From a virus, in the IMG/VR virus record IMGVR_UViG_3300002520_000024, positions 1-64,000 of that record: a stretch of 64,000 bases of DNA; one strand, written 5' to 3'. The notes under the pieces were generated by a model, which had not been told where the DNA came from, made no database searches, and worked only from the letters and a program-made list of their open reading frames with translations. The position numbers and the translations under genes were made by a program. Of the stretch, positions 1 through 64,000 are shown in pieces; position 1 is the first letter of the stretch, and every line of letters begins with the position of its first letter.

Positions 1-58
1 ACTCTGACTGGGTGGCCTTCCCTAAACACGTGCTGATTGAATTACTCGGGGGTGCAGA

Positions 59-988
59 TTGAACATCACATCGTTTAACCCACTGTCCCCAGTGATGGCA
101 AGACCCTCGCTGCTGGCGTATATCCACAGCACGATTTCTGGGTACAGCCCGGGGCGGTCATTCGACATCATCCATGCGTCCGATGTGACAAAGCCTGAGT
201 TTTGCGCGAGACGCCGGGCTCTGCAGATCATCGAGCAGGACAAGCCGAACGACGAGTTCCTTACCACCTGCCAGCGCAAAGTCTTCGACGAAGGCCGCCT
301 GTACGAGAGCCACCTGCGGGAGACTTGGTGCGGCGACATCGCCGTTGGTGACTGGATCTGTGGGTGGTGCAACTACGAGCATCTGGCAGTTCGCAAGCCT
401 GGCTCCTGCGCACACTGCCGGCGCAACGCCCCCATGGTTTATCGGGAGCTGCGTTTCCGGAGCCAGTTCACAGGGGTGAGCTGCGGAGTTGACACGCTGC
501 TTCTTCTGCCAGGCAAGAATCTACTGACAATGGTAGAGGTTAAGACCATCGCCGCCCACAGCCCGCAGAAGGACACCCCGATATTCAAGGAGCTGACCGC
601 GCCGCTCGCTGAGCATCGGGCCAGGTCGAGCTGGTATCTCAAGCTGATTCGTGACTCAGGTCACCCTTTGGCACAATTTGTGGATACACAGGAGGCCCTG
701 GTGTTCTATATTTCCAAGGGCTACGGGGAGACCACACCAGAGCTTTCCCTGCTGGGTGTCCTGGACAAGATGACCCCGTTCAAGGAGTTCTGGATCACCC
801 GTGATGATCAGTTGGCCGAGATCTACGACAAGAAGGCACAACCGCTAGGCGACTTCATGCGGACAGGGGTGGTACCAGGCCGGTGCTGCGAGACCAAGGA
901 AGACAGAATGGCGGCTAAGTGTCCGAAGAAAGATGCCTGCTTCAGCACCGTGTACCCAGCAGGTTCTATGCACCAGCGGAGACGATGA
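59..988 (+). CDS. Cas4/RecB-like PD-(D/E)XK exonuclease with Cys cluster
   Basis: 309-aa ORF. Nuclease core VDTLLL...MVEVKT (D...ExK). One N-terminal Cys plus C-terminal CCx10Cx5C, as in Cas4-type FeS nucleases. Extra CxxC...CxxC ribbon. Stop overlaps the next start (ATGA). Confidence 0.6.
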   Translation: MNITSFNPLSPVMARPSLLAYIHSTISGYSPGRSFDIIHASDVTKPEFCARRRALQIIEQDKPNDEFLTTCQRKVFDEGRLYESHLRETWCGDIAVGDWICGWCNYEHLAVRKPGSCAHCRRNAPMVYRELRFRSQFTGVSCGVDTLLLLPGKNLLTMVEVKTIAAHSPQKDTPIFKELTAPLAEHRARSSWYLKLIRDSGHPLAQFVDTQEALVFYISKGYGETTPELSLLGVLDKMTPFKEFWITRDDQLAEIYDKKAQPLGDFMRTGVVPGRCCETKEDRMAAKCPKKDACFSTVYPAGSMHQRRR

Positions 989-1632
989 CAATGTTCAATA
1001 TCGGTTTGGGGGCAGGTGGCCCCCTTCAGACAATCTGGGGCATAGACCCCTCCACCAACACTGGGGTGATAATCCTGGACAGCAAGGGTGGGTTGGTGTC
1101 GGAGAAGCAGCTGCAGCACGGCAACCGCGAAAACCCGACAAAGGAGCAGCGGGCTGCCAAGCAACAGGGTCGGCTCCGCCACCCCATAGACCGCTGCAAC
1201 CACTTTGGTACCGAGCTGGAGGCCCTGCGCCTGGAGTACGGGCTGCCCCACCTTGTGGTAATCGAGGACTTTGGCTTCGCCATGCGCCAGTCGATAGACA
1301 CGATCATCACCCAGTGCTGGGTTGGCTATGTGATCAGGGCCACACTTCGTGCATGGGGTGTGCCTTATATTGAGATCCCGCCCACAACTGGGAAAGCATT
1401 TTGTGGCGCCGCCAAAAAAGAGGCTGTTATGATGCAGGTTCTAAAAACCTGGGGGCATACGTCGAAAACCAATGACCAGGCAGACGCCTATGTCATGGCA
1501 CGTATCGGGTTGGCCGCGCTCGGCTTCGCCACAACCACGAAAGAACAAAGCAAGGCTCTTGCCAAGCTGAAAGACGATGAAGTGATTACCACGCATGTCC
1601 CGGCAGGGTTACTGCGCGGCCTGTTCAACTGA
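985..1632 (+). CDS. RuvC-like Holliday junction resolvase
   Basis: Motifs GIDPSTNTG, VVIEDFGF and NDQADAYVMA match the catalytic Asp/Glu/Asp-Asp pattern of RuvC-fold resolvases. ATG 985 overlaps the upstream stop. Confidence 0.7.
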   Translation: MTMFNIGLGAGGPLQTIWGIDPSTNTGVIILDSKGGLVSEKQLQHGNRENPTKEQRAAKQQGRLRHPIDRCNHFGTELEALRLEYGLPHLVVIEDFGFAMRQSIDTIITQCWVGYVIRATLRAWGVPYIEIPPTTGKAFCGAAKKEAVMMQVLKTWGHTSKTNDQADAYVMARIGLAALGFATTTKEQSKALAKLKDDEVITTHVPAGLLRGLFN

Positions 1633-1645
1633 AGGAGAGACTGTT

Positions 1646-2539
1646 ATGCAACTCAATTTGCCGGGTAGCAACCCGATCACCACCACTGCGACAGCAACCG
1701 CCCCGGCAGTAGGGTCGCAGACCACGGCGCCGACCGACGTTAAGGCCCACACTGTCAAGAAGGCCTCGCTGGTTGGTAACTGGCTTACCGATACCACCAC
1801 AGTGGTGGAGAACATGAATCAGGGCGAGTGCCTGGCCCAGTTGCCGGAGCTGGCCCAGAAATCCGACCGCAGCTGGTTTGCTATTGGCGGCATCCTGAAG
1901 CGTGTGCAGGAGCAGCAGTGGTGGTCGATCCGCGGCTACCAGTCATTCAGCAGCTTCATTGAAGAAGAATTGGGGATCCCCAAAGCTCGTGGTGAGCACT
2001 GGATGAAGGTCTACACCGGCATCGTTAACATGGGCATCACCAGCGAAGACCTCGACGGGATTGGCTGGACGAAGATCAAGGATGCTATCCCGTACATGCG
2101 CAAGGAAAACAAGGATGAACTCCTGGCCATGGCCCGCAGCATGACCGTGATCAACTTCCAGATCTACCTCAAGGGCCTCAGCGGTGCCACCAAGAAGGCT
2201 GGGTCTGGTGCAGCAGGTCGCGGCAACAATGACATCCACGCGCTGAAGATGCAGTTCCACTCTGACCAGTGGGATGTGGTGGAAGTGGCACTGGATCGCG
2301 CCAAGACTGCGCAAAACACGGAGTACGATGCTGTTGCATTCACCAGCATCTGTGAGCAGTACATGGCTGACGGCAGTACCGGGGGCCACGTCACTGAGGG
2401 TGCCCTTATCCTGGCACTGCAGACCATGGGCGACGAGGGGTTGAGCGGGATCCTCAACCGTGCCTTCCCGCACCTGACCATCACAATGAGCGAGGCTGAG
2501 GCGTTCGATCCGAACAGCATCGGCAAAGACCACCTCTAA
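1646..2539 (+). CDS. hypothetical protein (possibly DNA-binding)
   Basis: ATG 1646 is preceded by GGAGAG. Long ORF followed by an intrinsic terminator. No family recognised. Confidence 0.6.
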   Translation: MQLNLPGSNPITTTATATAPAVGSQTTAPTDVKAHTVKKASLVGNWLTDTTTVVENMNQGECLAQLPELAQKSDRSWFAIGGILKRVQEQQWWSIRGYQSFSSFIEEELGIPKARGEHWMKVYTGIVNMGITSEDLDGIGWTKIKDAIPYMRKENKDELLAMARSMTVINFQIYLKGLSGATKKAGSGAAGRGNNDIHALKMQFHSDQWDVVEVALDRAKTAQNTEYDAVAFTSICEQYMADGSTGGHVTEGALILALQTMGDEGLSGILNRAFPHLTITMSEAEAFDPNSIGKDHL

Positions 2540-2555
2540 TCGCAAGGTGGTGATG

Positions 2556-2583
2556 AAAGGGGCTTCGGCCCCTTTTTGTTTTT
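2556..2583 (+). terminator. rho-independent terminator
   Basis: GGGGC-ttcg-GCCCC hairpin followed by TTTTTGTTTTT. Confidence 0.8.
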
Positions 2584-2656
2584 GCGGGCCAGCGCACAGA
2601 TATCCAGGTTGAACTGTGGCATTCTTCATCGAAATCAGCAGAGCGAGGTTTCAGGT

Positions 2657-3073
2657 ATGGCCAGGTTTAAGGACGCATCTGACGTTGTGGACGAACTTAT
2701 GGGGCAGTCGTCCGCTGTGGAGGATTGGGGCGATTGCGGGGTGCTCTACACCCACCAGAACCACCCGGGCGTGCTGTACCGGATAGGGGAGGACGTAGGG
2801 TACACGCGCCGGCTTATCCTTGACTACGTAATGTCTGTAGATCGTTACCAGGGTAATGCCAGCCGGTTTATGCAGTACCTTTGCGAGCTGGCTGACGAGC
2901 ACTTTCTGCAGATAGACCTCCAAGCTGCGGCGTTCAGCACGCATGACGCGCTTTATGGCGAGAGCCTTGACCAGGGAGATCTGGTAGCTTGGTATGAGAG
3001 CTTCGACTTTGCCGAAGAGGTGAACGAGGAGCAGGGGCGCGGGTACTGGATGCGCCGTAATCCACAACAGTGA
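2657..3073 (+). CDS. hypothetical protein
   Basis: Internal ATG 2657 of ORF 2576..3073. The region upstream of it overlaps the terminator. Confidence 0.5.
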   Translation: MARFKDASDVVDELMGQSSAVEDWGDCGVLYTHQNHPGVLYRIGEDVGYTRRLILDYVMSVDRYQGNASRFMQYLCELADEHFLQIDLQAAAFSTHDALYGESLDQGDLVAWYESFDFAEEVNEEQGRGYWMRRNPQQ

Positions 3074-3083
3074 GGTAGGTCCC

Positions 3084-3503
3084 ATGAGCTATGACGTAGA
3101 CATCGAGAACCTGGATCCTGAGTCAAACATTACCGTAGACGACCTGGCTTCGCTGCCGGATGGTCTTTACGCCGTGGTCATTTACGCTCGCAGCCTCGAA
3201 CAGTACAGCGTGGAGGGTGGTGCAGACTACAAAAACGGTACCAGCCACGAAACCGATCTTCAGGATGCCATGACTGACGGCACTGCTATGGTCTTCAAGA
3301 ACGTGAAGCCGCGTGACTTGCCCAGCACCTACGAGACAGCCAAGAGCCTTATCGTCTACGGTTTCTGGTGCGGTGGTGGCGACGTTGAGGATTCAGACGT
3401 TCTTGCCAGCCTGTCAGCTTCCCACGGCTTCCACTGCATGACAATGGAGGATTACGTTGAGATGTATTGCGCAAGCGTAGGGGGCTCCAATGCCATCCAC
3501 TGA
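3084..3503 (+). CDS. hypothetical acidic protein
   Basis: 139-aa ORF, tightly packed in the operon. Confidence 0.55.
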   Translation: MSYDVDIENLDPESNITVDDLASLPDGLYAVVIYARSLEQYSVEGGADYKNGTSHETDLQDAMTDGTAMVFKNVKPRDLPSTYETAKSLIVYGFWCGGGDVEDSDVLASLSASHGFHCMTMEDYVEMYCASVGGSNAIH

Positions 3504-4077
3504 TCTTGTTATCGTAGCCGACGGCAGCTACAACGGCAGCAATGGCACCGGCGGGGTGGGTTTCCAGATCCACGGGGTAGGCTTCCACCTGGAGGGTGGC
3601 GCAGCGTTCAGCAAACACCTTTGCAGATCTAGCATCGACGCGGAGATAGCTGCCATTCTCAGAGGGATGATTGTGGCCTACCGGCTGATGGCCAAACACC
3701 CAGACCTAGCCGCCAGCTCACTGCTGGTTCGCTGCGACTGCCAGCACGCAGTGGACATCATGGCAGGCAAGCGGCCGAAGGGGATAGCGCCATGGCTTAT
3801 CGTGCTGCGGGCCAGGGTGCTTGGGTGGTACGGCGACGATGGCTACGCCGTTAAATTCAAGAGAATAGCCAAACCGGAAGACCGGCCACGTGGTCAGCTG
3901 GCCCCCCTGCACCAGGCGCTCAAGGCTTGCGATCAGCTGTCGAAGTCATTTTGTGGCTTCGGTTACAGTACGGGGTTTGGCCTTGAACTATCCTCCATTG
4001 AAGAGGTTGGGCAGATCACCGGATTACAGCGTGGTGGTTCGTGGGACTTGAAAAATATCAGGGGGCTTTGTGAATAA
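3490..4077 (+). CDS. RNase H-like (RNase HI fold) protein
   Basis: VIVADGSY..GGVGF, DAEIAAIL and RCDCQHAVD resemble the D-E-D pattern of type 1 RNase H domains. Confidence 0.5.
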   Translation: MPSTDLVIVADGSYNGSNGTGGVGFQIHGVGFHLEGGAAFSKHLCRSSIDAEIAAILRGMIVAYRLMAKHPDLAASSLLVRCDCQHAVDIMAGKRPKGIAPWLIVLRARVLGWYGDDGYAVKFKRIAKPEDRPRGQLAPLHQALKACDQLSKSFCGFGYSTGFGLELSSIEEVGQITGLQRGGSWDLKNIRGLCE

Positions 4078-4468
4078 TAGCATAGTTATTTTGACAGGTG
4101 CCGCATCAGAACACGCAGCATTTATACGGAGAAGCCTGCTCAGTGTAGGAGTAACCTGTGTGCTTGCTGGCTCTGGGCAGAGTAAAGCATCGCCATTGCC
4201 TCAAGAATACTCCATTGATACCAACCTGTTTGGCGACGTTATTTTTGGTGACTCGATCCGACTGATTAACCACGTCGGGGTGTGGCCGAGCAATGTCGAA
4301 CCATTGTGGGAAGGCCGTATCCCCGAGGTGTTCGTTGAGATCGGCAGCTACTACAAGCCTGAGTATCTGCGGTTGGATATGGCCAGCAGAAAGTACCAGG
4401 CGACAGAACGCAACTGGAGACAGTACCAGGGGCACAAGCGCAAGAAAAACAAGAAGAAGGTGAAATGA
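4070..4468 (+). CDS. hypothetical protein, Lys-rich C-terminus
   Basis: GTG start preceded by AGGGGG. Overlaps neighbouring genes at both ends. Confidence 0.5.
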   Translation: MNNSIVILTGAASEHAAFIRRSLLSVGVTCVLAGSGQSKASPLPQEYSIDTNLFGDVIFGDSIRLINHVGVWPSNVEPLWEGRIPEVFVEIGSYYKPEYLRLDMASRKYQATERNWRQYQGHKRKKNKKKVK

Positions 4469-5235
4469 TTATGGACTTGACCAAGATGTTTAACGTGACG
4501 CTTTCTCAGCCTACTGAGGCCGGGACAGTAAACACCGTAGCCCTGGGTGTTGGTACCAACCTGCATATCGGGGTGGACCCAGCTACCAATGCCGGCGACA
4601 AAGCCGTGGTGCTGTCTGCAGGCAGTAATGCGCTTGGGTTGTCGATCGGCGTGTCTGTCGATCTGCCGGCTGCGGAAGCCCCAGCTATTGAGCCAGACGA
4701 GCTTGCTGCCGATGCAGCCGCCAAGCTGGCTGGTTGTGACACCAGTCCGATAGGCAGCAGCGAGGTGTTGGCCCAGCACCAGCAGCTGTCCAAGTATGGG
4801 TCCAGCTTCAGCCCTGGCAAGGCCAGAGAAATGGGGCTGTACTTTGGGTATCCGCGCTGCTGCGTGGAGGAGTTCGTCACCAAGGTTGAGGAGGGTTTGT
4901 TGCCAGGTAGCGGGGCCAGTTACCCGGGTGGTTTCATCCCTTGTGCCAAGTGCGCCGGCGTACTGTCAGCGAATGGGAAAGACAATTCCAGCCTGATCAC
5001 CAATCGTGTAGCCCCCACGAAGTTCCCCCATAGCAACTTCGACGAGGACATGAAGGTGCTGATGCGTGGGCGCCCCTCAGCCACGATGATCAAGATCCTC
5101 AGACTGTCCATGAAACTCGACAGCACCAGCCCGGTTGAGCCGGCCACGACGTTGAAATGGGAAGACCAGATCAGCCGGATGCCGAAGGTGGCCTATGAAA
5201 ATGCTATGGAGTATCTGCGCACGGTCAAGGAATGA
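4465..5235 (+). CDS. hypothetical protein with Cys motifs (PRCC..., CAKC)
   Basis: 256-aa ORF. ATGA overlap with the upstream stop. Confidence 0.55.
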   Translation: MIMDLTKMFNVTLSQPTEAGTVNTVALGVGTNLHIGVDPATNAGDKAVVLSAGSNALGLSIGVSVDLPAAEAPAIEPDELAADAAAKLAGCDTSPIGSSEVLAQHQQLSKYGSSFSPGKAREMGLYFGYPRCCVEEFVTKVEEGLLPGSGASYPGGFIPCAKCAGVLSANGKDNSSLITNRVAPTKFPHSNFDEDMKVLMRGRPSATMIKILRLSMKLDSTSPVEPATTLKWEDQISRMPKVAYENAMEYLRTVKE

Positions 5236-5279
5236 TACACTGTAGACCCGATTAGGGTTGACAACACGAGGATATTGCC

Positions 5280-5807
5280 ATGCCGCTCTACCCAGATATT
5301 GCCAAAAAAATCCGCGCTGTGCGGGATTTGGCGTACACACCCGCAAGCACTGTAAAGTCGCTCGCGCACACATCACTGTCGCATATCGCAAACTGCTTTG
5401 AATGGGGCGCGTTGATGAACCCAGCCCCCCCGCTCGCCCAGCCACCGGTAACGGCTGCTGAGTGGAAAATCTACAACGAGTTTATGGCTAAACTCGGGGA
5501 TGCCAATCTTCGTATGGGGGCTGAGTTCCAACCCATGATGGAGAACTTGCGCAAGGGTTCAACAGGGCCGATCAGTAACAGAGCCCCTGCCATGGATTAT
5601 TTCTTGGAGAACAGAAAAAAAGGCGTGGCCATTCTCCTGGCTCGGATCTCCTATGATCTCACGACTATGCGCACCCAAGTTGGCTACATAGAAGGTTGCG
5701 AGGAGGCATTGGATGCTGCAGCTGCTTTGGTGAAAGGCACCAACATGGAAATTGTACTGCGCGAGCTGCGTAAGCACATTGCGCTCATTGGCACCCTTCC
5801 GTTGTAA
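5280..5807 (+). CDS. hypothetical protein
   Basis: 175-aa ORF. Confidence 0.55.
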   Translation: MPLYPDIAKKIRAVRDLAYTPASTVKSLAHTSLSHIANCFEWGALMNPAPPLAQPPVTAAEWKIYNEFMAKLGDANLRMGAEFQPMMENLRKGSTGPISNRAPAMDYFLENRKKGVAILLARISYDLTTMRTQVGYIEGCEEALDAAAALVKGTNMEIVLRELRKHIALIGTLPL

Positions 5808-5819
5808 GGCACAAGAAAA

Positions 5820-6572
5820 ATGGCAACTGCAAACACCAGACGAAACGACGACGCAAACGAGGCAGACCTCTACATCACCCAACCGGAAGATGTGGCCTGC
5901 CTCTTTGTCATGCTTGAGAAGCACGGGATAAGCCTGCCACATGGGACAATCCGTGAGCCGTTTGCCGGTCGCGGCGATATTGCCAAGTACCTTGAGCGCC
6001 GCGGGTATACCGTGGTGAGTACAGATCTGAACGATTATGGCGATTGGGGTTACGGGAAAAGCGGGGAGGACTTCTTCAAGCAGGACTTCACCCAATGCGC
6101 CGCCATTGTAACCAACCCACCGTACTCTGAGATCAATGATGTGGTGCGCTACCTCGGCGACGAGATGCCAGAGCAGTCCATGGTTTGCATGCTGGTGCGC
6201 CAGCAGTTTCTGGAGAGCGCCGATCGCGTGTCGATCTTGCAGCAATACGGTGGCCTGAATTGGGTATTCCAGTACGCCTATCGCACCCTCTGCCCGCGGA
6301 TAGACCACACCACCGGTGAAGCCATCTACCATACTGAGAAGGTTGTTGGTGGCAAGACCAAGAAGACACCTGAGCCGCGAGCTGTGGCCTACTGCTGGGT
6401 GGTCTTCGATTACAGCTACACCGGCCCAGTAATGCTGGATTGGATCACCAAGGATGTGCAGGCTGCAGCCCGGGCCGAGATGGTCAAGTTGCCAATCCAC
6501 CCGGAGGATGCCAAGCGTGCCGATCAGCGGGTGGCAGCAAAAACTGGCGGGTTTAAAATCGGGGTGTTTTAA
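5820..6572 (+). CDS. DNA N6-adenine methyltransferase
   Basis: SAM-binding motif EPFAGRGDI and catalytic motif IV IVTNPPYSE. Confidence 0.8.
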   Translation: MATANTRRNDDANEADLYITQPEDVACLFVMLEKHGISLPHGTIREPFAGRGDIAKYLERRGYTVVSTDLNDYGDWGYGKSGEDFFKQDFTQCAAIVTNPPYSEINDVVRYLGDEMPEQSMVCMLVRQQFLESADRVSILQQYGGLNWVFQYAYRTLCPRIDHTTGEAIYHTEKVVGGKTKKTPEPRAVAYCWVVFDYSYTGPVMLDWITKDVQAAARAEMVKLPIHPEDAKRADQRVAAKTGGFKIGVF

Positions 6573-6629
6573 TTTCAAAAATCCTGCAAAAATAAAAGCC
6601 TGCAGGATCTAGCAATCAGAGGAAACACC

Positions 6630-7520
6630 ATGTTCAAGATAGGCGGCAGTCAGCCAGCGCCCCAGGCCAGAGAGCCTGAGCACCTGGAGGTAATACCGGC
6701 TGAGACCAGGCCAGCAGTTGCGCTTATCGACGAGCTGGTTACCAGGGTTGGCGGCATTGACCCTGGAACTGACATCGACGACCAGGGGCTGGCCGAGCGC
6801 GATGCTGGTATGGCCAGCTTCGCCACGCTGCCGGCTGACGAAAAGCACGCAGTGCTGCAGCTTATCCAGATGGAGGAGTCGGATCTGTTGCGCATGGTTC
6901 AAAACTCTGGGGCTATGCTCGGGCAGTCCCGCGAGAGCCGACTGGCGAGAGAGGCCCGCCTAGCCCTGGTGCACCGCATGACACTGCGCGGCGACACACT
7001 GGAGAGAATGTCTATCCGTCTTGGCATCAGTATCAGCCGGGTTGCCCAGCTGAAGAAGGTGGTTAACGAGCGGATCCGTAACCAGATCTCCAGGGTGGAT
7101 TTCGGCTTGTACGCTGGGCAGCAAATGTCCTTCTACCAGCAGGTAAAGTACACCGCCCTCAGCCTCTCCGAGGACAAGAGCATGCCAGCCACCGCCAAGA
7201 TGTCAGCCCTGGTGCTGGCGCTACGGGCAGCAAAGGACGAGCAGGGTTTCCTGCGGCACTGTGGGGTGTTCAAGCAGTTCACCCATGGCGATGACCTGAT
7301 CAAGCGCCTGCAGACCGAGGACAATGGCACCGGCGGCTCAGCCAACACCATGACCGACATAGCGATGGCCTTCAAGAAGATGGCTGTCATCGCGGCCAAG
7401 GGTGGGAACCTGGAGGAGGCTGTCGACGCCGTGCTGGTCGAGGAGAACAAGCTGTGGGAAGAGTCTGATGTTTTCGACGCTGACGACGAGGACGGATCCC
7501 CGCTCAACATTGGCCAATAA
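6630..7520 (+). CDS. DNA-binding protein with sigma-70 region-4-like HTH
   Basis: REARLALVHRMTLRGDTLERMSIRLGISISRVAQLKKVVNERIRN resembles the sigma region 4.2 / LuxR-type HTH. RBS GAGGAA. Confidence 0.6.
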   Translation: MFKIGGSQPAPQAREPEHLEVIPAETRPAVALIDELVTRVGGIDPGTDIDDQGLAERDAGMASFATLPADEKHAVLQLIQMEESDLLRMVQNSGAMLGQSRESRLAREARLALVHRMTLRGDTLERMSIRLGISISRVAQLKKVVNERIRNQISRVDFGLYAGQQMSFYQQVKYTALSLSEDKSMPATAKMSALVLALRAAKDEQGFLRHCGVFKQFTHGDDLIKRLQTEDNGTGGSANTMTDIAMAFKKMAVIAAKGGNLEEAVDAVLVEENKLWEESDVFDADDEDGSPLNIGQ

Positions 7521-7542
7521 AAGTTGAGAATTTCCACAAAAT

Positions 7543-7579
7543 AAAAAGCCTGGTGAAAATAGCATCAGGCTTTTTTTTC
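7543..7579 (+). terminator. rho-independent terminator
   Basis: AGCCTG-13 nt-CAGGCT followed by T8. Confidence 0.6.
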
Positions 7580-7613
7580 TGGAAAAAACCTGGAAATTTC
7601 CACAAATAAAAAA
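7567..7613. repeat. left copy of a ~45-bp imperfect direct repeat flanking the early cluster
   Basis: AGGC-T8-CTGG-A6-CCTGGAAATTTCCACAAATAAAAAA aligns with 16396-16440. Contains a TTTCCACA DnaA-box-like 9-mer and a T/A palindrome. Confidence 0.5.
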
Positions 7614-7752
7614 GCCTGTAGAAACTAGCAATTCCAGAGATCCGGGAGGGCGCCGTCGCGCCTCTCCTCGCCAGGCGGCAGGCAGGGGCGGGCGCCAGGC
7701 TGAGCGGGCGGTTGCGTTATGGGGCAGGCGGGGGACTGGTCTGATCTCACTA

Positions 7753-7768
7753 TGGCACGCGGCTTGCA
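7753..7768 (+). promoter_or_regulatory. sigma54-type -24/-12 element
   Basis: TGGCACGCGGCTTGCA is a full match to TGGCACG-N4-TTGCW. Confidence 0.45.
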
Positions 7769-7778
7769 TAACGGTGCT

Positions 7779-8070
7779 GCCAGGACGCCACAGGTAAGGC
7801 CCTGCCCTTGATGGCAGGCCGCGCCAGTAGCAGCAGGCGGGGCGCTGTTGGTTCGGTCAATGCCAAGGTGGCGGGGTAGGTTGGCGGTTCGCCACAGGGC
7901 CGCACAATCGCCAACAAGGCGGGGGCCAATGATGCTGTTTCGGGTTTGCGTGGTGTTGTTGCAGTGGATCGGGGTATCGTTGCGAATCCGGCCCCTACTG
8001 TTGCAGGATGGGGGCCTAGTGTCACGGCGGCCAGGCAATAGAAAAGGGGGCCACCAGCGGCCCCCTTTTT
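7779..8070 (+). ncRNA. candidate structured ncRNA (~290 nt)
   Basis: GC-rich stretch with no credible ORF, lying between the sigma54-like element and a strong terminator. Many local hairpins, e.g. GTGGCG...CGCCAC and GGCCCC...GGGGGCC. Confidence 0.3.
8042..8070. terminator. bidirectional rho-independent terminator
   Basis: AAAA-GGGGGCC-accagc-GGCCCCC-TTTTT. Confidence 0.75.
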
Positions 8071-8071
8071 G

Positions 8072-8197
8072 CTACATCAGGATCAAGATCTTCCAGTCAA
8101 CCGCCAGATACAGCAGGACGGCGACCACTATCAAAAAACCCTTGTAAATGACTTTCCATTGCTTTCTGTGATCATCCCATTTCTGGGGGCTACTCAT
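8072..8197 (-). CDS. small membrane protein (41 aa)
   Basis: ATG overlaps the upstream stop (TAATG). Sequence MSSPQKWDDHRKQWKVIYKGFLIVVAVLLYLAVDWKILILM has one TM segment. Below the ORF-track length cutoff. Confidence 0.4.
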   Translation of the reverse strand: MSSPQKWDDHRKQWKVIYKGFLIVVAVLLYLAVDWKILILM

Positions 8198-8508
8198 TAG
8201 CCCGCCACGATATGCCCAAGGCCATCAAACAGCCTGACCGATTGCTTGACCTCTTGCCCCATCAGGTAAACGCGCTCGCTTACCTCTACGCCGGATCCGG
8301 TCACAATCGCCACCATGGTGACAGTGACCCCGCTCGGCTTGGTGTTGTTGCAGGACAGACAGATCGGGCCGCCTTGCTCTTTCTGGTGCACCAGGATCGG
8401 CCCGTGCTGCTTGTGCGGTTGCAGGGCGTCCAGGATGGCAGGGGTAACAGACACCAGCCCGAACGGGCCGGAGATCTTGCGCTGGTTGCGTCTTTTTTTC
8501 GTGCTCAT
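8197..8508 (-). CDS. hypothetical protein
   Basis: 103-aa ORF. ATGA coupling to the upstream gene. Confidence 0.6.
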   Translation of the reverse strand: MSTKKRRNQRKISGPFGLVSVTPAILDALQPHKQHGPILVHQKEQGGPICLSCNNTKPSGVTVTMVAIVTGSGVEVSERVYLMGQEVKQSVRLFDGLGHIVAG

Positions 8509-8846
8509 GGTTTCACCGCCTTGATGTAGTAGGACAGGATCGCACCGTAGGCGGCCCGCTGGCCCTCCAGGTAGCGATCAAAGGATCCCCGCGCTCTGGT
8601 AGCCCAAGCCGCTTGATTGTGCAGCTCCAGGGCCAGGCGCGGGCATGCTTGCACACTCTCGCCCAGGTCAAACAAGCGGCGGGCCACGTCCAGCCGGACA
8701 GATACGGCCAGGGGTTGCCCTTTATGGTCACGGATAACCGACCCCCGCGCAATAGCAGCGGCGATCACCCCATCCCGATAGGTGGCGGCTTGGTGATTCT
8801 GGGACGTGAAGCGGCGGTACTGGCTCACAACTGATTCTAAGCTCAT
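8505..8846 (-). CDS. hypothetical protein
   Basis: 113-aa ORF. RBS GAGGG. Confidence 0.6.
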   Translation of the reverse strand: MSLESVVSQYRRFTSQNHQAATYRDGVIAAAIARGSVIRDHKGQPLAVSVRLDVARRLFDLGESVQACPRLALELHNQAAWATRARGSFDRYLEGQRAAYGAILSYYIKAVKP

Positions 8847-8856
8847 GGGCTGGCCC

Positions 8857-9207
8857 TCAATGGTGGCGGCTGGGGTTGAATCCGTGGGCGGCTTGGTGCA
8901 GGTATCCGCTGACCAGGATCTTGATCGGGGCGGTAAGGTTCGATCCCTCCAGGTTCAACAGTGAGCGGGCAGCCACCAGGGCAGCACGGCAGCGGCGGCC
9001 ACTACTGCGAGCCACGGCAGGCAGCAGGGCGGCCACTCTCCAGCAACCTCTAACACTGAGGCGGCGGGCTTGTGCCCAGCCTGCCCGCAATGTATCCGCC
9101 CAGGTGGCGAACAAGGGGCGGCCACCAGCGGCCACCACGGCGCGATCCTTCTTCCAGATCGCTTGTGCAATGCGCATTGCATCAGGGCCGTAATTGTGTT
9201 TTTTCAT
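8857..9207 (-). CDS. hypothetical protein
   Basis: Internal ATG 9207 (MKKHNYG) preceded by AAGGAAA. The longer ORF version would run through the promoter. Confidence 0.6.
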   Translation of the reverse strand: MKKHNYGPDAMRIAQAIWKKDRAVVAAGGRPLFATWADTLRAGWAQARRLSVRGCWRVAALLPAVARSSGRRCRAALVAARSLLNLEGSNLTAPIKILVSGYLHQAAHGFNPSRHH

Positions 9208-9258
9208 GGTCTGATTTCCTTTTCTGCTTGGCATTATTGCCGGGTTACTACCGGGTAA

Positions 9259-9301
9259 ATAGTAGGTGACAAGGAATAAAAAAACCGTGAGCAGGGTCAC
9301 G
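9259..9301 (-). promoter_or_regulatory. class-II-type promoter with CRP-like dyad
   Basis: Dyad CGTGAGCAGGGTCACG at 9286-9301. -10 TACTAT (minus strand) at 9259-9264, 29 nt from the dyad centre. Confidence 0.6.
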
Positions 9302-9325
9302 GTTTTGATTATTACTGTTTAGGTG

Positions 9326-9787
9326 CTATACGCCGCTTTTTTGCAGCATAGACCGCGCTTTAAGCAAGGCCGCAATAATTGCCTCCTGCTCTGCGATATA
9401 TTCCATTATCCAGCCATCAAGGGCGCGGCATGCTTCATCAGCAAAGGCCGTTATTGCAGCCTTGCCAGCGTCCTCTAATATGTAGCCATGGCAAGAGGCA
9501 GCAGCCCCCAGGCTAGAAACCTCGAACTTGTCGAAGTGCAACCCTTTAATTGAGGTTGTCGGAATAGATGATCCGGCGTCAATATACCAATCATCCTTTA
9601 GGCTTTGTTTCATCTTGTAGGGGTATTTGTTCAGGCTACCATAAATAGCCAAGCCCCCTTTCTCCGCGCTCACTGTTACCGTGGGGTGTCCGTGTGATAG
9701 TCTGACCCGTGCGGTAACAGTAACCAGGCTTTTGCCATTGTTCGCAGCGATAAAGTCAATCGCCTCTTGCTTGCGTGAATCACTCAT
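9326..9787 (-). CDS. hypothetical protein
   Basis: 153-aa ORF. Conserved leader CAAGGAAAGAGGG. Confidence 0.7.
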   Translation of the reverse strand: MSDSRKQEAIDFIAANNGKSLVTVTARVRLSHGHPTVTVSAEKGGLAIYGSLNKYPYKMKQSLKDDWYIDAGSSIPTTSIKGLHFDKFEVSSLGAAASCHGYILEDAGKAAITAFADEACRALDGWIMEYIAEQEAIIAALLKARSMLQKSGV

Positions 9788-9823
9788 TTAATAACCCTCT
9801 TTCCTTGCGCTGTTGATAGGGTA

Positions 9824-9866
9824 AATATAGCCAAGGTCCAAATAAAAAACCGTGAGCAGTGTCACG
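9824..9866 (-). promoter_or_regulatory. class-II-type promoter with CRP-like dyad
   Basis: Dyad CGTGAGCAGTGTCACG at 9851-9866. -10 TATATT at 9824-9829, 29 nt from the centre. Confidence 0.65.
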
Positions 9867-9887
9867 GTTTTAATAAAGGCTTTTTAT

Positions 9888-10148
9888 TTAGGAGATCTGT
9901 TGGACTGTTATTTTAACAGTGCGTGATCCGCCCCAGCGCCCGACTACGTTAGCCGAAAATTCGACACCATCAGCAACGGGGGCCATGTTGCTAATACTGT
10001 AATTTTTGCCAAAGTTGGTACGGATTGCGCTATTGGCGGCGGCCAGGTGATCCAGGGGCTCCCCCTTCTCTTTGACGCTGACGGAAGCAGATCCACGGGG
10101 CGCACCGGATGCGGACAGATTCACGATCTTGACTACAAATTTTTTCAT
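9888..10148 (-). CDS. hypothetical protein
   Basis: 86-aa ORF. RBS AAGGAAG. Confidence 0.65.
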   Translation of the reverse strand: MKKFVVKIVNLSASGAPRGSASVSVKEKGEPLDHLAAANSAIRTNFGKNYSISNMAPVADGVEFSANVVGRWGGSRTVKITVQQIS

Positions 10149-10163
10149 TTTGCGGACTTCCTT

Positions 10164-10328
10164 TTATTGGGTAATTACGGCCACCAGGGCGGCGGCTTTG
10201 ACGTTCAACCAGTGCCCCAAAATCGGGGCACTCTTCCAGATTATCAGACCATAGGCGGCAATCAGTCCCACTTTCTTTGATCCGGTGATCAGCTTGGCCG
10301 CCTTGGTTGCCTTTTCATCTACAAACAC
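10164..10328 (-). CDS. possible small membrane protein (54 aa, GTG start)
   Basis: AGGTGG lies 5 nt before the GTG. Hydrophobic segment GLIAAYGLIIW...AAALVAVI. Fills the gap between two genes. Confidence 0.3.
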   Translation of the reverse strand: MFVDEKATKAAKLITGSKKVGLIAAYGLIIWKSAPILGHWLNVKAAALVAVITQ

Positions 10329-10338
10329 GGCTGCCACC

Positions 10339-11241
10339 TTAGAAAGTAAATGCCCAGTCTTTGGCCTTGGCGAACTTCTCCAGCTCTGCCCGCATATCCG
10401 CCACCAGGGCGGGGACGCGCTCGATCAACCCGTCTACGTCTTGCAGTTGTTCAAGGGTTGCATCAGGCCAGGCGGCACAACTACGGGCAGCGTCAAGATC
10501 CGGCGCCTTGCCCTTGCTGTAGTCGCTGGGGATCTTGGCAACCACTACCCCCCAGCGTTTAGCAGCGGCGGCGAACTCCCGCGCCTTGCTTTCTGAGTTA
10601 AAGGGCGCTTTGTGCCAGTCATACGGCGGCAAGGGATAGCCCTCGAAAGTGTAGCGGGTATAATCTCGCCCTTCTGATTTATGGGTTACCGGAACAACGG
10701 CCAGGCTAGGCCACTGATCAACAGGCTTATCATGCCAGGTCAAGACCCAGGCGCGAAAGCCATCAGATTCAGCGGACATTGTGATCGGGCAATCGTCAAA
10801 CACGAAGAAATGATCCCAGCTTGACGGCTCGCCAGCGCGGCGGCCCCAGCAATCCCGATCACCAGCGTGATAGATGGCATTGCCTACGGCGTGAGAGAAG
10901 ATAGAGCCCAAGCCGATAAGGTGGAACCGGATCAGCGGCGTAACCTCTGGGAACACTTTCATCAGAATTTCATGGATACAGCCACAAGTATCAGGATCGC
11001 TTTCCTTCATCATCTTGCCAGCAAGCCAGGCGCTACCCGTAATCCCCATTGAGTTATAGCCGTTTTTACAGTGGTCGTCCCAGCGGATAGTACAATCAAC
11101 GCGGCGGAAGGTTTCGCCTTTTACTTTAAAATGGCCGTCCTTGCGCAGAGTCAGGCTTTGGCTATTGGTGCGGGTGGACATAGCCAAAATATCAGCCTTG
11201 ATTTGATCAGCGCGGGCTTGCTGCTCTTGGGTAAATGCCAT
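10339..11241 (-). CDS. hypothetical protein (300 aa)
   Basis: Long ORF. Leader CAAGGAAAGAG. Confidence 0.75.
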   Translation of the reverse strand: MAFTQEQQARADQIKADILAMSTRTNSQSLTLRKDGHFKVKGETFRRVDCTIRWDDHCKNGYNSMGITGSAWLAGKMMKESDPDTCGCIHEILMKVFPEVTPLIRFHLIGLGSIFSHAVGNAIYHAGDRDCWGRRAGEPSSWDHFFVFDDCPITMSAESDGFRAWVLTWHDKPVDQWPSLAVVPVTHKSEGRDYTRYTFEGYPLPPYDWHKAPFNSESKAREFAAAAKRWGVVVAKIPSDYSKGKAPDLDAARSCAAWPDATLEQLQDVDGLIERVPALVADMRAELEKFAKAKDWAFTF

Positions 11242-11289
11242 GATATCTCTTTCCTTGTGTTAGCTGGGGCGGCTGCCCCAGTGGTTTAA

Positions 11290-11331
11290 ATATTACTCGA
11301 ACCAGGATTAAAAACAGTGATCAATGTCTCA
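11290..11331 (-). promoter_or_regulatory. class-II-type promoter with CRP-like dyad
   Basis: Dyad AGTGATCAATGTCTCA at 11316-11331. -10 TAATAT at 11290-11295, 28 nt from the centre. Confidence 0.55.
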
Positions 11332-11712
11332 CTCTTTGACTCTGGCTGTTACATAGATTTCTACAGTCTCAGGCAAATTATCAGCGCGGCCCTTGCGAAA
11401 GTTGTTAGCGTCATACTGAAAAGTAAATTCCAGGTCTTCGGCTGCCACTGGTGCATATTTACCAGATCCCAACTTCTGGACAAATAAACCCTTGTAATCC
11501 TCCAGTGGATAGCAGCGGCGTTTAATAAGGCTTTCACTGGGCACACCTTCCAGATAATAGGATCCATCGCCTGTGCCAAAATTGCTCGGGAAAATACCAT
11601 CTTGATCCCGTGCAAGGTATTCAAGGCTTACAGGTTCACCGACCAGTAACCGCCCCTCCCCTTCTATTGCCTGAAAAACCGCGTAAACTATTGCGCCTTT
11701 GTAAAGTTCCAT
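11329..11712 (-). CDS. hypothetical protein
   Basis: 127-aa ORF. Leader ACGGAAAGAGGG. Confidence 0.7.
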   Translation of the reverse strand: MELYKGAIVYAVFQAIEGEGRLLVGEPVSLEYLARDQDGIFPSNFGTGDGSYYLEGVPSESLIKRRCYPLEDYKGLFVQKLGSGKYAPVAAEDLEFTFQYDANNFRKGRADNLPETVEIYVTARVKE

Positions 11713-11750
11713 TGCTTGACCCTCTTTCCGTGTGGTGTATTGATACTTGC

Positions 11751-11792
11751 AGTATAGCGACCACTATTTAAATAACAGTGATCGCCGTCACA
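11751..11792 (-). promoter_or_regulatory. class-II-type promoter with CRP-like dyad
   Basis: Dyad AGTGATCGCCGTCACA at 11777-11792. -10 TATACT at 11751-11756, 28 nt from the centre. Confidence 0.6.
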
Positions 11793-11794
11793 AA

Positions 11795-12373
11795 TTAAAT
11801 AATCAGATCATGCTTGGTGCAGAAAGCCAAAATATCGGGGTTTTCGTGCAGGTATGCGCGGATCTGTTTGTAATAGTCGCCCTTCTTATATTGCGGGCTT
11901 TCTTCGGTTACAGCGAAATCACAGTATATCAGGTAAAGCAGGCTTGATATAACTTTCGGGTGCATATCATCAAAGCACTCGACAGATTCGCGGACTTGAT
12001 CCCACAGCTCCAGGGCAACGGCTTGCCGATCTGCCCCGACCATGACCGGATCCCATGGGGTATAATGGGCACGGTCGCCACAGGCGCCAGGCAGGCGGCT
12101 TGTGTTGAATTGCTGGACGGCGTGATCCGGTGCATAGTCGCACACATTAACCAGGATAGGCCTTGCCCCTTTTGCGTACAGCTCGCGGCCCAGGTGTTGC
12201 CCAATCACGCTGATAGCTTCAACGTGAGCCCCAAGGCCCGCCGCCTTGTCTTCTGCCCAGGCGGACGCTTGCCCAAGGCTATAGGCCAAGGCAATATAAA
12301 CCTCTGCCCGCCCGTTGCTATCGTGGCGGTGGACGGTCTTGTAATACTGGGGGATCTGGTATTCGGTTTTCAT
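11795..12373 (-). CDS. hypothetical protein
   Basis: ATG 12373 (MKTEYQ) preceded by CAAGGAAAGAGGG. Confidence 0.7.
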   Translation of the reverse strand: MKTEYQIPQYYKTVHRHDSNGRAEVYIALAYSLGQASAWAEDKAAGLGAHVEAISVIGQHLGRELYAKGARPILVNVCDYAPDHAVQQFNTSRLPGACGDRAHYTPWDPVMVGADRQAVALELWDQVRESVECFDDMHPKVISSLLYLIYCDFAVTEESPQYKKGDYYKQIRAYLHENPDILAFCTKHDLII

Positions 12374-12394
12374 GGTGTTGCCCTCTTTCCTTGC

Positions 12395-12423
12395 GGCGGC
12401 CCCGCCGGATATCGGGGGGCCTA
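12395..12423 (-). repeat. 29-nt GC-rich hairpin at the 5' end of a transcript (copy 1)
   Basis: GGCGGCCCCGCCGGATATCGGGGGGCCTA is identical to 14178-14206. It starts a few nt after the predicted TSS. Confidence 0.6.
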
Positions 12424-12432
12424 CTGGTGTTG

Positions 12433-12475
12433 ATACTGGCACAAGCCAGGGAATAAAACAGTGATCACTGTCTCA
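12433..12475 (-). promoter_or_regulatory. class-II-type promoter with CRP-like dyad
   Basis: Dyad AGTGATCACTGTCTCA at 12460-12475. -10 CAGTAT at 12433-12438, 29 nt from the centre. Confidence 0.5.
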
Positions 12476-12718
12476 CTTTTCAGCCTTGAAGTGATTCAGC
12501 GCGGATTCGAGCAGATCGGCCGCCTCCTGCTCTGTGCACACCAAGCGGTGATCCCATGCAAGGTGCAACAGGTCGGTGATCAGATCTTTGGTAGCATCGA
12601 TCTGGTCTTGGCGCGGCATGCTATCGGGCCAGCCCTTGGGGTTGCGCTTGGCATAGTGCATTTTCAAGGCTTCACGTGCCGCACGGGCGCGGGCTTGATT
12701 CTCGGTTTCGGTTGTCAT
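12473..12718 (-). CDS. hypothetical protein
   Basis: 81-aa ORF. Leader CAAGGAAAGAGG. Confidence 0.65.
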   Translation of the reverse strand: MTTETENQARARAAREALKMHYAKRNPKGWPDSMPRQDQIDATKDLITDLLHLAWDHRLVCTEQEAADLLESALNHFKAEK

Positions 12719-12752
12719 GTGGTGCCTCTTTCCTTGTGTTGTTGACGGGTTA

Positions 12753-12795
12753 AATGTAGCCCACGCCGTAGAAAATAACCGTGACGCCGGTCACA
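12753..12795 (-). promoter_or_regulatory. class-II-type promoter with CRP-like dyad
   Basis: Dyad CGTGACGCCGGTCACA at 12780-12795. -10 TACATT at 12753-12758, 29 nt from the centre. Confidence 0.65.
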
Positions 12796-13114
12796 TATTC
12801 AAAAGGTCGATTGCTTGTTTTTTCAGGTCAAGGCGGTGGCTGTGGCATACCCGCCCGATCTGCTTAATAGCCAACAGCTGGGCGGGGCAGCGTACCCCCA
12901 GGCACAAGGCCAGCAGAGCGGGGGAGCGCCACCATAAACGGGGGGCGGCCCCGTAGACCATAGACCCCCAGCGATCGCCTATCGGGTCGAAAACAATCGC
13001 ATTGCAGCCAAGGGGGGAAACCTGCCCGCTACTGTCAATAGACAGGTAACCCAGGGCAGGCCCCCCGCTTGGGGTGATATCGGGGATCACCATTGGCCCC
13101 CGCTTGGCTACCAT
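12791..13114 (-). CDS. hypothetical protein
   Basis: 107-aa ORF. Start uncertain: ATG 13114 or ATG 13093. Confidence 0.5.
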   Translation of the reverse strand: MVAKRGPMVIPDITPSGGPALGYLSIDSSGQVSPLGCNAIVFDPIGDRWGSMVYGAAPRLWWRSPALLALCLGVRCPAQLLAIKQIGRVCHSHRLDLKKQAIDLLNM

Positions 13115-13410
13115 CCCGTGTGCATGCCGTAAGCTGCCCAGGATGGCAGGCTATCCGGTAATGTGGCATTCTCCAGCCATTGGATCATGGCGGCCTTGGT
13201 GCGCTGCTCCCGTGGGATATTGCGGGGGGTTCGCCAGTAGGGGTAATCTTCATCCTGTCGCCAGTCGCCTGATTTTGGGGCAGCGACTACCATAAATTCG
13301 GCGCTGGCCTGTGATACGCTAAAATCAATGTCATCGTACTTTTCCCAAAGGCCGGACGTGTCCACGTCTTTGATCTGCTCTAATGCCTTCTCAAAATCAA
13401 CACAGCACAA
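13108..13410 (-). CDS. hypothetical protein
   Basis: 100-aa ORF with a TTG start. Overlaps the upstream gene. Confidence 0.5.
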   Translation of the reverse strand: MCCVDFEKALEQIKDVDTSGLWEKYDDIDFSVSQASAEFMVVAAPKSGDWRQDEDYPYWRTPRNIPREQRTKAAMIQWLENATLPDSLPSWAAYGMHTGW

Positions 13411-13903
13411 AAGGCGCCCGCCAGGCAGAGAAGGGGATAACCACTAACCCGATCAGGTACTCCAGCGGCGGGGCGCCGTTAAAGCAGATTGCGCCGTTTT
13501 GATCAGACCCATCATATGATTCGTCATACTCCCAGCCGCCGGATTCATCACCGATTATCTCGGATGGCACGTCAAAAATTAATACTACCTTGTGGCAGTC
13601 GCTCATAGAGTAGGCCGCCGCGATATCAGCGGATCCGAAAGCCTGCTTGATTGTATGGGCTAGGCTTTCGGCTCGCTGCTCTTCGGGGAGGTCATCTAGA
13701 TCCGCGTCCTCCTCTTCCCAGTCTGACGTATCAATGTGCCCGAACCGGATCAGCTCTTCTTCGCTCCAGGCGTAGAAATAACCATCATTATCGGGGCAGA
13801 GCCAGGGCGAGCCGCTGATCACGCTGCGCTTGTCTGCATCAGCCTTGGCGCTTGCGATGATAGCGGGGATCAGTTTGCTGGTGGTGCCATGAGTCAAGAT
13901 CAT
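13397..13903 (-). CDS. hypothetical acidic protein
   Basis: 168-aa ORF. Leader CAAGGAAAGAGAAA. Acidic run DWEEEDADLDDLPEE. Confidence 0.7.
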   Translation of the reverse strand: MILTHGTTSKLIPAIIASAKADADKRSVISGSPWLCPDNDGYFYAWSEEELIRFGHIDTSDWEEEDADLDDLPEEQRAESLAHTIKQAFGSADIAAAYSMSDCHKVVLIFDVPSEIIGDESGGWEYDESYDGSDQNGAICFNGAPPLEYLIGLVVIPFSAWRAPFVLC

Positions 13904-13930
13904 TTTCTCTTTCCTTGTGATCGTGGGTGA

Positions 13931-14161
13931 TTAGGGTTGTTCGGTGTGGGTTTTGCTTTCGGTGATCAGCATACCGATCACCCCAACCAGCAGGCAGAAG
14001 ATCGCTGTCGCGCCAGTCAGCGCCGCTTCCCCTGTGGTGATAAGCCCGAGATTGTTACCAAAGATAACCATCAGGGCAGCCACAGAGCCAACGGCAGCAC
14101 ATACGGCGCAAAATACAAACAGGGCATTGGTTGCGGGGTGGTTGTTGTTCGGCTTTTCCAT
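13931..14161 (-). CDS. small membrane protein (2 TM)
   Basis: ATG 14161 preceded by GGAGAA. Hydrophobic segments FVFCAVCAAVGSVAALMVIF and ATAIFCLLVGVIGMLI. Confidence 0.6.
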   Translation of the reverse strand: MEKPNNNHPATNALFVFCAVCAAVGSVAALMVIFGNNLGLITTGEAALTGATAIFCLLVGVIGMLITESKTHTEQP

Positions 14162-14177
14162 CTGTCTATTCTCCATT

Positions 14178-14206
14178 GGCGGCCCCGCCGGATATCGGGG
14201 GGCCTA
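14178..14206 (-). repeat. 29-nt GC-rich hairpin at the 5' end of a transcript (copy 2)
   Basis: Identical to 12395-12423. Confidence 0.6.
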
Positions 14207-14218
14207 GTTGATGGGGTA

Positions 14219-14261
14219 ACTATCGCACAGGTTTTACAGGTTGTCCGTGACAGCGATTACA
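14219..14261 (-). promoter_or_regulatory. class-II-type promoter with CRP-like dyad (inside the 3' end of the upstream gene)
   Basis: Dyad CGTGACAGCGATTACA at 14246-14261. -10 GATAGT at 14219-14224, 29 nt from the centre. Confidence 0.5.
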
Positions 14262-14884
14262 GAACTGTTTGGAGTGTTGACAGAGATTACCCCCCAGGTA
14301 TTGAGGCAACCAGCATCAGCCAGGGCCTTAGAGAAGGCGGCGGGGGTAAACAGTCTAGCCCGCCCGTTAGGCCCCTCTGTAGCCTCAATCTCTGCCAGGG
14401 CGTAGGAACTGGGGAAATTGACAGTCACACAGACTAGGCCATAAGGGCGGATAATCCGGCGGTCACTAGCCACCAAGAGATCGGATCCGCAATCGCTGAT
14501 ATCGTAGAGGTTTTCTAACAGCCGATTGAAGATGTCCTGTTTGCATTCTGCAAAGCAGAACCAGCAATCGATCGGCTTGCTACGGGCGCCAAGCTCCCGA
14601 TCCGCATAGACGGCCATCACTCCAACCTGACGGGCCATTGTGTAATATGTTTCTGCCAGCAATTCCAGGCAGTGGGCGGGCAGGTGCGCCAGCGGAAAGC
14701 CCTTTTCACCCTCAACCAGGGCGGAGATCTCCATGCCGTCCAGCTGGTTTTTCTTGATAGCGTCGAGGTTACGGTAAGCCAGGGCTTTGATGCGCTCGAT
14801 CATCAAAATGTGATCTTGCAGCTGGTCGATCGGCATGTTAGCCAGAATGTTAAAATGCGCTTGAGTATCTTTGATTTCGATCAT
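14234..14884 (-). CDS. hypothetical protein
   Basis: 216-aa ORF. Leader CAAGGAAAGAGG. Confidence 0.7.
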   Translation of the reverse strand: MIEIKDTQAHFNILANMPIDQLQDHILMIERIKALAYRNLDAIKKNQLDGMEISALVEGEKGFPLAHLPAHCLELLAETYYTMARQVGVMAVYADRELGARSKPIDCWFCFAECKQDIFNRLLENLYDISDCGSDLLVASDRRIIRPYGLVCVTVNFPSSYALAEIEATEGPNGRARLFTPAAFSKALADAGCLNTWGVISVNTPNSSVIAVTDNL

Positions 14885-14954
14885 GATAGTCGCCTCTTTC
14901 CTTGTGTTGAATCCCCGCCCAGTAGCGGGGGAGTTGTCTTATTCGTCTTCGCTT

Positions 14955-15458
14955 TTAGCTGTGGCGGGGGTACGCATCATTGAGAAAACCGATCATTGCC
15001 TCTTCGGCCTCCTCGTTATTCAGATCCATAGCGTCCAGCTCTTCCGGCGTATAGATGGCAATGGCGTAGCCCTGTTTTCTGATCTCACGGCTAAGGGCGA
15101 TCAGCGCATCGTACAAGGTAGGGTGATCATCAGCGCCACTTTCTGGGGCCTCATTGCTGGGGCAGTCGTCAGCAGGGCACTTGTCCAGGTATTCACCGGA
15201 GAAGACACGACCACACTGATCACAGTGGCAACCGTCAAAGCGGATCCAGCCCTTGGCGGTGATCTCTTTCAAAGCAGAAGTGAAACCGTTCACCCGCCAA
15301 AACTTGTTAACCTGCATCACCCCATCAGCATCAACCAGGGCCAGCGCCAGGGCTACGGGCTTTTCGCCCGCTTCGGTTTTTGGCGTGACGTGGCCCAGGT
15401 ATGCAACCTTCCCGTTTTTGATAAATCCGGTTTGCTCATTCTTAGGCTTGATGATCAT
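14955..15458 (-). CDS. hypothetical protein with Cys-rich ribbon
   Basis: ATG 15458 (MIIKPK) preceded by CAAGGAAAGAGAAA. CHCDQC...CPADDC motif. Confidence 0.7.
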   Translation of the reverse strand: MIIKPKNEQTGFIKNGKVAYLGHVTPKTEAGEKPVALALALVDADGVMQVNKFWRVNGFTSALKEITAKGWIRFDGCHCDQCGRVFSGEYLDKCPADDCPSNEAPESGADDHPTLYDALIALSREIRKQGYAIAIYTPEELDAMDLNNEEAEEAMIGFLNDAYPRHS

Positions 15459-15507
15459 TTTCTCTTTCCTTGGGTTAGGGGCTCGCCTCATTGCGGGCCA
15501 TGGTTAG

Positions 15508-15549
15508 ATAATAGCGGGGTCACAGAATAAAACAGCGACCCCGATCACA
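15508..15549 (-). promoter_or_regulatory. class-II-type promoter with CRP-like dyad
   Basis: Dyad AGCGACCCCGATCACA at 15534-15549. -10 TATTAT at 15508-15513, 28 nt from the centre. Confidence 0.6.
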
Positions 15550-15552
15550 CTT

Positions 15553-15912
15553 TTAAATATTCGCCAGGGCTTGGGCTAATGCCTTGCGCTGGTAGTCCGG
15601 CACAGCGGCGACAGCCTCCCCCATCGCATCAAGGAAATCATCAGGCAGGCCGTAGCCTGTTTCTGTCTTGTGCAGATAGGCCCAGGATCGGCAGAGCACA
15701 GAGCCAAAGTGATCCAGCACGTCCCGAACCAGGGCGGGGCGGGTGTGTTTATGCTCACTGGCAAAACCCAGCTCGCCCAGGTGTTGGAGCATAGCCCCCG
15801 CCGTTTGGTACTGGTAGGATTCGACAATATCCAGGTCAGCCGTCAGGCTCTCCAAAACCGAGCCCTCTACAACCTCGATCACCCAGTCGTAAACAATGCG
15901 CTTGGCCATCAT
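15553..15912 (-). CDS. hypothetical protein
   Basis: ATG 15912 overlaps the upstream stop (ATGA). Confidence 0.6.
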   Translation of the reverse strand: MMAKRIVYDWVIEVVEGSVLESLTADLDIVESYQYQTAGAMLQHLGELGFASEHKHTRPALVRDVLDHFGSVLCRSWAYLHKTETGYGLPDDFLDAMGEAVAAVPDYQRKALAQALANI

Positions 15913-16310
15913 TCGCCCCCTTGAGCCCGATAGTGATCCCCCAGGGTTTGAAGCATAGCGCGGGCGCCTGCTTTCCACTCCTCGCACTCTTGCTCATAGG
16001 GCACAGCCTCAACCTTGAAATAAACCTCTGCCCCCCTGTGGTTGTAGAGCGACACTAAATCAGCCGCTTCCTGTGCACCATAGCGGCGGGCTTTCATTGG
16101 CACGGGGTCGAAAGTGGTAGTGCCCCGCAACTTGACAAGGTAGCCGGATCGGTAGGCTTGCCCGACTGCATCGCTTGAGGTGTCAGGGTTCGCTATTACG
16201 CGGATCAAGTAACCGCGATCACCCTCGCCTAGCTCTTGATAGTGGTGCAGGGTAACGGCGGCTTGCAGGTTTTGCATGAGATCCGCCAAATACAGATCAA
16301 AGGCTTTCAT
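15909..16310 (-). CDS. hypothetical protein
   Basis: 133-aa ORF. Leader CAAGGAAAGAGAAG. First gene of the leftward cluster. Confidence 0.7.
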   Translation of the reverse strand: MKAFDLYLADLMQNLQAAVTLHHYQELGEGDRGYLIRVIANPDTSSDAVGQAYRSGYLVKLRGTTTFDPVPMKARRYGAQEAADLVSLYNHRGAEVYFKVEAVPYEQECEEWKAGARAMLQTLGDHYRAQGGE

Positions 16311-16341
16311 CTTCTCTTTCCTTGTTGGTTACTGTTGGGCC

Positions 16342-16384
16342 ACTATAGCGGCCATCTTTTAAAAAAACCGTGCTGGTTGTCACA
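16342..16384 (-). promoter_or_regulatory. class-II-type promoter with CRP-like dyad
   Basis: Dyad CGTGCTGGTTGTCACA at 16369-16384. -10 TATAGT at 16342-16347, 29 nt from the centre. Confidence 0.65.
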
Positions 16385-16395
16385 CTTTTCGATAA

Positions 16396-16440
16396 AGGCC
16401 TTTTTTTCAGAAAAAGAGCTGGTTTTTTCCACAAAAAAAA
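16396..16440. repeat. right copy of the ~45-bp imperfect direct repeat flanking the early cluster
   Basis: AGGCC-T7-CAG-A5-GAGCTGGTTTTTTCCACAAAAAAAA aligns with 7567-7613. Confidence 0.5.
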
Positions 16441-16581
16441 TTGCATGGCGGATCTAGGGATTCTCTCCTCTCCTCCCCCTCCCCCCATCCCCTGGCGCCC
16501 CCTCCCTGGCGTGGATTCGGGGGACTACCCAAGACAGGGGGCCAGCATCACCAGGATCGGCGAACTGGTCGGATCTCTGTT

Positions 16582-17368
16582 TGGCATGGCGCTTGCATGG
16601 GTCGGGGGGCGACAGGCAAGAGCTGTGCCAAGTTCGCGCCATGCAAAAGGAAAGGCGAGCCAGAAAATCGGTATGCAAAGCCCGTGCCAAAATGGCGGGC
16701 TACCCCTCGCAGAAAAAACGGGGGCATGCAAGAGACGTGCCAACATAGGCGGATCCCTCCCTAGACATTTTAGGGACACAAACCCAAGCAAGGGCCGTGC
16801 CAGTTTTTTACTTTTCTTGCCAGGTAGCCAAAAAAACCGCCAGCCCAGCAAAAAGCGTGCCAAGACGCAACGCCGAAAAAAGGGCGAGCATCCACAGCAA
16901 ATAACATGCCAAGATCACCATGATCCGGCCTCCATTAGATCGGTTTCCTAGTGCCGATAACCCTAGCCCAATGGCAAGAAAAAACCAGTGATCGGCGTCA
17001 CATTTTCACCCTGTAAAGGCTAAAAACTTTTGCCGTCAAAAACCGTGCCAACAATGCACCGTTTTTGTGATTCACGTCAAATACTTAACACACAAGGAAA
17101 AACGGGGGCCGTACCATGCAAAAACGGGGCCAGATCACCCCCTATAGAGCAGGATCTCCAACGTATGCAAACCCCGTGCCAACCCATGCCGAAAATCGGG
17201 GCCGACTGGCCGATCATAGTAGTGCATCTAGTAAGAGATCTGATCCCTTTGCGGTAGCAAATTACGTGCCACAAATAAAACTTTCCTCCTCCAGATCGCT
17301 TGTCCCGTGCGCCGCTTCCTTGCACCATGAAAATAATAACGCGCCTTCTCCATGCAAGGCCCGTGCCA
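16582..17368. repeat. tandem array of sigma54 -24/-12 consensus-like elements (iteron-like)
   Basis: Eleven minus-strand copies start at 16615, 16674, 16727, 16787, 16847, 16896, 17035, 17117, 17166, 17256 and 17353 (16 nt each). One plus-strand copy lies at 16582-16597. No credible ORF in the region. Confidence 0.7.
16960..17002 (-). promoter_or_regulatory. possible class-II-type promoter inside the repeat array
   Basis: Dyad AGTGATCGGCGTCACA at 16987-17002. Weak -10 TAGGGT at 16960-16965, 29 nt from the centre. Confidence 0.4.
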
Positions 17369-17399
17369 CGTCACGGATTTTCTACGCCGTGAAAAACTT

Positions 17400-17461
17400 T
17401 GTGACGCCGCTCACACTTTTTTACTTTGTCGCCTTGCGCCTTCTTTTTTCTTGCCTATAGT
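17400..17461 (+). promoter_or_regulatory. sigma70-like promoter with upstream CRP-like dyad (class-I-like position)
   Basis: Dyad TGTGACGCCGCTCACA at 17400-17415. TTGCGC (17434-17439), 16-nt spacer, TATAGT (17456-17461). Dyad centre is at about -60. Confidence 0.45.
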
Positions 17462-17511
17462 CAAAGGGCACTAAGGCGAACCCGCCACAACCACGAAAAG
17501 GAAATCTGACC

Positions 17512-17772
17512 ATGAAAGCAAAAGAAGTTATCCAGACCTTGGGCCGCCAAACCCGCAACGCCGCTTTTGTCGAGTGCCTGCCCGTGTCCCTTCTTTTTGG
17601 TGACACCTCCACCACTTATCTCGGTGGCGAGGCCGTACCGCCCAGCGCCAAATATCCGACCCGCGCACAATTCAAAATCCGTGCCAAGGTTGCGGCGCTG
17701 GTCGGTTGCTCCACGGGCGACTTTGAGGCCATCGATCGCCACCTCAACAACGCCGCCAGTTACCGCGCATAA
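17512..17772 (+). CDS. hypothetical protein
   Basis: 86-aa ORF. RBS AAAGGAAA. Confidence 0.55.
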   Translation: MKAKEVIQTLGRQTRNAAFVECLPVSLLFGDTSTTYLGGEAVPPSAKYPTRAQFKIRAKVAALVGCSTGDFEAIDRHLNNAASYRA

Positions 17773-17789
17773 GCAAAGGATGTGCCAAA

Positions 17790-17999
17790 ATGAAAAGCCT
17801 TGTTCAAGCCGTAGATCTGGGGACGGCTCCCCGTATGTTTGATCTCTACATTGGGCTGATCCGTGTCGGGTATGTCGGGCAGGTTGGCGAGTGCCGTTGG
17901 CGGGGCTGGTTCAACGGGCACGGGCAGATCGTGGGCGATACCCTTTTGCAAGTTTTGGGCCAAGCCGAAACCATCGCCCAAGAGGGGGACAAGGCATGA
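17790..17999 (+). CDS. hypothetical protein
   Basis: 69-aa ORF. Confidence 0.5.
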   Translation: MKSLVQAVDLGTAPRMFDLYIGLIRVGYVGQVGECRWRGWFNGHGQIVGDTLLQVLGQAETIAQEGDKA

Positions 18000-18112
18000 T
18001 CGACAGTCTGGTTTTTCTGGCCCTCTTTGTGGGGTCGGTGATCGGGGCCGCTGTGACGGGCGGCCTAGTTCCGGCTCTGGTTGTGCTCGTGCTTTTCTCC
18101 ATCGCCGCCTAG
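17996..18112 (+). CDS. small membrane protein (38 aa)
   Basis: ATGA overlap with the upstream stop. Sequence MIDSLVFLALFVGSVIGAAVTGGLVPALVVLVLFSIAA. Confidence 0.4.
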   Translation: MIDSLVFLALFVGSVIGAAVTGGLVPALVVLVLFSIAA

Positions 18113-18340
18113 CAAAACCCGTGCCATCTTTTTATGCGCCGATCTGACTAGATCGCGCTATTCAATAGTTGAGAGGGGGCCTTTATGGTTATGGCGCAAC
18201 GGGGGGCCGATCGCTGTAATCGCGTCCTGCGCGTTTTGGCGAGGGCCGTTTTTGCCGATCGGGCCGTTTTTGGCCTGGCAACCTGGCACGGTTTTTGATC
18301 ACTGCTTATCCATTCATTTGGTTGCATAGACAAAAAACTA

Positions 18341-18401
18341 TGTGATCAACGTCACATTTTCTTTCTTTTCCCCGCGCAAGTTTTCGGGGCTTGGCTATAC
18401 T
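18341..18401 (+). promoter_or_regulatory. promoter with perfect CRP-type dyad upstream
   Basis: Dyad TGTGATCAACGTCACA at 18341-18356. -10 TATACT at 18396-18401. Dyad centre is at about -60. Confidence 0.4.
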
Positions 18402-18455
18402 TATCACATCAGGTAGGGAATGACTCCCCGCCGCACGTGAGAAGGAATGCCAGCC

Positions 18456-18680
18456 ATGAAAACCGTTCACACTATCTTGTCAGGCCTGCTAAACCCGTCA
18501 GTCTGCGAACTGGAGGAGGCCGCCTATCAGGTCGGTCGTTTCGAGCAGTCCGCTATTATGGATCCCGAGCTGGAGCGCCTGATCAGTGAGACTTATCCCG
18601 ACAGCGATCTGATCTGGTCTCGTTGCTATGACGCGCACCAGCAGGGCCGCGCTGACCAAGACGCCCAAGAAGCCGCCTAA
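18456..18680 (+). CDS. hypothetical protein
   Basis: ATG 18456 lies 9 nt after GAAGGA. Confidence 0.55.
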   Translation: MKTVHTILSGLLNPSVCELEEAAYQVGRFEQSAIMDPELERLISETYPDSDLIWSRCYDAHQQGRADQDAQEAA

Positions 18681-18721
18681 TCCGAATCAAAAACCGTACC
18701 AACTTTTAAGGAATCGATATC

Positions 18722-19483
18722 ATGAAAATGCCCGCCCTTGTCGAACTGAAAACCGCTGCCCCGTCCTTTGACCGTTGCGCCGAGATTGCAAGAGTCGTGC
18801 CACTTCAAGAAGGTTGCGAGCTGGTGATCACCGACACCATGATCCGCCTGATTGCCCAGAATGGGGCCGAGTTCACATTCTATCGGGGCGACTGTGCCCG
18901 CGCTGTGACTGAGGGCATGTTTACTTGCCTGATGGCTCTTCGTGCCGCGCCTGCTCCCCACTATGTCGAGATGGGGCGCAAGGGCGACAAGGTGAACACT
19001 CACAAGGTGATCGGCATTGACCACCGTCCGATCCTCCAGACTGAGGATGACTGCGAACTGTGCGACCCCGAGCAGGCGAACCTGTTTAGTGTCTATGTCG
19101 TGCTCGCCGTTGATGGCTGGGAACTTTCCTACCACTACGCCGATCACCAGACCCTTGACGCGGCAAAAGAGCAGGCCGATCTGTTGGCACAGGTTTTGAA
19201 TGTGGTTCACACCTACACCACCGAGAGCGAGGGGGAGCAAGTCCAGAGCGAGCCGGACGCTGACGGATTCGGGGCCGAGCATGATCGCGCCGTAGTCGAG
19301 GCCCTGATGCACATTGCCGAACACGGGGCGCAGGATCTGTCTATCCTGTCTCACGTGCTGGAGTACGATCTCACGTCTGCCGAGTGCAGCCTGATCGGGC
19401 GGTTCCGCCGTGGTGCCAACGTAGACGGGGATCACGCTGCCCTTGCCGCACTGGCCCAAGCCATCCAGAATGGCGAACGGTAA
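18722..19483 (+). CDS. hypothetical acidic protein
   Basis: 253-aa ORF. RBS AAGGAA. The antisense ORF 18677..19501 looks non-protein-like. Confidence 0.65.
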   Translation: MKMPALVELKTAAPSFDRCAEIARVVPLQEGCELVITDTMIRLIAQNGAEFTFYRGDCARAVTEGMFTCLMALRAAPAPHYVEMGRKGDKVNTHKVIGIDHRPILQTEDDCELCDPEQANLFSVYVVLAVDGWELSYHYADHQTLDAAKEQADLLAQVLNVVHTYTTESEGEQVQSEPDADGFGAEHDRAVVEALMHIAEHGAQDLSILSHVLEYDLTSAECSLIGRFRRGANVDGDHAALAALAQAIQNGER

Positions 19484-19504
19484 AAGCAAACCCCATGCCA
19501 ACTT

Positions 19505-19527
19505 GCCCGCCCTGTGCGGGCTTTTTT
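19505..19527 (+). terminator. rho-independent terminator
   Basis: GCCCGC-cctgt-GCGGGC followed by T6. Confidence 0.7.
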
Positions 19528-19654
19528 ACGTCCGGATTTTTCGGGGCTACCCTGGCCCGTTGGCATGATACTTGCTAGGCGCAATCACAGAAGAGTTGGC
19601 ATGCTTTTTGCGGGCCTACCCCCTCTCTCACAGATCTATGACAAAAGTTTTTTT

Positions 19655-19815
19655 GGGCGTGCGGGCGACGACGAAAAAATTATGGAAAATATTTTTAGGG
19701 GGCGTTGGGGTGTGTGAGGCGTGAAAAGATGTGGGGCGTGATGGCGTGGGGCGTGAAAAAACTATGGTCGTGACGGGGGCTCTGGGCGTGATAAATATTT
19801 TTGTGGCGGGCGTGG
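19655..19815. repeat. cluster of direct GGCGTGA-type repeats flanked by AT-rich tracts
   Basis: At least 8 copies of G(G)CGTG(A/G) in about 160 bp, e.g. GAGGCGTGAAAAG, GGGGCGTGATGG, GGGGCGTGAAAAA, GGTCGTGACGG and GGGCGTGATAAA. AT-rich tracts at 19671-19697 and 19791-19804. Confidence 0.5.
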
Positions 19816-19861
19816 GGCGGCGAGGGTCGATAAAAAGAGAGGCCAAACGAAAAACTGGTAA

Positions 19862-19891
19862 AAAATTTCGCTTGGCCATTGGCCAATAGGT
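19862..19891 (-). promoter_or_regulatory. conserved 30-nt element with TTGGCC/GGCCAA palindrome (terminator-like), copy 1
   Basis: AAAATTTCGCTTGGCCATTGGCCAATAGGT. Lies downstream of gene 19928..20401 on the minus strand. Confidence 0.4.
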
Positions 19892-19927
19892 AGGGACGAC
19901 TGGCCTACGGCCGTGACCAGCCAGCGG

Positions 19928-20401
19928 TTACTGCCTTGTAACCACACGGAGCAAGAAACGGTTATCTCCTTCGATGCAGAAGTTTTCTGTCACCATGTCC
20001 ACGTAGGCGCCAAAGGCGTGGTCGTATTTGAAACCGGTGCTCGCCATCCTGGAGAACGGTTGCAGATTTATCACGCTGCTACGCACGTTGCCAAACACCT
20101 CGTAGGGGTCGAAGCCACGACGACGCAGCAGGATGAAAGCCAGGTCCATAAGCATGCCGCGCAGCTGGTCTTCAGTGACATGCTCAGTGGCAGGCACGAC
20201 CAGCGACAGTTCTTCCAGGAACGGCTTAGTGTTTGCTGACGGCTCAAACTGCTTGCGGTAGCTCATGCGCAGGCCTGGATCACCATGTTCCAGCGCATAC
20301 TGCGTGAGGTGCGGTGGGCGCAGCGCCAGGCTCTTACCTTCAAAGAAGGCAAACGGGGCCATGTTCATTGCGATGTTGATGCTACTGCGGATAGTGCTCA
20401 T
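19928..20401 (-). CDS. hypothetical protein
   Basis: 157-aa ORF. RBS GGAG. Confidence 0.65.
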   Translation of the reverse strand: MSTIRSSINIAMNMAPFAFFEGKSLALRPPHLTQYALEHGDPGLRMSYRKQFEPSANTKPFLEELSLVVPATEHVTEDQLRGMLMDLAFILLRRRGFDPYEVFGNVRSSVINLQPFSRMASTGFKYDHAFGAYVDMVTENFCIEGDNRFLLRVVTRQ

Positions 20402-20403
20402 GG

Positions 20404-20877
20404 CTACGCTCCATTGACATTGCGCAGGCCATCACCCAGGTTGCTCAGGCGGTACTGCAGCTCCTCCTGGGTCACCTTGACGATATCGGTCTTCAGGATG
20501 TTGTAGACGGCGGTGCGGGCTGCGCTACCGGCAATCTCACCCAGGCGGGCAGACTGCTCAGCGACTGCGGTGTCTACAGCGGCGCGACCTTCCTTCTTGA
20601 TGGTATCGGCCACTGCTAATCGCCCACCTCGAATGGCTGAGCCTGCGCCGAAGTGCTTTTCCAGCTCGTCGCGCAGCATGCGGTTGGTGGCGTTGTTCTC
20701 CTCCTGCACGACCTGGCGCAGGAAAGCCTTGGCCTCGTCGCCCAAGGCATGCTTGACGAACTGCTTGGCGGCCATGGCGAGGGCAGCACGCTGGAGTTCG
20801 ACCCGGGCTTGGCTGCCCTCGGGGAACAGGACGTTGAGTGCTTCAGGTGTCAGCGCGATTACGGCGTTGGTGGACAT
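20404..20877 (-). CDS. hypothetical protein
   Basis: ATG 20877 (MSTNAV) preceded by AGAAGG. The longer version would run through the promoter. Confidence 0.65.
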   Translation of the reverse strand: MSTNAVIALTPEALNVLFPEGSQARVELQRAALAMAAKQFVKHALGDEAKAFLRQVVQEENNATNRMLRDELEKHFGAGSAIRGGRLAVADTIKKEGRAAVDTAVAEQSARLGEIAGSAARTAVYNILKTDIVKVTQEELQYRLSNLGDGLRNVNGA

Positions 20878-20915
20878 ACGGCGTACCTTCTGTTGGTGGT
20901 GTTTTCGATAGGGGG

Positions 20916-20958
20916 AGCATAGCAGCGGCCGGTGCCGGGATCTGCGAGGTGCGTCACA
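20916..20958 (-). promoter_or_regulatory. class-II-type promoter with CRP-like dyad
   Basis: Dyad TGCGAGGTGCGTCACA at 20943-20958. -10 TATGCT at 20916-20921, 29 nt from the centre. Confidence 0.55.
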
Positions 20959-20976
20959 GTCCTGGAAACCGGCCGG

Positions 20977-21005
20977 AAAATTTCGCTTGGCTGGCGCCAA
21001 TAGGT
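20977..21005 (-). promoter_or_regulatory. conserved element with TTGGC...GCCAA palindrome, copy 2
   Basis: AAAATTTCGCTTGGCTGGCGCCAATAGGT. Lies directly after the stop of 21008..21433. Confidence 0.4.
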
Positions 21006-21007
21006 GG

Positions 21008-21433
21008 TTACTTCTTGGATCGGTGTTTAGCGGCCTGCTCTCGGGCCATGGAATCCAGCCACTTCACCTTGCAGTAGGAGACATAGAGTGTGGTGCTGCG
21101 CTTGAGCACCCATCCCTTGGCGTCCTTGTCGTAGACCGTCAGGTCTAGCTTGCACAGGTAGGCCATGATGGCGCTCGGGGTGCGCTGCAGTGTCTCGGAC
21201 AGCTGCTCCACCGTGGCGCCCTCCTTGAACATCCTGACCAGCGTCTTGACCTCGGGGGCCAGCCAGTCGGTGTAAGCGTTGGGGTAGGCCTGCTTGGTCT
21301 TCCGGCGGGCCAGGTCAGCCTTGCGCACCACGTAGCCATACTCTGCCAGCACCTCGCGCACCTGCTGCACGTAGGCGAAGACCTCTGCGCTGGACATGTC
21401 CGGCTTAGCCGGCGGCGGGGTTACCTTCTCCAT
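21008..21433 (-). CDS. hypothetical protein, possible HTH
   Basis: 141-aa ORF. GATVEQLSETLQRTPSAIMAYL is HTH-like. Confidence 0.6.
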   Translation of the reverse strand: MEKVTPPPAKPDMSSAEVFAYVQQVREVLAEYGYVVRKADLARRKTKQAYPNAYTDWLAPEVKTLVRMFKEGATVEQLSETLQRTPSAIMAYLCKLDLTVYDKDAKGWVLKRSTTLYVSYCKVKWLDSMAREQAAKHRSKK

Positions 21434-21783
21434 CAGCAGGCCTCCGTGTATCCGTTGGTGACGGTGAGCCCCATCCCCTGGTAGAACTTCGTCAGCTGCT
21501 CTCGGTTGGGGCCGCCAATGTGATAGGGGGTAGCGCCGATGTAAATCTCGCCGTCGTGGCCCTTATCGCGGATCTGGCGGATCGCCTCTTCGAGCAGCTG
21601 ACGGGCCACACCCTGGCGCCGGTACTTGCAGTCCACGAACAGCGAGTGGATCAGCCACTCGATCCGGCCTTCCATCTCGAAGCTGTAATAGCTGACCTTG
21701 GCAGACTTGGCGTTCTCCAACCCGGCACAGCAGATAGTCCAGTTGTCGAGTGACAGGTTCTCTGGTTTGGTAATGAAGTGCAT
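21433..21783 (-). CDS. GNAT-family N-acetyltransferase
   Basis: Acetyl-CoA motif A: VDCKYRRQGVARQLLEEAI. ATG 21783 overlaps the upstream stop. Confidence 0.6.
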   Translation of the reverse strand: MHFITKPENLSLDNWTICCAGLENAKSAKVSYYSFEMEGRIEWLIHSLFVDCKYRRQGVARQLLEEAIRQIRDKGHDGEIYIGATPYHIGGPNREQLTKFYQGMGLTVTNGYTEAC

Positions 21784-22160
21784 CAGTAGATCCTCCGCTC
21801 TTGCTGGTTGCGCAGGTGGCACCAGCGGACGCCACGCATCAACAGATCCCGCTCGACGTGGCTGGTGGCATAGTTCGGTTGGTGGAAGCGTGACGTCCAG
21901 CGTGGGCGGTCGCCTGCCCCCTGCAAGGACAGAACCGGCTTGCGTGAGCCCAAGGGCTTCTGCATGTGGTCCTCACTACGGGGCCGCCCCTCAGCACGGT
22001 TCTTGCGTGCACACCACTCTCTGGCGATAGACAGGATCCATTTATCCTGAAGCGACATGCGCCCAACCACCTGGGGGTTTGCCCTGGCCCACCAGAATGC
22101 ACCGTTGGCGGATGGGCACAGGAAGATTACCGGTTTCCAGGCCTCAATGGATTCAGCCAT
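21783..22160 (-). CDS. hypothetical basic protein
   Basis: ATG 22160 (MAESIEAW) overlaps the end of the upstream gene. Confidence 0.55.
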   Translation of the reverse strand: MAESIEAWKPVIFLCPSANGAFWWARANPQVVGRMSLQDKWILSIAREWCARKNRAEGRPRSEDHMQKPLGSRKPVLSLQGAGDRPRWTSRFHQPNYATSHVERDLLMRGVRWCHLRNQQERRIY

Positions 22161-22650
22161 GATGCGCCCCCCGTTGAGACCACTGCAGGTCGTCGTTTTT
22201 GTGGGTTGCCGCCCAGGCCAGCTCAACCTGAAGATCTACCGACAGGTCATCGCCAACGCTCTGCCATTTGACAGGGCTGTGCGGGTTGAGGCTCGGGATC
22301 ACATGGCGGCCGGTGGCAAGCTCCGGGCAGATCTGGATGGCCAGCTTGCAAATCAACCAGCGCAGCAGCTTTTGCCTGTTGGGGTTTTGCCAAACTGTCT
22401 GGGTCAGCTTGTCTACGTTGTAGCCCTTGATGGGGTACATACCGGCATGCCCAAGCTGGGCATTCAGCGGCCAGTCCTCCCAAAGGTGCTGCAGCAGGTT
22501 CTTGGATTGGGTCGTCATCAGATAGTGGTCCCGCATCTCCAGCGCGTCGTTGACGTTGCTGCAGATCCCGCTATAAGGGTCGGGTATCTCGTTGTTGACC
22601 AGCAGCAAGGCATTCAGTGTGGTGAACAGCAGCTCACTGGTCATGATCAT
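22153..22650 (-). CDS. hypothetical protein
   Basis: ORF 22153..22713. Start uncertain: ATG 22650, GTG 22671 or TTG 22713. Confidence 0.55.
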   Translation of the reverse strand: MIMTSELLFTTLNALLLVNNEIPDPYSGICSNVNDALEMRDHYLMTTQSKNLLQHLWEDWPLNAQLGHAGMYPIKGYNVDKLTQTVWQNPNRQKLLRWLICKLAIQICPELATGRHVIPSLNPHSPVKWQSVGDDLSVDLQVELAWAATHKNDDLQWSQRGAHHG

Positions 22651-22681
22651 TGTCTGGATAGGCTTTTCCACGGTGACCACC

Positions 22682-23044
22682 TCAGAAATGGCGCTTGGCT
22701 TTCGGGGCGACAAAGCGATTTATCGGCACCAGTTTGATCCGCACATCCGGCCGCATCAGTCTGGCCTTTTGGCTCTTGCTGAGTCGCAGCGGGGTGATCT
22801 CATGCCAGCGATTGAAGAACTCGGATCTGACCTGGCTAAGCACACTGCCACCAAGCCCTACGCTATCCAACGCCACATACGCCGATCCTGGACGTGAGAG
22901 TTCCACTGCCTTGAGTATCAAGGTGACGCCGCAGCGCGGCAGGGTGATTCTGTAGAACTCCTCAGTGCCGTGGCCAGGAGCGTGCTCAGTGACGATGGTG
23001 AAGCGGCGGCGGTGGCCGTGCACAGCCTTGATAAGTGCTTTCAT
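22682..23044 (-). CDS. hypothetical protein
   Basis: ATG 23044 overlaps the upstream stop (ATGA). Alternative start at 23053. Confidence 0.55.
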   Translation of the reverse strand: MKALIKAVHGHRRRFTIVTEHAPGHGTEEFYRITLPRCGVTLILKAVELSRPGSAYVALDSVGLGGSVLSQVRSEFFNRWHEITPLRLSKSQKARLMRPDVRIKLVPINRFVAPKAKRHF

Positions 23045-23298
23045 AGTTGACACCCCTTGTTAACTTGGTCCATCCAGCGCATTGCCTCGAACAGCTCGTC
23101 GTAGGTTGTAGGCTTAGGGCAGCCTGCCGCTGTTGGTACCATGATGGTGTAGGTCACCGGCACCTTGCGATGGCCCACCTCTATGGTTTCTGATTTGGCT
23201 ATACCGAGGCCGAGGCTACAGCGAGCACCCATCCCCTGGGCACCGGTGAACGCTCGGCAGCCATCGCAGGTTTTGGCTTTTTTCATCTTCACAGGCAT
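23041..23298 (-). CDS. hypothetical Cys-containing protein
   Basis: ATG 23298 preceded by GGAGG. Contains CDGC...C...C. Confidence 0.6.
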   Translation of the reverse strand: MPVKMKKAKTCDGCRAFTGAQGMGARCSLGLGIAKSETIEVGHRKVPVTYTIMVPTAAGCPKPTTYDELFEAMRWMDQVNKGCQL

Positions 23299-23330
23299 AG
23301 GAACCTCCGTTATCGATGTGGCCACTTTAC

Positions 23331-23360
23331 AAAGAAAAAGGGGCTCTGTCTGAGAGCCCC
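23331..23360 (-). terminator. rho-independent terminator
   Basis: Minus strand reads GGGGCTCT-cagac-AGAGCCCC followed by TTTTTCTTT. Confidence 0.75.
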
Positions 23361-23377
23361 ATCACATATCTAGAACG

Positions 23378-23638
23378 TCACACCTTATCGATGTACTCGG
23401 TCAGCTCATTCGTCTGGAACAGGTACTCGATATAGGACTTCGGCACCGGCACGATCGCGCTCTGGTTGCTGCCTACGCCAACGGCTATGCGGTTGGTATC
23501 CTTGGCCTCAACATGCTGGTAAATCCGGAAGGTTGGGATCTGCGTGTCCTTGAACTCCTCCATGATGCAGAAGTGCTTGCTGCCATAGCACGGGCCAGAA
23601 AACATGATGAAGGAGCGAGGGAAGTCTTCGCTGGGCAT
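23378..23638 (-). CDS. hypothetical protein, or C-terminal part of the upstream gene
   Basis: 86-aa ORF with protein-like composition. Its frame stays open upstream of the ATG and overlaps the 3' tail of 23508..24653. Confidence 0.5.
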   Translation of the reverse strand: MPSEDFPRSFIMFSGPCYGSKHFCIMEEFKDTQIPTFRIYQHVEAKDTNRIAVGVGSNQSAIVPVPKSYIEYLFQTNELTEYIDKV

Positions 23639-24653
23639 AGAACATGGTTCGGTTGCTACGGTCGTCGTTAACCCAGGCTTGGGTCTTCTGGAAATCCAGG
23701 TTTGCCCCTGGGATGTTCTTGCCGCGCCAGTTCAATACGGGGCGCAGGCCGCCTTCGTGGCGCTCCAGGTCGGCCAGGCTGATGGTGTAGTGCCCGAGTT
23801 GGCGCCCTGCTCTGGTATCCAGCTCTGCCAGGACGCGGTGGTCAAACTCCATGGTGCTTTGGCCAAATGACTTTGCCGCGTGCGCCGGGACGAACAGCTT
23901 GTAGCGATCCAGATCTACCTGCTGGACGAACAGCACCGTGAAACCGAGCAGCACCACCAAGATAACGTGGTCGGTGTAGGGGTGCTCAAATCGGGCGTCG
24001 ATGATCAGCGGATCGGAGCATTCACCAACCGTGCCGGAGAGAAAAACCCGCCCCGTTGGTTGGTGGTTGCCACTGAGGTGGTGCAGGCTGCTGAGGGTTG
24101 CCGCGTAGTTGCTGAGATCCATGCGAACAGTCGGGGCAGGGGCCGTGACTGTCTGGATCAAGCTGGGGTGAATGCTAAACTCAGGCCCACTGGTAACCAG
24201 GCTGACTTCAACCGAGCCGGGGCCAGAACCAACAGGCAAAGTGCCTGCCACACTGGCCTTTGAGGAGAAGCCATCGGGCTCAACAGTGACGAAGGTGGCG
24301 ATGCTGTCGGTGGTCTCGTTGAACCAGTTGCGCACGGTGTTGGCGTAATCCTCGGCCATGTCGCCGGAGACAGGGAGAGAGACCAGCTGGGTATCGTGGC
24401 CGCCGGGCTGATTGGACTGGCACAGGATATCGGCTCGCAGGTTGGTGCTGGCAAAGCCGCCTTGCACGACCCGGATGCCTTGGATCTTGAAGTTCGTGGT
24501 ATCAGGGAGGGTGGTGCGCGGGCGAGTGGTGATAGGGGAGAACAGCTGGGGGTGCATGTCCTCAAACTCCTTGATGGTTACCATCTCGCGGACGATGTAG
24601 GCCTGCAGGTTGCCAAGGTCTACCTGGAATTTCTTGATGTTTTCGACGTTCAT
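23508..24653 (-). CDS. hypothetical protein (about 380 aa), 3' end doubtful
   Basis: ATG 24653 (MNVENIKK) preceded by ACGGAG. The last ~45 codons (MFYAQRRLPSLLHHVFWP...) look out of frame. Confidence 0.6.
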   Translation of the reverse strand: MNVENIKKFQVDLGNLQAYIVREMVTIKEFEDMHPQLFSPITTRPRTTLPDTTNFKIQGIRVVQGGFASTNLRADILCQSNQPGGHDTQLVSLPVSGDMAEDYANTVRNWFNETTDSIATFVTVEPDGFSSKASVAGTLPVGSGPGSVEVSLVTSGPEFSIHPSLIQTVTAPAPTVRMDLSNYAATLSSLHHLSGNHQPTGRVFLSGTVGECSDPLIIDARFEHPYTDHVILVVLLGFTVLFVQQVDLDRYKLFVPAHAAKSFGQSTMEFDHRVLAELDTRAGRQLGHYTISLADLERHEGGLRPVLNWRGKNIPGANLDFQKTQAWVNDDRSNRTMFYAQRRLPSLLHHVFWPVLWQQALLHHGGVQGHADPNLPDLPAC

Positions 24654-24690
24654 GGGGTTGCTCCGTGGTGGTGTTCGGTTATTTGCAGGC

Positions 24691-24733
24691 ACTATAAATG
24701 AAAAAACCGGGCCATGTTGTGACCCGGGTCGCA
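24691..24733 (-). promoter_or_regulatory. class-II-type promoter with CRP-like dyad
   Basis: Dyad TGTGACCCGGGTCGCA at 24718-24733. -10 TATAGT at 24691-24696, 29 nt from the centre. Confidence 0.6.
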
Positions 24734-24747
24734 AAAATGCGAGGCTC

Positions 24748-25368
24748 CTACACCCCAAGAATAACGGGGGCCTGGCCTGCAGGTGGTGGCAGCTTACCTG
24801 CAAGCCGGGCGAGCAGCTGACGGGTGATATAGGCGTCACCGAGGCTGGAGTGGTTGTTGCGGTTGGGGTCGAACCCCTCCCGCACCAGCGCCTCAGAGAG
24901 CTTGATGTTCTTCGGCAGCATGCGCCACTCAGCGTAGAGCTTCATCAGGCAATGCACATCGAACAGCTGGCTCAGATCCATGTTGATGCCGTGGGCCTTG
25001 GCCGACTGCTTGATCATGCGCACGTCGAAGTCAGCGTTATAGGCGACTATCGGCCGGTCACCCAGCGAGCCGAGCAGGTAGAGGATCTGCTGCGACACCT
25101 CGGCGAATGTCGGAGCATTAACCAGCCGGTCTGGTGTGATGCCGTGCACCAGCTCTGCCTCGGGGCTACAGGGCTTGGTGGCCTTGATCAACGAATCGAA
25201 CAGCACGGCGCCGGTCTTGGCAGACACCAAGGTGATGGCCAGGATTTCGTCGTCCCCTTTGAAGCCGGTGGTTTCTGTGTCCAGCACCACGGCGTCCAGG
25301 TAGAATAGCTCGCGGGCGAACGGTATGTGCGGCGGGTAGTCAGCCGCTGGTTTCGTGGTGAAGTCCAT
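24748..25368 (-). CDS. DnaQ-like (DEDDh) 3'-5' exonuclease
   Basis: Exo motifs VLDTETTG, AYNADFDVRM and HSSLGDAYIT. Confidence 0.8.
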   Translation of the reverse strand: MDFTTKPAADYPPHIPFARELFYLDAVVLDTETTGFKGDDEILAITLVSAKTGAVLFDSLIKATKPCSPEAELVHGITPDRLVNAPTFAEVSQQILYLLGSLGDRPIVAYNADFDVRMIKQSAKAHGINMDLSQLFDVHCLMKLYAEWRMLPKNIKLSEALVREGFDPNRNNHSSLGDAYITRQLLARLAGKLPPPAGQAPVILGV

Positions 25369-25370
25369 GG

Positions 25371-25676
25371 TCAGTACACCGGATTGGGCAGATAGTCTGC
25401 GTTAGGATACTCCAGCATCATCTTGGTGCATGCCTGTGCCAGCTCTGTGTAGCGGTGGCGCTCCTCCAGCAGCAGCTTGTGCAGGTGCTTGAAGGCCTCC
25501 TCGCGGTCTTCGGTGCAGAGGCCACGCTGGTTATGGGTTTTCGGGTTGACGGTGAAGCTGCCGCCAAAGCGGTTTACCTTCCAGGTCTTCTCCGTCTTGG
25601 AGATTATTGAGTAGCAGCGGATCCCGGGGGTGCCTGTTTCTGGGGCGCTCGGGATAACGACGTAAAGGGTGCTCAT
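25371..25676 (-). CDS. hypothetical protein
   Basis: 101-aa ORF. Confidence 0.6.
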   Translation of the reverse strand: MSTLYVVIPSAPETGTPGIRCYSIISKTEKTWKVNRFGGSFTVNPKTHNQRGLCTEDREEAFKHLHKLLLEERHRYTELAQACTKMMLEYPNADYLPNPVY

Positions 25677-25984
25677 GCTAAATCCTCTTCAGGTAGTGGA
25701 TCGCCAGGTAGGCGGACGTTGGTGCCGCGAGGGTCGCCTGTGATAGATCGGTCGTAGTTGATAACCCCCATGGTCAGCAGCTTGAGGCCAGACCGCCGCA
25801 CCGACGCGGCGTAGAATCGGGTGATGCGGGTGCGTGGCCAGTCAGTGTAGCCAAAACCATCAATCCAATCGGCCATTGCCATCGCAGCCTCACCAGCCCC
25901 CAGCAGCGTGTTTGATCTGGCCTTGGCAGCACAAGCATCACCGGCGTGGCTACACGGGTATTTCATCTTCAGTGACATCATCAC
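25673..25984 (-). CDS. hypothetical protein
   Basis: 103-aa ORF. 4-nt overlap with its neighbour. Confidence 0.55.
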   Translation of the reverse strand: MMMSLKMKYPCSHAGDACAAKARSNTLLGAGEAAMAMADWIDGFGYTDWPRTRITRFYAASVRRSGLKLLTMGVINYDRSITGDPRGTNVRLPGDPLPEEDLA

Positions 25985-26348
25985 CCCCGAGTATCAGTTG
26001 CAGCATTTTCCAGTTGTAGCCGGCACAGTAGGCCAACGCCTCCTGGCCCCACGAGGAATAACGCTGTGCGCCATCGCCAAACTGGACAGCGGCGTAGCGC
26101 CGACCGTGGAAAACGATGCGCGGCTTAATTGCCTTGTGGAAGTTTTTAGCCTTCAGCTCAAGGTCAGGCAGCTCCTCAAACACAACCATCCATGATGACA
26201 ACTCACTTCGCTTGAAGCAGTGCTTGACGGTAAGGACGTCGCCCTCACTCTTCAGCAGATTGGCCGCCTTAGACCAGTTGATACCTGCGAGCCTCGGGTT
26301 GTTGATCCAGGGGCTGGGGAAATGGGGCGTACTGGGAAAGCAGCTCAT
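25950..26348 (-). CDS. hypothetical protein
   Basis: 132-aa ORF. Confidence 0.55.
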   Translation of the reverse strand: MSCFPSTPHFPSPWINNPRLAGINWSKAANLLKSEGDVLTVKHCFKRSELSSWMVVFEELPDLELKAKNFHKAIKPRIVFHGRRYAAVQFGDGAQRYSSWGQEALAYCAGYNWKMLQLILGGDDVTEDEIPV

Positions 26349-26372
26349 GCTCCAGGCCTTTGACTGCAGCTC

Positions 26373-26702
26373 TCATTTTGACTCCGCCCTTTCATGGTCA
26401 TGGACAACAGCCATGTACCCGAGGATGTACGAGGCGGAGAAGCTGCCAAGACGCGGCCGGAGGGTAGTGCTTGCCTCCAGGGTGCCGTAGCGGGCAATCA
26501 TCGTCTCGGCCGCGGTCTCCCCGGCAACAAACTCCTCGTCGTAGTTCATGACGAAATAGAGGGTGCGCAGCTCGGTATTGAGCCCTGACTGCACGATGGC
26601 CAACGGCGCGTTAATCTGCATATCTGCAGGCGGCGCCTTGTAACGATCATCGCGGCGAATGGCGTGCATCCGGTCGCGGATTGCTTCTTCGCTCAGGCGC
26701 AT
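26373..26702 (-). CDS. hypothetical protein
   Basis: 109-aa ORF. Confidence 0.6.
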   Translation of the reverse strand: MRLSEEAIRDRMHAIRRDDRYKAPPADMQINAPLAIVQSGLNTELRTLYFVMNYDEEFVAGETAAETMIARYGTLEASTTLRPRLGSFSASYILGYMAVVHDHERAESK

Positions 26703-27073
26703 GACTGGTCAACCTCGTTCTTGAATGGGCGGGCGTAGTAGCTGCGCAGGAAGGGGCAGTCAAGGGCAGTTTGCCAGCCGATCTTGAAGGCCTCGTCGTG
26801 GTCTTTCAGATCAGCGCGGGCTGCCGCCTTTTCGCCGTACTGGTCGATAAGCTCGAAACATGCACGGGCACCCTCTACTACGGTGGGCTTGCTGCCTAGC
26901 AGCAGGAGGCGATAGGCACGAACCTGAGCTTTCATCCCGGCTACCCGAGCGGTGTAGACACCGAACTCGTTGTTGATATCACCCTGGTCCTCCAGGCGCT
27001 TCAATTCAGCCTGAAAGGTCTCGTACAGATCGAGGATATGTTTTTCAGTGGCGTACATAATCTGGGTTTGCAT
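26693..27073 (-). CDS. hypothetical protein
   Basis: 126-aa ORF. RBS AGAAGGAG. Confidence 0.65.
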   Translation of the reverse strand: MQTQIMYATEKHILDLYETFQAELKRLEDQGDINNEFGVYTARVAGMKAQVRAYRLLLLGSKPTVVEGARACFELIDQYGEKAAARADLKDHDEAFKIGWQTALDCPFLRSYYARPFKNEVDQSCA

Positions 27074-27141
27074 ACGAAGGCTCCTTCTGATGAATAGGGC
27101 CAGCTTGCCACAACCGGCCCCACTTTACTGTGACCGGGGTC

Positions 27142-27297
27142 TCAATCCTGATCACCAACCTTCTTGCCGGGCACAGTGCCGATGTCCTTGCCGGTACCCT
27201 CGTCCACCAGATGCTGGGGGACATGCGGGGACCAGTCTTTGCCTGGCTCATAGCCGGTCAACTGAGGCATCGGCTCAATCTGTCTGGTTTGCGTCAT
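27142..27297 (-). CDS. small hypothetical protein (51 aa)
   Basis: ATG 27297 overlaps the upstream stop (ATGA). Confidence 0.4.
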   Translation of the reverse strand: MTQTRQIEPMPQLTGYEPGKDWSPHVPQHLVDEGTGKDIGTVPGKKVGDQD

Positions 27298-27539
27298 GGG
27301 CTGATCCCCTTGTCTTTGCCCCAGGCCTCTACCAGCGTCTCCCAGCCCCACAGGCATAGGCCGCCAATAAGCAGGACTATGGAGGTTGGCGCGAACACGG
27401 TGAAGGCTACGCCGCGGCAGAAGCCATCAAGGTGCGGGTGCGTGTCACCGAGCCACCACCAGTAAAAGGCACATGCGGCCAGCAGGTAGAGCACAACCAG
27501 CACCCAGTGCAGGTTGAGGTAGTTCCACAGGTCAGCCAT
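27294..27539 (-). CDS. membrane protein (2-3 TM)
   Basis: ATG 27539 (MADLWNY). Hydrophobic segments. Confidence 0.55.
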   Translation of the reverse strand: MADLWNYLNLHWVLVVLYLLAACAFYWWWLGDTHPHLDGFCRGVAFTVFAPTSIVLLIGGLCLWGWETLVEAWGKDKGISP

Positions 27540-27942
27540 GGCTGATACTCCAGCTGAGAACCAGGAGGGTGGCACTGCAGATCCACACGGAGTAAAGCAC
27601 CCAAGGCTTCACTCGATCAGGATGGGCCGATGTATTACGGTCTTCCACATAGCACATCAGGCCACCGATGCACGACATCAGGGTGAACACCTTCAGCATC
27701 GTCGCGTCAGTCTCAAGCACTGCCATCGTGATCCCCGTGACCATAAGGTAGACGAGAATCAGGACGTGCAGGTGCTTGGTCCGGACTTGGCGAGCGAAGA
27801 AACCAAAGTACCAGCCGACACCGGGGCTGTACCAGCGTTCCACCTTGCTTGAGTTGAGCAGTTTGCTCCCCAGCGCCATCACCACGATGGAAACCAGCAA
27901 GCCTGCAACTGCCAAGAGGAAAACCAGGGTAAATGTAGTCAT
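27532..27942 (-). CDS. membrane protein (about 4 TM)
   Basis: 136-aa ORF with several hydrophobic helices. Confidence 0.6.
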   Translation of the reverse strand: MTTFTLVFLLAVAGLLVSIVVMALGSKLLNSSKVERWYSPGVGWYFGFFARQVRTKHLHVLILVYLMVTGITMAVLETDATMLKVFTLMSCIGGLMCYVEDRNTSAHPDRVKPWVLYSVWICSATLLVLSWSISHG

Positions 27943-28433
27943 TTTTTGCCTCCTTGGGCACGTTTTTTGAGGGCCTGCTTTACTGTCAGGCCGGTATCCA
28001 CTTCCACCGGGTCAGGGCGGCCAAACTCCCGCTTGGTGGCTGCACAGGCCTTACTGCAAGACCTGCCCCAGCCACGCTCAAGGTCAGCCACCCTGGCATG
28101 GTACTTTGTGCCGCAATGGCACTGCAGCCACAGCTTGGCGCCACGGGTAGGTGCCGGCGGCGCGGTTCTTACTTTCCTGATTTCAGCAGGGCGCCGATCC
28201 AGCTCTTCGGTGAGCAGGTCCACCCAGTCACCCCACATGTCCATGTCCTCCTCAAAGCCAGCGCAGACCTGCATGCGCTTGGCTACTCGGATTGCATTGG
28301 TGAGGTGTCTGGTTGACATGCCCTTGACATTCACCGTGCCGTCCTGGGCCGGCCAATCACCGAAGGCCAGACCTTCCGCGAAAGGGCTATATTCCAGGTC
28401 GTAAGCACCGCAGCTTTCTGCACCTTGTCCCAT
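27939..28433 (-). CDS. hypothetical protein with C-terminal Cys ribbon
   Basis: 164-aa ORF. CHCGTKYH...CSKAC. Confidence 0.6.
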   Translation of the reverse strand: MGQGAESCGAYDLEYSPFAEGLAFGDWPAQDGTVNVKGMSTRHLTNAIRVAKRMQVCAGFEEDMDMWGDWVDLLTEELDRRPAEIRKVRTAPPAPTRGAKLWLQCHCGTKYHARVADLERGWGRSCSKACAATKREFGRPDPVEVDTGLTVKQALKKRAQGGKK

Positions 28434-28443
28434 GGCCTACCCC

Positions 28444-29310
28444 TTAGAGCTTGCAGCTATCGCCGCAATCATCAGCACCAGCCTCGCCACCATCAACAGC
28501 CGGCGGGGCAGCAATCGTAGCCTCGGCCTTTGCCAGCGCGTCCTCGAAATCGGCGTCGCTGAACGCAGCGAGTTCATCAATCTCACCCTGCGCCGCAGCT
28601 ATGGCACCGGCATGCACCGAGGCGTCGATGTACTCGACACTGGCAAGCATGAAGGCCGCTGCTCGCAGCAGGTTCTCGCGGGGGCTGCGGGGCTTGAAGG
28701 TTTCAGGCGCCCATGGCCACATGGCCCAGACGTCGTGGTCTGCCGGATTGCCCACCGCACCCTCCATGGCGTTGGCACTATAGGCGATACCAGCCATGAT
28801 CAGGTGCTCGATGCTGTTGTTTTGCAGGTCACCATCCAGGCTGTACTTGGTGCGCTGGTGGTGGAAGGCTGCCACTGCGGCCATAACCGCGGGGCTGCGA
28901 TAGAGCGTGGTGTGGCCATGGAACCACCCGGCGTCAGGCTGACAGGCGGAGATCAGGTCTTCCGGATCACACCCGTGGATCTGGGCCAGGCGGTTGATCA
29001 CGTCATAGGGGTCGGCGCCAAAGTTCTCACAGGCCTTGGCCGTGGTGCAGCGCCGGCTATGGACGGTGGAGGGCGAGGTACACCCAGGCGTGGTGCACGG
29101 CACGGGGGCCATGGTAGGTTCGTTCATGTTTTCCTCACTTGGTTGCAGTTCAGCCATGATGGCCAAGCACTCTTTCACGATTCGGCGGGTGTCGTCACGG
29201 CATTCCATACCGACACCACAGCAGGTGATCAAAGCCTTGTCCACCTGGCCGAGTCTCTTCTGCAACCCAGCCAGCAGGTCAGCCGGCAGGGCATTTTTCA
29301 GGGTAGGCAT
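28444..29310 (-). CDS. hypothetical protein, possibly all-alpha NTP pyrophosphohydrolase-like (DUF550-type) C-terminal half
   Basis: ATG 29310 (MPTLKN). IEHLIMAGIAYSANAMEG...NLLRAAAFMLASVEYID resembles phage dATP/dGTP pyrophosphohydrolase-like domains. Cys-rich N-terminal half. Confidence 0.35.
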   Translation of the reverse strand: MPTLKNALPADLLAGLQKRLGQVDKALITCCGVGMECRDDTRRIVKECLAIMAELQPSEENMNEPTMAPVPCTTPGCTSPSTVHSRRCTTAKACENFGADPYDVINRLAQIHGCDPEDLISACQPDAGWFHGHTTLYRSPAVMAAVAAFHHQRTKYSLDGDLQNNSIEHLIMAGIAYSANAMEGAVGNPADHDVWAMWPWAPETFKPRSPRENLLRAAAFMLASVEYIDASVHAGAIAAAQGEIDELAAFSDADFEDALAKAEATIAAPPAVDGGEAGADDCGDSCKL

Positions 29311-29314
29311 CTTG

Positions 29315-29704
29315 CTACTCTTGCTTGACGATGGCCACCTGGTTCTCGTGCAGGCTCTGTGCTGCGGCAGCTGCAAACCCGAAGCACAGCATCGCCTCAC
29401 CTTGCACATTGGCAGCCCCGCTGACGATGGCATTGTAGGAGGTTTGTGCCCGCATCTGGGCCAGGTCTTCATCGATCCCCAGCAGCGCGGCGTTGTAAAA
29501 ATTCTGTGCCGCCGACATGGCGCCATCAGCGGAGGCTGCATCCAGCTCGGCAACACCGGAGTAGACACCCGCACAAGAGGCATAGACCTCCGCCATGGCA
29601 GTGTCGATGACACCCTCAGTCTCGGGTTGCGGATTGGCCATGGCGCAGGCGCTGGATGTCAGGGTAATCAGGCTGAACAGAAAAGCGGCGATGTACTTTT
29701 TCAT
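29315..29704 (-). CDS. secreted protein (signal peptide)
   Basis: MKKYIAAFLFSLITLTSSACA followed by an Ala-rich mature part. Confidence 0.65.
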   Translation of the reverse strand: MKKYIAAFLFSLITLTSSACAMANPQPETEGVIDTAMAEVYASCAGVYSGVAELDAASADGAMSAAQNFYNAALLGIDEDLAQMRAQTSYNAIVSGAANVQGEAMLCFGFAAAAAQSLHENQVAIVKQE

Positions 29705-29755
29705 GGTGGTGTCTCTCTTGTTGGTGGTTGCTATCGAATCAGCTTCGACAGGGAG

Positions 29756-29825
29756 ACTGTAAAATATCTAGTGTTTTGATTCTGTGAGGTACGTCTCAGA
29801 ACAGAAAAGTGGGTTGTGAGATAGT
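29756..29825. promoter_or_regulatory. bidirectional promoter sharing one CRP-like dyad
   Basis: Dyad TGTGAGGTACGTCTCA at 29783-29798. Minus-strand -10 TACAGT at 29756-29761 and plus-strand -10 GATAGT at 29820-29825, each 29 nt from the dyad centre. Confidence 0.6.
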
Positions 29826-29859
29826 TCAGTTCTCCAATCGATTCGATAGGAATACCGAA

Positions 29860-30564
29860 ATGTTCAAGAGCTACATCAGATCCAAACACAAAAACCTGCC
29901 GATCGGTTTAAAGGTGACCCATGTGACCTGGATAGCCCCCAGCATGAAGAACGAGGTGACCGTGGTGCTCAGCCATGGGGGTTCTCGGGCTGGTTACGGC
30001 GAAGGCCATAAAGAGCTGCATGCTCTCACCTACACGGCTACTGTCACCGGCGCAAACAGCGGGCGGACCCTGGACGCTGCCCAGAATGAGCTGCTGATGC
30101 CGCAGGCACAGGCCAATGCCCAGCTGTGGAAATTCATTCGGGACTGTGAGCGACACCCTAGCACCGAAAGCCTTACCATCGAGCTGTACGGCCGTCCATA
30201 TGCCCTGCCTTTCTTCTACGTGCTGGAGCCGGCAGACCTGCAGGTTGGCGACGTCATCCAGCTGCGCAAGGGTGCACGGTACCGCATCAACTCCATGGAT
30301 CCTGATGGATGGCGCGTGACCTGGTACGCCTCTGCCAAGGATGTGCGGGAGGCCAGCAAATACCCCCAGCCATTCAAGACTGAAGCACCGCATTTCATCG
30401 CAAACCCGGGCCAGATGCTCCGTGCCACGATGGCCAAGCGCGTCATCAAAGCCCACATCGCAGGAGAAGACACCAATGATCAAGAGCACCTTTATTCGCA
30501 TGGAGATGGAGACTGTCGATGCGATAGCCGATATGGATGCAGAATTGGCCCAATTGCTTATTGA
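29860..30564 (+). CDS. hypothetical protein
   Basis: ATG 29860. The 3' end overlaps the next gene by 89 nt and looks low-quality. Confidence 0.55.
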   Translation: MFKSYIRSKHKNLPIGLKVTHVTWIAPSMKNEVTVVLSHGGSRAGYGEGHKELHALTYTATVTGANSGRTLDAAQNELLMPQAQANAQLWKFIRDCERHPSTESLTIELYGRPYALPFFYVLEPADLQVGDVIQLRKGARYRINSMDPDGWRVTWYASAKDVREASKYPQPFKTEAPHFIANPGQMLRATMAKRVIKAHIAGEDTNDQEHLYSHGDGDCRCDSRYGCRIGPIAY

Positions 30565-30814
30565 GCACAACGCCTTGGTAGCCAAGCTGTCGGTGAAGAT
30601 GGCAAAGCTGGCAGACCAGCAGCGCGGGGAAGCCGATCTGTTCAAGGCTGTTACCGATCTAACCGCACGGGCAGTGCTGGCACAAGCGTTATTCCGCGCC
30701 CGCGGTAGCGCCAGCGCAGCGGCTCGGCGCCTTGGCATGAATCGCGGCACCTTTCGCCGCTGGGCCAAGGAGCTGGGGTTGCACAAAGCCAATGACGCCG
30801 GTTGCCGGCTGTAG
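30476..30814 (+). CDS. Fis/NtrC-type HTH (HTH_8-like) DNA-binding protein
   Basis: ATG 30476 preceded by AGGAGAAG. C-terminus GSASAAARRLGMNRGTFRRWAKELGL matches the Fis-family HTH pattern. Confidence 0.6.
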   Translation: MIKSTFIRMEMETVDAIADMDAELAQLLIEHNALVAKLSVKMAKLADQQRGEADLFKAVTDLTARAVLAQALFRARGSASAAARRLGMNRGTFRRWAKELGLHKANDAGCRL

Positions 30815-30823
30815 GAGATTATC

Positions 30824-31468
30824 GTGAGCAAGACTAAAAAGATCCGCCGACTGCGCAAGCAGCTGGATCAGCAGAACAGCGCAGCCGAGCTGCAGGCCAT
30901 GCAAGACCAGCTGGATCATCTGAACGCCCAGCGCGAGCGCGAGCAAGCTGTATTGGAGCAGGCCAGCAAGGCTATTGATGACCTGGAACTCAACCGCATG
31001 CACTGGCGGTCTTTGGCCGATGTGTTCATTCGCACCTTGGGGCGCAATCACATGTTTAGCCGAATGGCTATTGTGGCCGGGGGCGATGTCTATCAGGAGC
31101 GACAACCCTACCACGTGGGCAACCAGGTGCATTACCAAGCGGTTCCCTCACCTGTACCTGGTAATTACCGCTGCGCCCCTGATGCGGCAACAGCCCGCTA
31201 TCGGGAACTGGAGCACTGCGGGATGCAGGTGGTCACCATGACCATGAGAAAGGACGCACAACTGTTCAAACCGGGGCACGAGTTCTTGCAGCGGGTTACT
31301 CTGGGTGACCGCTCCTTCGGCTTTGCCATCAACGTGACGCAAGCCGCGCTGATACCGAGATCCGTGCTGGAGAAAGAGGTGATAGACTACGCGCTGAGAG
31401 CTTTTGACGAGTTGCTTCAGGTGGCCCAACAGGACATTGAAGCTGGTTATGGTAAAGCACGACGGTGA
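30824..31468 (+). CDS. hypothetical protein with N-terminal coiled coil
   Basis: 214-aa ORF. Confidence 0.6.
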   Translation: MSKTKKIRRLRKQLDQQNSAAELQAMQDQLDHLNAQREREQAVLEQASKAIDDLELNRMHWRSLADVFIRTLGRNHMFSRMAIVAGGDVYQERQPYHVGNQVHYQAVPSPVPGNYRCAPDAATARYRELEHCGMQVVTMTMRKDAQLFKPGHEFLQRVTLGDRSFGFAINVTQAALIPRSVLEKEVIDYALRAFDELLQVAQQDIEAGYGKARR

Positions 31469-31480
31469 TCTGGGGGATCA

Positions 31481-31702
31481 ATGAGCAATTGGAAACGGGC
31501 GTATCTCCGGATGCGGAACAGAGCGACCATGGTGATGCTGGCTAAAGGCATGACCTCACTGGAGCTTTACGAGGTTTGCACAAAAGAAGAAGACCCGCTG
31601 ACCTTCATTCAGCGGTTGCCTGATGGGAGTGAGCGGGAAACCTCCGGGCTCCAGCTCTACCAGCAGTTTGTTTACCTCACGTTGGATGCGGCGCAGTCGT
31701 AG
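31481..31702 (+). CDS. hypothetical protein
   Basis: 73-aa ORF. Confidence 0.5.
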   Translation: MSNWKRAYLRMRNRATMVMLAKGMTSLELYEVCTKEEDPLTFIQRLPDGSERETSGLQLYQQFVYLTLDAAQS

Positions 31703-31723
31703 GCATAGGGGGAGAGGTATCGG

Positions 31724-31748
31724 TGGCCCTTCGGGGCCATTTTTGTTT
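31724..31748 (+). terminator. rho-independent terminator
   Basis: TGGCCC-ttcg-GGGCCA followed by TTTTTGTTT. Confidence 0.75.
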
Positions 31749-31749
31749 C

Positions 31750-31792
31750 TGTGAAGTGGCGCACAGTATCGACTGACAATCGGTGCTACAGT
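31750..31792 (+). promoter_or_regulatory. class-II-type promoter with CRP-like dyad
   Basis: Dyad TGTGAAGTGGCGCACA at 31750-31765. -10 TACAGT at 31787-31792, 29 nt from the centre. Confidence 0.6.
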
Positions 31793-31818
31793 CACCACAC
31801 ACTCAGAAGGAGAGCGTT

Positions 31819-32250
31819 ATGAAGCAATCAGTGGCTGGTAAGGTGTTCGTCGTTACGGGGGCCATCGGCACCATGCGCCGGATGCAAATCAAGGCCTTTG
31901 TTAATCGTCAAGGTGGCCGAGTCTGCGGTGCGGTGATGCCGGAAACCGATTACTTGATCACCGCCGGTAGCGATAGCACTGCCAAGCGCAAACGCGCCGA
32001 GGAGCTGGGTATCCAGATCATCAGCATTGATCAGTTCGTGACGGGGTTTCTGCCGGATGGTTTCATCCAGCTGTGTCCTCGTATGGACTTCATCAACGAC
32101 GCGCTGGTGCGTGCTGGGTTCCCGGCCTACGGTAATGCCGAGCTGGCGTTCAAGGCGTTAGCAGAAGCCGCCAAAGACACGGAGCGTCGCCTGCAAATTC
32201 TGATAGAGGCCATGAAACAACTGGGGGACATTCACGATGGCGAGTACTGA
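31819..32250 (+). CDS. BRCT-domain protein
   Basis: GKVFVVTGAIGTMRRMQIKAFVNRQGGRVCGAVMPETDYLITAGSDSTAKRKRAEELGIQIISIDQF follows the BRCT pattern seen at the C-terminus of NAD-dependent ligases. RBS GAAGGAGAG. Confidence 0.6.
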   Translation: MKQSVAGKVFVVTGAIGTMRRMQIKAFVNRQGGRVCGAVMPETDYLITAGSDSTAKRKRAEELGIQIISIDQFVTGFLPDGFIQLCPRMDFINDALVRAGFPAYGNAELAFKALAEAAKDTERRLQILIEAMKQLGDIHDGEY

Positions 32251-32704
32251 GTTCAAGGAAATGCTGGCGCTGCTTTTTCAGACCTGGCCGCTCAGCGAGT
32301 ACATCATCTGCGTGGCGTGGTTCACCTTGGTGGTGCTGATTGTGGCGCCGGCACGGTACAACCACCGGATCCGCGGCATAGTCCAGGGTGGTGCCTTCAA
32401 CAAACTCAGCATCACCGGCGACATGCTGCAGGAGATTGCGAAACACCGCCCAGCGATGCTTTGGCTGACCTGGGGGAGCGTCCTGCAGCTGGCGGTGGTT
32501 GGCATCGTGTACCAGGTTGTTGGGTGGCTAAACCCGAACCTCCCCATGCTGCTGATGCACGCCTGCTGGCTGGGGCTGGCTGTGTTCGAGCTGATCTGGG
32601 GCACTGAGCCACCGTCCAAATGGGCCAAGATTTACACCGGGGTCGTTATCCTTTACCTAGCGAACGGCGAAGCACTTATCAAACTGTTTGGAGTTGACCA
32701 ATGA
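32237..32704 (+). CDS. membrane protein (about 4 TM)
   Basis: 155-aa ORF with hydrophobic helices. Confidence 0.6.
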   Translation: MASTEFKEMLALLFQTWPLSEYIICVAWFTLVVLIVAPARYNHRIRGIVQGGAFNKLSITGDMLQEIAKHRPAMLWLTWGSVLQLAVVGIVYQVVGWLNPNLPMLLMHACWLGLAVFELIWGTEPPSKWAKIYTGVVILYLANGEALIKLFGVDQ

Positions 32705-33084
32705 GCGAACGTGTGAAAAACCTGCTGGAGGCAATGCTTGCCTGCACTGACGCACCCGAGCGTGACAGCGCCGGTTACTACACCAACCCGGCATTTTACG
32801 ACTACCTGGACAACCGCGAGCCGACCCTGGACCAGGTGATTGCCGAACTGGCCCAGGTAGACGGCGAAGTCTACACCCAGATGATGCAGGACGACGAGGA
32901 TGTCGAGATTCCGGAGATCGATTTCTCCTTCTACGACGAAGCTGTCAAAACCTGGCAGCCGAAGCCGCCGCCTATCGGTGAAGGCTGGGTACTGGTGTCG
33001 ATCCATGACACCGAGAGCGACGGCCCTATGGCCTTGTGGGTTAGCCGCAAGCGTGACAATTACAAGCTGAACGGGGGTTGGTGA
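32701..33084 (+). CDS. hypothetical acidic protein
   Basis: 127-aa ORF. ATGA overlap. Confidence 0.6.
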   Translation: MSERVKNLLEAMLACTDAPERDSAGYYTNPAFYDYLDNREPTLDQVIAELAQVDGEVYTQMMQDDEDVEIPEIDFSFYDEAVKTWQPKPPPIGEGWVLVSIHDTESDGPMALWVSRKRDNYKLNGGW

Positions 33085-33614
33085 TGTCTATCGTCGATCA
33101 TGGGATTGGCCGGGAATATGGCGGCCTTCGTTACCCTGCCCTGGCCACTGCCGGCAAGGTGTTCATCGTAGCTCTCGGGGCACCTGGCAAGATTGCCTAC
33201 GTGGACACCGGCCCTGCGGAGGCCGGCCCATCGCACATTTCCGTGTTTATCCCTGACACAGAGCAGCCGACAGGGCGGTGGCTTGACCTCCAGGAGGACC
33301 AGGTATATGTCAGCGTGGAGGCGGCGCTGCGTGCTGCTCAGGCTCAGGTGCAAAGCCTGTACCTCGAAGCTGAGCGGATCCTGGCCAGCCAGAAGCGGAC
33401 ACGGGCAGAACTGGAAGATCGCCTAGCCACCCTCGATAAGGAGATCAACGCACAGGACGTGGTTTGTGGTGGCCTCACCGAGCAGATAAAAAATATCGGG
33501 CTGGACGTGGCGCTGTATCGGCAGGCTGTGGAGCAAGCCAGCTGCAATGGCGAGAAGCCATGGCCACCTGGCCTGGTGACTGAAGCCGCCGGTGACGGCG
33601 TAGAGCTGGCATAA
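33084..33614 (+). CDS. hypothetical protein with coiled coil
   Basis: ATG 33084 overlaps the upstream stop. Confidence 0.6.
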   Translation: MSIVDHGIGREYGGLRYPALATAGKVFIVALGAPGKIAYVDTGPAEAGPSHISVFIPDTEQPTGRWLDLQEDQVYVSVEAALRAAQAQVQSLYLEAERILASQKRTRAELEDRLATLDKEINAQDVVCGGLTEQIKNIGLDVALYRQAVEQASCNGEKPWPPGLVTEAAGDGVELA

Positions 33615-33629
33615 CTGCAGGAGGTTGCC

Positions 33630-33830
33630 ATGAGCATAGGCGTTATCATCTTCTGCCCGGGGTGCAAGTTTGCCTGCTTTCCGCTGAAGGCAGAGCGTGT
33701 GCACGAAGGGCAGCACACCTGCCGCGGGTGCGGTGCCGTGGCTACCTTCCTGGAGGTGCGGCGCATCTACCCTAAACCAGAAGCTGTGCGTTTTGATATA
33801 GTGTGGGAGCTGCCACCACCGCTTGACTAG
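33630..33830 (+). CDS. zinc-ribbon protein
   Basis: CPGC...CRGC. RBS GGAGG. Confidence 0.55.
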   Translation: MSIGVIIFCPGCKFACFPLKAERVHEGQHTCRGCGAVATFLEVRRIYPKPEAVRFDIVWELPPPLD

Positions 33831-33891
33831 AGTTTAGCGTGCTGGTCAGTATGGTGGCTATGATAGCAACTTAACAACGAGGATTCACATT

Positions 33892-34236
33892 ATGAGTAAT
33901 TATCAACAGGTAGGGCCTACCGTGGTACCATTCACCTCTGATGGTGAGTTTATCACCATCCCTGTGCAAAAGGAGTACCCACATAACTTCATCGGGGTGG
34001 TATTTTGCAACGCTGCTGGTGAGTTGGTAGCGGCTCCTGCCGGGTTGAAGGCTAAGGTGTCCGGGGAGACGGTAAACACCCCTGGGTTTTACCAGGATCT
34101 GGCAATTAACACGATTGATCTTACAGCCCCGGTAACGCTGTCTGCTGAGGCCAATCTGGTTAAGCTGCGGATTCAAACACAAGGCGTTACTGCGCCAGGG
34201 CACCTGAAGATTTTGGTTACCCAGAATCTTGCATAA
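33892..34236 (+). CDS. hypothetical protein (possibly virion-associated)
   Basis: 114-aa ORF, beta-rich composition. Confidence 0.55.
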   Translation: MSNYQQVGPTVVPFTSDGEFITIPVQKEYPHNFIGVVFCNAAGELVAAPAGLKAKVSGETVNTPGFYQDLAINTIDLTAPVTLSAEANLVKLRIQTQGVTAPGHLKILVTQNLA

Positions 34237-34312
34237 CTGTGGCGCCGGTCACAACACGGTACACACGGACGTGATACCTTCTACCTATCGAAATGCCAAC
34301 GGGAAAGCCATC

Positions 34313-34957
34313 ATGTCAATCAACTACACCAAGCCGCCAATTCCACCACACTTCTACTTTGACAGCCTGGGATCCCATCCAAGGATGCACCACATTGACA
34401 CAGTTAAGGCCCTCAAGATTGCTGAAATCTACGGCATGGGCGCATTGCGCCGGGCCATGATGCGCGACTTGATGGGGTACCACCCGTTGCAGCTGCGAAC
34501 CTCAGTGGTGGAGATCCACCGCACCATTCATGGCAACACCGACAACATCCACAAGATTGTTGGCGAGATCCCCTTCGCGTTCCCGCCGCACTTCTGCCTA
34601 CCAGACCACAAGCCCACGCTGCTGAAGTGGGTTGCACCGAAACCGTCAGAGGGTCGGCAGGTTATCGGTGGCGCTCGACCAGGAAAGAACTCGCATTTTC
34701 TAATGTCTGCCTTGTACCAGCGCGGCCTCAACTATGAGGATCTGGAAAAGCGGGCCACCGCGCTCAGCACAAAGTTTGACCGCAGGATCGGTGACCGCGG
34801 GTTGTATGATGCCATGGATTTGGTGTTGTCCGACGAAAAACACATTTACCCTGGCACAGTTACGGGTAGAATCTCTATGAAACACTCCAACTTTGAATGC
34901 CCTGCCTGGGGCTCAGATTTACCCACGCAAGAGGAGGTGATCCACCCTAAGCCCTAA
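34313..34957 (+). CDS. hypothetical protein
   Basis: ATG 34313 within ORF 34229..34957. Confidence 0.55.
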   Translation: MSINYTKPPIPPHFYFDSLGSHPRMHHIDTVKALKIAEIYGMGALRRAMMRDLMGYHPLQLRTSVVEIHRTIHGNTDNIHKIVGEIPFAFPPHFCLPDHKPTLLKWVAPKPSEGRQVIGGARPGKNSHFLMSALYQRGLNYEDLEKRATALSTKFDRRIGDRGLYDAMDLVLSDEKHIYPGTVTGRISMKHSNFECPAWGSDLPTQEEVIHPKP

Positions 34958-35057
34958 AACCAGGTGCGCCTGGTTTAGTAAAGAGGTCGGGACTATCTCC
35001 GCACGGCCGGCAGCCGCCTGGTAGCTCTACCGTGAAGGTAGGTAAGCCAACTTTTCT

Positions 35058-35082
35058 AGGCCCTACCAAGGGCCTTCTTTTT
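35058..35082 (+). terminator. rho-independent terminator
   Basis: AGGCCCT-acca-AGGGCCT followed by TCTTTTT. Confidence 0.7.
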
Positions 35083-35115
35083 ACGACAAAGTTCTGATGC
35101 CTCCTGGAGGTTTCT

Positions 35116-35859
35116 ATGTTATCCCCAGCCTATGGGCGTAAAGTTGAACAGCCGACCCAAACTATAGCGCCACCGGTAGTAAGGCCTACACCATTGGTGC
35201 GTTACCGGCCAACTGATGTCGTGGCTGGTAGAATCGTGCGGTGCAGCGGGCTGCTAACTGCGCACCCTGCTGCGGCAATGGATACCACCAAGTTGGAGGT
35301 TAGATCTGAGGGGCCTGGACCTGGCTTGCCAAAGTGCTGGCACAGCAAGTCAACTACCTCCATCACGCTACCATCCATAACAGGTTCGGTGTGGTCGCCG
35401 TCAAGACAAAACAACACGTTGTCCTTATCTCTATGGTTCCGCACGAACATGGTAAACCCCGGGGCTGCGCATTGCGGTTTTGCTGGGCAAGGCGCGTCTG
35501 GTAAATCATGGTATGTTCGGGTTGACAAGGATTCTGGTAAACTGTGCATAGGCCAAACCACGTCGGCCGGCGTAGATGCTAGGCTCTATACCTCGGCTGG
35601 TAAAATGAACGACAACGTGTGGCGACATCTATACGTTTACATGGCAGATAATCGGCTTGAGGTTTATATCAACGCAGAGCTGGTGCACACTGATACCGCC
35701 ACCATAAGCACCTGGAACAAGACCAGTACAGCAGCCGTTGGTTGCGGTGGGGTACCGAGCGACTATGGGATGACCAATGGGCAGCTTGGCGCCATTGAGT
35801 TGTTTTTTGCCAAGCTGACGCAGGCAGAGGTAAGCCTTCTATACGACGAACGGTTGTGA
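35116..35859 (+). CDS. LamG/concanavalin-A-like lectin domain protein (fibre or receptor-binding candidate)
   Basis: C-terminal pattern WRHLYVYMADNRLEVYINAELV...GAIELFFAKLTQAEVSLLY is typical of Laminin_G_3-type domains. RBS GGAGG. Confidence 0.55.
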   Translation: MLSPAYGRKVEQPTQTIAPPVVRPTPLVRYRPTDVVAGRIVRCSGLLTAHPAAAMDTTKLEVRSEGPGPGLPKCWHSKSTTSITLPSITGSVWSPSRQNNTLSLSLWFRTNMVNPGAAHCGFAGQGASGKSWYVRVDKDSGKLCIGQTTSAGVDARLYTSAGKMNDNVWRHLYVYMADNRLEVYINAELVHTDTATISTWNKTSTAAVGCGGVPSDYGMTNGQLGAIELFFAKLTQAEVSLLYDERL

Positions 35860-35884
35860 CACTTTCACTTAGAGGTAACAAGCT

Positions 35885-36253
35885 ATGATTAACCCGGCAT
35901 ACAGTGGATCTCAATCGGGCGGTTCTTCCGGAGCAGGCGGGGCGGTGCCCAAGGTTGGCGATATTGTCACCACGTTTGCAACTGAATTGGTTGCAGGGGG
36001 CGCCACCGCGAAGCTGACGCCACTGGCGGCACTGGCTAACACTATTGTAGCAAAGAACGTCAACGAAGCTCTCTACGACGTGATCCCTTACCCCAGCACC
36101 ATGCTCGTACCTTCTGCTGTTGGTGGGGGCGCGGTGGATGTCACCGTGGGACTGGAAACATTCCAGGTGGTAGACACCTACGGGTCGATGGCGCCGGCCT
36201 ATCTAAACAAATTAACCAGCAAGGCTGGTAAATGCGTTCTGGTTGGCGACTAG
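35885..36253 (+). CDS. hypothetical Gly/Ala-rich protein (fibre-associated?)
   Basis: 122-aa ORF. RBS AGAGG. Confidence 0.55.
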   Translation: MINPAYSGSQSGGSSGAGGAVPKVGDIVTTFATELVAGGATAKLTPLAALANTIVAKNVNEALYDVIPYPSTMLVPSAVGGGAVDVTVGLETFQVVDTYGSMAPAYLNKLTSKAGKCVLVGD

Positions 36254-36259
36254 ATCAGA

Positions 36260-37354
36260 TTGACCCCGGATGCAAGCATGGCTGCTGTTGCTTGCGTTGA
36301 TTTTGCCAGAACTGGTGCGGTGATGACTTGCACCAATGATAGCTCCTGGCCAAGAAAAACTTTTGGCTTCACTTCAGGGAATAACGTTGCAGGTGAGGAT
36401 ATGGTGTTTTCCTTAACCGTACCAGCTGACCCATCAGGTGGGGTGGTGTCCACTGTGATAGCCACCAACGGTGGTGTTGGTGACGACCCTACCTCAGTGG
36501 AGATCCTCCTTGGTTGGTATTGCAGTAACGGATCTAAAGTGGCGTGGCTTGCACGCGACAGATTCTCAAAAAACTTGATACTGCACTACAGGGATACTGC
36601 CAACGGGGCAATGCGCCGGATTCTCCTTCTGGATGTTATCCCTTGGTCGGCAGTTAATGAAGTCACAAATGGGCATACTTCGCTGGCCATGGCAATGAGC
36701 ACTGACAGTGTTTATATCGTGGTTATTGGTTACGGGTTGATTCGCCTGCGCATTTCATACCTTCTTGGGTTTTCCGCGACTGATATCGTGGCTGCGCCAG
36801 CAGGTGACCCAGAGTTCAACCCAGTGACATTACCGTTCCTTGGTAACTACACTGGCGAGGGCTCAACACCACCACCGTCGATTTTCGGGATGGGTATTGA
36901 CGGGTATACCAATGAGCTGATGATCGTAACAGCTGCTGGCTTCCACCGCTGTCGGGTTTGGGATTATGCTCAACCGTCGAAATATGCAACAGCCCCGTAC
37001 CCCGACCTGGAGCTGTTGTTGCCTTGGGGTGCTACGCCTAAGTGGATCACCTCACGCGGTTGTGTGATTGCCTTGCAGGATCGGGTGCTTTACGCGGCAT
37101 ACCCTCTCAAACCTGACGAGGCCCCCATAATTTCCGAGATTTTCCCTGCGGGGTTTTCTGCTCTGCAAGGGATCTGCGTCTCCAGGACTTATGGATCAGA
37201 TCCATGGGAGGGGGTGCTTGGCTACGCCAAAGTTACCGGTGGGGACTATGGCTTATTTGCTGTTGGGTATTTGGGGGGTAATACCAAACCGTTCCCAGTA
37301 GTAACTGGGCTGCAGCCGTTCGACAAGATTGTTACCAGCGTATCAACGCAATAA
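36260..37354 (+). CDS. hypothetical protein (364 aa, structural candidate)
   Basis: Long ORF. Start uncertain: TTG 36260 or ATG 36278. Confidence 0.6.
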   Translation: MTPDASMAAVACVDFARTGAVMTCTNDSSWPRKTFGFTSGNNVAGEDMVFSLTVPADPSGGVVSTVIATNGGVGDDPTSVEILLGWYCSNGSKVAWLARDRFSKNLILHYRDTANGAMRRILLLDVIPWSAVNEVTNGHTSLAMAMSTDSVYIVVIGYGLIRLRISYLLGFSATDIVAAPAGDPEFNPVTLPFLGNYTGEGSTPPPSIFGMGIDGYTNELMIVTAAGFHRCRVWDYAQPSKYATAPYPDLELLLPWGATPKWITSRGCVIALQDRVLYAAYPLKPDEAPIISEIFPAGFSALQGICVSRTYGSDPWEGVLGYAKVTGGDYGLFAVGYLGGNTKPFPVVTGLQPFDKIVTSVSTQ

Positions 37355-37398
37355 CCATGTAAAATGTACTAAGGTAGGACCTTTATGAAAATACAACC

Positions 37399-38220
37399 GT
37401 GGCCTGCGGTGCCCAGCGCCTCCACCTGATACCGCCGAAAGACCAACAGGGTGACCCCGCAGCATGGGACGCTTTTCATCAGGCTTGCGACGGCGATACG
37501 CCTATCCAGGACGTGATTGACATGCTGCAGGCGTTAACCCACAAATACCGGCTGTGCTGGGTAACCTACCGCGGCGAGAGTACCCGGCAGAAGACCGTAG
37601 ACTTTCTGGTTGCGCAAGGGTTTGACGTCCCGCAGGAGCAGGATCTGATCATGCGCCAGGACGCGCACGGCCCGAACGCTGGCTTCTTCAAGCTGGACGC
37701 TATCAAGGCGTGGGAGAACGCCACCGGCTGCAAGATTGCGTTCGCTATTGAAGACTCGGCCGACGTTATCGATGTGCTCCGGCAGCACAACATCCCCACC
37801 TATCAGGTGCGGGACTGGAAAAAGCCGATGCCGTGCGAGGCAGTGGAGCTGCCGCAGATGGTGAAAGAGACCGTGAAGGTTTTCCATGACAAGCAGGATC
37901 GCCGCGTGCCGGTGCGCACTGCTCAACACATCGGGGTGCAGCTGAGAATCCCACTGGATGGCCAGGATTACGCCCTGGTGCTCAGCGACGATGTGGTCGG
38001 GCCGTTTGATCTGCGGTTGGATGGGCCAGGCCAGCTTCTGCGCTTCGAGTCTGCACTGGAGCGCAAGGTTGGTGGTGTGAAAATGGTCCACCCTCACCTG
38101 GCCGCCCAGCTGTCGGCCAGCCCTGAGAATCTGATCGCAATAGGGGTGCTGCACGTGGAGGGCCTGCCGGGTAGCCTCTACGATGTGATGACGCCAAAGG
38201 ATATCGTGGTTTACGTTTAA
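37399..38220 (+). CDS. HAD-phosphatase-like protein lacking the DxDxT nucleophile motif, with an extra C-terminal domain
   Basis: Paralogous to 51497..52078 (RLHLIP.., WVTYRGESTRQKT, FAIEDSADVIDVLRQ). Starts at a GTG with no RBS. An out-of-frame ATG at 37385 has a strong RBS. Confidence 0.5.
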   Translation: MACGAQRLHLIPPKDQQGDPAAWDAFHQACDGDTPIQDVIDMLQALTHKYRLCWVTYRGESTRQKTVDFLVAQGFDVPQEQDLIMRQDAHGPNAGFFKLDAIKAWENATGCKIAFAIEDSADVIDVLRQHNIPTYQVRDWKKPMPCEAVELPQMVKETVKVFHDKQDRRVPVRTAQHIGVQLRIPLDGQDYALVLSDDVVGPFDLRLDGPGQLLRFESALERKVGGVKMVHPHLAAQLSASPENLIAIGVLHVEGLPGSLYDVMTPKDIVVYV

Positions 38221-38241
38221 CCGGCAGCAGCTGGTTTCTAA

Positions 38242-38267
38242 GGGGCTTCGGCCCCTTTTCTTTTTTT
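38242..38267 (+). terminator. rho-independent terminator
   Basis: GGGGC-ttcg-GCCCC followed by TTTTCTTTTTTT. Confidence 0.8.
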
Positions 38268-38308
38268 GTGACCAACGGCACAGACACCACACCGCAATGG
38301 TGCTAATT
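38266..38308 (+). promoter_or_regulatory. class-II-type promoter with CRP-like dyad
   Basis: Dyad TGTGACCAACGGCACA at 38266-38281. -10 TAATTT at 38303-38308, 29 nt from the centre. Confidence 0.55.
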
Positions 38309-38334
38309 TTCTGGCATCACAAACAGGAGGTCAC

Positions 38335-38811
38335 ATGGGACGAAGAGTTGGTAATGCCAAGCAGCCTTGTGAGTTGCTGGCCGAGTTTCTGGTTGGTCGT
38401 GGGAAGGTGACCTGTGCTGATCTGGTTGCTCTTGGGGCGCACGAGACCTGCGGGTACACCAGCAGAAAGAACAACATCACGCAAGCCCTTCGTGTCGGGC
38501 TCTCGCTGCTGGTGGCTGAGCGGGTCGTGCTCTCTGCAAACGACGGTGTTGCTGAGCAGCCTGTGGCCGACACCAGCAACCTGTGGCGGCGCAAGTGCAT
38601 GACCTACCAGCTCAACCCTGCACTGGCCGGCTACACCGATGGCCGCCTGATGCGCGAGGCAATGGCAGCCGGGCTGGTGACCAAGGCGGATACGCAGGCC
38701 GATAACAAAAAGGCCCCTGCCGGGTGGAGCCAGATGTTCAAGGTGGCCATGACCAGCAAGGACGCAGACCTGGCCAGGATTGGTAAGCATTACGCCGTGG
38801 AAAACGATTGA
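38335..38811 (+). CDS. hypothetical protein (possible winged-helix)
   Basis: 158-aa ORF. RBS AGGAGG. Confidence 0.6.
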   Translation: MGRRVGNAKQPCELLAEFLVGRGKVTCADLVALGAHETCGYTSRKNNITQALRVGLSLLVAERVVLSANDGVAEQPVADTSNLWRRKCMTYQLNPALAGYTDGRLMREAMAAGLVTKADTQADNKKAPAGWSQMFKVAMTSKDADLARIGKHYAVEND

Positions 38812-38880
38812 GTACCATTCTAGTCTTGATCAGGGTAACCTACGGATCGTCAGCAATACTGCGGCCTCCGGAGGTGTGCA

Positions 38881-40032
38881 ATGGGTTCCCCGAACAAGAT
38901 TGACGACGAGCAGTTCAAGCAGCTGCTGATGGAAAAGAAAACCATGGCGGAGATCGCCAAGATCTTTGGTTGCTCAGAGCGGCGCCTCTATATCAGAAAG
39001 TCGCACCTCACTCGATCTGGGTGGGCGCCGGAGCATGGCCTGACCACCCAGTATGACCTCGGGTTCATGCTGGGGAAGGTGACCATCCAGCGCGATGCCG
39101 AGGGTAACGTTGAGCGTACCTGGGAACGGATGGTGCAGGACAACGACAAGTTCAGCCAGTTGCTTGCCGAGAGCATGCAGGCCATGGTTGAGGACTTGCC
39201 CAGGTTCAAGCCGGTTCCGGCCACCCTTGGGGCTGCAGCTGACCTGATGACGGTGATCCCGCTGGGTGACCCGCATATCGGCATGCTCTCGTGGGGCGAG
39301 GAAACGGGGCAGGACTGGGATCTGAAGATTGCAGAGCGGTATTTCTGCAAGGCATTTTCAGAGATCGTGATGTCGGCGCCGCGTTCAAAGGAGTGCGTCA
39401 TCCTCAACCTTGGGGACTTCTTCCACTCTGACAACATGGAAGGCCTCACATCCAGATCCAAGCACGCGCTCGATATGGACAGCCGCTACGGCAAGATGAT
39501 CCGGGTTGGGGTGAAGATTATCCGCCAGATGATTGAGTCTGGTTTGCGGCACCATGACGTGGTTCGCGTGGTGAACTGCATTGGCAACCATGATGACATC
39601 GGCAGCCAGTGGCTAAACGTCCTGCTGCACCATGCCTATGAGAACGAGCCTCGGGTGATCATTGACCGCACCGTTGGCCCGTTCAACTACGTGGTGTGGG
39701 GCGACGTGTTGTGGGGTGCACACCACGGGCACAGCTGCAAGGCCAGCCAGCTCGCCGGCGCGATGGCTTGCGATATGGCGAAGGAGTGGGGCAAGGCCAA
39801 GTGGCGCTACTGGTACACCGGCCACATCCACAACGACTCAGCCAAGGAGTTTCCGGGGGTGAAGTGGGAGAGCTTCCGAACCCTCGCAGCCAAGGACGCC
39901 TATGCCACCTGGGGTGGGTACCGAGCTGGGCAGGACATCAAGGCTATCGTTCTCCACCGGAAGCGCGGCGAGATTGCGCGGTTCCAGTTCAACATCCAAC
40001 ACCTCAAAGAGGCGACGGGGTATTACCTATGA
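38881..40032 (+). CDS. calcineurin-like metallophosphoesterase with N-terminal HTH
   Basis: Motifs GDPHIG, LGDFFHSD, GNHD, HHGH and GHIH. N-terminal MAEIAKIFGCSERRLYIRK is HTH-like. Confidence 0.75.
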   Translation: MGSPNKIDDEQFKQLLMEKKTMAEIAKIFGCSERRLYIRKSHLTRSGWAPEHGLTTQYDLGFMLGKVTIQRDAEGNVERTWERMVQDNDKFSQLLAESMQAMVEDLPRFKPVPATLGAAADLMTVIPLGDPHIGMLSWGEETGQDWDLKIAERYFCKAFSEIVMSAPRSKECVILNLGDFFHSDNMEGLTSRSKHALDMDSRYGKMIRVGVKIIRQMIESGLRHHDVVRVVNCIGNHDDIGSQWLNVLLHHAYENEPRVIIDRTVGPFNYVVWGDVLWGAHHGHSCKASQLAGAMACDMAKEWGKAKWRYWYTGHIHNDSAKEFPGVKWESFRTLAAKDAYATWGGYRAGQDIKAIVLHRKRGEIARFQFNIQHLKEATGYYL

Positions 40033-40523
40033 GAATCCTGATTCTTGGCCACGGGGAGCACGGCAAGGACGCTGCTGCAGAAATCCTCACCAAGCTGACC
40101 GGCCTGCCGGCCATCGCCAGCTCGCGCTTTGCCTGCCAGCATTTCCTTCGCAAAAAGCTGGAAACCTACGGGCTGCATTACCCCAGCCTGGAGGCCTGCT
40201 ACGAAGACCGCCGAAATCACCGTGAGCTGTGGAAGGCCTTGATCTGCAGTTACGTGCGGGAGGATAAGACCCGTCTGGCCGTAGAGCTGACCGCAGAGTA
40301 CCCCATCTATGTCGGGATGCGTGACATTGAGGAGTTTGATGCCACGGAGGATCTGTTTGATCACATCCTCTACGTGGTGGCGCCTCAGCGGGTACCACGG
40401 GTAGACCCCACCATGGAAATACCGGTGGAGCGGGCTTCCATCATCATTGACAACAACGGCACACTGGCTGACCTGGAGGAGCTGCTTGGGCGCTTTGTCC
40501 GAGATTTCGACCTGGCCAAATAA
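40029..40523 (+). CDS. putative nucleotide kinase-like protein (degenerate P-loop)
   Basis: ATGA overlap. N-terminus MRILILGHGEHGKD resembles phage dNMP-kinase-type P-loops. Confidence 0.35.
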   Translation: MRILILGHGEHGKDAAAEILTKLTGLPAIASSRFACQHFLRKKLETYGLHYPSLEACYEDRRNHRELWKALICSYVREDKTRLAVELTAEYPIYVGMRDIEEFDATEDLFDHILYVVAPQRVPRVDPTMEIPVERASIIIDNNGTLADLEELLGRFVRDFDLAK

Positions 40524-40535
40524 GGTTTCCTCTTT

Positions 40536-41204
40536 GTGATCGAGCCCCCAGTTTCGGGGGCTTTTTTATTGATCAGTTTTTTCAACAACAAGCAGCGTTT
40601 CCCCAAGGTGGCTGCGGTTCTCCTGCACAACGAGCTGGCGCCGACCACTCGAAGTGACCAGGACTACCTCCGCTGGGCCTTGACCACACTGCCGAATGGT
40701 TGCCTTGATGGGCGTAACCCGCTCTACGTGATAAGCGGTGAGTTCCTGAGCGGTAGCAATCGCATGGCAATCTGCAACGCCATGGAGACCCTGGGGTACC
40801 GCCGCGCCAAGCAGCTCAATCGGAATGTGCGCGTGGTCATCTACAGCTCCAGCCCCACTGCAGAGTTGGGTAACAAGCTGGACGAGGCCGCCGAGATGCA
40901 AATCCCAATCCAGATGAATGAGGCGGCTGCCTGCGCAGTGCTCGGGGTGCCCTTCTCTGCCCCAGCCAAGCCGGTGGCCCAGGACCATGGGCGCAAGCGT
41001 GGTAAGAGCAGCCGGGCTGCCATGGGTTACCTTCTGGAAGCCTGGTGCAATGAGGGTCGCGTGGTTCACATCACTGATCACTTCCCCACCCCTGCTGCTG
41101 ACCGGATGTGTGCTGGCATCGTCCAGGACATGATCTCCACCCTCAACCTCAAGGGGTTCGTGGTCGACAGCATAGCGAAAACGGTGGTGTTCAATGGCTA
41201 CTAA
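40536..41204 (+). CDS. hypothetical protein, start uncertain
   Basis: The ORF-track start lies inside the terminator. The true start is probably downstream: TTG 40569, GTG 40608 or ATG 40764. Confidence 0.45.
   Translation: MIEPPVSGAFLLISFFNNKQRFPKVAAVLLHNELAPTTRSDQDYLRWALTTLPNGCLDGRNPLYVISGEFLSGSNRMAICNAMETLGYRRAKQLNRNVRVVIYSSSPTAELGNKLDEAAEMQIPIQMNEAAACAVLGVPFSAPAKPVAQDHGRKRGKSSRAAMGYLLEAWCNEGRVVHITDHFPTPAADRMCAGIVQDMISTLNLKGFVVDSIAKTVVFNGY
40543..40567 (+). terminator. rho-independent terminator
   Basis: AGCCCCC-agtttc-GGGGGCT followed by T6. Confidence 0.75.
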
Positions 41205-41622
41205 ACTGGCTGTCGGGGATCGAGTGTTCATCCAACCCGATCACCGTAGTGACATGAAGGGTTGTATCGGCACGGTAGTACGATCTGCTGCTGGGTCCAC
41301 AGAGGAGATGCCAGCCTGGGCGCTCGCCATCCCCGCCAAGGGGCTTGACGCGTTCATCGTGTTTGAGAAGTACCTGGTGCCTGTCCCGTTCCTCGACAAT
41401 GGCGACCCGGCCTACAGCATTATCGGGGCAAATAGCCCGTTCGTGATGAAGGTGCGCACGCATGCTGGCAGCCCGCGGCACATCACCAGTATCAAGAAGA
41501 TGACGGTGCTGGCGGTGTGCCCGCACCAGAGCGATTACCGGCGCGACACCATCCTCGTGAAAGCCTGGGGATGGCACAGCGACCTTGAGTTCCAACGCTG
41601 GGAACTTGAACCAGCAAACTGA
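41194..41622 (+). CDS. hypothetical protein
   Basis: 142-aa ORF. Confidence 0.6.
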   Translation: MATKLAVGDRVFIQPDHRSDMKGCIGTVVRSAAGSTEEMPAWALAIPAKGLDAFIVFEKYLVPVPFLDNGDPAYSIIGANSPFVMKVRTHAGSPRHITSIKKMTVLAVCPHQSDYRRDTILVKAWGWHSDLEFQRWELEPAN

Positions 41623-41634
41623 GACGGAGAAACC

Positions 41635-42207
41635 ATGAAGATTTCAATGGGCAAGCATTTTGAAGTTCCGAAGGCAGCTGTGCTGGAGGCCATCTGGTAC
41701 AAACGTGATCAGATCCATGACGCGGCATGGTTGGCCGGTATCCCAGGGCGAAAGGTGCCTGCGAGCGCGTTGATCCGCAACGCTGGGCCTACAGGATTCT
41801 GGTTGGTGATGGCGCACCTGATGCGCTGCACCTCGGTCGGCAAGGAGCTGGCGTCGCATCTACACGCCAGCATGGTGGGGCACACCGAGGAACTGCTGCA
41901 GGAGATTAAGGCAGATCTGTTCCCGGGGGACGACAGCCGTGACATCACTGAAAAGGAAATAGAGCGGCTGGTTACCGGGGCCGACCCGTTGACCCTGAAC
42001 TCCCTGGTGTGCCTGCTGCACTTGACCCGTGCCCAGCATTACCTGCAGGTGCCTAACCACATGGGTTACAAGGCTGCTGCGCAGGCTGCTAAGGCCTTGG
42101 CCCTTTGCTGGGGGAGCAACGAACTGGCCTACCGGATGTACGCCTCGCCGGTAATCTGCAACCCCGAGCACAAGTACGTAATCCACACCCTGGAGATTGT
42201 TGCTTAA
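41635..42207 (+). CDS. hypothetical protein
   Basis: 190-aa ORF. RBS GGAGAAA. Confidence 0.6.
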   Translation: MKISMGKHFEVPKAAVLEAIWYKRDQIHDAAWLAGIPGRKVPASALIRNAGPTGFWLVMAHLMRCTSVGKELASHLHASMVGHTEELLQEIKADLFPGDDSRDITEKEIERLVTGADPLTLNSLVCLLHLTRAQHYLQVPNHMGYKAAAQAAKALALCWGSNELAYRMYASPVICNPEHKYVIHTLEIVA

Positions 42208-42210
42208 ATC

Positions 42211-42253
42211 TGCGGGGTAGCTCACAGCAATGCGCCGCGGTAATGGGTAGTAT
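42211..42253 (+). promoter_or_regulatory. class-II-type promoter with CRP-like dyad
   Basis: Dyad TGCGGGGTAGCTCACA at 42211-42226. -10 TAGTAT at 42248-42253, 29 nt from the centre. Confidence 0.5.
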
Positions 42254-42280
42254 CTATTCATCAACAAGAGGAGACGCGAC

Positions 42281-42626
42281 ATGTTAGAGAAAAGCATTCT
42301 GGCCATAGTGCTTGGCTATGTGGTGTTGACTTTCAGCGGCAATGCCGACGCCAGCCAGAACACCCACTGCCGATACCGGCGTGCGCAGCAAAACGGTAGT
42401 GAGCAGCGCCGGCAGCAACTCCACCTGGGTGATTACCACTGACAGTACAGGGTATCGCACCAAGGAGCTGAAGGTGGTCTCGGGTCGCGTCTCAGTAGTT
42501 TCAGGGTCTGACAACAATGGCGGCCGGTGGTCGAGCACCACGATAGCCACCGGCATCGATATTTCCGATACTGTCAGCATCGCCGATACAACCGGCATCG
42601 CTGATGAAATGTCCATCCAACGATAA
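42281..42626 (+). pseudogene. secreted Ser/Thr-rich protein gene with a frame change after the signal peptide
   Basis: ATG 42281 has a strong RBS (AGAGGAG) and encodes the signal peptide MLEKSILAIVLGYVVLTFSGNADA, then runs into an Arg-rich tail and stops at 42442. The protein-like mature part is in another frame (42342..42626), which has no RBS. Confidence 0.5.
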
Positions 42627-42637
42627 AGAGAGACAAG

Positions 42638-42955
42638 ATGAATTTGCCACCGCACAAGATTATTTTTAAGGACGAGCGCAGTATCCTGGTCGAGTTTGAG
42701 ATTGGCGATGGCCTCAAGCCGCTTCGCCAGCTCTACACCAACGAGGAGCATGCTACCATGCAGGAGCTGGAAGTTGATGCGCACCTCCTCCTTAACGAGG
42801 TTGGTGACGTGACCGGTGTGGTGCCGCATGACCTGCTGGAGATGCACGGCGGACTCGAAAACTACAAAGAGTTCATCGCCGAGCAGATCGGGGCGACTGT
42901 GGTGCCTTGCGTAATCGTACCTTGGGGGTATTCACATGTTGATGGATCTGCTTAA
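42638..42955 (+). CDS. hypothetical protein
   Basis: 105-aa ORF. RBS AGAGAGA. Confidence 0.6.
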   Translation: MNLPPHKIIFKDERSILVEFEIGDGLKPLRQLYTNEEHATMQELEVDAHLLLNEVGDVTGVVPHDLLEMHGGLENYKEFIAEQIGATVVPCVIVPWGYSHVDGSA

Positions 42956-43304
42956 CCTGCTGCTCGATATCGTCAAGGGTTACTTGACGGTTGGCCTGCT
43001 GCTGGCGATTGGTGTGTGCTGCCGCTGGCTCTACAGCGAACGCAAGCACTACGGCAGCATGGAGAACGTTAACTGGCTCCTGCTGATGGGCTGTGGCTTT
43101 GGCCTCTTGGTGTTCTGGCTGCCGGTGGCTGCGAGTATCGGGGACTTCCTTTACCGGCGTCACCTGAACAGGGTGGCCCGCAAGAAGCAGGCGGAGAAGC
43201 CGGTGATGCGCATGTCACCTGGCCCGGCTCTGCGGAAGCACCACAGCCAGATCCTGCGAGAAACCCTACCGGTTGACGAGCACGAGGAGAGCGGCGGGGT
43301 ATGA
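42936..43304 (+). CDS. membrane protein (2 TM) with basic tail
   Basis: 122-aa ORF. Confidence 0.55.
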   Translation: MLMDLLNLLLDIVKGYLTVGLLLAIGVCCRWLYSERKHYGSMENVNWLLLMGCGFGLLVFWLPVAASIGDFLYRRHLNRVARKKQAEKPVMRMSPGPALRKHHSQILRETLPVDEHEESGGV

Positions 43305-43921
43305 TCCAGATCGGTCAATCCGGCGTCCAGCTTAAAACCAGCAGCCGCATTGCAGAGGCCATCGCGTTCGACCTAATGGCGTGGTGGCATCTGCGCAGCC
43401 GCTCGGTGAAGTGGATAGTGCCGAACATCTACGTGTTGAACTGGTTTGAGGCTGATGTGTGCGCCATCAGGACACCTGGCCTTATCGACGAGTTCGAGAT
43501 CAAGATCAGCAGATCTGACTTTCTCGCCGACGCCAAGAAGCGGGATAAGTTCGGGGACAATCGAAAGACCAAGCACGAGCGCCTTGCAGCTGGGGTGGAC
43601 GAGCACCCTCTTGCAGCCTTCTGGTTTGTAACGCCGCCGGGGATAATCAAGCCAGGCGAGCTGCCAGAGTTCGCTGGCCACATTGAGGTTGAGTTCCCCA
43701 GACCTGGTGAAAAGGTTCGCTGCCTCTTGAGCCATAAGATGAAAGTCGACATGGCCTCCTTCACCATTGTGAAGCATGCCCCAAAGCTGCGTAGGCAATC
43801 AGATGAAGCAGGCGTCGCAGCCGTAAACTCCGCACTCGCCATCATGGCCTATCGATATCTTGACCAGTTGAAGAAAGGCTACCACCTGCACAAGCCGGTG
43901 AGTCGCTACACCGAGGAGTGA
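43301..43921 (+). CDS. PD-(D/E)XK-fold protein (MmcB-like)
   Basis: FEADVCAIRTPGLIDEFEIKISRSDFLADAKK fits the D...ExK core of MmcB-type nuclease-fold proteins. Confidence 0.5.
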   Translation: MIQIGQSGVQLKTSSRIAEAIAFDLMAWWHLRSRSVKWIVPNIYVLNWFEADVCAIRTPGLIDEFEIKISRSDFLADAKKRDKFGDNRKTKHERLAAGVDEHPLAAFWFVTPPGIIKPGELPEFAGHIEVEFPRPGEKVRCLLSHKMKVDMASFTIVKHAPKLRRQSDEAGVAAVNSALAIMAYRYLDQLKKGYHLHKPVSRYTEE

Positions 43922-43925
43922 TCGC

Positions 43926-44426
43926 ATGTGGTGCCCTATCGACAAAGAGAGCAACGTTGAACGGCTGGCGCGGTGGGCCTTGGCCAAAGGTGACTGGGTG
44001 TGCTCTGGTGATGTGCCTGCTGAGTTTGGCAAGACTGCAAGGCTTCGAGCCTGCGCATTCAATAACCTTTGCCGAAATAAGCGTTTCGTGAAAGAGGTTG
44101 AGATTCGTGACTCAGTGGTGGTTCGTGGGGCCAGGAACACCAGGGTGAAGTCGAAGTTTGTTAAGGTGACGCAGGTCAACGATCGGCGAGACATCCCACG
44201 ACCTATCATGGGGGTCAATGCGAAGACGGGGCAGGTGGCGGAGTTCGCCAGCCTGCATGAGGTTGAGAAGAAAGGTGGTTTCGATCTACCAGATGTGAGG
44301 CTTGCGCTTTCAGGATTGTCTAGGGTTCAAGGCAATGGCTTCTCTCGTGATAAGCACCCTGACAAGGTGATGCCCTGTTACAGCCAGGGCTACATCTGGC
44401 TCGACCTGACTAAAATAACACCATAG
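43926..44426 (+). CDS. hypothetical DNA-binding-like protein
   Basis: 166-aa ORF. C-terminal VAEFASLHEVEKKGGFDLPDVRLAL resembles NUMOD/IENR-type motifs. Confidence 0.45.
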   Translation: MWCPIDKESNVERLARWALAKGDWVCSGDVPAEFGKTARLRACAFNNLCRNKRFVKEVEIRDSVVVRGARNTRVKSKFVKVTQVNDRRDIPRPIMGVNAKTGQVAEFASLHEVEKKGGFDLPDVRLALSGLSRVQGNGFSRDKHPDKVMPCYSQGYIWLDLTKITP

Positions 44427-44450
44427 GCCGCTACCCGCGGCCTTTTCTTT
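44426..44450 (+). terminator. rho-independent terminator
   Basis: GGCCGC-taccc-GCGGCC followed by TTTTCTTT. Confidence 0.75.
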
Positions 44451-44504
44451 GCCTGCTGTCCGGCGGTACACTACCCAAGCACAAACATCAGAGGAGTGCA
44501 TGCC

Positions 44505-44765
44505 GTGGATCTACTCAGTATTCTAGCCGGGTACAGCCCGGTGCTCATTGGCTGGCTGTTCAACCTGCTCTATATGGTGACAGCTGTCGTTACAGTTTTC
44601 TGGGTGCTGCGCCACCTGGACAAAAGGCTTGGGGTGAACTTCCGTGATACTTTACTTCCTATCCTTACCTCTAACCCAATCGCTTTGGCGATATATCGTG
44701 GCGCTTGGATTTTTGGTTGCTGCCTGCTGGCCGGCCTCATGCTCGGCGGCGGTGGAGTCGGTTAA
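44505..44765 (+). CDS. holin candidate (3 TM)
   Basis: GTG 44505 lies 8 nt after GAGGAG. Three hydrophobic helices. Immediately upstream of the endolysin. Confidence 0.55.
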   Translation: MDLLSILAGYSPVLIGWLFNLLYMVTAVVTVFWVLRHLDKRLGVNFRDTLLPILTSNPIALAIYRGAWIFGCCLLAGLMLGGGGVG

Positions 44766-45279
44766 GCCGTCGATCTCGGCCAGCATTCGGCAGGCCTGGG
44801 CCAGGTCGCTCCCTGAGTATCGCTGGGAGCTTGGGTTGGGGCAGGCCTACCAGGAGTCACGGTACCGGCTTGATGCCGTGTCACCTGTAGGCGCCCAAGG
44901 GTTGTTCCAGTTCATGCCTGGCACTTGGCGAGACATGCAAAAGCGTGGGGTAGTGCCGTTCGACGTATCGGCGTTCGATCCTAAATGGGCGACCATAGCC
45001 GGTGCGGTCTATATGGCCCAGCTGGTTAAAAGCTGGAGCAGCCCACGCCCTTTGCGGGATCGCTACCTGCTGGCGCTGGCCTCGTACAACGCCGGGCTTG
45101 GAAACATCCTGGCAGCACAGAAGCGGTGCCGTGGTGCGGTGCTGTATGAGGAAATCATGACCTGCCTGCCGATGGTAACAGGTCACCACTCGAAGGAGAC
45201 AATAGGCTATGGGCGCTCAATTGAAGGTCATGTTGCTCGTTATCTCGCTGTGTCTGGTGGTCGCCGCTTGGATTGGTAG
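44644..45279 (+). CDS. SLT-domain lytic transglycosylase (endolysin), possibly signal-anchored
   Basis: YQESRY (catalytic Glu), GLFQFMPGTW and ASYNAGLGN. Start uncertain: GTG 44644 would give the hydrophobic N-terminus IVALGFLVAACWPASCSAA, or GTG 44752. Confidence 0.75.
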   Translation: MILYFLSLPLTQSLWRYIVALGFLVAACWPASCSAAVESVKPSISASIRQAWARSLPEYRWELGLGQAYQESRYRLDAVSPVGAQGLFQFMPGTWRDMQKRGVVPFDVSAFDPKWATIAGAVYMAQLVKSWSSPRPLRDRYLLALASYNAGLGNILAAQKRCRGAVLYEEIMTCLPMVTGHHSKETIGYGRSIEGHVARYLAVSGGRRLDW

Positions 45280-45643
45280 CCTTTACCTGGCTTTCGATTA
45301 CGGAGGAACCCTGTGCAGGGCTGACGTTGCTGAGGCCAACGCCGAGAAGGTGGTAGAGAAAGATCAGCTGCAGGGGGACCTGGCTGGCGTGGAGAACAAG
45401 ACTGCAAAGGAGCTTGCCGAGGTAGGGAAGAACAGGCCACAGCTGACACGCGAGGTGGTTCGATATGAAACGGTTTATGTTAATCGCTCTCGTGATTGTG
45501 CAGACGCTAATGCTGAGCGCCTGCGCATCCTCAACGAAGCAGCCGGGGCACAACCTGGACCCGGACAGTTACCCAGCGCAGCTGATGACACCACCGGAGC
45601 CAACGATCTACGTGGACCCAAAGGCAGAGGCAACGCTGATTGA
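45209..45643 (+). CDS. i-spanin (Rz-like)
   Basis: N-terminal TM segment, coiled-coil periplasmic part, and position after the endolysin. Confidence 0.65.
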   Translation: MGAQLKVMLLVISLCLVVAAWIGSLYLAFDYGGTLCRADVAEANAEKVVEKDQLQGDLAGVENKTAKELAEVGKNRPQLTREVVRYETVYVNRSRDCADANAERLRILNEAAGAQPGPGQLPSAADDTTGANDLRGPKGRGNAD

Positions 45644-45749
45644 CGAGGTTGCCCGCATGGAGCAGTTGAGAACCTGGAGGCTGCAGCTTATCGGGTTGCA
45701 GGAATGGGTTAACGAACTCTACCGGAAGAATAAGGAAAAGCCCCAGTGA
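45465..45749 (+). CDS. o-spanin lipoprotein (Rz1-like), overlapping the Rz gene in another frame
   Basis: Signal peptide with lipobox LSAC. Pro-rich mature N-terminus. Confidence 0.65.
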   Translation: MKRFMLIALVIVQTLMLSACASSTKQPGHNLDPDSYPAQLMTPPEPTIYVDPKAEATLIDEVARMEQLRTWRLQLIGLQEWVNELYRKNKEKPQ

Positions 45750-45764
45750 TGGGGCTTTTTGTTT
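45739..45764 (+). terminator. rho-independent terminator
   Basis: AGCCCC-agtgat-GGGGCT followed by TTTTTGTTT. Confidence 0.75.
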
Positions 45765-45765
45765 A

Positions 45766-46353
45766 TCATTGGCTGCGCGGCTGCAGCGACCAGCCCCAGT
45801 TGCTGATCGGGCAGATTATAAGCGCCCCACCAGGAGCAGCCGCCTTCTGGTAGTCATAACCGGTAAGAATCATTGTCAGGCGGGTGTGCAGGGCCTCTAC
45901 ATCCTTCTGGCTGTATCTGACCACCCGGCTACCGCTGTTATTGGCAGTGACCACCGTCAGCTCAAAGGCTGCCAGCAGTACCTCGGTGATGGTGTGCTGC
46001 GACAGCTTGGATGCGTCCAGTGTCCCGAGGTCTGACCCCTTCGCCAGGATCTGGCCTGCAGCGTCGAACAGTTCAAGGTCATTGCGTCCAATGTAGAAGG
46101 ATACGACCTCCCCCTTGGATGTAGCCCCCCACGGGTAGCAATATCTCAGGCTCAGGGTTATCAGGGTCTGGTCCTCCCCCACCCGGCGACTGAAGCCAGC
46201 CTCCCAGGTGTACCCAGCATTCATACGACCGTCCTGGGTGAGGTACAGGCCCACAATCTTGGCGTCGGCCTCTTTCAACCCGGGGGCTATGGCGTGCAGC
46301 GGGATGTGTTTGAGCATGTCGCTATTGGAGCGCAGGATATTAATGTTGACCAT
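45766..46353 (-). CDS. hypothetical protein; lone reverse-oriented gene (moron-like)
   Basis: ATG 46353 (MVNINILR) preceded by AAGGAGGA. Has its own promoter. No family recognised. Confidence 0.7.
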   Translation of the reverse strand: MVNINILRSNSDMLKHIPLHAIAPGLKEADAKIVGLYLTQDGRMNAGYTWEAGFSRRVGEDQTLITLSLRYCYPWGATSKGEVVSFYIGRNDLELFDAAGQILAKGSDLGTLDASKLSQHTITEVLLAAFELTVVTANNSGSRVVRYSQKDVEALHTRLTMILTGYDYQKAAAPGGALIICPISNWGWSLQPRSQ

Positions 46354-46377
46354 ATGGTCCTCCTTAGTGGTGAGCCA

Positions 46378-46447
46378 ACTATACCAGCAGGCTTGCGCAA
46401 TTACTGTGAGGTGGCGCACAGTAATAACCCGCTGGCTTTGGTACTCT
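46378..46447. promoter_or_regulatory. bidirectional promoter sharing one CRP-like dyad
   Basis: Dyad TGTGAGGTGGCGCACA at 46405-46420. Minus-strand -10 TATAGT at 46378-46383 and plus-strand -10 TACTCT at 46442-46447, each 29 nt from the centre. Confidence 0.6.
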
Positions 46448-46477
46448 GCCACGGTATTGCATCACCAGGAGACGATC

Positions 46478-46678
46478 ATGACTGAATATCTTTGCGAGGC
46501 AAACGCCCCGCTGCTATGGCCCACGGTGTATCTGATGACCATGGCTGGGGTGGTGATTGCTGCCACTTTTGCCGTGCTCGCCGCCCTGCTGGACAAGGCA
46601 AACAACCGCCTGCCTGTGGCAATGCTGCAAACGTGGCTCTTGTGCTGCTGGCTGCCATTTATGTCTGGGTGTCGATAG
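46478..46678 (+). CDS. small membrane protein
   Basis: ATG 46478 preceded by GGAG. One clear TM segment. The C-terminal part may continue in the overlapping frame (46492..46749). Confidence 0.45.
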   Translation: MTEYLCEANAPLLWPTVYLMTMAGVVIAATFAVLAALLDKANNRLPVAMLQTWLLCCWLPFMSGCR

Positions 46679-46739
46679 CCGCTATCCTCCTTGCGCCTAC
46701 CCTGTGGCGGGAGATGGCCACACTCATTGGAGGTGCCAT

Positions 46740-47492
46740 ATGTTCGTGATAGGCAAACCTGCGGCGCCTAAGTCTTTCCAGCTCGGCCTTGGCTTTGTCG
46801 AGTCGGCCCCTGTGCCGGAAGGCCTCAACCTCAGCGCCATTGCAGAGGAGCAGCGGCTGGCGGTAGACCAAGCCAACGAGGCTATCCAGGAGCTGATTGA
46901 CGAGCGCGAGGCTGAGGCTATTGCCAAGGTCAGGGCTGCCGAGTACAGCGAGTGGCAAGACCAGCAGGCTGAGGTAGCAAAGATAAAGCCGGCGGAGCGC
47001 CGCTACAGTTACCCTGGCGTGGGCACCACTGACGTCTGCGTGGATCTGATCCAGGTTGACAGCTTCACCCGGTCAATGCCAAACCCCGAGTACCATCGCG
47101 GCGCCGGTGCGGCAGAGACGATCGAGGAGCTGGTGTGCCATTACGCCTGCAATCTGCAACAGCCGGCAGAAGACTGGGCTGAGGACTACACCATGTGCAC
47201 TGTCCGCGCCTTGTTGAAGGTGAAGACGGTGAACGGCACGGCCAGCGTCTATACCATTGAGGTGTACCTCGGGGAAAAATACATCGGCTACACCTCGCAA
47301 TTTTGCCCGAATAATTGGGGTGTCCACATGGCTTGGCCGGGGCAGGGACGTAGCGACGAGCCGCACCCCGTACCTGCCAAGAGCACCAGCTGGGTGGTTG
47401 GCGTCAACTGCGCGAAAATGCCGGAAGCAGCAGATCCGCTGTACCCGTGGCCGATCATCAAGTCGATGGTCAACTACCATCTAAACAACTAG
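46740..47492 (+). CDS. hypothetical protein
   Basis: ATG 46740 preceded by GGAGGT. Confidence 0.65.
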   Translation: MFVIGKPAAPKSFQLGLGFVESAPVPEGLNLSAIAEEQRLAVDQANEAIQELIDEREAEAIAKVRAAEYSEWQDQQAEVAKIKPAERRYSYPGVGTTDVCVDLIQVDSFTRSMPNPEYHRGAGAAETIEELVCHYACNLQQPAEDWAEDYTMCTVRALLKVKTVNGTASVYTIEVYLGEKYIGYTSQFCPNNWGVHMAWPGQGRSDEPHPVPAKSTSWVVGVNCAKMPEAADPLYPWPIIKSMVNYHLNN

Positions 47493-47503
47493 GAGACGAT
47501 GAC

Positions 47504-48040
47504 ATGTCGAAAATGATAATGGCGCTCAAGAATCTTTTCAGTGCAGAGCCGGAGTTCGACTACGAGAAGATCCTGCGCGAGAAGGTTGATGCCTTTCTGG
47601 TAAAGCGGACTGCGCAGCGTCGGGTTGAAGGCAAGCTAGTCCCGGTTGGTACCAACGCAATTTTGCGGGTTGCGATCTTGCGGGCAGCGGTGCGGGCTTT
47701 CGAGCTGGCAAACGAGGTCTATGATCCGCAGGTAAACGGCACAGTTTATCTGGCGGTACCGTTCGATATTGATTTCCAGGACGACCGCTGGCCGTGGTTG
47801 GTGCAGTTTCCAGCATTGACAGATGGCATGTATCTGGCGCACATGAAGGCTATCCGAGATGTTTGCGCACAGGTGCAAGATAATAACCAGGGTCTGAAAG
47901 AAATTGCTGGGTCAGCTTTCGTCATCATGGAGCCGAAGGAATTAGCCATGGCTACCAAGGTGCTTATTCGTCGGATGGTCAAGGAATCTGAGGACAATAA
48001 ATTACCGATGCGAGTTTTTAGCGTAAAAATCAGAGAGTGA
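47504..48040 (+). CDS. hypothetical protein
   Basis: ATG 47504 preceded by AGGAGA. Confidence 0.65.
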   Translation: MSKMIMALKNLFSAEPEFDYEKILREKVDAFLVKRTAQRRVEGKLVPVGTNAILRVAILRAAVRAFELANEVYDPQVNGTVYLAVPFDIDFQDDRWPWLVQFPALTDGMYLAHMKAIRDVCAQVQDNNQGLKEIAGSAFVIMEPKELAMATKVLIRRMVKESEDNKLPMRVFSVKIRE

Positions 48041-48157
48041 TCACAAAAATAAAATATGGGGCTTGGCCACAAAAAATAAAAGCTGTAATGTGGGGGCCTC
48101 TGATAGCGAAGAAGTTTTTCACCGAAGCAAAAAACCCCTGAAGGAAAGGAGAGTACC

Positions 48158-49132
48158 ATGTCTCAACAAGAACCCTCCATCAAGATTGCCATCCAGCTCG
48201 CCCCTGCTTACCAGCTGGACGTGCTCACCGTAGGCACCTCTGACCAGGCAGTATCTGACAAGCTGGCCCAAACCATGGCGCCGCTGTATCAGGCTGCTAC
48301 GGCAAACCAGGACTACAGTGCCATGGCTCCGGCAGTCTTCGATGCAATCGTCGACAGCCTCAAGTCGGCGTTCGCTGTAAGCAACCTGCCGTATACCGAC
48401 CACCTGGCCGGTGCTCAGGCGATGATCAGCCAGTTGCAGGACAAGCTGGCAAGTTTCGAGGCCCAAGCTCAAGCCGCGGTAAACGCCGCCTATGAGAAAG
48501 GCCGTTCCGAAGCTGTAGCAGCTGCCACGCAAGGCGGCCAGGTTTCCGGTGGTGGTTTGACCATCCATCTGGACACTGACGCCGTGGCTCGCCAGCTCCT
48601 GCTGGCCATGGGCAGCCAACCGGCAGCCGCACAGGCTCAGGCCAACGCTGGCCAAGCCCAGGCCAATGCCGCGCAGAACCAGGGTGGTTTGTCCCTGGGC
48701 AGCGGAGTAATGCTGGGAAAGCATGAGGCGGTACAGGAGTCTAGTGCACAACCTGTAACCGCGTCCGGTGCAACAACCAGCCAGGCCCTTGCCGCAGCTT
48801 CCCAAGAAGCATCGCTCTATGCCATTAACCCTGCGACCATCGGTTCAGGTGAAGGCTCGGGTGGCGGCATTGTGAATACCTCCAATGCTGCTGGTAAAAC
48901 CGTGGCCCAAGTCCGCGGCGATACCAACCTGGAGAAAGTAGGCTTGCCGACAGCCAAGAAGAAGTACGCTGCTGGTTCTATCATCTACATCCTGCCGTCC
49001 AGTGACAGCGCCCAATGGGACGAGAAGCTGGCAGTAATCGCAGACCCGAAAGAGGGTGGTGATCTGGAGCAGGTTGCTGAGGGTGCCAAGGTGGTGCTGA
49101 TGAAGACCCTGCACTACTACGCTGAGCTGTAA
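48158..49132 (+). CDS. hypothetical Ala/Gln-rich protein
   Basis: 324-aa ORF. RBS AAGGAGAG. Low-complexity centre. Confidence 0.65.
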   Translation: MSQQEPSIKIAIQLAPAYQLDVLTVGTSDQAVSDKLAQTMAPLYQAATANQDYSAMAPAVFDAIVDSLKSAFAVSNLPYTDHLAGAQAMISQLQDKLASFEAQAQAAVNAAYEKGRSEAVAAATQGGQVSGGGLTIHLDTDAVARQLLLAMGSQPAAAQAQANAGQAQANAAQNQGGLSLGSGVMLGKHEAVQESSAQPVTASGATTSQALAAASQEASLYAINPATIGSGEGSGGGIVNTSNAAGKTVAQVRGDTNLEKVGLPTAKKKYAAGSIIYILPSSDSAQWDEKLAVIADPKEGGDLEQVAEGAKVVLMKTLHYYAEL

Positions 49133-49153
49133 GGCCCGGATGACTGCTAAACT

Positions 49154-49180
49154 AAATGGGGCCGTGTGCCCCATTTTCAT
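49154..49180 (+). terminator. rho-independent terminator (weak T-run)
   Basis: TGGGGC-cgtgt-GCCCCA followed by TTTT. Confidence 0.55.
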
Positions 49181-49192
49181 TTGGAGGTTCCC

Positions 49193-49546
49193 ATGGAACG
49201 CCCGCATTTCAATGAGTACCCTGACACCGGCGCCATCGCGCTGATCGTAGACGCTGACCTGTTGCGTGGGCCTAGCGAGATGTCGCCGAATACCCTTGAG
49301 GTTGGCACTGAGGTTGTTGTGATTTTCAACGACCTGATCGAGGACGGGCTGGCCAGCATCCATGACAATCTGGTGCCATGCCTCCCCCGCCAATACCTCG
49401 GGGATCTCGACCCTCGCAGCAATGACCTTGCCACTAGGACAGCGATTTTGGATCTGTTCAACCGCTTTGGCGATTATATGCGCTGGAAAAAAGAGGGGCC
49501 TGATTCCCTCCTGCCTGCAAATATTGTGCCATTGCCGGAGGGTTAA
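49193..49546 (+). CDS. hypothetical protein (small-terminase position)
   Basis: ATG 49193 preceded by GGAGG. Directly upstream of the large terminase. No motif support. Confidence 0.5.
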   Translation: MERPHFNEYPDTGAIALIVDADLLRGPSEMSPNTLEVGTEVVVIFNDLIEDGLASIHDNLVPCLPRQYLGDLDPRSNDLATRTAILDLFNRFGDYMRWKKEGPDSLLPANIVPLPEG

Positions 49547-49593
49547 TAGCCGGTGTACCATTGGGCCAGACTCGCCTTTATAGGATCTGGCCC

Positions 49594-51429
49594 ATGTTTG
49601 ACAATCTCAATCACGCTCAGCTCTGCAGCCTGGCAGAGCAGGCCATAGAAATAACCCCGCCCGGGGAATGGCGGGAAGACCTCAAACTCAGCCTTGAGAT
49701 GTATAAGGCCGGTACTAACCGGATGCGCATCTTCTATTTGCTGATGCTTGAGAAATACCCTGTCGATATTGAAACCTTCCTGTTCGACCCTCAATACATG
49801 AATGCCAAGCGCCACCTGTGGCCAGAGATGGTGCCATTCATCAAAGAGGTTAATAATCCCGATGGTGACAGGCTGGGGATGCGGTACCACGAGGTTGTGC
49901 TTACCGGCGGTATCGGTACTGCCAAAACCACACAGGCGCTCTACGGCCTGGCCTACCAGCTCTACCTGCTATCCTGCTATCGGGAGCCACATCTGGTACT
50001 GGGCCAAGACCCCAGTGCGGAGATCCTGTTTATCTTCCAGTCCATCAACACCAAGGTGGCAAAGAACGATTACCTGCGCTTCCGGAGGATGATTGAACGG
50101 TCGCCGTATTTCCGTGACAACTTCAATTTTCGTCGAGACATTGAGACGGTGATGCTGTTTCCGCACTCGATCGAGGTTCAACCTGTTACCGGTGAGGTGA
50201 CGGCTACTATCGGTACGAACGTGCTCGGCGGCCTGATTGACGAAGTGAACTTCATGATCAGGACGAAGAAGTCCAAGAAATCCTCTGGTGGCAGCGGCGA
50301 CTTTGACCAGGCATCAGAACTCTACAACTCCATCGACTCCCGGCGGAAATCACGATTCATGGAATTGGGTTGTGTACCTGGACTCCTGTTTATCGCCAGC
50401 TCGAAGAACTACCCTGGTCAGTTCACCGACCTGAAAGAAAAGGAGGCTCTGACCAACCCCGGGATCTACTACTGGGACAAGCGGATCTGGGATGTTCGAC
50501 CAAACAAGTTCGGCAAGGAGCGGTTCCCAGTATTCGTCGGTGACATCAGCACCCAGCCTTTCATTGTTGACGAGCGCCACCCAGCGCCGAAGGGGGCGCA
50601 GGCCAAGGGTCTGATTGACTGGATCCCCATGGACTACCTTGACCGGTTCAAGGCAGACATCTACAACTCGTTGCGGGAGATTGCAGGGCGGTCCACCTTG
50701 AGCACCTGCCCATACATGCCAAATGCCAGAGCTGTCAGTGCCGCATTCAGACCTGCTGTGCAGTCAGTGGTGCTGCCAACCCTGGTGGACTTCGACCAGA
50801 TTTTCCCGATGGCCTACCCGCAGTACATCTTCAACAGGCACCTGCCGCGGGCGGTGCACGTTGACTTGGCAATTAACGGGGACATTGCCGGTATCAGCTG
50901 CGGCTACGTCGAGAAATTTGTATCGGTGCAGGATGAAGGCGAGAGCTATATGATGCCGTTCATCCGCTACGACTTTGTGATGGGTGTGCGGGCGCCGTCA
51001 GGTGACGATATCCAGTTCAGCAAGATCCGATTGCTGATTGTGCAGCTATTCAACATGGGCGTGCCGATAAAATGGATCTCCTTCGATACCTTCCAGTCCA
51101 AGGACTCCCAGCAGATCCTCAAACAGAAAGGCTTCATCACAGGTGAGGTATCGGTCGACGTTACCCCGCTGCCCTACGACTGCTTCAAGACTGCTATCAA
51201 CCAAGGCCGAGTGGCTGCACCACCAAACGAAGATGCGATGATTGAGTGCATCCGGCTGGAGCGTGGTGCTGACGGCAAGGTTGACCACCCTGCTGATGGT
51301 AGCAAGGATATGTCGGACTCCATGGCAGGGGTTTGTTACGTGCTGACCATGCGCCGGGAGAACTGGATGCTCCACGGGGTGCAGCCTAAATTCCCTGTTC
51401 GTGACGTGTCTCGCAAAATCGGGGACTGA
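49594..51429 (+). CDS. terminase large subunit
   Basis: Walker A-like LTGGIGTAKTT, Walker B LGGLIDEVNF, and a C-terminal nuclease-like acidic motif (VHVDLAINGD). Size about 610 aa. Confidence 0.75.
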   Translation: MFDNLNHAQLCSLAEQAIEITPPGEWREDLKLSLEMYKAGTNRMRIFYLLMLEKYPVDIETFLFDPQYMNAKRHLWPEMVPFIKEVNNPDGDRLGMRYHEVVLTGGIGTAKTTQALYGLAYQLYLLSCYREPHLVLGQDPSAEILFIFQSINTKVAKNDYLRFRRMIERSPYFRDNFNFRRDIETVMLFPHSIEVQPVTGEVTATIGTNVLGGLIDEVNFMIRTKKSKKSSGGSGDFDQASELYNSIDSRRKSRFMELGCVPGLLFIASSKNYPGQFTDLKEKEALTNPGIYYWDKRIWDVRPNKFGKERFPVFVGDISTQPFIVDERHPAPKGAQAKGLIDWIPMDYLDRFKADIYNSLREIAGRSTLSTCPYMPNARAVSAAFRPAVQSVVLPTLVDFDQIFPMAYPQYIFNRHLPRAVHVDLAINGDIAGISCGYVEKFVSVQDEGESYMMPFIRYDFVMGVRAPSGDDIQFSKIRLLIVQLFNMGVPIKWISFDTFQSKDSQQILKQKGFITGEVSVDVTPLPYDCFKTAINQGRVAAPPNEDAMIECIRLERGADGKVDHPADGSKDMSDSMAGVCYVLTMRRENWMLHGVQPKFPVRDVSRKIGD

Positions 51430-51496
51430 TCATTGCTTTACCGGCCAGCGAGCTTATAGTTGGCTGGCTATTCCAACAACCAGAAAGGATCTGAGT

Positions 51497-52078
51497 ATGA
51501 CAAAGACTACCAACCAGGCAGCCGAAGAGGTTGTGTTTGGACGTGACACCTATATCTTCGATATCGATGACACGTTGACCGACACCCGCCATCGCGCCGC
51601 CCTCAAGCCGCCGGCTGGGACTACCGCGGCGTCAGCCTATCGTGAGTTCACCGCGCAGTGCTGGAAGGACACGCCGTTGTTCGACGTCATCTGCACCCTG
51701 ATGATGCTCAATGCTGCCGGCTTCCGGATCATCCTGAAGACCGGTCGGGCCGAAGAGTTTCGCAGCATGACCGAGAACTATCTGGCTTACTGCGGCATCC
51801 CGTACAGCGACCTGATCATGTTGCCCGATGACTTTGACGGCGACTATGGTGAGTGGAAAGCAAGCCAGCTAGACAACGACATCATCGGCGGCAAAGACCG
51901 GGTGGTGGCGGTGTTCGATGATCACCCGCAGAGCGTAGCCGCCTACCGCGCTGCAGGGGTCACGGTGATGCAGGTGCACCATCGTTCCGATGACGGCGAT
52001 CAGCCGAGCCCGCTCATGGACTCTGGCCTGTATGCGCCGGTTGACCTTGATGATGACGCAGAGGAGGATCTGCAATGA
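51497..52078 (+). CDS. HAD-superfamily phosphatase
   Basis: Nucleophile motif IFDIDDTLTD, then KTGR and VAVFDDHPQ. RBS AAAGGA. Confidence 0.7.
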   Translation: MTKTTNQAAEEVVFGRDTYIFDIDDTLTDTRHRAALKPPAGTTAASAYREFTAQCWKDTPLFDVICTLMMLNAAGFRIILKTGRAEEFRSMTENYLAYCGIPYSDLIMLPDDFDGDYGEWKASQLDNDIIGGKDRVVAVFDDHPQSVAAYRAAGVTVMQVHHRSDDGDQPSPLMDSGLYAPVDLDDDAEEDLQ

Positions 52079-52863
52079 ACCTTACCCCCGCACGCCTCGG
52101 CGAAGATGTCGCAGGCAAAGCCGTAGCACTCGTTGATTTCGAGGGTATCGACGGAGCTGGCAAGAGTTCGCTTATCTCGGCCGTTGCCGGGATCTTGGAG
52201 CAGGTCTTCAGCTTGCCCAAGCAGGTTATCGGCGAGGCAGCCAATACCATTGAAGTGGTCACCCACAGCCTGCCTGACATGGAGGTACCTCTTGGCCGGG
52301 ATATTCGCTGGCTGGTGAAGCAGCAAGAGCTGACTGTCATGGAGGAGATTGCTGCCTTGACATTCAACCGTAGCCTCTGCGCTCGCCGCTTGCGCGAGAT
52401 GTACGGCGCAGGTGAAGGGGAGCAGATCAAGCATCTGGTGCTGATGGATCGTTGGCTGCCAACCTGCATCGCCTACCAGGGGGCTGATCTCGGAAACGAC
52501 CTTAGCCGGCGTTCTCTTATCGTCGACATGCACGAAAAGCTCGTGGGGCTGGATCCCATGCTTGTGGTTTACGTGGACACCGGGCCTGCAGACGCCCGCG
52601 AGCGTATGCTTGCTGCCCGGCCCAACCTCGACAACAACGAGCAAAGCCTGGAGCGCCAGAAGCAGATCCACGAAAACTACGAAGTGCAGTACCGGCACAG
52701 CATTGCTGCGCATGGGCGCTCCTGGTTGCGCGTCTGCTCACACTGGCCGATCGAGCGGGCAGCGATGTACGTGGCCAACGAAATCCTGGAGGTGCTGTCG
52801 TATCAGTTCGGCACCGAACAGACTACTGTAGAGTTTCAAAAACAAGGTGACAATCATGAGTAA
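52075..52863 (+). CDS. tmk: thymidylate (dNMP) kinase-like protein
   Basis: P-loop VDFEGIDGAGKSSLI, typical of dTMP kinases. ATGA overlap. Confidence 0.6.
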   Translation: MNLTPARLGEDVAGKAVALVDFEGIDGAGKSSLISAVAGILEQVFSLPKQVIGEAANTIEVVTHSLPDMEVPLGRDIRWLVKQQELTVMEEIAALTFNRSLCARRLREMYGAGEGEQIKHLVLMDRWLPTCIAYQGADLGNDLSRRSLIVDMHEKLVGLDPMLVVYVDTGPADARERMLAARPNLDNNEQSLERQKQIHENYEVQYRHSIAAHGRSWLRVCSHWPIERAAMYVANEILEVLSYQFGTEQTTVEFQKQGDNHE

Positions 52864-53617
52864 GTTTCTGGGTTCGTTTTTGACCATCGCCCTCTCCGTG
52901 GTGATCACTGGCGGGGCACTGCTGGGTATCGCCACTCTCAACGGTGATCCGGCTATCCTCGCCGCCTCCAATGTGGCCCCCGTAATATCGGTGATCTTGA
53001 TCTCGGCCTGGTGCCTGTGCCTGATTGTCGGGGTGGCTGCCACCTTTAAACCTGAATGGCTCTGGAGCTTCTGCCAGGTCGCGGTGAAACTGAAGAAGAT
53101 GCAGGACGATTATGACTCGCTGCTCTCCAGAACCTCGGCCCAGTACGCCAGCTTGGAAGACCAGTGCAATCGCCATAAGGCATTGCGCCTTGAGGCCGAG
53201 GCCAGCCGCAACGCTATTGAGGCTAAGCTGCGAGACGCTGAAGAATCGCTGTATCTGCTGCAGGCCCCTAAGAAAACTTTTGATGCACCGCAGAAAGCTG
53301 AGCCCGTTAATCAGCACGACCAGGTGGTTCGTGGCTTGGGTTACACGCTGGAGTCGCTGCTTTGGTCTGCCCGTGGCGGTAACGAGAATAAGGCTCCTAT
53401 CGAGATCCATGTGATCTGCCGCGGGGCTGGGCACAGTATCTACCTGGGTCAACCAATGCTCTCCAGTGCACTGCAGGAGCTGCAGGACGGTTTGGTTGCG
53501 GCTCAGCAAACATTCGACGCCTGCAACTTTGCCCAGCACGTCACCAACTGTGTGACCACCGCCAAGAACGCCGGTGACCTTGCCGAGCGGATTGCCAAAG
53601 CCACAGTAGAGGAGTGA
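52856..53617 (+). CDS. membrane-anchored coiled-coil protein
   Basis: Two N-terminal TM segments, then a coiled coil. Confidence 0.6.
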   Translation: MSKFLGSFLTIALSVVITGGALLGIATLNGDPAILAASNVAPVISVILISAWCLCLIVGVAATFKPEWLWSFCQVAVKLKKMQDDYDSLLSRTSAQYASLEDQCNRHKALRLEAEASRNAIEAKLRDAEESLYLLQAPKKTFDAPQKAEPVNQHDQVVRGLGYTLESLLWSARGGNENKAPIEIHVICRGAGHSIYLGQPMLSSALQELQDGLVAAQQTFDACNFAQHVTNCVTTAKNAGDLAERIAKATVEE

Positions 53618-53622
53618 TCGCC

Positions 53623-54138
53623 ATGGCTAAAATCAACACCAATGTAATTTACACCAGCAAGATCCTGAAGAACGTCCACGGTGGTCTGCAGTACATGCGC
53701 CCTGGTGATGCCGGGTTCGACATCCGTGCGGTGTTCGACTTGGATACAAAGGGCGTCCCAGCCGTACAGGTAACCGAGGGGCGCCAGGTTCACGCTGTGA
53801 CCTGCACCATCGAGCCTGGGGAGCAGGTGACTTTCCCTACCGGCTTCAAGATCGAGGTGCCCGAGGGTTACATGCTTGCGGTTTACCCACGTGGTGGGAA
53901 AGGTTGCGAGGGTCTGGTGCTCGGTAATCTGGTGGGCGTCATTGACCATCAGTACCAGGGGGAGGTGTTTGTCTGCCTCTGGAACCGCAGCTTCAACCCG
54001 ATCACCATCACGGCGTTTGACCGTGTGGCGCAGGGTGTGCTGCAGCCGGTAACCCAGGCTGTGTTCAAAGAGGTGGAGAAATTCACCGCACCGTCTGCCC
54101 GTGGCGAAGGCAAGCTCAACAGCAGCGGTGAGGCATAA
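53623..54138 (+). CDS. dut: dUTPase (trimeric type)
   Basis: Motifs GDAGFDIRA and GVIDHQYQGEV, plus a C-terminal RGEG motif. RBS GAGGAG. Confidence 0.85.
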   Translation: MAKINTNVIYTSKILKNVHGGLQYMRPGDAGFDIRAVFDLDTKGVPAVQVTEGRQVHAVTCTIEPGEQVTFPTGFKIEVPEGYMLAVYPRGGKGCEGLVLGNLVGVIDHQYQGEVFVCLWNRSFNPITITAFDRVAQGVLQPVTQAVFKEVEKFTAPSARGEGKLNSSGEA

Positions 54139-54413
54139 TGTCGGCCCGTAAACCGGCGCCATTTTGGGGCACCTGCTATGGAGGGCGGGTGCATCTCATT
54201 ATGTCGCGCAGCACTGATAACCGGGTGGTGGCCCACGTCACAGGGTGTGGGGCAACTGTGTTCGGGTCTGGGCGGCACCCCAACGTAGTGCCAGCAAGCG
54301 GCAACCAGGAAAACGGGGCAATCTGTCCGGAGTGCGTGGCCAAGGCCAGAGAGCTGGGGCTGACTGTCATAGGCCGGGTGAACGTCCATGGGGCAAGCGG
54401 CTACCCCTATTGA
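54138..54413 (+). CDS. zinc-ribbon protein
   Basis: 91-aa ORF. GTCYGG...CG...CPEC. Confidence 0.5.
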   Translation: MSARKPAPFWGTCYGGRVHLIMSRSTDNRVVAHVTGCGATVFGSGRHPNVVPASGNQENGAICPECVAKARELGLTVIGRVNVHGASGYPY

Positions 54414-54458
54414 GGCCGGTGTTGTATGCTACGGTGAAAACCCTGGGGGGCCGACGCC

Positions 54459-54923
54459 ATGGCACTGAATGTACGGATACCGGTAGGCGGTGATTTATTC
54501 ATCGGGCCACACCATTTCACGATAGAGCACGGCGGTGATGACTGCTTCTTATTGATGGAGCGCGACGCCCTCAATAGCAGTGTCAACCTGGCCGTTACCC
54601 AGAACAGATCAGCACACCTTCAAATAGGCGATGATGTCGCCGTCATCACTCTTGCCAATGGCAGCAACTCCTACCGCGTAGCCCTCAGTATCGACGCCCC
54701 AAAAAGCATCTCTATTCTGAGAGGTGATCTGTATCGCAAAACCGGTGGGATTTTTGTTGTATCCTCGGCAACACGAGAAAGTATCTCCAGTGGACACAAG
54801 GTAGTCAAAAGCGTCGAGCAGCTGATCGAGCTGGCCAGCCCCTATCGCGGGCGCAATGGCTGGGTCGCGTTGGATGGCTTGATGATCGAGATTGCCGGTA
54901 CCGAGATCGTCAGCATCAAGTAA
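54459..54923 (+). CDS. CsrA/RsmA-like RNA-binding domain protein (possible tandem repeat)
   Basis: LAVTQNRSAHLQIGDDVAVITLANGSNSYRVALSIDAPKSISILRGDLYRK aligns by eye with E. coli CsrA [49 protein letters not shown]. The N-terminal ~40 aa form a weaker second copy. Confidence 0.6.
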   Translation: MALNVRIPVGGDLFIGPHHFTIEHGGDDCFLLMERDALNSSVNLAVTQNRSAHLQIGDDVAVITLANGSNSYRVALSIDAPKSISILRGDLYRKTGGIFVVSSATRESISSGHKVVKSVEQLIELASPYRGRNGWVALDGLMIEIAGTEIVSIK

Positions 54924-54933
54924 GGAGTTCGAC

Positions 54934-56058
54934 ATGATAAGAATCGGGGAAGGCCCCGCGATTCAAGCGTCGCCCGTAGACCCACTGACAGCCCTGGGCC
55001 TACAGCCGATCAGCACAGTTGCGGCAGCTGCACCAGCGGTTGAACCAGTTGAACCAGAAGGCCCCCTGCAAGGGTTGGCTATCGGTGGTATCCCTCTGCC
55101 GCCGCTTAAAAAGAAACGTGCACCCGCGAAGCGCAAGCCCAAGGAGAAAGCTGAGGAGGTCTATACCGGCCCGCCCCTGCTGACTGAGGAGCTTAACGAC
55201 CCGCATGCTCGGCGAGTGCCTGAGATACCGGTGGCGCCGGCAACACCTCCTACGCAGCGAATCCTCATGCCACATAACCACCAACTGGTTATCGTGACAG
55301 ACGCCCGCACCAACGAGATTATGGACACCATTGGCAATATCATGGGGGCCGCGGTGCGCGACGGGCTGCAGGTGTTTACCCACCACCTCGACGCCAAAGG
55401 GGAAAAGCCGCTACCCCAGTTTTTCCCAGGCGTCACCTATCTGATCATGGGCAAAACAGCCTATGACCGGATCAGTCGTGAGTGTGGGGCGCTGGCAAAG
55501 AACAAGTCGATCTCTGCATACCGGCACACTGAGGTGGCCTTCAACGGTGCCGTGCTGCTGACCACCCATAGCCCCTATGGTGGCACCAAGGATTACCCGA
55601 CCCTGGTAGATATCCAGCTCGATACCCAAGCAGCCGTGCGCCGGGCCTTCACCGGTACCATAGCCCCAGGTGGCCTTGGCCAGTACGAGTGGGTCGACGA
55701 TTTTGCCCCGCTCTGCCACGCCATTCACCATGAGTACCTGCGCACCGGCCAACCTGTTCGCGTGTCATGGGACTTGGAGTGCGTGGGCTTGGACGAGCAC
55801 GACCCATTGGCCTGGATTGTCTCCATCTTCTTCTCGATGAAGGTTGGCTTCTCCACCGGCATGGCGTTTAAGTGGCACCTCGACCAACCGTGCCGAGCAG
55901 ACACCGCGATGTTCCAGGGTGGCAAAGCTGCGACATGGGACAAGCTGGTGCTGATCTGGGAACAGATAAACTGGATCCTAAACACGCCAATGGTTTGGTC
56001 TGTCGGTGCCAACCTGAAATGGAGTGCACCAACCACAGGTTCGACACCACGCTGGTAG
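54934..56058 (+). CDS. family-A DNA polymerase, N-terminal part (UDG-like region plus Exo I)
   Basis: RBS AAGGAG. VSWDLECVGLDEHD is the Exo I DxE motif. The ORF ends in an out-of-frame tail after VGANLKW. Confidence 0.7.
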   Translation: MIRIGEGPAIQASPVDPLTALGLQPISTVAAAAPAVEPVEPEGPLQGLAIGGIPLPPLKKKRAPAKRKPKEKAEEVYTGPPLLTEELNDPHARRVPEIPVAPATPPTQRILMPHNHQLVIVTDARTNEIMDTIGNIMGAAVRDGLQVFTHHLDAKGEKPLPQFFPGVTYLIMGKTAYDRISRECGALAKNKSISAYRHTEVAFNGAVLLTTHSPYGGTKDYPTLVDIQLDTQAAVRRAFTGTIAPGGLGQYEWVDDFAPLCHAIHHEYLRTGQPVRVSWDLECVGLDEHDPLAWIVSIFFSMKVGFSTGMAFKWHLDQPCRADTAMFQGGKAATWDKLVLIWEQINWILNTPMVWSVGANLKWSAPTTGSTPRW

Positions 56059-57749
56059 GCGGCCTGCTGGACGAGAACAGATCCAACAGCCTGAACAACC
56101 ACGCGAAGATCTACGCGCCGGAGATAGGTGGCTACGACGACTACTTCAACAACACCGTGGATAAGGGCCGCATGGATTTGGCGCTCGCCGCCAACCCAGA
56201 CGAGTTCAAGATTTACGCCGGAGGCGATACGGATGCGGCGCTGAGGATTTATTACCCACTGCGCGACCAGCTCTCCTACAACGAGCGGTTGACCAACCTC
56301 TACATCAACCTGGTTCACCCTGCGTCGGATTTCTTCTGCCGGCTGGAGCAGGTTGGTGTGCTGGTTGATCAGGACGAGTACGCCCGGCTCGGTGTCGAGC
56401 TGCAGGAGGAGATTGCAAGATTGCAGTCTGAGGCGGACGCGCTGTTCCCGATGCGACTGAGGGCCAAGCATAAGGGTGACACCAAGCTGACAAAAAGCGC
56501 GGTGATCGCCGATTACATGTTCAGTCAGCTGGGGCTTGGCCTGAGACCGTTGGAGTTCACGGCGAAGACCAAGAACACACCGGTACCCAAGCCGAGCACC
56601 GAGTACACGCACCTGGTCAAGTTCAAGGGGGTGCACCCTGACGTCGCCAAGTTCTTGGAGATCTACAAGGCCTATAACTCCGCGTCGAAGACATTGACCA
56701 CCTACGTCACCGGTTTCCTTTCGCACCTTCGTAGCGACGGGCGGTTCCACGCCACCTATCTGCTGCACAAGTCGGACAAGGGGGGTGACACTGGTGAGAC
56801 GGGGGGCGGTACCGTAACAGGGCGCCTGGCCTGTACTGGTCCTGCCATGCAGACCGTGCCGAGCAAGACCACGTGGGCCAAGAAGTTGCGTAAGTGCTTC
56901 CCGGCGCCGCCTGGCTACAAGGCAGTCGAGATCGACTACTCCCAAGGTGAGCTTCGTGTTGCTGCGGTGGTGGCTGGTGTCCGCGCCATGATCGACAGCT
57001 ACAACAACAACGAGGACCTGCACGTCTTGGCGGGGGCTCTCGCTGCAGGGATGAACCCCGAGGAAGTGCGCAGCTGGAAAGATTGCGGCAACCCAGAGCT
57101 GGAGAAGAAGTACAAGTTCGTGCGACAGAACGGCAAGGCTGCAAACTTCGGCCTGCTGTACGGCATGAGCGCCGAAGGCTACATGAACTACGCCCGCGAC
57201 TCCTATGGTGTGGAGATGACGCTGGACGAGGCCATCTACGCCCGCCAGGCATTCTTCGACTTGTACCCAGAGCTGCTGGACTGGCACGCCGAGTACCAGG
57301 CGAAGGCCGCCCGCGATGGCGTGATCGTCAGCCCGCTGGGCCGTGTCCGCCACCTGCCTTTCATCAACTCGCGGGATAACTCGCTGCGCAGCCAGTCCGA
57401 GCGCCAGGCTATCAACTCGCCGATCCAGGCCACGCTGTCCGACATGACCGTGCTTTCTGGTATCGAGTTTGAGAATAACTACGGGCGGTTCGGGCGGGAT
57501 AACCCGGTGCAGTTCTTCATGATGGTGCACGACGCGCTCTATGCGTACATCAAAGAGGATGACATCGATATCTGGGTACCGCGCATTGTGGAGATCATGG
57601 AGAATTTACCGTTGGCTGAGAAGTTCGGTTGGTACAATATCCCCTTGAAATTTGCAGCCGAGCCAGAGGCCGGGTCAAATCTGGCGGACAAGCACGAGCT
57701 GCACTTCACGCCGGAGCACCTGCGCACTGTCCTGAAATGGGCGGCTTAA
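56019..57749 (+). CDS. family-A DNA polymerase, C-terminal part (rest of exo domain plus polymerase)
   Basis: RFDTTLVGGLLDE (Exo II region), DYSQGELRV (motif A), RQNGKAANFGLLYGMS (motif B) and MMVHDALY (motif C). This frame is open from 55872. Confidence 0.8.
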   Translation: MECTNHRFDTTLVGGLLDENRSNSLNNHAKIYAPEIGGYDDYFNNTVDKGRMDLALAANPDEFKIYAGGDTDAALRIYYPLRDQLSYNERLTNLYINLVHPASDFFCRLEQVGVLVDQDEYARLGVELQEEIARLQSEADALFPMRLRAKHKGDTKLTKSAVIADYMFSQLGLGLRPLEFTAKTKNTPVPKPSTEYTHLVKFKGVHPDVAKFLEIYKAYNSASKTLTTYVTGFLSHLRSDGRFHATYLLHKSDKGGDTGETGGGTVTGRLACTGPAMQTVPSKTTWAKKLRKCFPAPPGYKAVEIDYSQGELRVAAVVAGVRAMIDSYNNNEDLHVLAGALAAGMNPEEVRSWKDCGNPELEKKYKFVRQNGKAANFGLLYGMSAEGYMNYARDSYGVEMTLDEAIYARQAFFDLYPELLDWHAEYQAKAARDGVIVSPLGRVRHLPFINSRDNSLRSQSERQAINSPIQATLSDMTVLSGIEFENNYGRFGRDNPVQFFMMVHDALYAYIKEDDIDIWVPRIVEIMENLPLAEKFGWYNIPLKFAAEPEAGSNLADKHELHFTPEHLRTVLKWAA

Positions 57750-57818
57750 ACTTTACCGGTGGCGGGTTTGCGCGGATAATCCAGCAATACCCGCCTCTTA
57801 GCATCTGAGGATTTACCC

Positions 57819-59660
57819 ATGAGTGACCAGAAAAACAACGTCGTATCCACCGTGGTTACGCAGCAGCGATCCAACGTGCTGGTGCAGAAAGCGGAGATCG
57901 TGGGTGACAGTACCCAGCATGCCGAGATCACCAACGAGCAACTTAGCCAGGGGCTCACCGGCGGCCAACTGCTGCACCCCCAGTACAGCTACGCCACCCT
58001 GAGATCGATAATCTCGGAGAGCAGCACCCTGCCTGTCTGCTTCGAGGCAGTGGAAACCAACGTCGCCTCCACCGGTTTCATGGTGCTGGAGTCTGACAAG
58101 GAGACCGAGGACGAGGGCACATCCGTAGACAAAATGAGCCCTGAGCAGAAGAAGGCCTATGGGTTCTTCGGGGAGCTGTGGCCCGGGGTTGACCTTGTTG
58201 ACTTGCTCCGCGCCACGGTGAACGAGGTGGAGAGCGTTGGCCTCTATTACTGGGAAGTGTTCCGCAACGCCAATAAAGAGATCGCTTTTTGTCGTGGTGT
58301 TTCGGCCGACAATCTTCGCCCTCTCCGCTTCGGCCCAGCAGACAAGGTAGTGAAAGAGGTTACCCTGAACCGCCTTGACACGGATTTCAAAATTGACAAC
58401 TTCGAGACCTTTGAGCGCCGCTACGTCAAGACCACTCGCCTGGCCGTCGGCACCAAGGACACCACCAGTGACCGCGTTTACTATCGGGAGTTTGGTAGCA
58501 GCCGGGATCTTGATCGTCTGACAGGTGAATGGGCCACCGCCGCCAAACCTGTGGCTGTGGAAAACCTGGCCACCGAGCTTATCGAGTTCAAGCGTAACAA
58601 GGCTGGTTCCCCCGTCTGGATAACCGACCTTCAGTTTGTCCTCGGGGAGCGCGAGGCTGGTTCCATGAACCTGGAGTTCTTCGGCAATGGTGGCGTACCG
58701 CCGGCGATCATCGCGCTGATTGGCGGCCAGCTCACCAATGACTCGCGTGACAGGTTCAATGCTGTGCTCACTGGTAAGGCCAAGGACAAACTCGCCGTTG
58801 CCCTGGTTGAGGTGTTCAGCACTGGTGGTTCCCTGGATGGTAAGGACGTGCCGGCAAAACTGGAGGTGCATAAATTCGGGGCAGAGTCGGCCAACGACGT
58901 CATGTTCGAGAAATACCTGAAGCTGTGCTCAGAGCGCATTCGCCGCCGCTGGCGTCTGCCGGCAATCCTCACGGGCGATGCCAGCGACATGAGCTATGCG
59001 ACCGCGTTTGTCAGCTACATGGTGGCTGAGGAGCAGGTGTTCGCCCCAATGCGCAAGACCTACTACTCCATCATCAACAGCACCTTGATGAAGGACAAGA
59101 GCCTTGGTGGCGGTGCCCTCAAGCTCTCCCCTAAAGCACTCACGATCAAGGACTCGAAGCAGTTGCAAACAGCCCTTGACAATGCCCTGGCCAAGGGCGC
59201 CATCGACAAGACCGAGTACCGTCGCCAGCTTAACCTGCTGCTTAACCTTAATCTGGTTGAGCCGAAAGAGGTCGATGCTGTGCCAGGCGAGGCAGGTGAA
59301 GTCGACGAGGATGGTAACCCTGTGAATACCGATGACCCGGCTGGTGCAGATAACAGCCGCACTGACGTCGGCACACTGAATCAGCAGGGTACCAACACCG
59401 AAGCGCCGCGCAATTCGCAGAAGGCAGACTCCACCACGGTCGACTTTGTGCTCACCTTGGCCGAGGACGTGGCGAAGTGCTTGCTGTCTGGGGCGCCAGT
59501 AACAGAAGAGGTTGTCCAGAAGATGGAGGAACTTTCCTCTATTGACGGGGCCACCGCAGTGTTCAAACGCTGCTTGGTTTCTGCAGTGCTGACCCGGGAC
59601 ACTGGCACTGGTGCTGCTGACCTGGTGGCGGAGGTGTCTAATGGCTGCTGTGGCAACTGA
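57819..59660 (+). CDS. portal protein
   Basis: 613 aa. Lies immediately upstream of the Mu-F-like, protease, scaffold and capsid genes. Acidic C-terminus. Confidence 0.65.
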   Translation: MSDQKNNVVSTVVTQQRSNVLVQKAEIVGDSTQHAEITNEQLSQGLTGGQLLHPQYSYATLRSIISESSTLPVCFEAVETNVASTGFMVLESDKETEDEGTSVDKMSPEQKKAYGFFGELWPGVDLVDLLRATVNEVESVGLYYWEVFRNANKEIAFCRGVSADNLRPLRFGPADKVVKEVTLNRLDTDFKIDNFETFERRYVKTTRLAVGTKDTTSDRVYYREFGSSRDLDRLTGEWATAAKPVAVENLATELIEFKRNKAGSPVWITDLQFVLGEREAGSMNLEFFGNGGVPPAIIALIGGQLTNDSRDRFNAVLTGKAKDKLAVALVEVFSTGGSLDGKDVPAKLEVHKFGAESANDVMFEKYLKLCSERIRRRWRLPAILTGDASDMSYATAFVSYMVAEEQVFAPMRKTYYSIINSTLMKDKSLGGGALKLSPKALTIKDSKQLQTALDNALAKGAIDKTEYRRQLNLLLNLNLVEPKEVDAVPGEAGEVDEDGNPVNTDDPAGADNSRTDVGTLNQQGTNTEAPRNSQKADSTTVDFVLTLAEDVAKCLLSGAPVTEEVVQKMEELSSIDGATAVFKRCLVSAVLTRDTGTGAADLVAEVSNGCCGN

Positions 59661-60756
59661 GGCCTACCTGGATCTTGAAGGATCCACCATTGATAAATCA
59701 GTGGCTGCGATCGACAAGGTAGCATCAAGCTGGGCGACAGATTTCGGGGCTGCCATGGAAGGCGGCGATCTGAACCTCGCTGCCACGATGGTAGAGAATC
59801 TGGATCTCAGCGGTGCTGCGGTGACCCTGAAGAAGCCAGTCCTCCTCCTCAGCAATGGCCTGGCTACCTACGGTGCCACACAGGTTGTTGGCGGGGACAC
59901 CAAGGACGTGACCATCGAGCCACTGGCTGACCCGATCATTATCCTGGCCCAGCAGTTTGTCGCGTCCTCCCTGGTGACAGCGCAGAACGTGGCCCAGGCC
60001 TCAGCCTCCCAGATGATTGCCAACGCTGCGAGTGGGTTGGTGCAGAAGGCCGAGGGGGATCCACTCAAGCCGCTCAAGGCCGCCATGAACTCCATGGCCA
60101 TCAACATGAGCCAGCTCTCCAGCCGGTTGGCCAGCTACGGGTTCCTGTTGCAGGCGACTACGGTTGGTGAGGTGATCTATGAGCTGTCAGCAGTCCTGGA
60201 TGACCGCACCTCTGATTTTTGCCGAGCCATCCATGGGAAGATCATACCGGTAGAGGTTGGCCTGGAGCGGGCAATCACCGTGCTGGGTGCCACCACCCCG
60301 GAAGAGGCCGCTGCTTTGGCGCCATGGCCGAAGATTGACAGCAGCCTTATCACTCAGATCCAGGACGCTGGGTATAAAGAGCTTGTGGCCATGGGGTTGT
60401 ACCTGCCTCCGTTCCACCCATACTGCCGAACCATCCTGCAGTTCGTCACCAGCTCTGTGAAGAATCAGGTGATAACCGAGGTCACCAGCACTGGCCTCAC
60501 CGGCGGCACAACAGCAAGCACCGTCGCCACCAGCAGCAACGGCCTGACCAACCTGCTCGGGCTTGGCCTCGGGGTAGCCGCTATCGCTGCGCTGGTTGGT
60601 GAGGACAACACCTCAGCCCTGCTGCCAGGGGTTAGCGTTGACGTTGTGCAGGACGCCATAGAGGACATAAAAAACGGGGCAACCATCCTGGAGATAATGC
60701 AGAGGTACAACCTGACCATGCTGGAAGTCCTACGGCTACGGGAGCTAGTGGGTTGA
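59641..60756 (+). CDS. head morphogenesis protein (Mu gpF / SPP1 gp7-like)
   Basis: LDDRTSDFCRAIHGKIIPV matches the conserved D-x-R-T...C...G-K motif of Mu-F-like proteins. Confidence 0.6.
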   Translation: MAAVATEAYLDLEGSTIDKSVAAIDKVASSWATDFGAAMEGGDLNLAATMVENLDLSGAAVTLKKPVLLLSNGLATYGATQVVGGDTKDVTIEPLADPIIILAQQFVASSLVTAQNVAQASASQMIANAASGLVQKAEGDPLKPLKAAMNSMAINMSQLSSRLASYGFLLQATTVGEVIYELSAVLDDRTSDFCRAIHGKIIPVEVGLERAITVLGATTPEEAAALAPWPKIDSSLITQIQDAGYKELVAMGLYLPPFHPYCRTILQFVTSSVKNQVITEVTSTGLTGGTTASTVATSSNGLTNLLGLGLGVAAIAALVGEDNTSALLPGVSVDVVQDAIEDIKNGATILEIMQRYNLTMLEVLRLRELVG

Positions 60757-60783
60757 ATAAAGTGGGCCTAGCCCACTTTTTTA
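60757..60783 (+). terminator. rho-independent terminator
   Basis: AGTGGGC-cta-GCCCACT followed by T6. Confidence 0.75.
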
Positions 60784-60847
60784 TTGCCTTCTGCAGAAAA
60801 AATCTGTGACAATAGCCACACAATTTTAGACGTAGCGGTTTCTCCTC

Positions 60848-61438
60848 ATGAAAGTTTTTGCGTCAGTGAAAAAATCAGACGAGTACGAGCAGATTGTTAT
60901 GGGGGAAGTCTATATCCCCATGGCGCTCGACTCCGATGGTGCCTTCATGACCGCAGAGGAGATTAAGAAGCTGGCCTATCTGTTCCTTGGCAAGCGCCTT
61001 CAACTGAACGTCGATACCAACCACGATAACGAAATGAACGGCGCCATCGTCGTCGAGTCATTCATAGCACGAGAAGGTGACCCCATCTTCATACCCGGGG
61101 CATGGGTGGTTGCTGTGTGGTTGCCTATCGAGGTTTTTGAGAAGGTCCTATCCAATGAGCTGAACGGCTTCTCCATCGAAATGGCTGTCCTGATGGAGAA
61201 GAAGCAGATCGCTTACAACATGCCCTCGGTTCTGTACGGTGAGACCTCGGATAACTCTGGGCATAAGCACCCCTTCAAAATCTACATCTCCGAGGCGAGC
61301 GACGGTGATCAGCACTACCACCTGATCTCGCATGGTACTGTCACCAACCCGGCGGGTGCAGATCAACACGTGCACACCTTCGAGTTTGTGCAGCTGTATC
61401 TCGACGGCGAACCTATGGTGATTGAAGATGGCCAGTGA
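60848..61438 (+). CDS. prohead protease (XkdF-like)
   Basis: VMGEVYIPMALDSDGAFMTAEEI...VDTNHD...VVESFI...GAWVVAVW...NGFSIE follows the XkdF-type pattern. Lies upstream of the scaffold gene. Confidence 0.55.
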   Translation: MKVFASVKKSDEYEQIVMGEVYIPMALDSDGAFMTAEEIKKLAYLFLGKRLQLNVDTNHDNEMNGAIVVESFIAREGDPIFIPGAWVVAVWLPIEVFEKVLSNELNGFSIEMAVLMEKKQIAYNMPSVLYGETSDNSGHKHPFKIYISEASDGDQHYHLISHGTVTNPAGADQHVHTFEFVQLYLDGEPMVIEDGQ

Positions 61439-62609
61439 ATCAGATAAAACTGTGATTACTGTCACAGCTGACGAGATGACGAACGCCGATCCGAAGTGGC
61501 TGTCAATTGTGACGAAAGCCTCTAACCGCCGGCCGTTTCAAGTTATTAAAAGTGAGGGTGATCTTATGTCTCTTAAACTGGAAAGCACGCAGGCCAAGCT
61601 GGACGTTAGCGCCCTGGTAACAGCCATGCACAACATTAAAAAGAGCGAGGCAGATAAAGCCGCTGTTGCTCCAGTAGCTGCATTGCAGGCTGTGTCTGTC
61701 CCTGCTGGCCAGGGTGAAGCCCTCAAAGCGGTGCTGGATGGCATGACTGACTCTGGTCTCCCGGCCGTGCAGGTGGTCAAGCAGGAAGGTGAGGTTGACG
61801 TTCTGTTGTTCACTGAACAGCTGGATGGTGACGCCACCGTACTGCTCTCCGGCGAAGCTGGCCTGGCAGTAACCAACGTCAAGAAATGGGTTCAGACCTG
61901 GCCGCAAGGCGAGAGCTTCCTGGAGAACCTTTCTGCCGGCACGCTGTACTCCAACATCTGGGGCGCACTGACCACTGCAGACTCCACTATCTACAACATC
62001 CTGGAGAACACCAGCGAAGGTGAGCAGGCCGAGGCTGTTGCCAAGGTTCGTCAGCTTTTCGTTGAGCTGGCTGCCCACGTGGAAGGCCTGATTACCGCGC
62101 TGCCGGTAACCGTGTTCAAGATGGAAAAGACCGTCACTGCATTCCTCACTGAAGCCGCCGCGAAAGCCGCTGCTGAAGCTGTGGAAGGTGAGTTGGTTAC
62201 CAAATCCGATGAAAGCGGCACCACCCCTGCAACCGATACCACCGCAGTAGTTGATACCGCCGCGGTTGTTGATCCGGCTGTTGCGCCTGCTGAAGCTACT
62301 GCACCCGCAGGTTTCGACATGCAAGCCATGATCGACGCGGTTAGCGCCGGTGTGATGAAGGTGGTGGACGAGCGTTTCAACGTGATGAAGCAAGAGCACC
62401 AGCAAGCAATCACCACCGTTACCGAAGAAGTGGTAAAAGATGCCACCGTTGTTGTATCCAAAGCCGAGGAAGCGTTCCGCAAGCTGGGTACCACCGTGGT
62501 TGGCAGCACTGCTGATAATCCGGACGCCGTAGTGGCCCCTGTCACCGCGGAAACCACCGTAACCAAATCTGATGACACTATCGAGCCCCTGGGCTTCGAG
62601 CGTGCCTGA
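61428..62609 (+). CDS. scaffolding protein
   Basis: Ala/Glu/Val-rich helical protein directly upstream of the major capsid gene. Confidence 0.6.
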   Translation: MASESDKTVITVTADEMTNADPKWLSIVTKASNRRPFQVIKSEGDLMSLKLESTQAKLDVSALVTAMHNIKKSEADKAAVAPVAALQAVSVPAGQGEALKAVLDGMTDSGLPAVQVVKQEGEVDVLLFTEQLDGDATVLLSGEAGLAVTNVKKWVQTWPQGESFLENLSAGTLYSNIWGALTTADSTIYNILENTSEGEQAEAVAKVRQLFVELAAHVEGLITALPVTVFKMEKTVTAFLTEAAAKAAAEAVEGELVTKSDESGTTPATDTTAVVDTAAVVDPAVAPAEATAPAGFDMQAMIDAVSAGVMKVVDERFNVMKQEHQQAITTVTEEVVKDATVVVSKAEEAFRKLGTTVVGSTADNPDAVVAPVTAETTVTKSDDTIEPLGFERA

Positions 62610-62651
62610 TGGTCGGCCTACAGCCAAACACATAGTAGAGGGTAAATAACC

Positions 62652-63632
62652 ATGTCCAATATCACTAAAGAGTTGCTGGTGCAGAAGGCCGACCAGACGG
62701 TAGCCTCTTTCCAGGCAAATGGTGGCCTGCTCAACGCTGAGCAAGGTGACCGCTTCCTCAAGACCCTGCTGAAAGGCGTGACCATGCTGAACCGCGTTCG
62801 CGTTGTTCAGATGACCAAGCCCGAAGTAGAGATCGCCAAGATCGGTTTCGGCAAGCGCATCATGCGTGCTGCTGTGGAAAGCGAAGGCCTGAGCCTGGCT
62901 GAGCGTTCCACTCTGACCACTTCCAAGCTGGTGCTGACCAGTAAAGAAGCGATCGCCGAAATCCGCGTCCCGTACCAGCTGATGGAAGATGCTATCGAGC
63001 AAGCTGCCATTCAGTTTGGTGCTGACGCGCCGGCCGGTGTTTTCATCAACACCATTCTGGATCTGGTGGCCGAGCGTGCCCAGGTGGACATCGAAGATGC
63101 CATGCTGAACGGCGACACCGCTCGTACCAAACTGGCAGAAGAAACCAACGGCGAGCACGCCTTCATGGCTCAGCACGACGGTTGGCTGAAGCTCGCCATG
63201 TCCGGTAACGTGGTCGACTTCAGCAACGCCAAGATCTCCCGTACCCTGCTGAAGAAAGCCATGCAGGTTCTCCCGGGTCAGTATCTGCGCGACCGCTCCA
63301 ACATGATGTTCCTGGTCTCCAACAACCAGGAAATCGAGTACCAGGACACTCTGGCTGGTCGTGAGACCGCGCTGGGTGACTCCAAGCACAACGAGAACAA
63401 CCCGGCTCGCGCCGCTGGTGCTCTGGTTGTGCCGGTACCGATGATGCCGGACAACAAGGGTATCTTCGCTAACCCGAAGAACTTCATTTTCGGTATCCGC
63501 CGCGACGTGAGCATGGAGTTCGAGAAATTGATCTCCGAGCGCCAGTACAAGATCGTGCTGACCGTCCGCATGTGCCCGCGTGTTGAATGGGCCGACGCCG
63601 TAGTCGGTCTGGATAACATCGGCGCAGTCTGA
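62652..63632 (+). CDS. major capsid protein (HK97-fold type)
   Basis: 326 aa. Position after the scaffold gene. Strongly biased codon usage. VDIEDAMLNGD-type motif. Followed by a terminator. Confidence 0.75.
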   Translation: MSNITKELLVQKADQTVASFQANGGLLNAEQGDRFLKTLLKGVTMLNRVRVVQMTKPEVEIAKIGFGKRIMRAAVESEGLSLAERSTLTTSKLVLTSKEAIAEIRVPYQLMEDAIEQAAIQFGADAPAGVFINTILDLVAERAQVDIEDAMLNGDTARTKLAEETNGEHAFMAQHDGWLKLAMSGNVVDFSNAKISRTLLKKAMQVLPGQYLRDRSNMMFLVSNNQEIEYQDTLAGRETALGDSKHNENNPARAAGALVVPVPMMPDNKGIFANPKNFIFGIRRDVSMEFEKLISERQYKIVLTVRMCPRVEWADAVVGLDNIGAV

Positions 63633-63648
63633 TACATATAGAGCAAGG

Positions 63649-63672
63649 CAGGGGGTTTCGGCCCCCTGTTTC
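63649..63672 (+). terminator. rho-independent terminator
   Basis: CAGGGGG-tttcgg-CCCCCTG followed by TTTCTCT. Confidence 0.65.
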
Positions 63673-63706
63673 TCTATGACCCCTGTTAAAACTGAAGGAG
63701 CTAATC

Positions 63707-64000
63707 ATGGCTACTCAAAAGAAAGACGCTTCCCGCATCACCCTGTACCTCGTTGGCGCAACCACCTACAACATCGTGAACGGTGCTGAGGATGGCGGCA
63801 TGCTGCGCGTCAAGCGCGGTCAAGGCGCATCTTTCGATGCCAGCAAAGCTGCTGAGCTGCTGAAGAAGAAAGGCTCTGTAACCACCAACGGCCATATCAC
63901 CCCGGCACCCATGTTCACCAAGGAAGCTGCCGTGGCCTCTGAATACCTCGGCTACGACGTGACCAAGAAGGTCAAGGTGGGCGACGAGGTGGAGGAGTTC
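63707..64000 (+). CDS. hypothetical head-associated protein (partial, runs off the window)
   Basis: ATG 63707 preceded by GGAG. Open to the end of the window. Highly expressed-like codon usage. Confidence 0.6.
   Translation, partial: MATQKKDASRITLYLVGATTYNIVNGAEDGGMLRVKRGQGASFDASKAAELLKKKGSVTTNGHITPAPMFTKEAAVASEYLGYDVTKKVKVGDEVEEF

What the first reader, a model, noticed from the sequence alone, without database searches (positions are those of the whole stretch)
9259..46447. Phage-wide promoter class: CRP-type dyad TGTGA-N6-TCACA fixed 28-29 nt upstream of a TAnnnT -10, with no -35
At least 17 intergenic sites share one architecture. A 16-bp dyad resembling the CRP site (TGTGA-N6-TCACA) has its centre 29 nt (sometimes 28) upstream of a -10 hexamer. 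That places the dyad at about -41.5, the textbook class II activator position, and no TTGACA-like -35 is present.

Dyad start and -10 hexamer:
- Minus-directed: 9286 TACTAT; 9851 TATATT; 11316 TAATAT; 11777 TATACT; 12460 CAGTAT; 12780 TACATT; 14246 GATAGT; 15534 TATTAT; 16369 TATAGT; 16987 TAGGGT; 20943 TATGCT; 24718 TATAGT.
- Plus-directed: 31750 TACAGT; 38266 TAATTT; 42211 TAGTAT.
- Firing both ways: 29783 and 46405.
- Two more perfect or near-perfect dyads (17400 and 18341) sit about 60 nt upstream of plus-strand promoters, a class I-like position.

The late structural region (49.6-64 kb) shows no such sites. This implies that early and middle transcription depends on a dimeric activator. 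That activator is either host CRP-cAMP, which would tie infection to host carbon status, or an unrecognised phage-encoded protein.
Basis: partly seen in the sequence, partly recalled or inferred. Interest (0 to 1): 0.85.

Follow-up and report, generated by a model that had tools for sequence, protein, structure and literature searches.

The report
CRP-type dyad promoters across a phage
An uncultured ~94-kb phage and its close relatives drive nearly all early and middle genes from promoters where a CRP-like 16-bp palindrome replaces the usual -35 box, so the infection programme probably depends on one dimeric activator, most likely the host's CRP-family regulator.

Summary
TGTGA-N6-TCACA (≤1 mismatch) occurs 18 times against 1.8 expected. 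In an unbiased test, a TAnnnT -10 starts exactly 37 nt from the dyad start in 18 cases; no other offset except the adjacent 36 exceeds 3.

I count 23 such promoters in the window, with the dyad centre at -41.5. Three more have the dyad at about -60 plus a -35-like hexamer. All face a gene, with 18-53 nt leaders in most cases. About half carry an extended -10. Ordinary -35/-10 promoters are absent from the early region.

The architecture is conserved by position in relatives. One 82-kb relative (TerL 73% identical) has 15 such promoters genome-wide, although its early genes have turned over almost completely.

The binding protein is unresolved. No phage CRP homologue exists. Both phages encode a Fis-type HTH protein, but these two proteins are not detectable orthologues, and the site fails Fis-type criteria. 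The site keeps the two G's per half-site typical of CRP recognition in 36 of 37 cases. A host CRP-family activator is the best reading (about 0.5).

The host is unknown and nothing has been tested experimentally.

Side-find: 22 σ54-type -24/-12 elements lie in 16.6-19.6 kb.

The parts
2583..2625 (+). Class II-type promoter: dyad TGCGGGCCAGCGCACA, TG-extended -10 CATTCT. A canonical terminator lies immediately upstream. Drives gene 2657-3073.
9259..9301 (-). Class II-type promoter (subclass A: A-run, dyad, T-run): CGTGACCCTGCTCACG, -10 TACTAT.
   Evidence: the hairpin (-12.2 kcal/mol) may also terminate transcription
9824..9866 (-). Class II-type promoter (subclass A): CGTGACACTGCTCACG, -10 TATATT.
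11290..11331 (-). Class II-type promoter (subclass A, offset 36): TGAGACATTGATCACT, -10 TAATAT.
11751..11792 (-). Class II-type promoter (subclass A, offset 36): TGTGACGGCGATCACT, -10 TATACT.
12433..12475 (-). Class II-type promoter (subclass A): TGAGACAGTGATCACT, TG-extended -10 CAGTAT.
12753..12795 (-). Class II-type promoter (subclass A): TGTGACCGGCGTCACG, -10 TACATT.
14219..14261 (-). Class II-type promoter: TGTAATCGCTGTCACG, TG-extended -10 GATAGT. The dyad overlaps the 3' end of the upstream gene.
15508..15549 (-). Class II-type promoter (subclass A, offset 36): TGTGATCGGGGTCGCT, -10 TATTAT.
16342..16384 (-). Class II-type promoter (subclass A): TGTGACAACCAGCACG, -10 TATAGT.
16960..17002 (-). 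Class II-type promoter (subclass A): TGTGACGCCGATCACT, -10 TAGGGT.
20916..20958 (-). Class II-type promoter (subclass B, no T-run): TGTGACGCACCTCGCA, TG-extended -10 TATGCT.
23324..23366 (-). Class II-type promoter: TGTGATGGGGCTCTCA, -10 TAAAGT. A terminator hairpin is embedded between the dyad and the -10.
24691..24733 (-). Class II-type promoter: TGCGACCCGGGTCACA, -10 TATAGT. A terminator hairpin is embedded between the dyad and the -10.
27102..27144 (-). Weaker class II-type promoter: TGAGACCCCGGTCACA, TG-extended -10 CAAGCT.
29756..29798 (-). Leftward arm of a bidirectional promoter sharing the dyad at 29783-29798; -10 TACAGT.
29783..29825 (+). Rightward arm of the same bidirectional promoter; TG-extended -10 GATAGT. 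Its operon contains the Fis-type gene.
31750..31792 (+). Class II-type promoter (subclass B): TGTGAAGTGGCGCACA, TG-extended -10 TACAGT. A terminator lies immediately upstream.
34238..34280 (+). Class II-type promoter: TGTGGCGCCGGTCACA, TG-extended -10 TACCTT.
38267..38309 (+). Class II-type promoter: TGTGACCAACGGCACA, TG-extended -10 TAATTT. A terminator lies immediately upstream. Equivalent site in the relative at relR 18367.
42211..42253 (+). Class II-type promoter: TGCGGGGTAGCTCACA, -10 TAGTAT. Conserved at L001 3176, L005 3191 and relR 26821.
46378..46420 (-). Leftward arm of a bidirectional promoter sharing the dyad at 46405-46420; TG-extended -10 TATAGT.
46405..46447 (+). Rightward arm of the same bidirectional promoter; TG-extended -10 TACTCT. 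The dyad and both -10 elements are invariant in 4 phages while the spacers diverge.
48030..48091 (+). Class I-like promoter: degenerate dyad TCAGAGAGTGATCACA centred at -60.5, -35-like TTGGCC, -10 TAATGT. Precedes 48158-49132 and the terminase/structural block. The same spacing is kept in 5 relatives.
17400..17461 (+). Perfect dyad TGTGACGCCGCTCACA centred at -60.5 relative to -10 TATAGT, with a -35-like TTGCGC. It lies inside the sigma54-element array, so its role is uncertain.
18341..18401 (+). Perfect dyad TGTGATCAACGTCACA centred at -59.5 relative to -10 TATACT. It lies inside the sigma54-element array, so its role is uncertain.
30476..30814 (+). Gene for a 112-aa Fis-type HTH protein (Pfam HTH_8), the only recognisable DNA-binding protein found in the window. 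It is the rival candidate for the dyad-binding factor.

Best explanation
These are genuine promoters for the host's sigma70-type RNA polymerase in which a 16-bp palindrome (consensus cTGTGA-N6-TCACAg) replaces the -35 element.

The palindrome is centred 29.5 bp upstream of the first base of a TAnnnT -10, which is often TG-extended. That corresponds to -41.5. A dimeric activator bound there would touch RNA polymerase as a class II activator does.

A few promoters use the same palindrome about two helical turns further upstream (about -60) together with a weak -35, the class I arrangement.

The activator is most likely the host's CRP-family regulator, which is already present when the DNA enters. 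Early and middle transcription of this phage clade would then be gated by the host signal that controls that regulator.

Shown here: the motif, its spacing, its orientation toward genes, and its conservation.
Inferred: the transcription start sites, activation as opposed to repression, and the identity of the protein.
For: Enrichment and spacing:
- The dyad is enriched tenfold.
- The dyad-to-(-10) offset has a single sharp peak at 37 in an unbiased scan of the window. The same peak appears independently in a relative: 14 -10 elements at offset 37, and 17 dyads against 1.6 expected.

Promoter features:
- Sites are intergenic, face the next gene, and leave leaders of 18-53 nt in most cases.
- The -10 has A and T invariant (25/25), G at -14 in 19/25, and A at the predicted +1 in 16/25.
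- There is no usable -35, but G at -33 is kept in 33/37 sites. This fits residual sigma region-4 contact.
- No other promoter type is found in the early region.

Conservation:
- In the divergent promoter, TGTGA, the C..C of the right half-site and both -10 elements are invariant in 4 phages while the spacers differ.
- The distal arrangement is kept at offset 56 in the window and four relatives (55 in a fifth), with a -35-like hexamer.

Identity of the factor:
- 36/37 sites keep G.G-N8-C.C. 27/37 have at most 1 mismatch to TGTGA-N6-TCACA. None fits NtcA, FNR or Fis-type patterns.
- The motif is identical in two phages whose early regions share only one protein. Their Fis-type proteins are not detectable orthologues.
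- A factor needed at the first promoters must exist before infection.

From memory: the CRP consensus AAATGTGATCTAGATCACATTT; class II at -41.5 and class I at -61.5; galP1 as a -35-less, extended -10, CRP -41.5 promoter.
Against: - The host is unknown, so it is not shown to have a CRP-family protein.
- No start site or binding has been measured.
- Both dyad-bearing phages encode a Fis-type HTH protein placed right after a dyad promoter. Such genes are rare in the other ~1.4 Mb of related phage DNA examined.
- About half of the promoters have an extended -10 and might work without any activator.
- The distal sites sit at -60.5/-59.5, 1-2 bp off the canonical CRP class I position.
- More distant relatives, including Stenotrophomonas phage Summit, lack the motif entirely.
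- No phage is known to route essentially all early transcription through CRP (one search found none).
Confidence: 0.5

Rival explanations
1. Same promoter architecture, but the dyad is read by the phage's own Fis-type HTH protein (window 30476-30814; relR 3690-4202). This protein would act as a self-amplifying class II activator. Basal transcription from the extended -10 promoters makes the first molecules, which then boost all dyad promoters.
For: - HTH_8 hits score above the Pfam cut-off in both phages (28.0 and 39.0 bits).
- The closest solved relatives are E. coli Fis and the NtrC DNA-binding domain.
- Both genes sit just downstream of a dyad promoter.
- Fis-type genes are otherwise found only once in 1.58 Mb of fetched loci, and are absent from Summit, which lacks the dyad.
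- NifA, whose C-terminal DNA-binding HTH is of the Fis type (domain assignment from memory), recognises TGT-N10-ACA, the same outline as this dyad (PMC2820453).
- Phage Fis mimics exist: lambda NinH (PMC7166090).
- From memory: Fis can activate from -41 at proP P2.
Against: - The two phage proteins share only about 28% identity in the core and have different recognition helices (MNRGTFRRW against MHRNTLRSK), lengths and genome positions, while the dyad is identical.
- tblastn and an exhaustive phmmer search of 1.84 billion proteins do not link them. The window protein is an orphan.
- Fis/NinH sites are G-N13-C with an AT-rich core. Here 0/37 sites can form G-N13-C and the core is 71% GC. Only 9/37 keep a full TGT-N10-ACA.
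- Early promoters would depend on a protein that is not yet made.
Confidence: 0.2
2. The dyad is read by another phage protein with no recognisable DNA-binding domain. It could be made early or delivered with the virion.
For: - Most early and middle proteins are ORFans with no Pfam or PHROG match.
- One acidic 109-aa early protein (26373-26702) is the only early protein kept between the two phages, and in the relative it follows a dyad promoter.
- A 127-aa protein just outside the window is conserved in the relative (37% identity) and looks HTH-like by eye.
- The motif is confined to a narrow clade.
Against: - No candidate has any detectable DNA-binding signature.
- The conserved early protein is acidic (pI 5.6).
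- An unrelated protein would have to copy both the CRP core specificity and its position.
- Single-sequence structure models of two positional candidates were uninformative.
Confidence: 0.12
3. The promoters are constitutive extended -10 promoters, and the dyad is an operator. A dimeric repressor (phage or host) sits over the -35 region to shut early and middle genes off, or to keep them silent.
For: - 11 of 23 promoters have TG at -15/-14 and 18 of 23 have G at -14, so many could fire without a -35.
- A site overlapping -35 is also a classic repressor position.
- The Fis-type gene lies downstream of such a promoter, which would allow negative autoregulation.
Against: - Spacing fixed to within 1 bp at -41.5, plus a second discrete position about 19 bp further upstream that comes with a -35-like hexamer, is the grammar of activation. 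Occlusion would not need it.
- Five promoters have poor -10 hexamers (CATTCT, CAGTAT, GATAGT twice, CAAGCT) that would be weak alone.
- No repressor-type protein or lysogeny module was found.
Confidence: 0.1
4. The dyads are RNA hairpins, that is, intrinsic terminators between gene cassettes, and their closeness to the -10 elements is incidental.
For: - In subclass A the dyad is flanked by an A-run and a T-run.
- Sites 9286, 9851 and 12780 are picked up by the terminator scan.
- Sites 9286 and 9851 fold at about -12 kcal/mol.
Against: - Most dyad hairpins are weak (-2 to -9 kcal/mol), and subclass B sites have no T-run.
- Where real terminators occur, they are separate hairpins just upstream of the dyad or between the dyad and the -10.
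- The sequence itself is conserved (G.G/C.C in 36/37), not just the pairing.
- The dyad-to-(-10) distance is fixed.
- Two dyads are shared by divergent promoters.
Confidence: 0.03

Closest known systems
Class II CRP-dependent sigma70 promoters of enterobacteria (e.g. galP1; synthetic CC(-41.5)); details from memory
   Same: - 16-bp core TGTGA-N6-TCACA with both G:C pairs per half-site nearly invariant.
- Centre at -41.5.
- No -35 hexamer; -10 often TG-extended.
- A companion class with the site about two turns further upstream and a -35 present.
   Different: - Here it is the near-exclusive promoter type of a phage's early and middle genes (23 in 64 kb), not a scattered regulon.
- The central spacer is GC-rich, and G is fixed at -33.
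- The distal sites sit at -60.5/-59.5 and not at -61.5.
- Neither the host nor CRP dependence is known.
NtcA-type promoters in T4-like cyanophages (PMC3037559)
   Same: - Phage genes are predicted to be driven through binding sites of a host CRP-family regulator.
- This would tie phage expression to a host metabolic signal.
- NtcA promoters are also described as class II type, with a TAN3T -10 and no -35 (from memory).
   Different: - The motif is GTA-N8-TAC; 0/37 of the sites here fit it.
- Cyanophages have 1-16 such sites alongside their own T4-type early, middle and late promoters.
- Here no alternative promoter type is visible in the early region.
Phage Mu Mor/C-dependent middle and late promoters; P2 Ogr-dependent late promoters (from memory)
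   Same: Phage promoters that lack a -35 and carry a dyad bound by a small dimeric activator, used by host sigma70 polymerase.
   Different: - Those activators are phage-encoded, act on a handful of middle or late promoters, and bind different dyads at -43.5 or -55.
- No Mor-family or Ogr-type protein was found here.
- The sites here include the earliest genes.
Fis and its phage lambda mimic NinH (PMC7166090)
   Same: Both dyad-bearing phages encode a small Fis-type HTH protein. The Fis family forms homodimers that bind and bend palindromic DNA.
   Different: Fis and NinH recognise G-N13-C around an AT-rich core. The phage dyad has even symmetry, a 71% GC core and G.G/C.C determinants.
T4 MotA/AsiA middle promoters (from memory)
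   Same: A phage-wide promoter class in which a specific box replaces the -35 while the host -10 is kept.
   Different: - The MotA box is an asymmetric 9-mer at -30 read by a monomeric phage protein after sigma remodelling.
- Here the element is a palindrome at -41.5, and no MotA or AsiA homologue was detected.

Membership tests
Class II CRP-dependent promoter | 22-bp site with the core TGTGA-N6-TCACA, and G:C pairs at both G positions of each half-site | tested here: met
   18 matches with <=1 mismatch against 1.83 expected. Among 37 sites from two phages, G.G-N8-C.C is kept in 36, and 27 have <=1 mismatch.
Class II CRP-dependent promoter | Site centred at -41.5 relative to the transcription start | tested here: inconclusive
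   The dyad centre is 29.5 bp upstream of the -10 in 20 of 23 window sites (28.5 bp in three). An A lies 7 nt after the hexamer in 16/25. This equals -41.5 if the hexamer spans -12 to -7. Start sites are not mapped.
Class II CRP-dependent promoter | Weak or absent -35 with a functional -10 | tested here: met
   Best -35 match averages 2.3/6. No sigma70-consensus hit falls at these sites. TAnnnT is invariant at A and T, and TG is present at -15/-14 in 11/23.
Class II CRP-dependent promoter | Binding by, and dependence on, a CRP-family protein and its ligand | not testable with these tools
   Needs EMSA or footprinting, and reporters in crp/cya mutants.
Class II CRP-dependent promoter | Host encodes a CRP-family regulator with this specificity | not testable with these tools
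   Host unidentified: no organism names, no related loci in GTDB genomes, no tRNAs.
Class I CRP-dependent promoter | Site centred near -61.5 (same helix face as -41.5) with a -35 element present | tested here: inconclusive
   Centres at -60.5 (17400, 48030 and four relatives) and -59.5 (18341, L005), with -35-like hexamers such as GTGACT, TTGGCC and TTGCGC. This is 1-2 bp off the canonical position, and start sites are not mapped.
Fis/NinH-type binding site | G-N13-C signature (15 bp) with an AT-rich core (PMC7166090) | tested here: not met
   0/37 sites allow G-N13-C about the dyad centre. The central 6 bp are 71% GC.
NifA-type upstream activator sequence of sigma54 promoters | TGT-N10-ACA located about 100 bp or more upstream of a -24/-12 promoter (PMC2820453) | tested here: not met
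   Only 9/37 sites keep a full TGT-N10-ACA. The class II sites sit 21 nt upstream of a -10-type element, not upstream of GG-N10-GC. Only 17400 and 18341 lie near sigma54-type elements, and for those two the test is inconclusive.
NtcA-activated promoter | GTA-N8-TAC at -41.5 | tested here: not met
   0/37 sites.
Intrinsic (rho-independent) terminator | Stable GC-rich hairpin followed directly by a U-run | tested here: not met
   Only 9286 and 9851 reach about -12 kcal/mol. Most are -2 to -9 kcal/mol. Subclass B sites have no T-run.
Phage-encoded CRP homologue | A phage protein with cNMP-binding and CRP-type HTH domains | tested here: not met
   No Pfam hit among about 80 proteins. phmmer with E. 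coli CRP (sequence written from memory) against all six-frame ORFs gives a best E of 0.37.

The most novel reading that the evidence does not exclude
A clade of uncultured ~80-95-kb lytic phages has handed essentially all of its early and middle transcription to the host's cAMP-receptor-type regulator. Every early or middle operon start carries a class II (or class I) CRP site in place of a -35. Whether an infection proceeds would then be decided by the host's second-messenger state at the moment of DNA entry, a built-in metabolic gate on lytic development. The same phage also carries 22 sigma54-type -24/-12 elements in 3 kb. These could titrate, or be fired by, host sigma54 polymerase.
Probability: 0.4. 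Interest if true: 0.8.

Novelty: new variant of a known kind. Interest (0 to 1): 0.62.

Why it matters
Phages are generally thought to start infection from strong, self-sufficient host-type promoters, or with their own polymerase or sigma factors. Host activators are used only at a few decision points.

Here a single palindrome at the activator position is the only recurring promoter signal for early and middle genes. It has been kept while almost all early genes were replaced.

If the binder is host CRP, this is a clear case of a lytic programme wired to host physiological state. It would also predict conditional infection, for example dormancy in cells where the regulator is inactive.

If the binder is the phage's Fis-type protein, it would be a Fis-family protein with CRP-like specificity acting as a genome-wide class II activator.

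Either outcome is testable with a handful of oligonucleotides, because the sites are so uniform. The promoters would also make a compact, tunable set of regulated parts.

Tried and rejected
- **Close relatives among cultured phages.** No megablast match. The best TerL matches are about 45% identical.
- **Host identification.** No tRNAs. No names for NCBI members. Two genome-contig scans were empty. Run and assembly accessions are not in the literature.
- **Early-region homologues, to fetch the early regions of relatives.** 23508-24557 and 18722-19483 are ORFans.
- **The divergent 195-aa gene (45766-46353) as an autoregulated regulator.** No Pfam, PHROG or PDB match. The AF2 single-sequence model had pLDDT 34. 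It was not detected in the relative. Dropped.
- **The 86-aa protein 17512-17772 with a by-eye HTH.** CRP phmmer E=0.37. PDB hits are meaningless. AF2 pLDDT 48. Unresolved, with no support.
- **The 127-aa protein outside the window with a by-eye HTH.** No Pfam or PDB support and no similarity to Summit's HTH regulator.
- **No fold searches were run**, because both models were too poor.
- **Wider relatives.** Summit, and phages with TerL 46-50% identical, have neither the dyad nor a replacement palindrome at promoters.
- **An 'A-rich late promoter motif' near 48.06 kb and 7.5 kb.** The first is the spacer of a class I-like dyad promoter. The second belongs to terminators.
- **The 'iteron' reading of GCAA-N4-CGTGCCA.** Replaced by sigma54-type elements.
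- **My first tblastn result that the relative lacks a Fis-type gene was wrong.** A profile search found it.

Full report
**What the window is.** The 64-kb window is part of an uncultured phage genome of about 94-95.5 kb and 57% GC.
- It has no near relative among 50,697 deposited phages. Its large terminase is about 45% identical to those of SIO-2-like Vibrio siphophages and Stenotrophomonas phage Summit.
- Gene layout: a rightward DNA-metabolism block ends at about 7.5 kb. Small leftward ORFan genes occupy 8.2-16.9 kb. A large non-coding control region and a short rightward island occupy 16.9-19.5 kb. More leftward genes run from 19.6 to 29.6 kb. From 29.8 kb onward a long rightward block holds nucleotide-metabolism genes, the terminase (49.6 kb), DNA polymerase, portal and capsid genes.

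- TGTGA-N6-TCACA with at most one mismatch occurs 18 times against 1.83 expected; no shuffle out of 100 reaches 18.
- I took every dyad with up to two mismatches, regardless of context, and asked where a TAnnnT lies on either side. The offset histogram has one sharp peak: 18 at offset 37 and 3 at offset 36, with no other offset from 25 to 50 above 3.
- I count 23 promoters of the proximal type in the window. They lie in intergenic gaps, point at the next gene, and leave leaders of 18-53 nt in most cases.

**Promoter anatomy.** Aligned on the -10, A at position 2 and T at position 6 of the hexamer are invariant (25/25). G at -14 is present in 19/25 and T at -15 in 13/25, which is an extended -10. 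An A sits at the expected start point in 16/25.
- With the hexamer at -12 to -7, the dyad centre is at -41.5.
- No -35 is present. The best TTGACA match at 16-18 nt spacing averages 2.3/6.
- The general sigma70 scan finds one site in 8-28 kb against 8.9 +/- 3.6 expected, and none at these promoters.
- The base immediately after the dyad, which falls at -33 (the G of TTGACA), is G in 33/37 sites. Its mirror position on the far side is much less conserved. I read this as residual sigma contact and not as part of the palindrome. This is an inference.

**Two visual subclasses exist.**
- In the leftward 9-17 kb genes the dyad is flanked by an A-run and a T-run. Three of these sites are flagged as terminator-like. 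Only two fold at about -12 kcal/mol; the rest fold at -2.2 to -8.7 kcal/mol.
- Elsewhere there is no T-run, and genuine terminators are separate hairpins just upstream of the dyad or between the dyad and the -10.
- A terminator reading therefore cannot explain the class, although a few sites may do both jobs.

**A second, distal arrangement.** The two perfect dyads at 17400 and 18341 have their -10 at offsets 56 and 55.
- The same geometry occurs ahead of 48158-49132, the first gene of the block that leads into the terminase and structural genes.
- There, the window and four relatives place a TAnnnT at offset 56 (a fifth relative at 55), with a -35-like hexamer 17 nt upstream of it (16 nt in the window): GTGACT in four relatives, TTGGCC in the window.
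- So promoters with the dyad at about -60 keep a -35, and promoters with the dyad at -41.5 do not. That is the grammar of class I and class II activation (from memory).
- The distal centres, -60.5 and -59.5, are 1-2 bp off the canonical CRP position of -61.5.

**Conservation.**
- Terminase homologues define a clade: 75, 72, 72, 70 and 64% identity. I fetched their neighbourhoods.
- The divergent promoter at 46405 is kept in three relatives. TGTGA, the two C's of the right half-site and both flanking -10 elements are invariant, while the spacers diverge.
- Using the exonuclease 38881-40032 as an anchor, I found an 82-kb IMG/VR contig and walked 77.5 kb of it. Its identities to the window are TerL 73%, DNA polymerase 77%, capsid 68% and exonuclease 61%.
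- That contig has 17 dyads against 1.6 expected, 14 -10 elements at offset 37 and one at 36. This gives 15 promoter sites. They include two bidirectional sites, five leftward early-side promoters and two ahead of the replication module. None falls in the 40-66 kb portal-to-tail block.
- The two phages share only one protein across the whole early region. The signal has therefore outlived the genes it drives.
- More distant relatives lack it. Summit has 0 dyads against 1.9 expected. Three phages with TerL 46-50% identical have neither the dyad nor a substitute palindrome at promoters. In the other roughly 1 Mb of exonuclease-anchored loci, the background rate of the full architecture is about 0.3 per 21 kb, against 7 in the relative's first 21 kb.

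**Who binds? The phage proteins.**
- Pfam and PHROG scans of about 80 phage proteins show no CRP, sigma, Mor or repressor families.
- A six-frame search with E. coli CRP is negative, with a best E of 0.37 (the query sequence was written from memory).
- My first gene map had missed one gene. 30476-30814 (start context AGGAGAAG, 6 nt, ATG) encodes a 112-aa protein with a C-terminal Fis-type HTH: Pfam HTH_8 at 28 bits against a cut-off of 22. Its closest solved relatives are E. coli Fis helices B-D and the NtrC DNA-binding domain.
- tblastn did not find it in the relative. A small Fis-HTH profile did: a 168-aa protein, HTH_8 at 39 bits, about 50% identical to E. coli Fis in the core. It is the first gene after the relative's dyad promoter at 4258.
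- In 1.58 Mb of fetched loci the profile hits only these two and one unrelated 42%-GC fragment. Summit has none.

**Against the Fis-type candidate.**
- The two proteins are only about 28% identical in the core. They differ in recognition helix (MNRGTFRRW against MHRNTLRSK), in length, in domain order and in genome position.
- An exhaustive phmmer search of 1.84 billion representatives shows the window protein is an orphan that does not retrieve the relative's protein. Yet the dyad is the same in both phages.
- The site fails the family's known binding rule. Fis and lambda NinH recognise G-N13-C around an AT-rich core (PMC7166090). None of the 37 sites can form G-N13-C about the dyad centre, and the central six bases are 71% GC.
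- The NifA-type outline TGT-N10-ACA (PMC2820453) is complete in only 9/37 sites. The pattern G.G-N8-C.C, the positions CRP contacts (from memory), is kept in 36/37.
- The earliest promoters carry the dyad, so the factor should exist before any phage gene is expressed.

**Weighting.** I put a host CRP-family activator at about 0.5, the Fis-type protein at about 0.2, another phage or virion protein at about 0.12, an operator/repressor reading at about 0.1, and terminators at about 0.03.

**Limits.**
- The host is unknown. The Fis-like gene and the sigma54-type elements suggest a proteobacterium, but that is an inference.
- No start site, binding or regulation has been measured.
- About half of the promoters have TGn and could have basal activity.
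- Structure prediction of two positional candidates failed for lack of homologues.

**Comparison with known systems.**
- The closest functional match is the enterobacterial class II (and class I) CRP-dependent promoter, with galP1 as the archetype of a -35-less, extended -10, CRP -41.5 promoter (from memory).
- The closest phage precedent is the predicted use of NtcA sites by T4-like cyanophages, at 1-16 sites per genome alongside their own promoter classes (PMC3037559).
- Mu Mor/C, P2 Ogr and T4 MotA are analogous in logic but differ in protein, motif, position and scope (from memory).
- A literature search found no phage in which a CRP-type site is the general early and middle promoter element.
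- I therefore class this as a new variant of a known kind.

**Side-observation: sigma54-type elements.** The repeat I first took for an iteron (GCAA-N4-CGTGCCA) is the reverse complement of the sigma54 -24/-12 consensus TGGCACG-N4-TTGC (consensus from memory).
- The window has 31 matches to TGGCAC-N5-TTGC with at most one mismatch, against 8.8 +/- 3.1 expected.
- 22 of them lie in 16,582-19,611. Seventeen point leftward, and six sit in tandem at 49-60 bp spacing in a stretch without convincing ORFs.
- The relative has none. No phage sigma54 activator (AAA+ domain) was seen.
- The two perfect dyads lie inside this array. I could not explain it.

Noticed in passing
window 16582-19611 (also exact copies at 7753(+) and 49531(-)): A dense array of sigma54-type -24/-12 promoter-like elements (TGGCAC-N5-TTGC; many are perfect TGGCACG-N4-TTGCA/T). 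22 of the window's 31 matches (expected 8.8 +/- 3.1) lie in 3 kb. 17 point leftward, and six are in tandem at 49-60 bp spacing in a stretch without convincing ORFs. The array is absent from the 82-kb relative. No phage AAA+ sigma54 activator was found. It could be a holoenzyme sponge, a bank of sigma54 promoters, or part of an origin. It is unexplained.
   Followed up: partly
window 30476-30814 (+): Gene for a 112-aa Fis-type HTH protein that overlaps the end of the upstream ORF 29860-30564 by 89 nt in another frame. It is an orphan in a 1.84-billion-protein search, apart from its own cluster.
   Followed up: yes
window 26373-26702 (-); relative relR 6164-6457 (-): The only early-region protein conserved between the window phage and the 82-kb relative (50% identity). 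It is 109 aa, acidic (pI 5.6), and has no family match. In the relative it directly follows a dyad promoter. It could be a host-takeover or polymerase-binding factor.
   Followed up: partly
window about 12390-12420 and about 14175-14205 (minus strand, in 5' leaders): An identical GC-rich hairpin, taggccccccgatatccggcggggccgcc, lies in the predicted 5' leaders right after promoters 12460 and 14246. Other leaders (11316, 15534) carry different hairpins.
   Followed up: no
window 54934-56058 and 55872-57749: In the window the DNA polymerase is split into two overlapping ORFs. A strain variant (L002) has one 949-aa gene. This may be a frameshift or an assembly difference in the window sequence.
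   Followed up: no
window 60805-60820 and 61451-61466: Two good dyads in the structural region have no -10 at the promoter spacing. The one at 60805 lies 43 nt before the protease start codon and is conserved in L001 (20971) and L005 (20875). The one at 61451 is a perfect palindrome between two capsid-module genes.
   Followed up: partly
window 54723-54765, inside gene 54459-54923: GGTGATCTGTATCGCA followed by TAnnnT at offset 37 is conserved at the nucleotide level in five relatives, inside a gene with a CsrA domain (Pfam CsrA 28.2 bits, cut-off 27) just upstream of the DNA polymerase. It may be an internal promoter or just coding conservation.
   Followed up: partly
window 7621-7930: A very GC-rich stretch of about 300 nt without a convincing ORF, between the end of the rightward DNA-metabolism block (terminators at about 7540-7620) and the leftward early genes. 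It contains one exact sigma54-type element at 7753.
   Followed up: no
relatives relR about 32405, L011 about 2510, L010 about 1434, L001 about 8552: A conserved inverted repeat, CCTCTGCAAAGAGA, lies in the leader just downstream of the class I-like promoter that precedes the homologues of 48158. The window has a different sequence there.
   Followed up: no
L016 5083-5466 (about 3.5 kb upstream of the window start, same phage): A 127-aa basic protein right after the DEAD-box helicase gene, at the position where phage Summit annotates an HTH regulator. By eye it has an excisionase/MerR-like HTH (…AAAATGKDAKAIRATLQRWQKLRLIP…), but it has no Pfam or PDB support. It is conserved in the relative (37% identity).
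   Followed up: partly
L015 141, 6111, 15632, 21394: In a distant relative (TerL 46% identical), the palindrome (T)GCAAT(T/C)AATTGC(A) recurs four times; in three of the copies it lies immediately upstream of a Shine-Dalgarno sequence. It may be a translational operator or an RNA hairpin. It is unrelated to the dyad studied here.
   Followed up: no

Follow-up and report, generated by a model that had tools for sequence, protein, structure and literature searches.

Dense clustering of sigma-54-type (-24/-12) promoter elements in the early control region of an uncultivated tailed phage

Alone among bacterial sigma factors, sigma-54 (RpoN) stays stably bound at promoters without firing, and cells contain little of it. 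Single phage promoters that depend on it are already known, as in the virulent Pseudomonas siphophage YuA, which has no RNA polymerase of its own and uses host sigma-54; the original paper is said to have found that promoter activity was lost in an rpoN mutant. Three active promoter fragments that carry the -24/-12 consensus are annotated in the virion and lysis region of the YuA record (at 38.4, 40.9 and 47.2 kb). These were active in a promoter-trap assay (PMC10914365 and the record annotation), and a transcriptome study found a sigma-54-like promoter again (PMC10914365). The locus described here is of the same -24/-12 type, but where YuA has three single promoters lying kilobases apart in the late region, here about 20 sites fall within 3 kb of an early control region, and the YuA promoters match neither TGGCAYR-N4-TTGC nor a looser pattern, unlike the near-perfect sites found here. 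The initial annotation of this DNA had named YuA as a precedent; sigma-54 promoters do exist there, though as three dispersed late-region sites and not as an array.

Co-directional promoters for the host polymerase can also be stacked, as in the T7 A1, A2 and A3 promoters and the tandem rRNA promoters, where two or three sigma-70 promoters lie roughly 90-125 bp apart and need no activator. The T7 promoters resemble the sites here in lying upstream of an early operon; however, here there are at least eleven sites of an enhancer-dependent type, some antisense or convergent, and we know of no precedent for eleven or more stacked promoters. Binding sites may also act as decoys, and synthetic repeats are reported to titrate a transcription factor in yeast (PMC3322331). 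The array resembles a decoy in having many clustered sites of a high-affinity type for one scarce factor, tied to no obvious single gene, but its orientation bias is not expected of a pure decoy, and a literature search found no natural phage decoy array for a sigma factor. In iterons the whole 17-22 bp unit is conserved and adjoins an AT-rich unwinding element and an initiator gene. The array likewise consists of short repeated sites in non-coding DNA between divergent early operons, but it conserves sigma-54 positions only. A search of the full-text literature, covering few subscription journals, found no description of sigma-54 site arrays in phages, and the one related report (PMC7693777) describes no more than a phage protein whose structure faintly resembles that of sigma-54. 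Since subscription journals fell mostly outside that search, the dense arrangement of host sigma-54 sites in a phage is probably, though not certainly, new.

We analysed a stretch of 64,000 nucleotides (positions 1 to 64,000 of IMG/VR record IMGVR_UViG_3300002520_000024), referred to below as the window. Family searches identified a family A DNA polymerase, an exonuclease, a Holliday junction resolvase, a DNA methyltransferase and a thymidylate kinase, together with a portal protein and a Mu F-like head morphogenesis protein about 40 kb from the array; no terminase was identified among the window proteins by these searches. The polymerase, portal and head protein, among others, indicate that the window is part of a large tailed phage, whose closest relatives in culture, at about 45% identity in the polymerase and about 31% in the portal, are siphophages resembling Vibrio SIO-2/VHS1 and Stenotrophomonas DLP_5. 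By a crude but cross-checked gene map, plus-strand genes reach to about 8.1 kb, a leftward early block runs from 16310 down to 8197 (first gene 15909-16310), a rightward cluster of four or five small genes, all of them with AAGGA-type ribosome-binding sites, occupies 17512-19483, leftward genes follow from about 19.9 to 29.6 kb, and rightward genes continue from there to the window end. The early genes flanking the array gave no known function in family searches, three array-flanking proteins had no sequence match among solved structures, and scans for Rfam families and tRNAs returned no match. Between the divergent operons lies an intergenic gap of 1201 bp (16311-17511), which holds the following sites:

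16582..16597, plus strand: sigma-54 site TGGCATGGCGCTTGCA, the sole plus-strand copy within the gap.
16615..16911, minus strand: six-site sub-array (16615, 16674, 16727, 16787, 16847 and 16896), 49-60 bp apart, directed toward the leftward early operon.
17035..17368, minus strand: five more sites (17035, 17117, 17166, 17256 and 17353), spaced 49-97 bp.

All 12 sites listed in the initial annotation were recovered in place and on the expected strand, and the distances between successive minus-strand sites (59, 53, 60, 60, 49, 139, 82, 49, 90 and 97 bp) agree with the range of 49-139 bp reported there. Some of its statements needed adjustment. The RpoN consensus that it ascribed to all eleven minus-strand sites is strict in nine, whereas site 17035-17050 has GA in place of GC at -12 (TTGA for TTGC) and site 17117-17132 reads TGGCCC; and the space described as 1.1 kb with no credible ORF is the full 1201 bp and contains one plausible ORF of 37 codons. 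An ordinary tandem repeat or a CRISPR array was rejected on the irregular 49-139 bp spacing, and Tandem Repeats Finder reported no tandem repeat in the array. Runs of T downstream of sites were rejected as terminators, with the exception of one weak hairpin that coincides with site 17117.

The density of these sites is far above expectation. A search with TGGC-N7-TTGC gave 25 matches in the window where 5.3 would be expected, and none of 100 shuffles exceeded 12. For the strict pattern TGGCAYR-N4-TTGC there were 18 matches compared to 0.38 expected (maximum of 3 in 300 first-order Markov simulations), and 16 of the 18 lie within the 3.2 kb between 16.5 and 19.7 kb. A chance origin is excluded. 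In the strict window sites the GG and GC dinucleotides stand one helical turn apart, as in TGGCAC-N5-TTGC.

What is conserved between the copies is the motif and nothing else. Mean pairwise identity is 0.29 in the 15 nt upstream, 0.31 in the N4 spacer and 0.29 in the 15 nt downstream, so that the earlier claim of motif-only conservation holds. Barrios et al. (1999) reportedly extended the sigma-54 consensus to mrNrYTGGCACG-N4-TTGCW, which offers positions that none of our patterns had fixed. In 16 window sites these agree with the extended form at -27 (T, 69%), -30 (R, 81%) and -11 (W, 88%), though -28 departs from the trend with R in only 50%. The same agreement is seen for 639 unique viral sites among the matches listed (-31 M 66%, -30 R 76%, -28 R 68%, -27 Y 83%, -11 W 93%; see below for the scan). 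The extended consensus is hence matched outside the searched core both in the window and in other viral sites, and this, together with motif-only arrays in unrelated viral contigs, upholds and strengthens the original reading of the region as an unusual array of RpoN -24/-12 elements.

These figures bear directly on the possibility that the sites are a by-product of something else, such as local duplications that have since decayed, clustered genes for small peptides or small RNAs, or an accident of composition. To the eye, several GC-rich stretches that run into T-runs downstream of the sites look like degenerate copies, and two sites are overlapped by the plausible ORF in the gap:

16808..16921, minus strand: 37-codon hydrophobic ORF MVILACYLLWMLALFSALRLGTLFAGLAVFLATWQEK, with a GGAGG ribosome-binding site and a promoter-like element.

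However, sites 16847 and 16896, both inside this ORF, lie in different reading frames, and the two other candidate ORFs are without coding-type GC by codon position. RNA genes fare no better, with neither an Rfam match nor a tRNA and a spacing of 49-60 bp that is too small to accommodate them; and decay or composition would have to keep a motif while its flanks sit at random identity, with only 0.38 strict matches expected by chance. Flank identity, extended consensus and site statistics leave this reading close to refuted already.

The array of about 11 elements first described is the core of a larger cluster, which continues into and past the rightward genes and brings the total to about 20 near-perfect sigma-54 sites, packed mostly into 3 kb of early control region. 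To the right of the gap are:

17772..17787, minus strand: sigma-54 site in a 17-nt spacer right after the stop codon of plus-strand gene 17512-17772; antisense to the rightward genes.
17947..17962, minus strand: weaker site TGGCCCAAAACTTGCA, within plus-strand gene 17790-17999.
18111..18126, minus strand: perfect site that overlaps the stop codon at the end (18112) of a hydrophobic ORF on the plus strand.
18284..18299, plus strand: variant site TGGCACGGTTTTTGAT.
18787..18802, minus strand: perfect site, within plus-strand gene 18722-19483.
19485..19500, minus strand: site right after the stop codon of gene 18722-19483 and before an intrinsic terminator at 19505-19527.
19561..19612, plus strand: two sites (19561 and 19597), directed toward a non-coding stretch with iteron-like repeats.
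19655..19830: iteron candidate, GGGCGTGA repeats with AT-rich flanks, separate from the sigma-54 array.

The variant site at 18284 is identical over its first 15 nt (18284-18298) to the site at 17035-17050 (arm 17036-17050, minus strand). The sites are strongly biased to the minus strand, which carries 11 of the 12 gap sites (p=0.006) and 16 of all 20 (p=0.012), and those of the gap are co-directional with the adjacent early operon, just as the first description of stacked copies aimed at the early cluster had it. To the right of the gap at least five sites are antisense to plus-strand genes, and three minus-strand sites (17772, 18111 and 19485) come directly after plus-strand stop codons.

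Both flanking operons appear to have promoters of a different kind. The palindrome TGTGA-N6-TCACA occurs in 18 copies with at most one mismatch compared to 1.8 expected, nearly all of them intergenic. In most copies a -10-like TAnnnT comes about 21 nt later, which puts the palindrome centre at about -41.5, while two copies have a spacing of 39-40 nt to the -10 (-61.5); we take the first geometry to be that of class II CRP-type activation and the copies with 39-40 nt to be class I-like. Elements of this CRP type suggest a gammaproteobacterial host. The elements in and around the gap are:

16369..16384, minus strand: candidate PL for the leftward operon, a CRP-like half-palindrome TGTGA-N6-GCACG followed after 21 nt by TATAGT at 16342-16347.
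16462..16545, minus strand: G-rich tract between the array and PL.
16987..17002, minus strand: CRP-like palindrome inside the array, followed after 21 nt by TAGGGT at 16960-16965; candidate promoter of the 37-codon ORF.
17066..17081, plus strand: CRP-like palindrome with one mismatch, between sites 17035 and 17117.
17400..17415, plus strand: candidate PR for the rightward genes from 17512, a perfect CRP-like palindrome TGTGACGCCGCTCACA followed after 40 nt by TATAGT at 17456-17461.

With such candidate promoters at both operons, the array would be dispensable for expressing them, and the sigma-54 sites, judged by these elements, are not the phage's general promoters.

The position of the array between two divergent promoters, the three sites right after stop codons, and the two sites at 19561 and 19597 that point into the iteron-like, AT-rich stretch at 19655-19830 would all suit an architectural role, in which closed complexes serve as roadblocks or insulators, both where the operons diverge and where rightward genes end, or activate a nearby origin. 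Yet there is no known example of sigma-54 closed complexes in such roles, a normal intrinsic terminator already stands downstream of site 19485, and eleven sites far exceed the need of an insulator. We consider this role improbable.

Sigma-54 promoters fire through an activator, and we searched for one in several ways. A sigma-54 activator domain was absent from 28 window proteins put to Pfam, among them all 18 gene calls of at least 250 aa, and no GAFTGA-type loop occurred in ORFs of at least 70 aa, either in the window or in the 119 listed viral loci. Repeat analysis showed no array-specific enhancer site, the sole enriched palindrome being the phage-wide CRP-like element.

To see how widely such arrays occur, 2.9 million viral contigs were scanned for three tandem sites 40-70 bp apart, a criterion that biases the resulting prevalence and spacing statistics, which are also dominated by one clade. 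Tandem-site arrays were found in at least 119 viral stretches or contigs of several lineages, and in at least 88 stretches conservation is confined to the motif (flank identity below 0.5), at least 68 of these having five or more sites. Among the matches listed, GC content runs from 0.35 to 0.64, and grouping by shared proteins gives one large group, in which at least 69 have a large terminase in common, along with four small groups and 13 loci outside any group; no protein is shared between the window and the other array-bearing contigs at E<1e-8. That the same motif recurs in phages without shared proteins, over GC contents of 0.35-0.64, is better explained by a conserved host factor than by a phage protein.

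The same criterion, applied to bacterial and archaeal genomes (596 Gb), gave 35 stretches, most of them CRISPR-like or regular whole-unit repeats with flank identity of 0.7-1.0 and fixed periods. A few cellular cases are motif-only, for instance six sites in a Methylococcaceae contig that keep strictly to a 40-41 bp spacing, and these come from groups in which sigma-54 is, we assume, common. The matches in Actinomycetota and Cyanobacteria, which to our knowledge are without sigma-54, are whole-unit repeats in every case.

The viral matches also allow a closer look at arrangement. When eleven relatives from the terminase clade are aligned (mean column identity 84%), the motif positions are invariant and the spacers vary. 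In the largest uncultivated clade, among the matches listed, the small terminase gene (terS) always has the array some 220 bp upstream, and in the terminase clade terS has its own invariant promoter, TTGACT-17-TATACT. Arrays pointing in one direction have co-oriented ORFs downstream in 22 cases compared to 10, by crude ORF calls and with most arrays in divergent gaps, so that orientation relative to downstream genes is only mildly informative here. A clearer case is an 11.9-kb contig (L048), in which the array at one end points into the genome and all genes lie on that strand, while a perfect inverted terminal repeat places a mirror copy of the array at the opposite end. Sites in other phages may form convergent pairs 7 bp apart, or be spaced at 18-28 bp or at a strict 40-41 bp, and among the matches listed arrays often lie at contig ends.

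The constant position near the small terminase gene and the location at contig ends would fit binding of the sites by a phage protein (an initiator, a ParB-like protein or the small terminase) with a motif that resembles the RpoN consensus by chance. Such a protein would, however, have to match five flanking positions of the extended sigma-54 consensus as well, and to be present with an identical motif in lineages that share no proteins and differ widely in GC content (0.35 to 0.64). In the window, moreover, the packaging genes identified lie about 40 kb off. We regard this explanation as very improbable. The related suggestion in the initial annotation, that the repeats are iterons or a partition or packaging site, is disfavoured: conservation is limited to the sigma-54 positions, no protein family is shared, and 19655-19830 is the better iteron candidate. 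The separate GGGCGTGA repeats there weaken the iteron idea further, and an origin or iteron role for the array is unlikely.

From the DNA letters, then, the region is very probably a dense set of high-affinity sites bound by the host sigma-54 RNA polymerase holoenzyme. Our best single reading of what these sites do, a tentative one, is that together they form banked promoters of the enhancer type. The sequence itself shows the sites with their statistics, consensus match and orientation bias, and their recurrence in viruses; that they are bound and fire, by which activator and in which direction, is what we infer from it. Holoenzyme would dock as closed complexes at up to eleven sites in the gap, and at more to the right; an ATP-dependent activator, either a host enhancer-binding protein acting from solution or an unrecognised phage factor, would then trigger the docked complexes and send transcription leftward into the early operon, from 16310 to 8197, while the right-hand sites would give antisense transcription over the rightward module. 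The footprint of a sigma-54 closed complex covers roughly -34 to -5, so that with the 49-60 bp spacing of the sub-array most sites could be occupied together. Given how little sigma-54 a cell contains, so large an array would also tie up much of the pool, and titration would follow at the least as a secondary effect.

The orientation bias toward the early operon, the co-oriented ORFs elsewhere, contig L048 and the YuA precedent suggest such a promoter bank. Against it stand the flanking operons' own candidate promoters, the failure to find an activator or an array-specific enhancer, and the fact that several sites are antisense and fill any non-coding space available, for instance after stop codons. 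The convergent pairs at 7 bp and the spacings of 18-28 or 40-41 bp in other phages also fit binding arrays better than independent promoters.

Much of this evidence could also be taken to mean that the sites hold polymerase and rarely or never fire. Stable closed complexes would then act either as a sink, which deprives the host regulon of its sigma factor (genes for flagella, pili, phage shock, RNA repair and nitrogen, among others) and grows in capacity as the phage replicates, or as a dock that reserves polymerase on phage DNA. The consensus here is near-perfect, unlike that of the working promoters of YuA; neither an activator gene nor an array-specific enhancer was found; the flanking operons here, and terS in the terminase clade, have promoters of their own; sites occupy non-coding gaps whatever direction the neighbouring genes take; and convergent pairs and tight or strictly periodic spacing occur in other viral arrays. 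Sigma-54 numbers roughly a hundred molecules per E. coli cell, a figure against which some 20 sites per genome is large, so that a few phage genomes would bind most of the pool. A pure sink, however, gives no reason to expect so marked an orientation toward the early operon; core polymerase, which the phage needs as well, is part of the holoenzyme; in some arrays the sites are only 18-28 bp apart, too close for holoenzyme to occupy them all; and a benefit to the phage from loss of the sigma-54 regulon has no direct support. As the main function we think it less likely than the promoter bank, though close behind. About as doubtful is the broader idea of a virus-specific class of DNA element that captures holoenzyme and either silences the regulon, including motility and pilus receptors and the envelope-stress and RNA-repair responses, or parks idle polymerase for release by a phage factor other than a classical AAA+ activator. 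Stacked promoters and a sigma-54 sink are compatible and not mutually exclusive.

If the promoter bank is the right reading, the twenty consensus sites would mean that the early programme of the phage runs via sigma-54; if the sink is, that the host is deprived of it. Either outcome, if true, would be a new viral route to taking over host transcription, and would explain a sequence feature that recurs in many uncultivated phages of several lineages. The sink or dock, if right, could in addition be a new kind of element. The array is short and easily synthesised and might serve as a tool for sigma-54 titration.

The array appears to be specific to its lineage. No sigma-54 site is present in the distant cultured relatives Vibrio phage KarBoss and Stenotrophomonas phage DLP_5, which argues against an effect of composition. 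The initial annotation had proposed to look for the array in related phages. A DNA search with the array and the first 25 kb against cultured phages gave no array match, the sole match being 165 bp of Aeromonas phage LAh_7 elsewhere in the window. An exact search for the array in viral contigs gave no match, and searches with neighbouring proteins in viral contigs, metagenome contigs and a protein database returned only the same phage. The only other copies, in JGI contigs from samples 3300002513 and 3300002517, carry the array without substitutions, with no diverged relative. For three other array-bearing lineages, a terminase search gave no cultured relative above 41% identity. Clustering of GATC, considered as an origin mark in the array, was dropped as GATC is enriched across the whole of 8-20 kb, including the coding parts.

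One further site stands apart from the cluster:

7753..7768, plus strand: isolated perfect site TGGCACGCGGCTTGCA, about 160 nt upstream of a small plus-strand ORF at 7929-8147.

It belongs to a second copy, at 7731-7768, of the 38-nt element that contains the plus-strand site at 16582, and it looks like an ordinary single sigma-54 promoter.

Intergenic gaps throughout the phage hold nearly all copies of a CRP/Vfr-type palindrome, TGTGA-N6-TCACA, which is matched 18 times in the window at no more than one mismatch, compared to 1.8 matches expected:

11777, 12780, 16369, 16987, 17066, 17400, 18341, 20943, 23351: palindrome copies, first nine of 18
24718, 27129, 29783, 31750, 34238, 38267, 46405, 60805, 61451: palindrome copies, last nine of 18

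In most cases a -10-like TAnnnT comes about 21 nt after the palindrome, spaced as at a class II activator site, and the two elements together are probably the ordinary promoter type of the phage. The copy at 46405 is predicted to serve both directions. The motif of these promoters hints that the host has a CRP-family regulator.

The region of the sigma-54 (RpoN) array, which the initial annotation had described as non-coding, contains a short ORF, and a second hydrophobic ORF ends to its right:

16808-16921, minus strand: hydrophobic ORF of 37 codons, preceded by a GGAGG ribosome-binding site and a predicted palindrome promoter of its own
end at 18112, plus strand: second hydrophobic ORF, its stop codon overlapped by a sigma-54 site

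The whole leftward early block (8197-16310) is bracketed by a direct repeat, each copy of which ends in a plus-strand sigma-54 site:

7731-7768 and 16560-16597, plus strand: two copies of a 38-nt element, common consensus ACTGGTCnGATCTCnnnnTGGCAyGnnGCTTGCA

GATC is two to three times enriched in 8000-20000, coding sequence included (11-14 per kb, compared to 4-7 per kb elsewhere in the window), and the window encodes a DNA methyltransferase homologue at 5820-6572.

A candidate replication origin is located in 400 bp of non-coding sequence that follows a strong terminator (19505-19527) and two plus-strand sigma-54 sites; AT-rich stretches flank a set of repeats there on both sides:

19655-19830: five or six iteron-like GGGCGTGA repeats at intervals of about 32-35 bp

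Similar arrays occur in other contigs. Every array of a large uncultivated terminase clade (L005, L006, L010, L029, L121 and their relatives in alignment A2) sits between divergent operons, with the small terminase gene about 220 bp downstream, and its sites are arranged in conserved convergent pairs (TGGCAC..TTGC-N7-GCAA..GTGCCA). Start-to-start spacing among the viral arrays listed peaks at 25-28, 43-47 and 56-57 bp, in statistics biased by a scan that required three sites 40-70 bp apart and by the dominance of one clade. The sites of a Methylococcaceae metagenome-assembled contig, L138, are strictly spaced and the sequence between them is unrelated, which together suggest close-packed binding on one helix face:

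L138, 5267-5484, minus strand: six sigma-54 consensus sites, 40-41 bp apart

An 11.9-kb viral contig, L048, carries a perfect inverted terminal repeat, at least 420 bp long, and has all its genes on a single strand; it may represent a small linear genome that bears a sigma-54 array at either end:

L048, 1-420 and 11478-11897: inverted terminal repeats, each with five or six inward-pointing sigma-54 sites in units of roughly 50 bp

Long G-runs adjoin the arrays of the phage and of four unrelated viral contigs (L005, L006, L037 and L115); both JGI contigs covering the phage (2/2) end at its tract:

16462-16545, minus strand (C-runs on the other): long G-run tract
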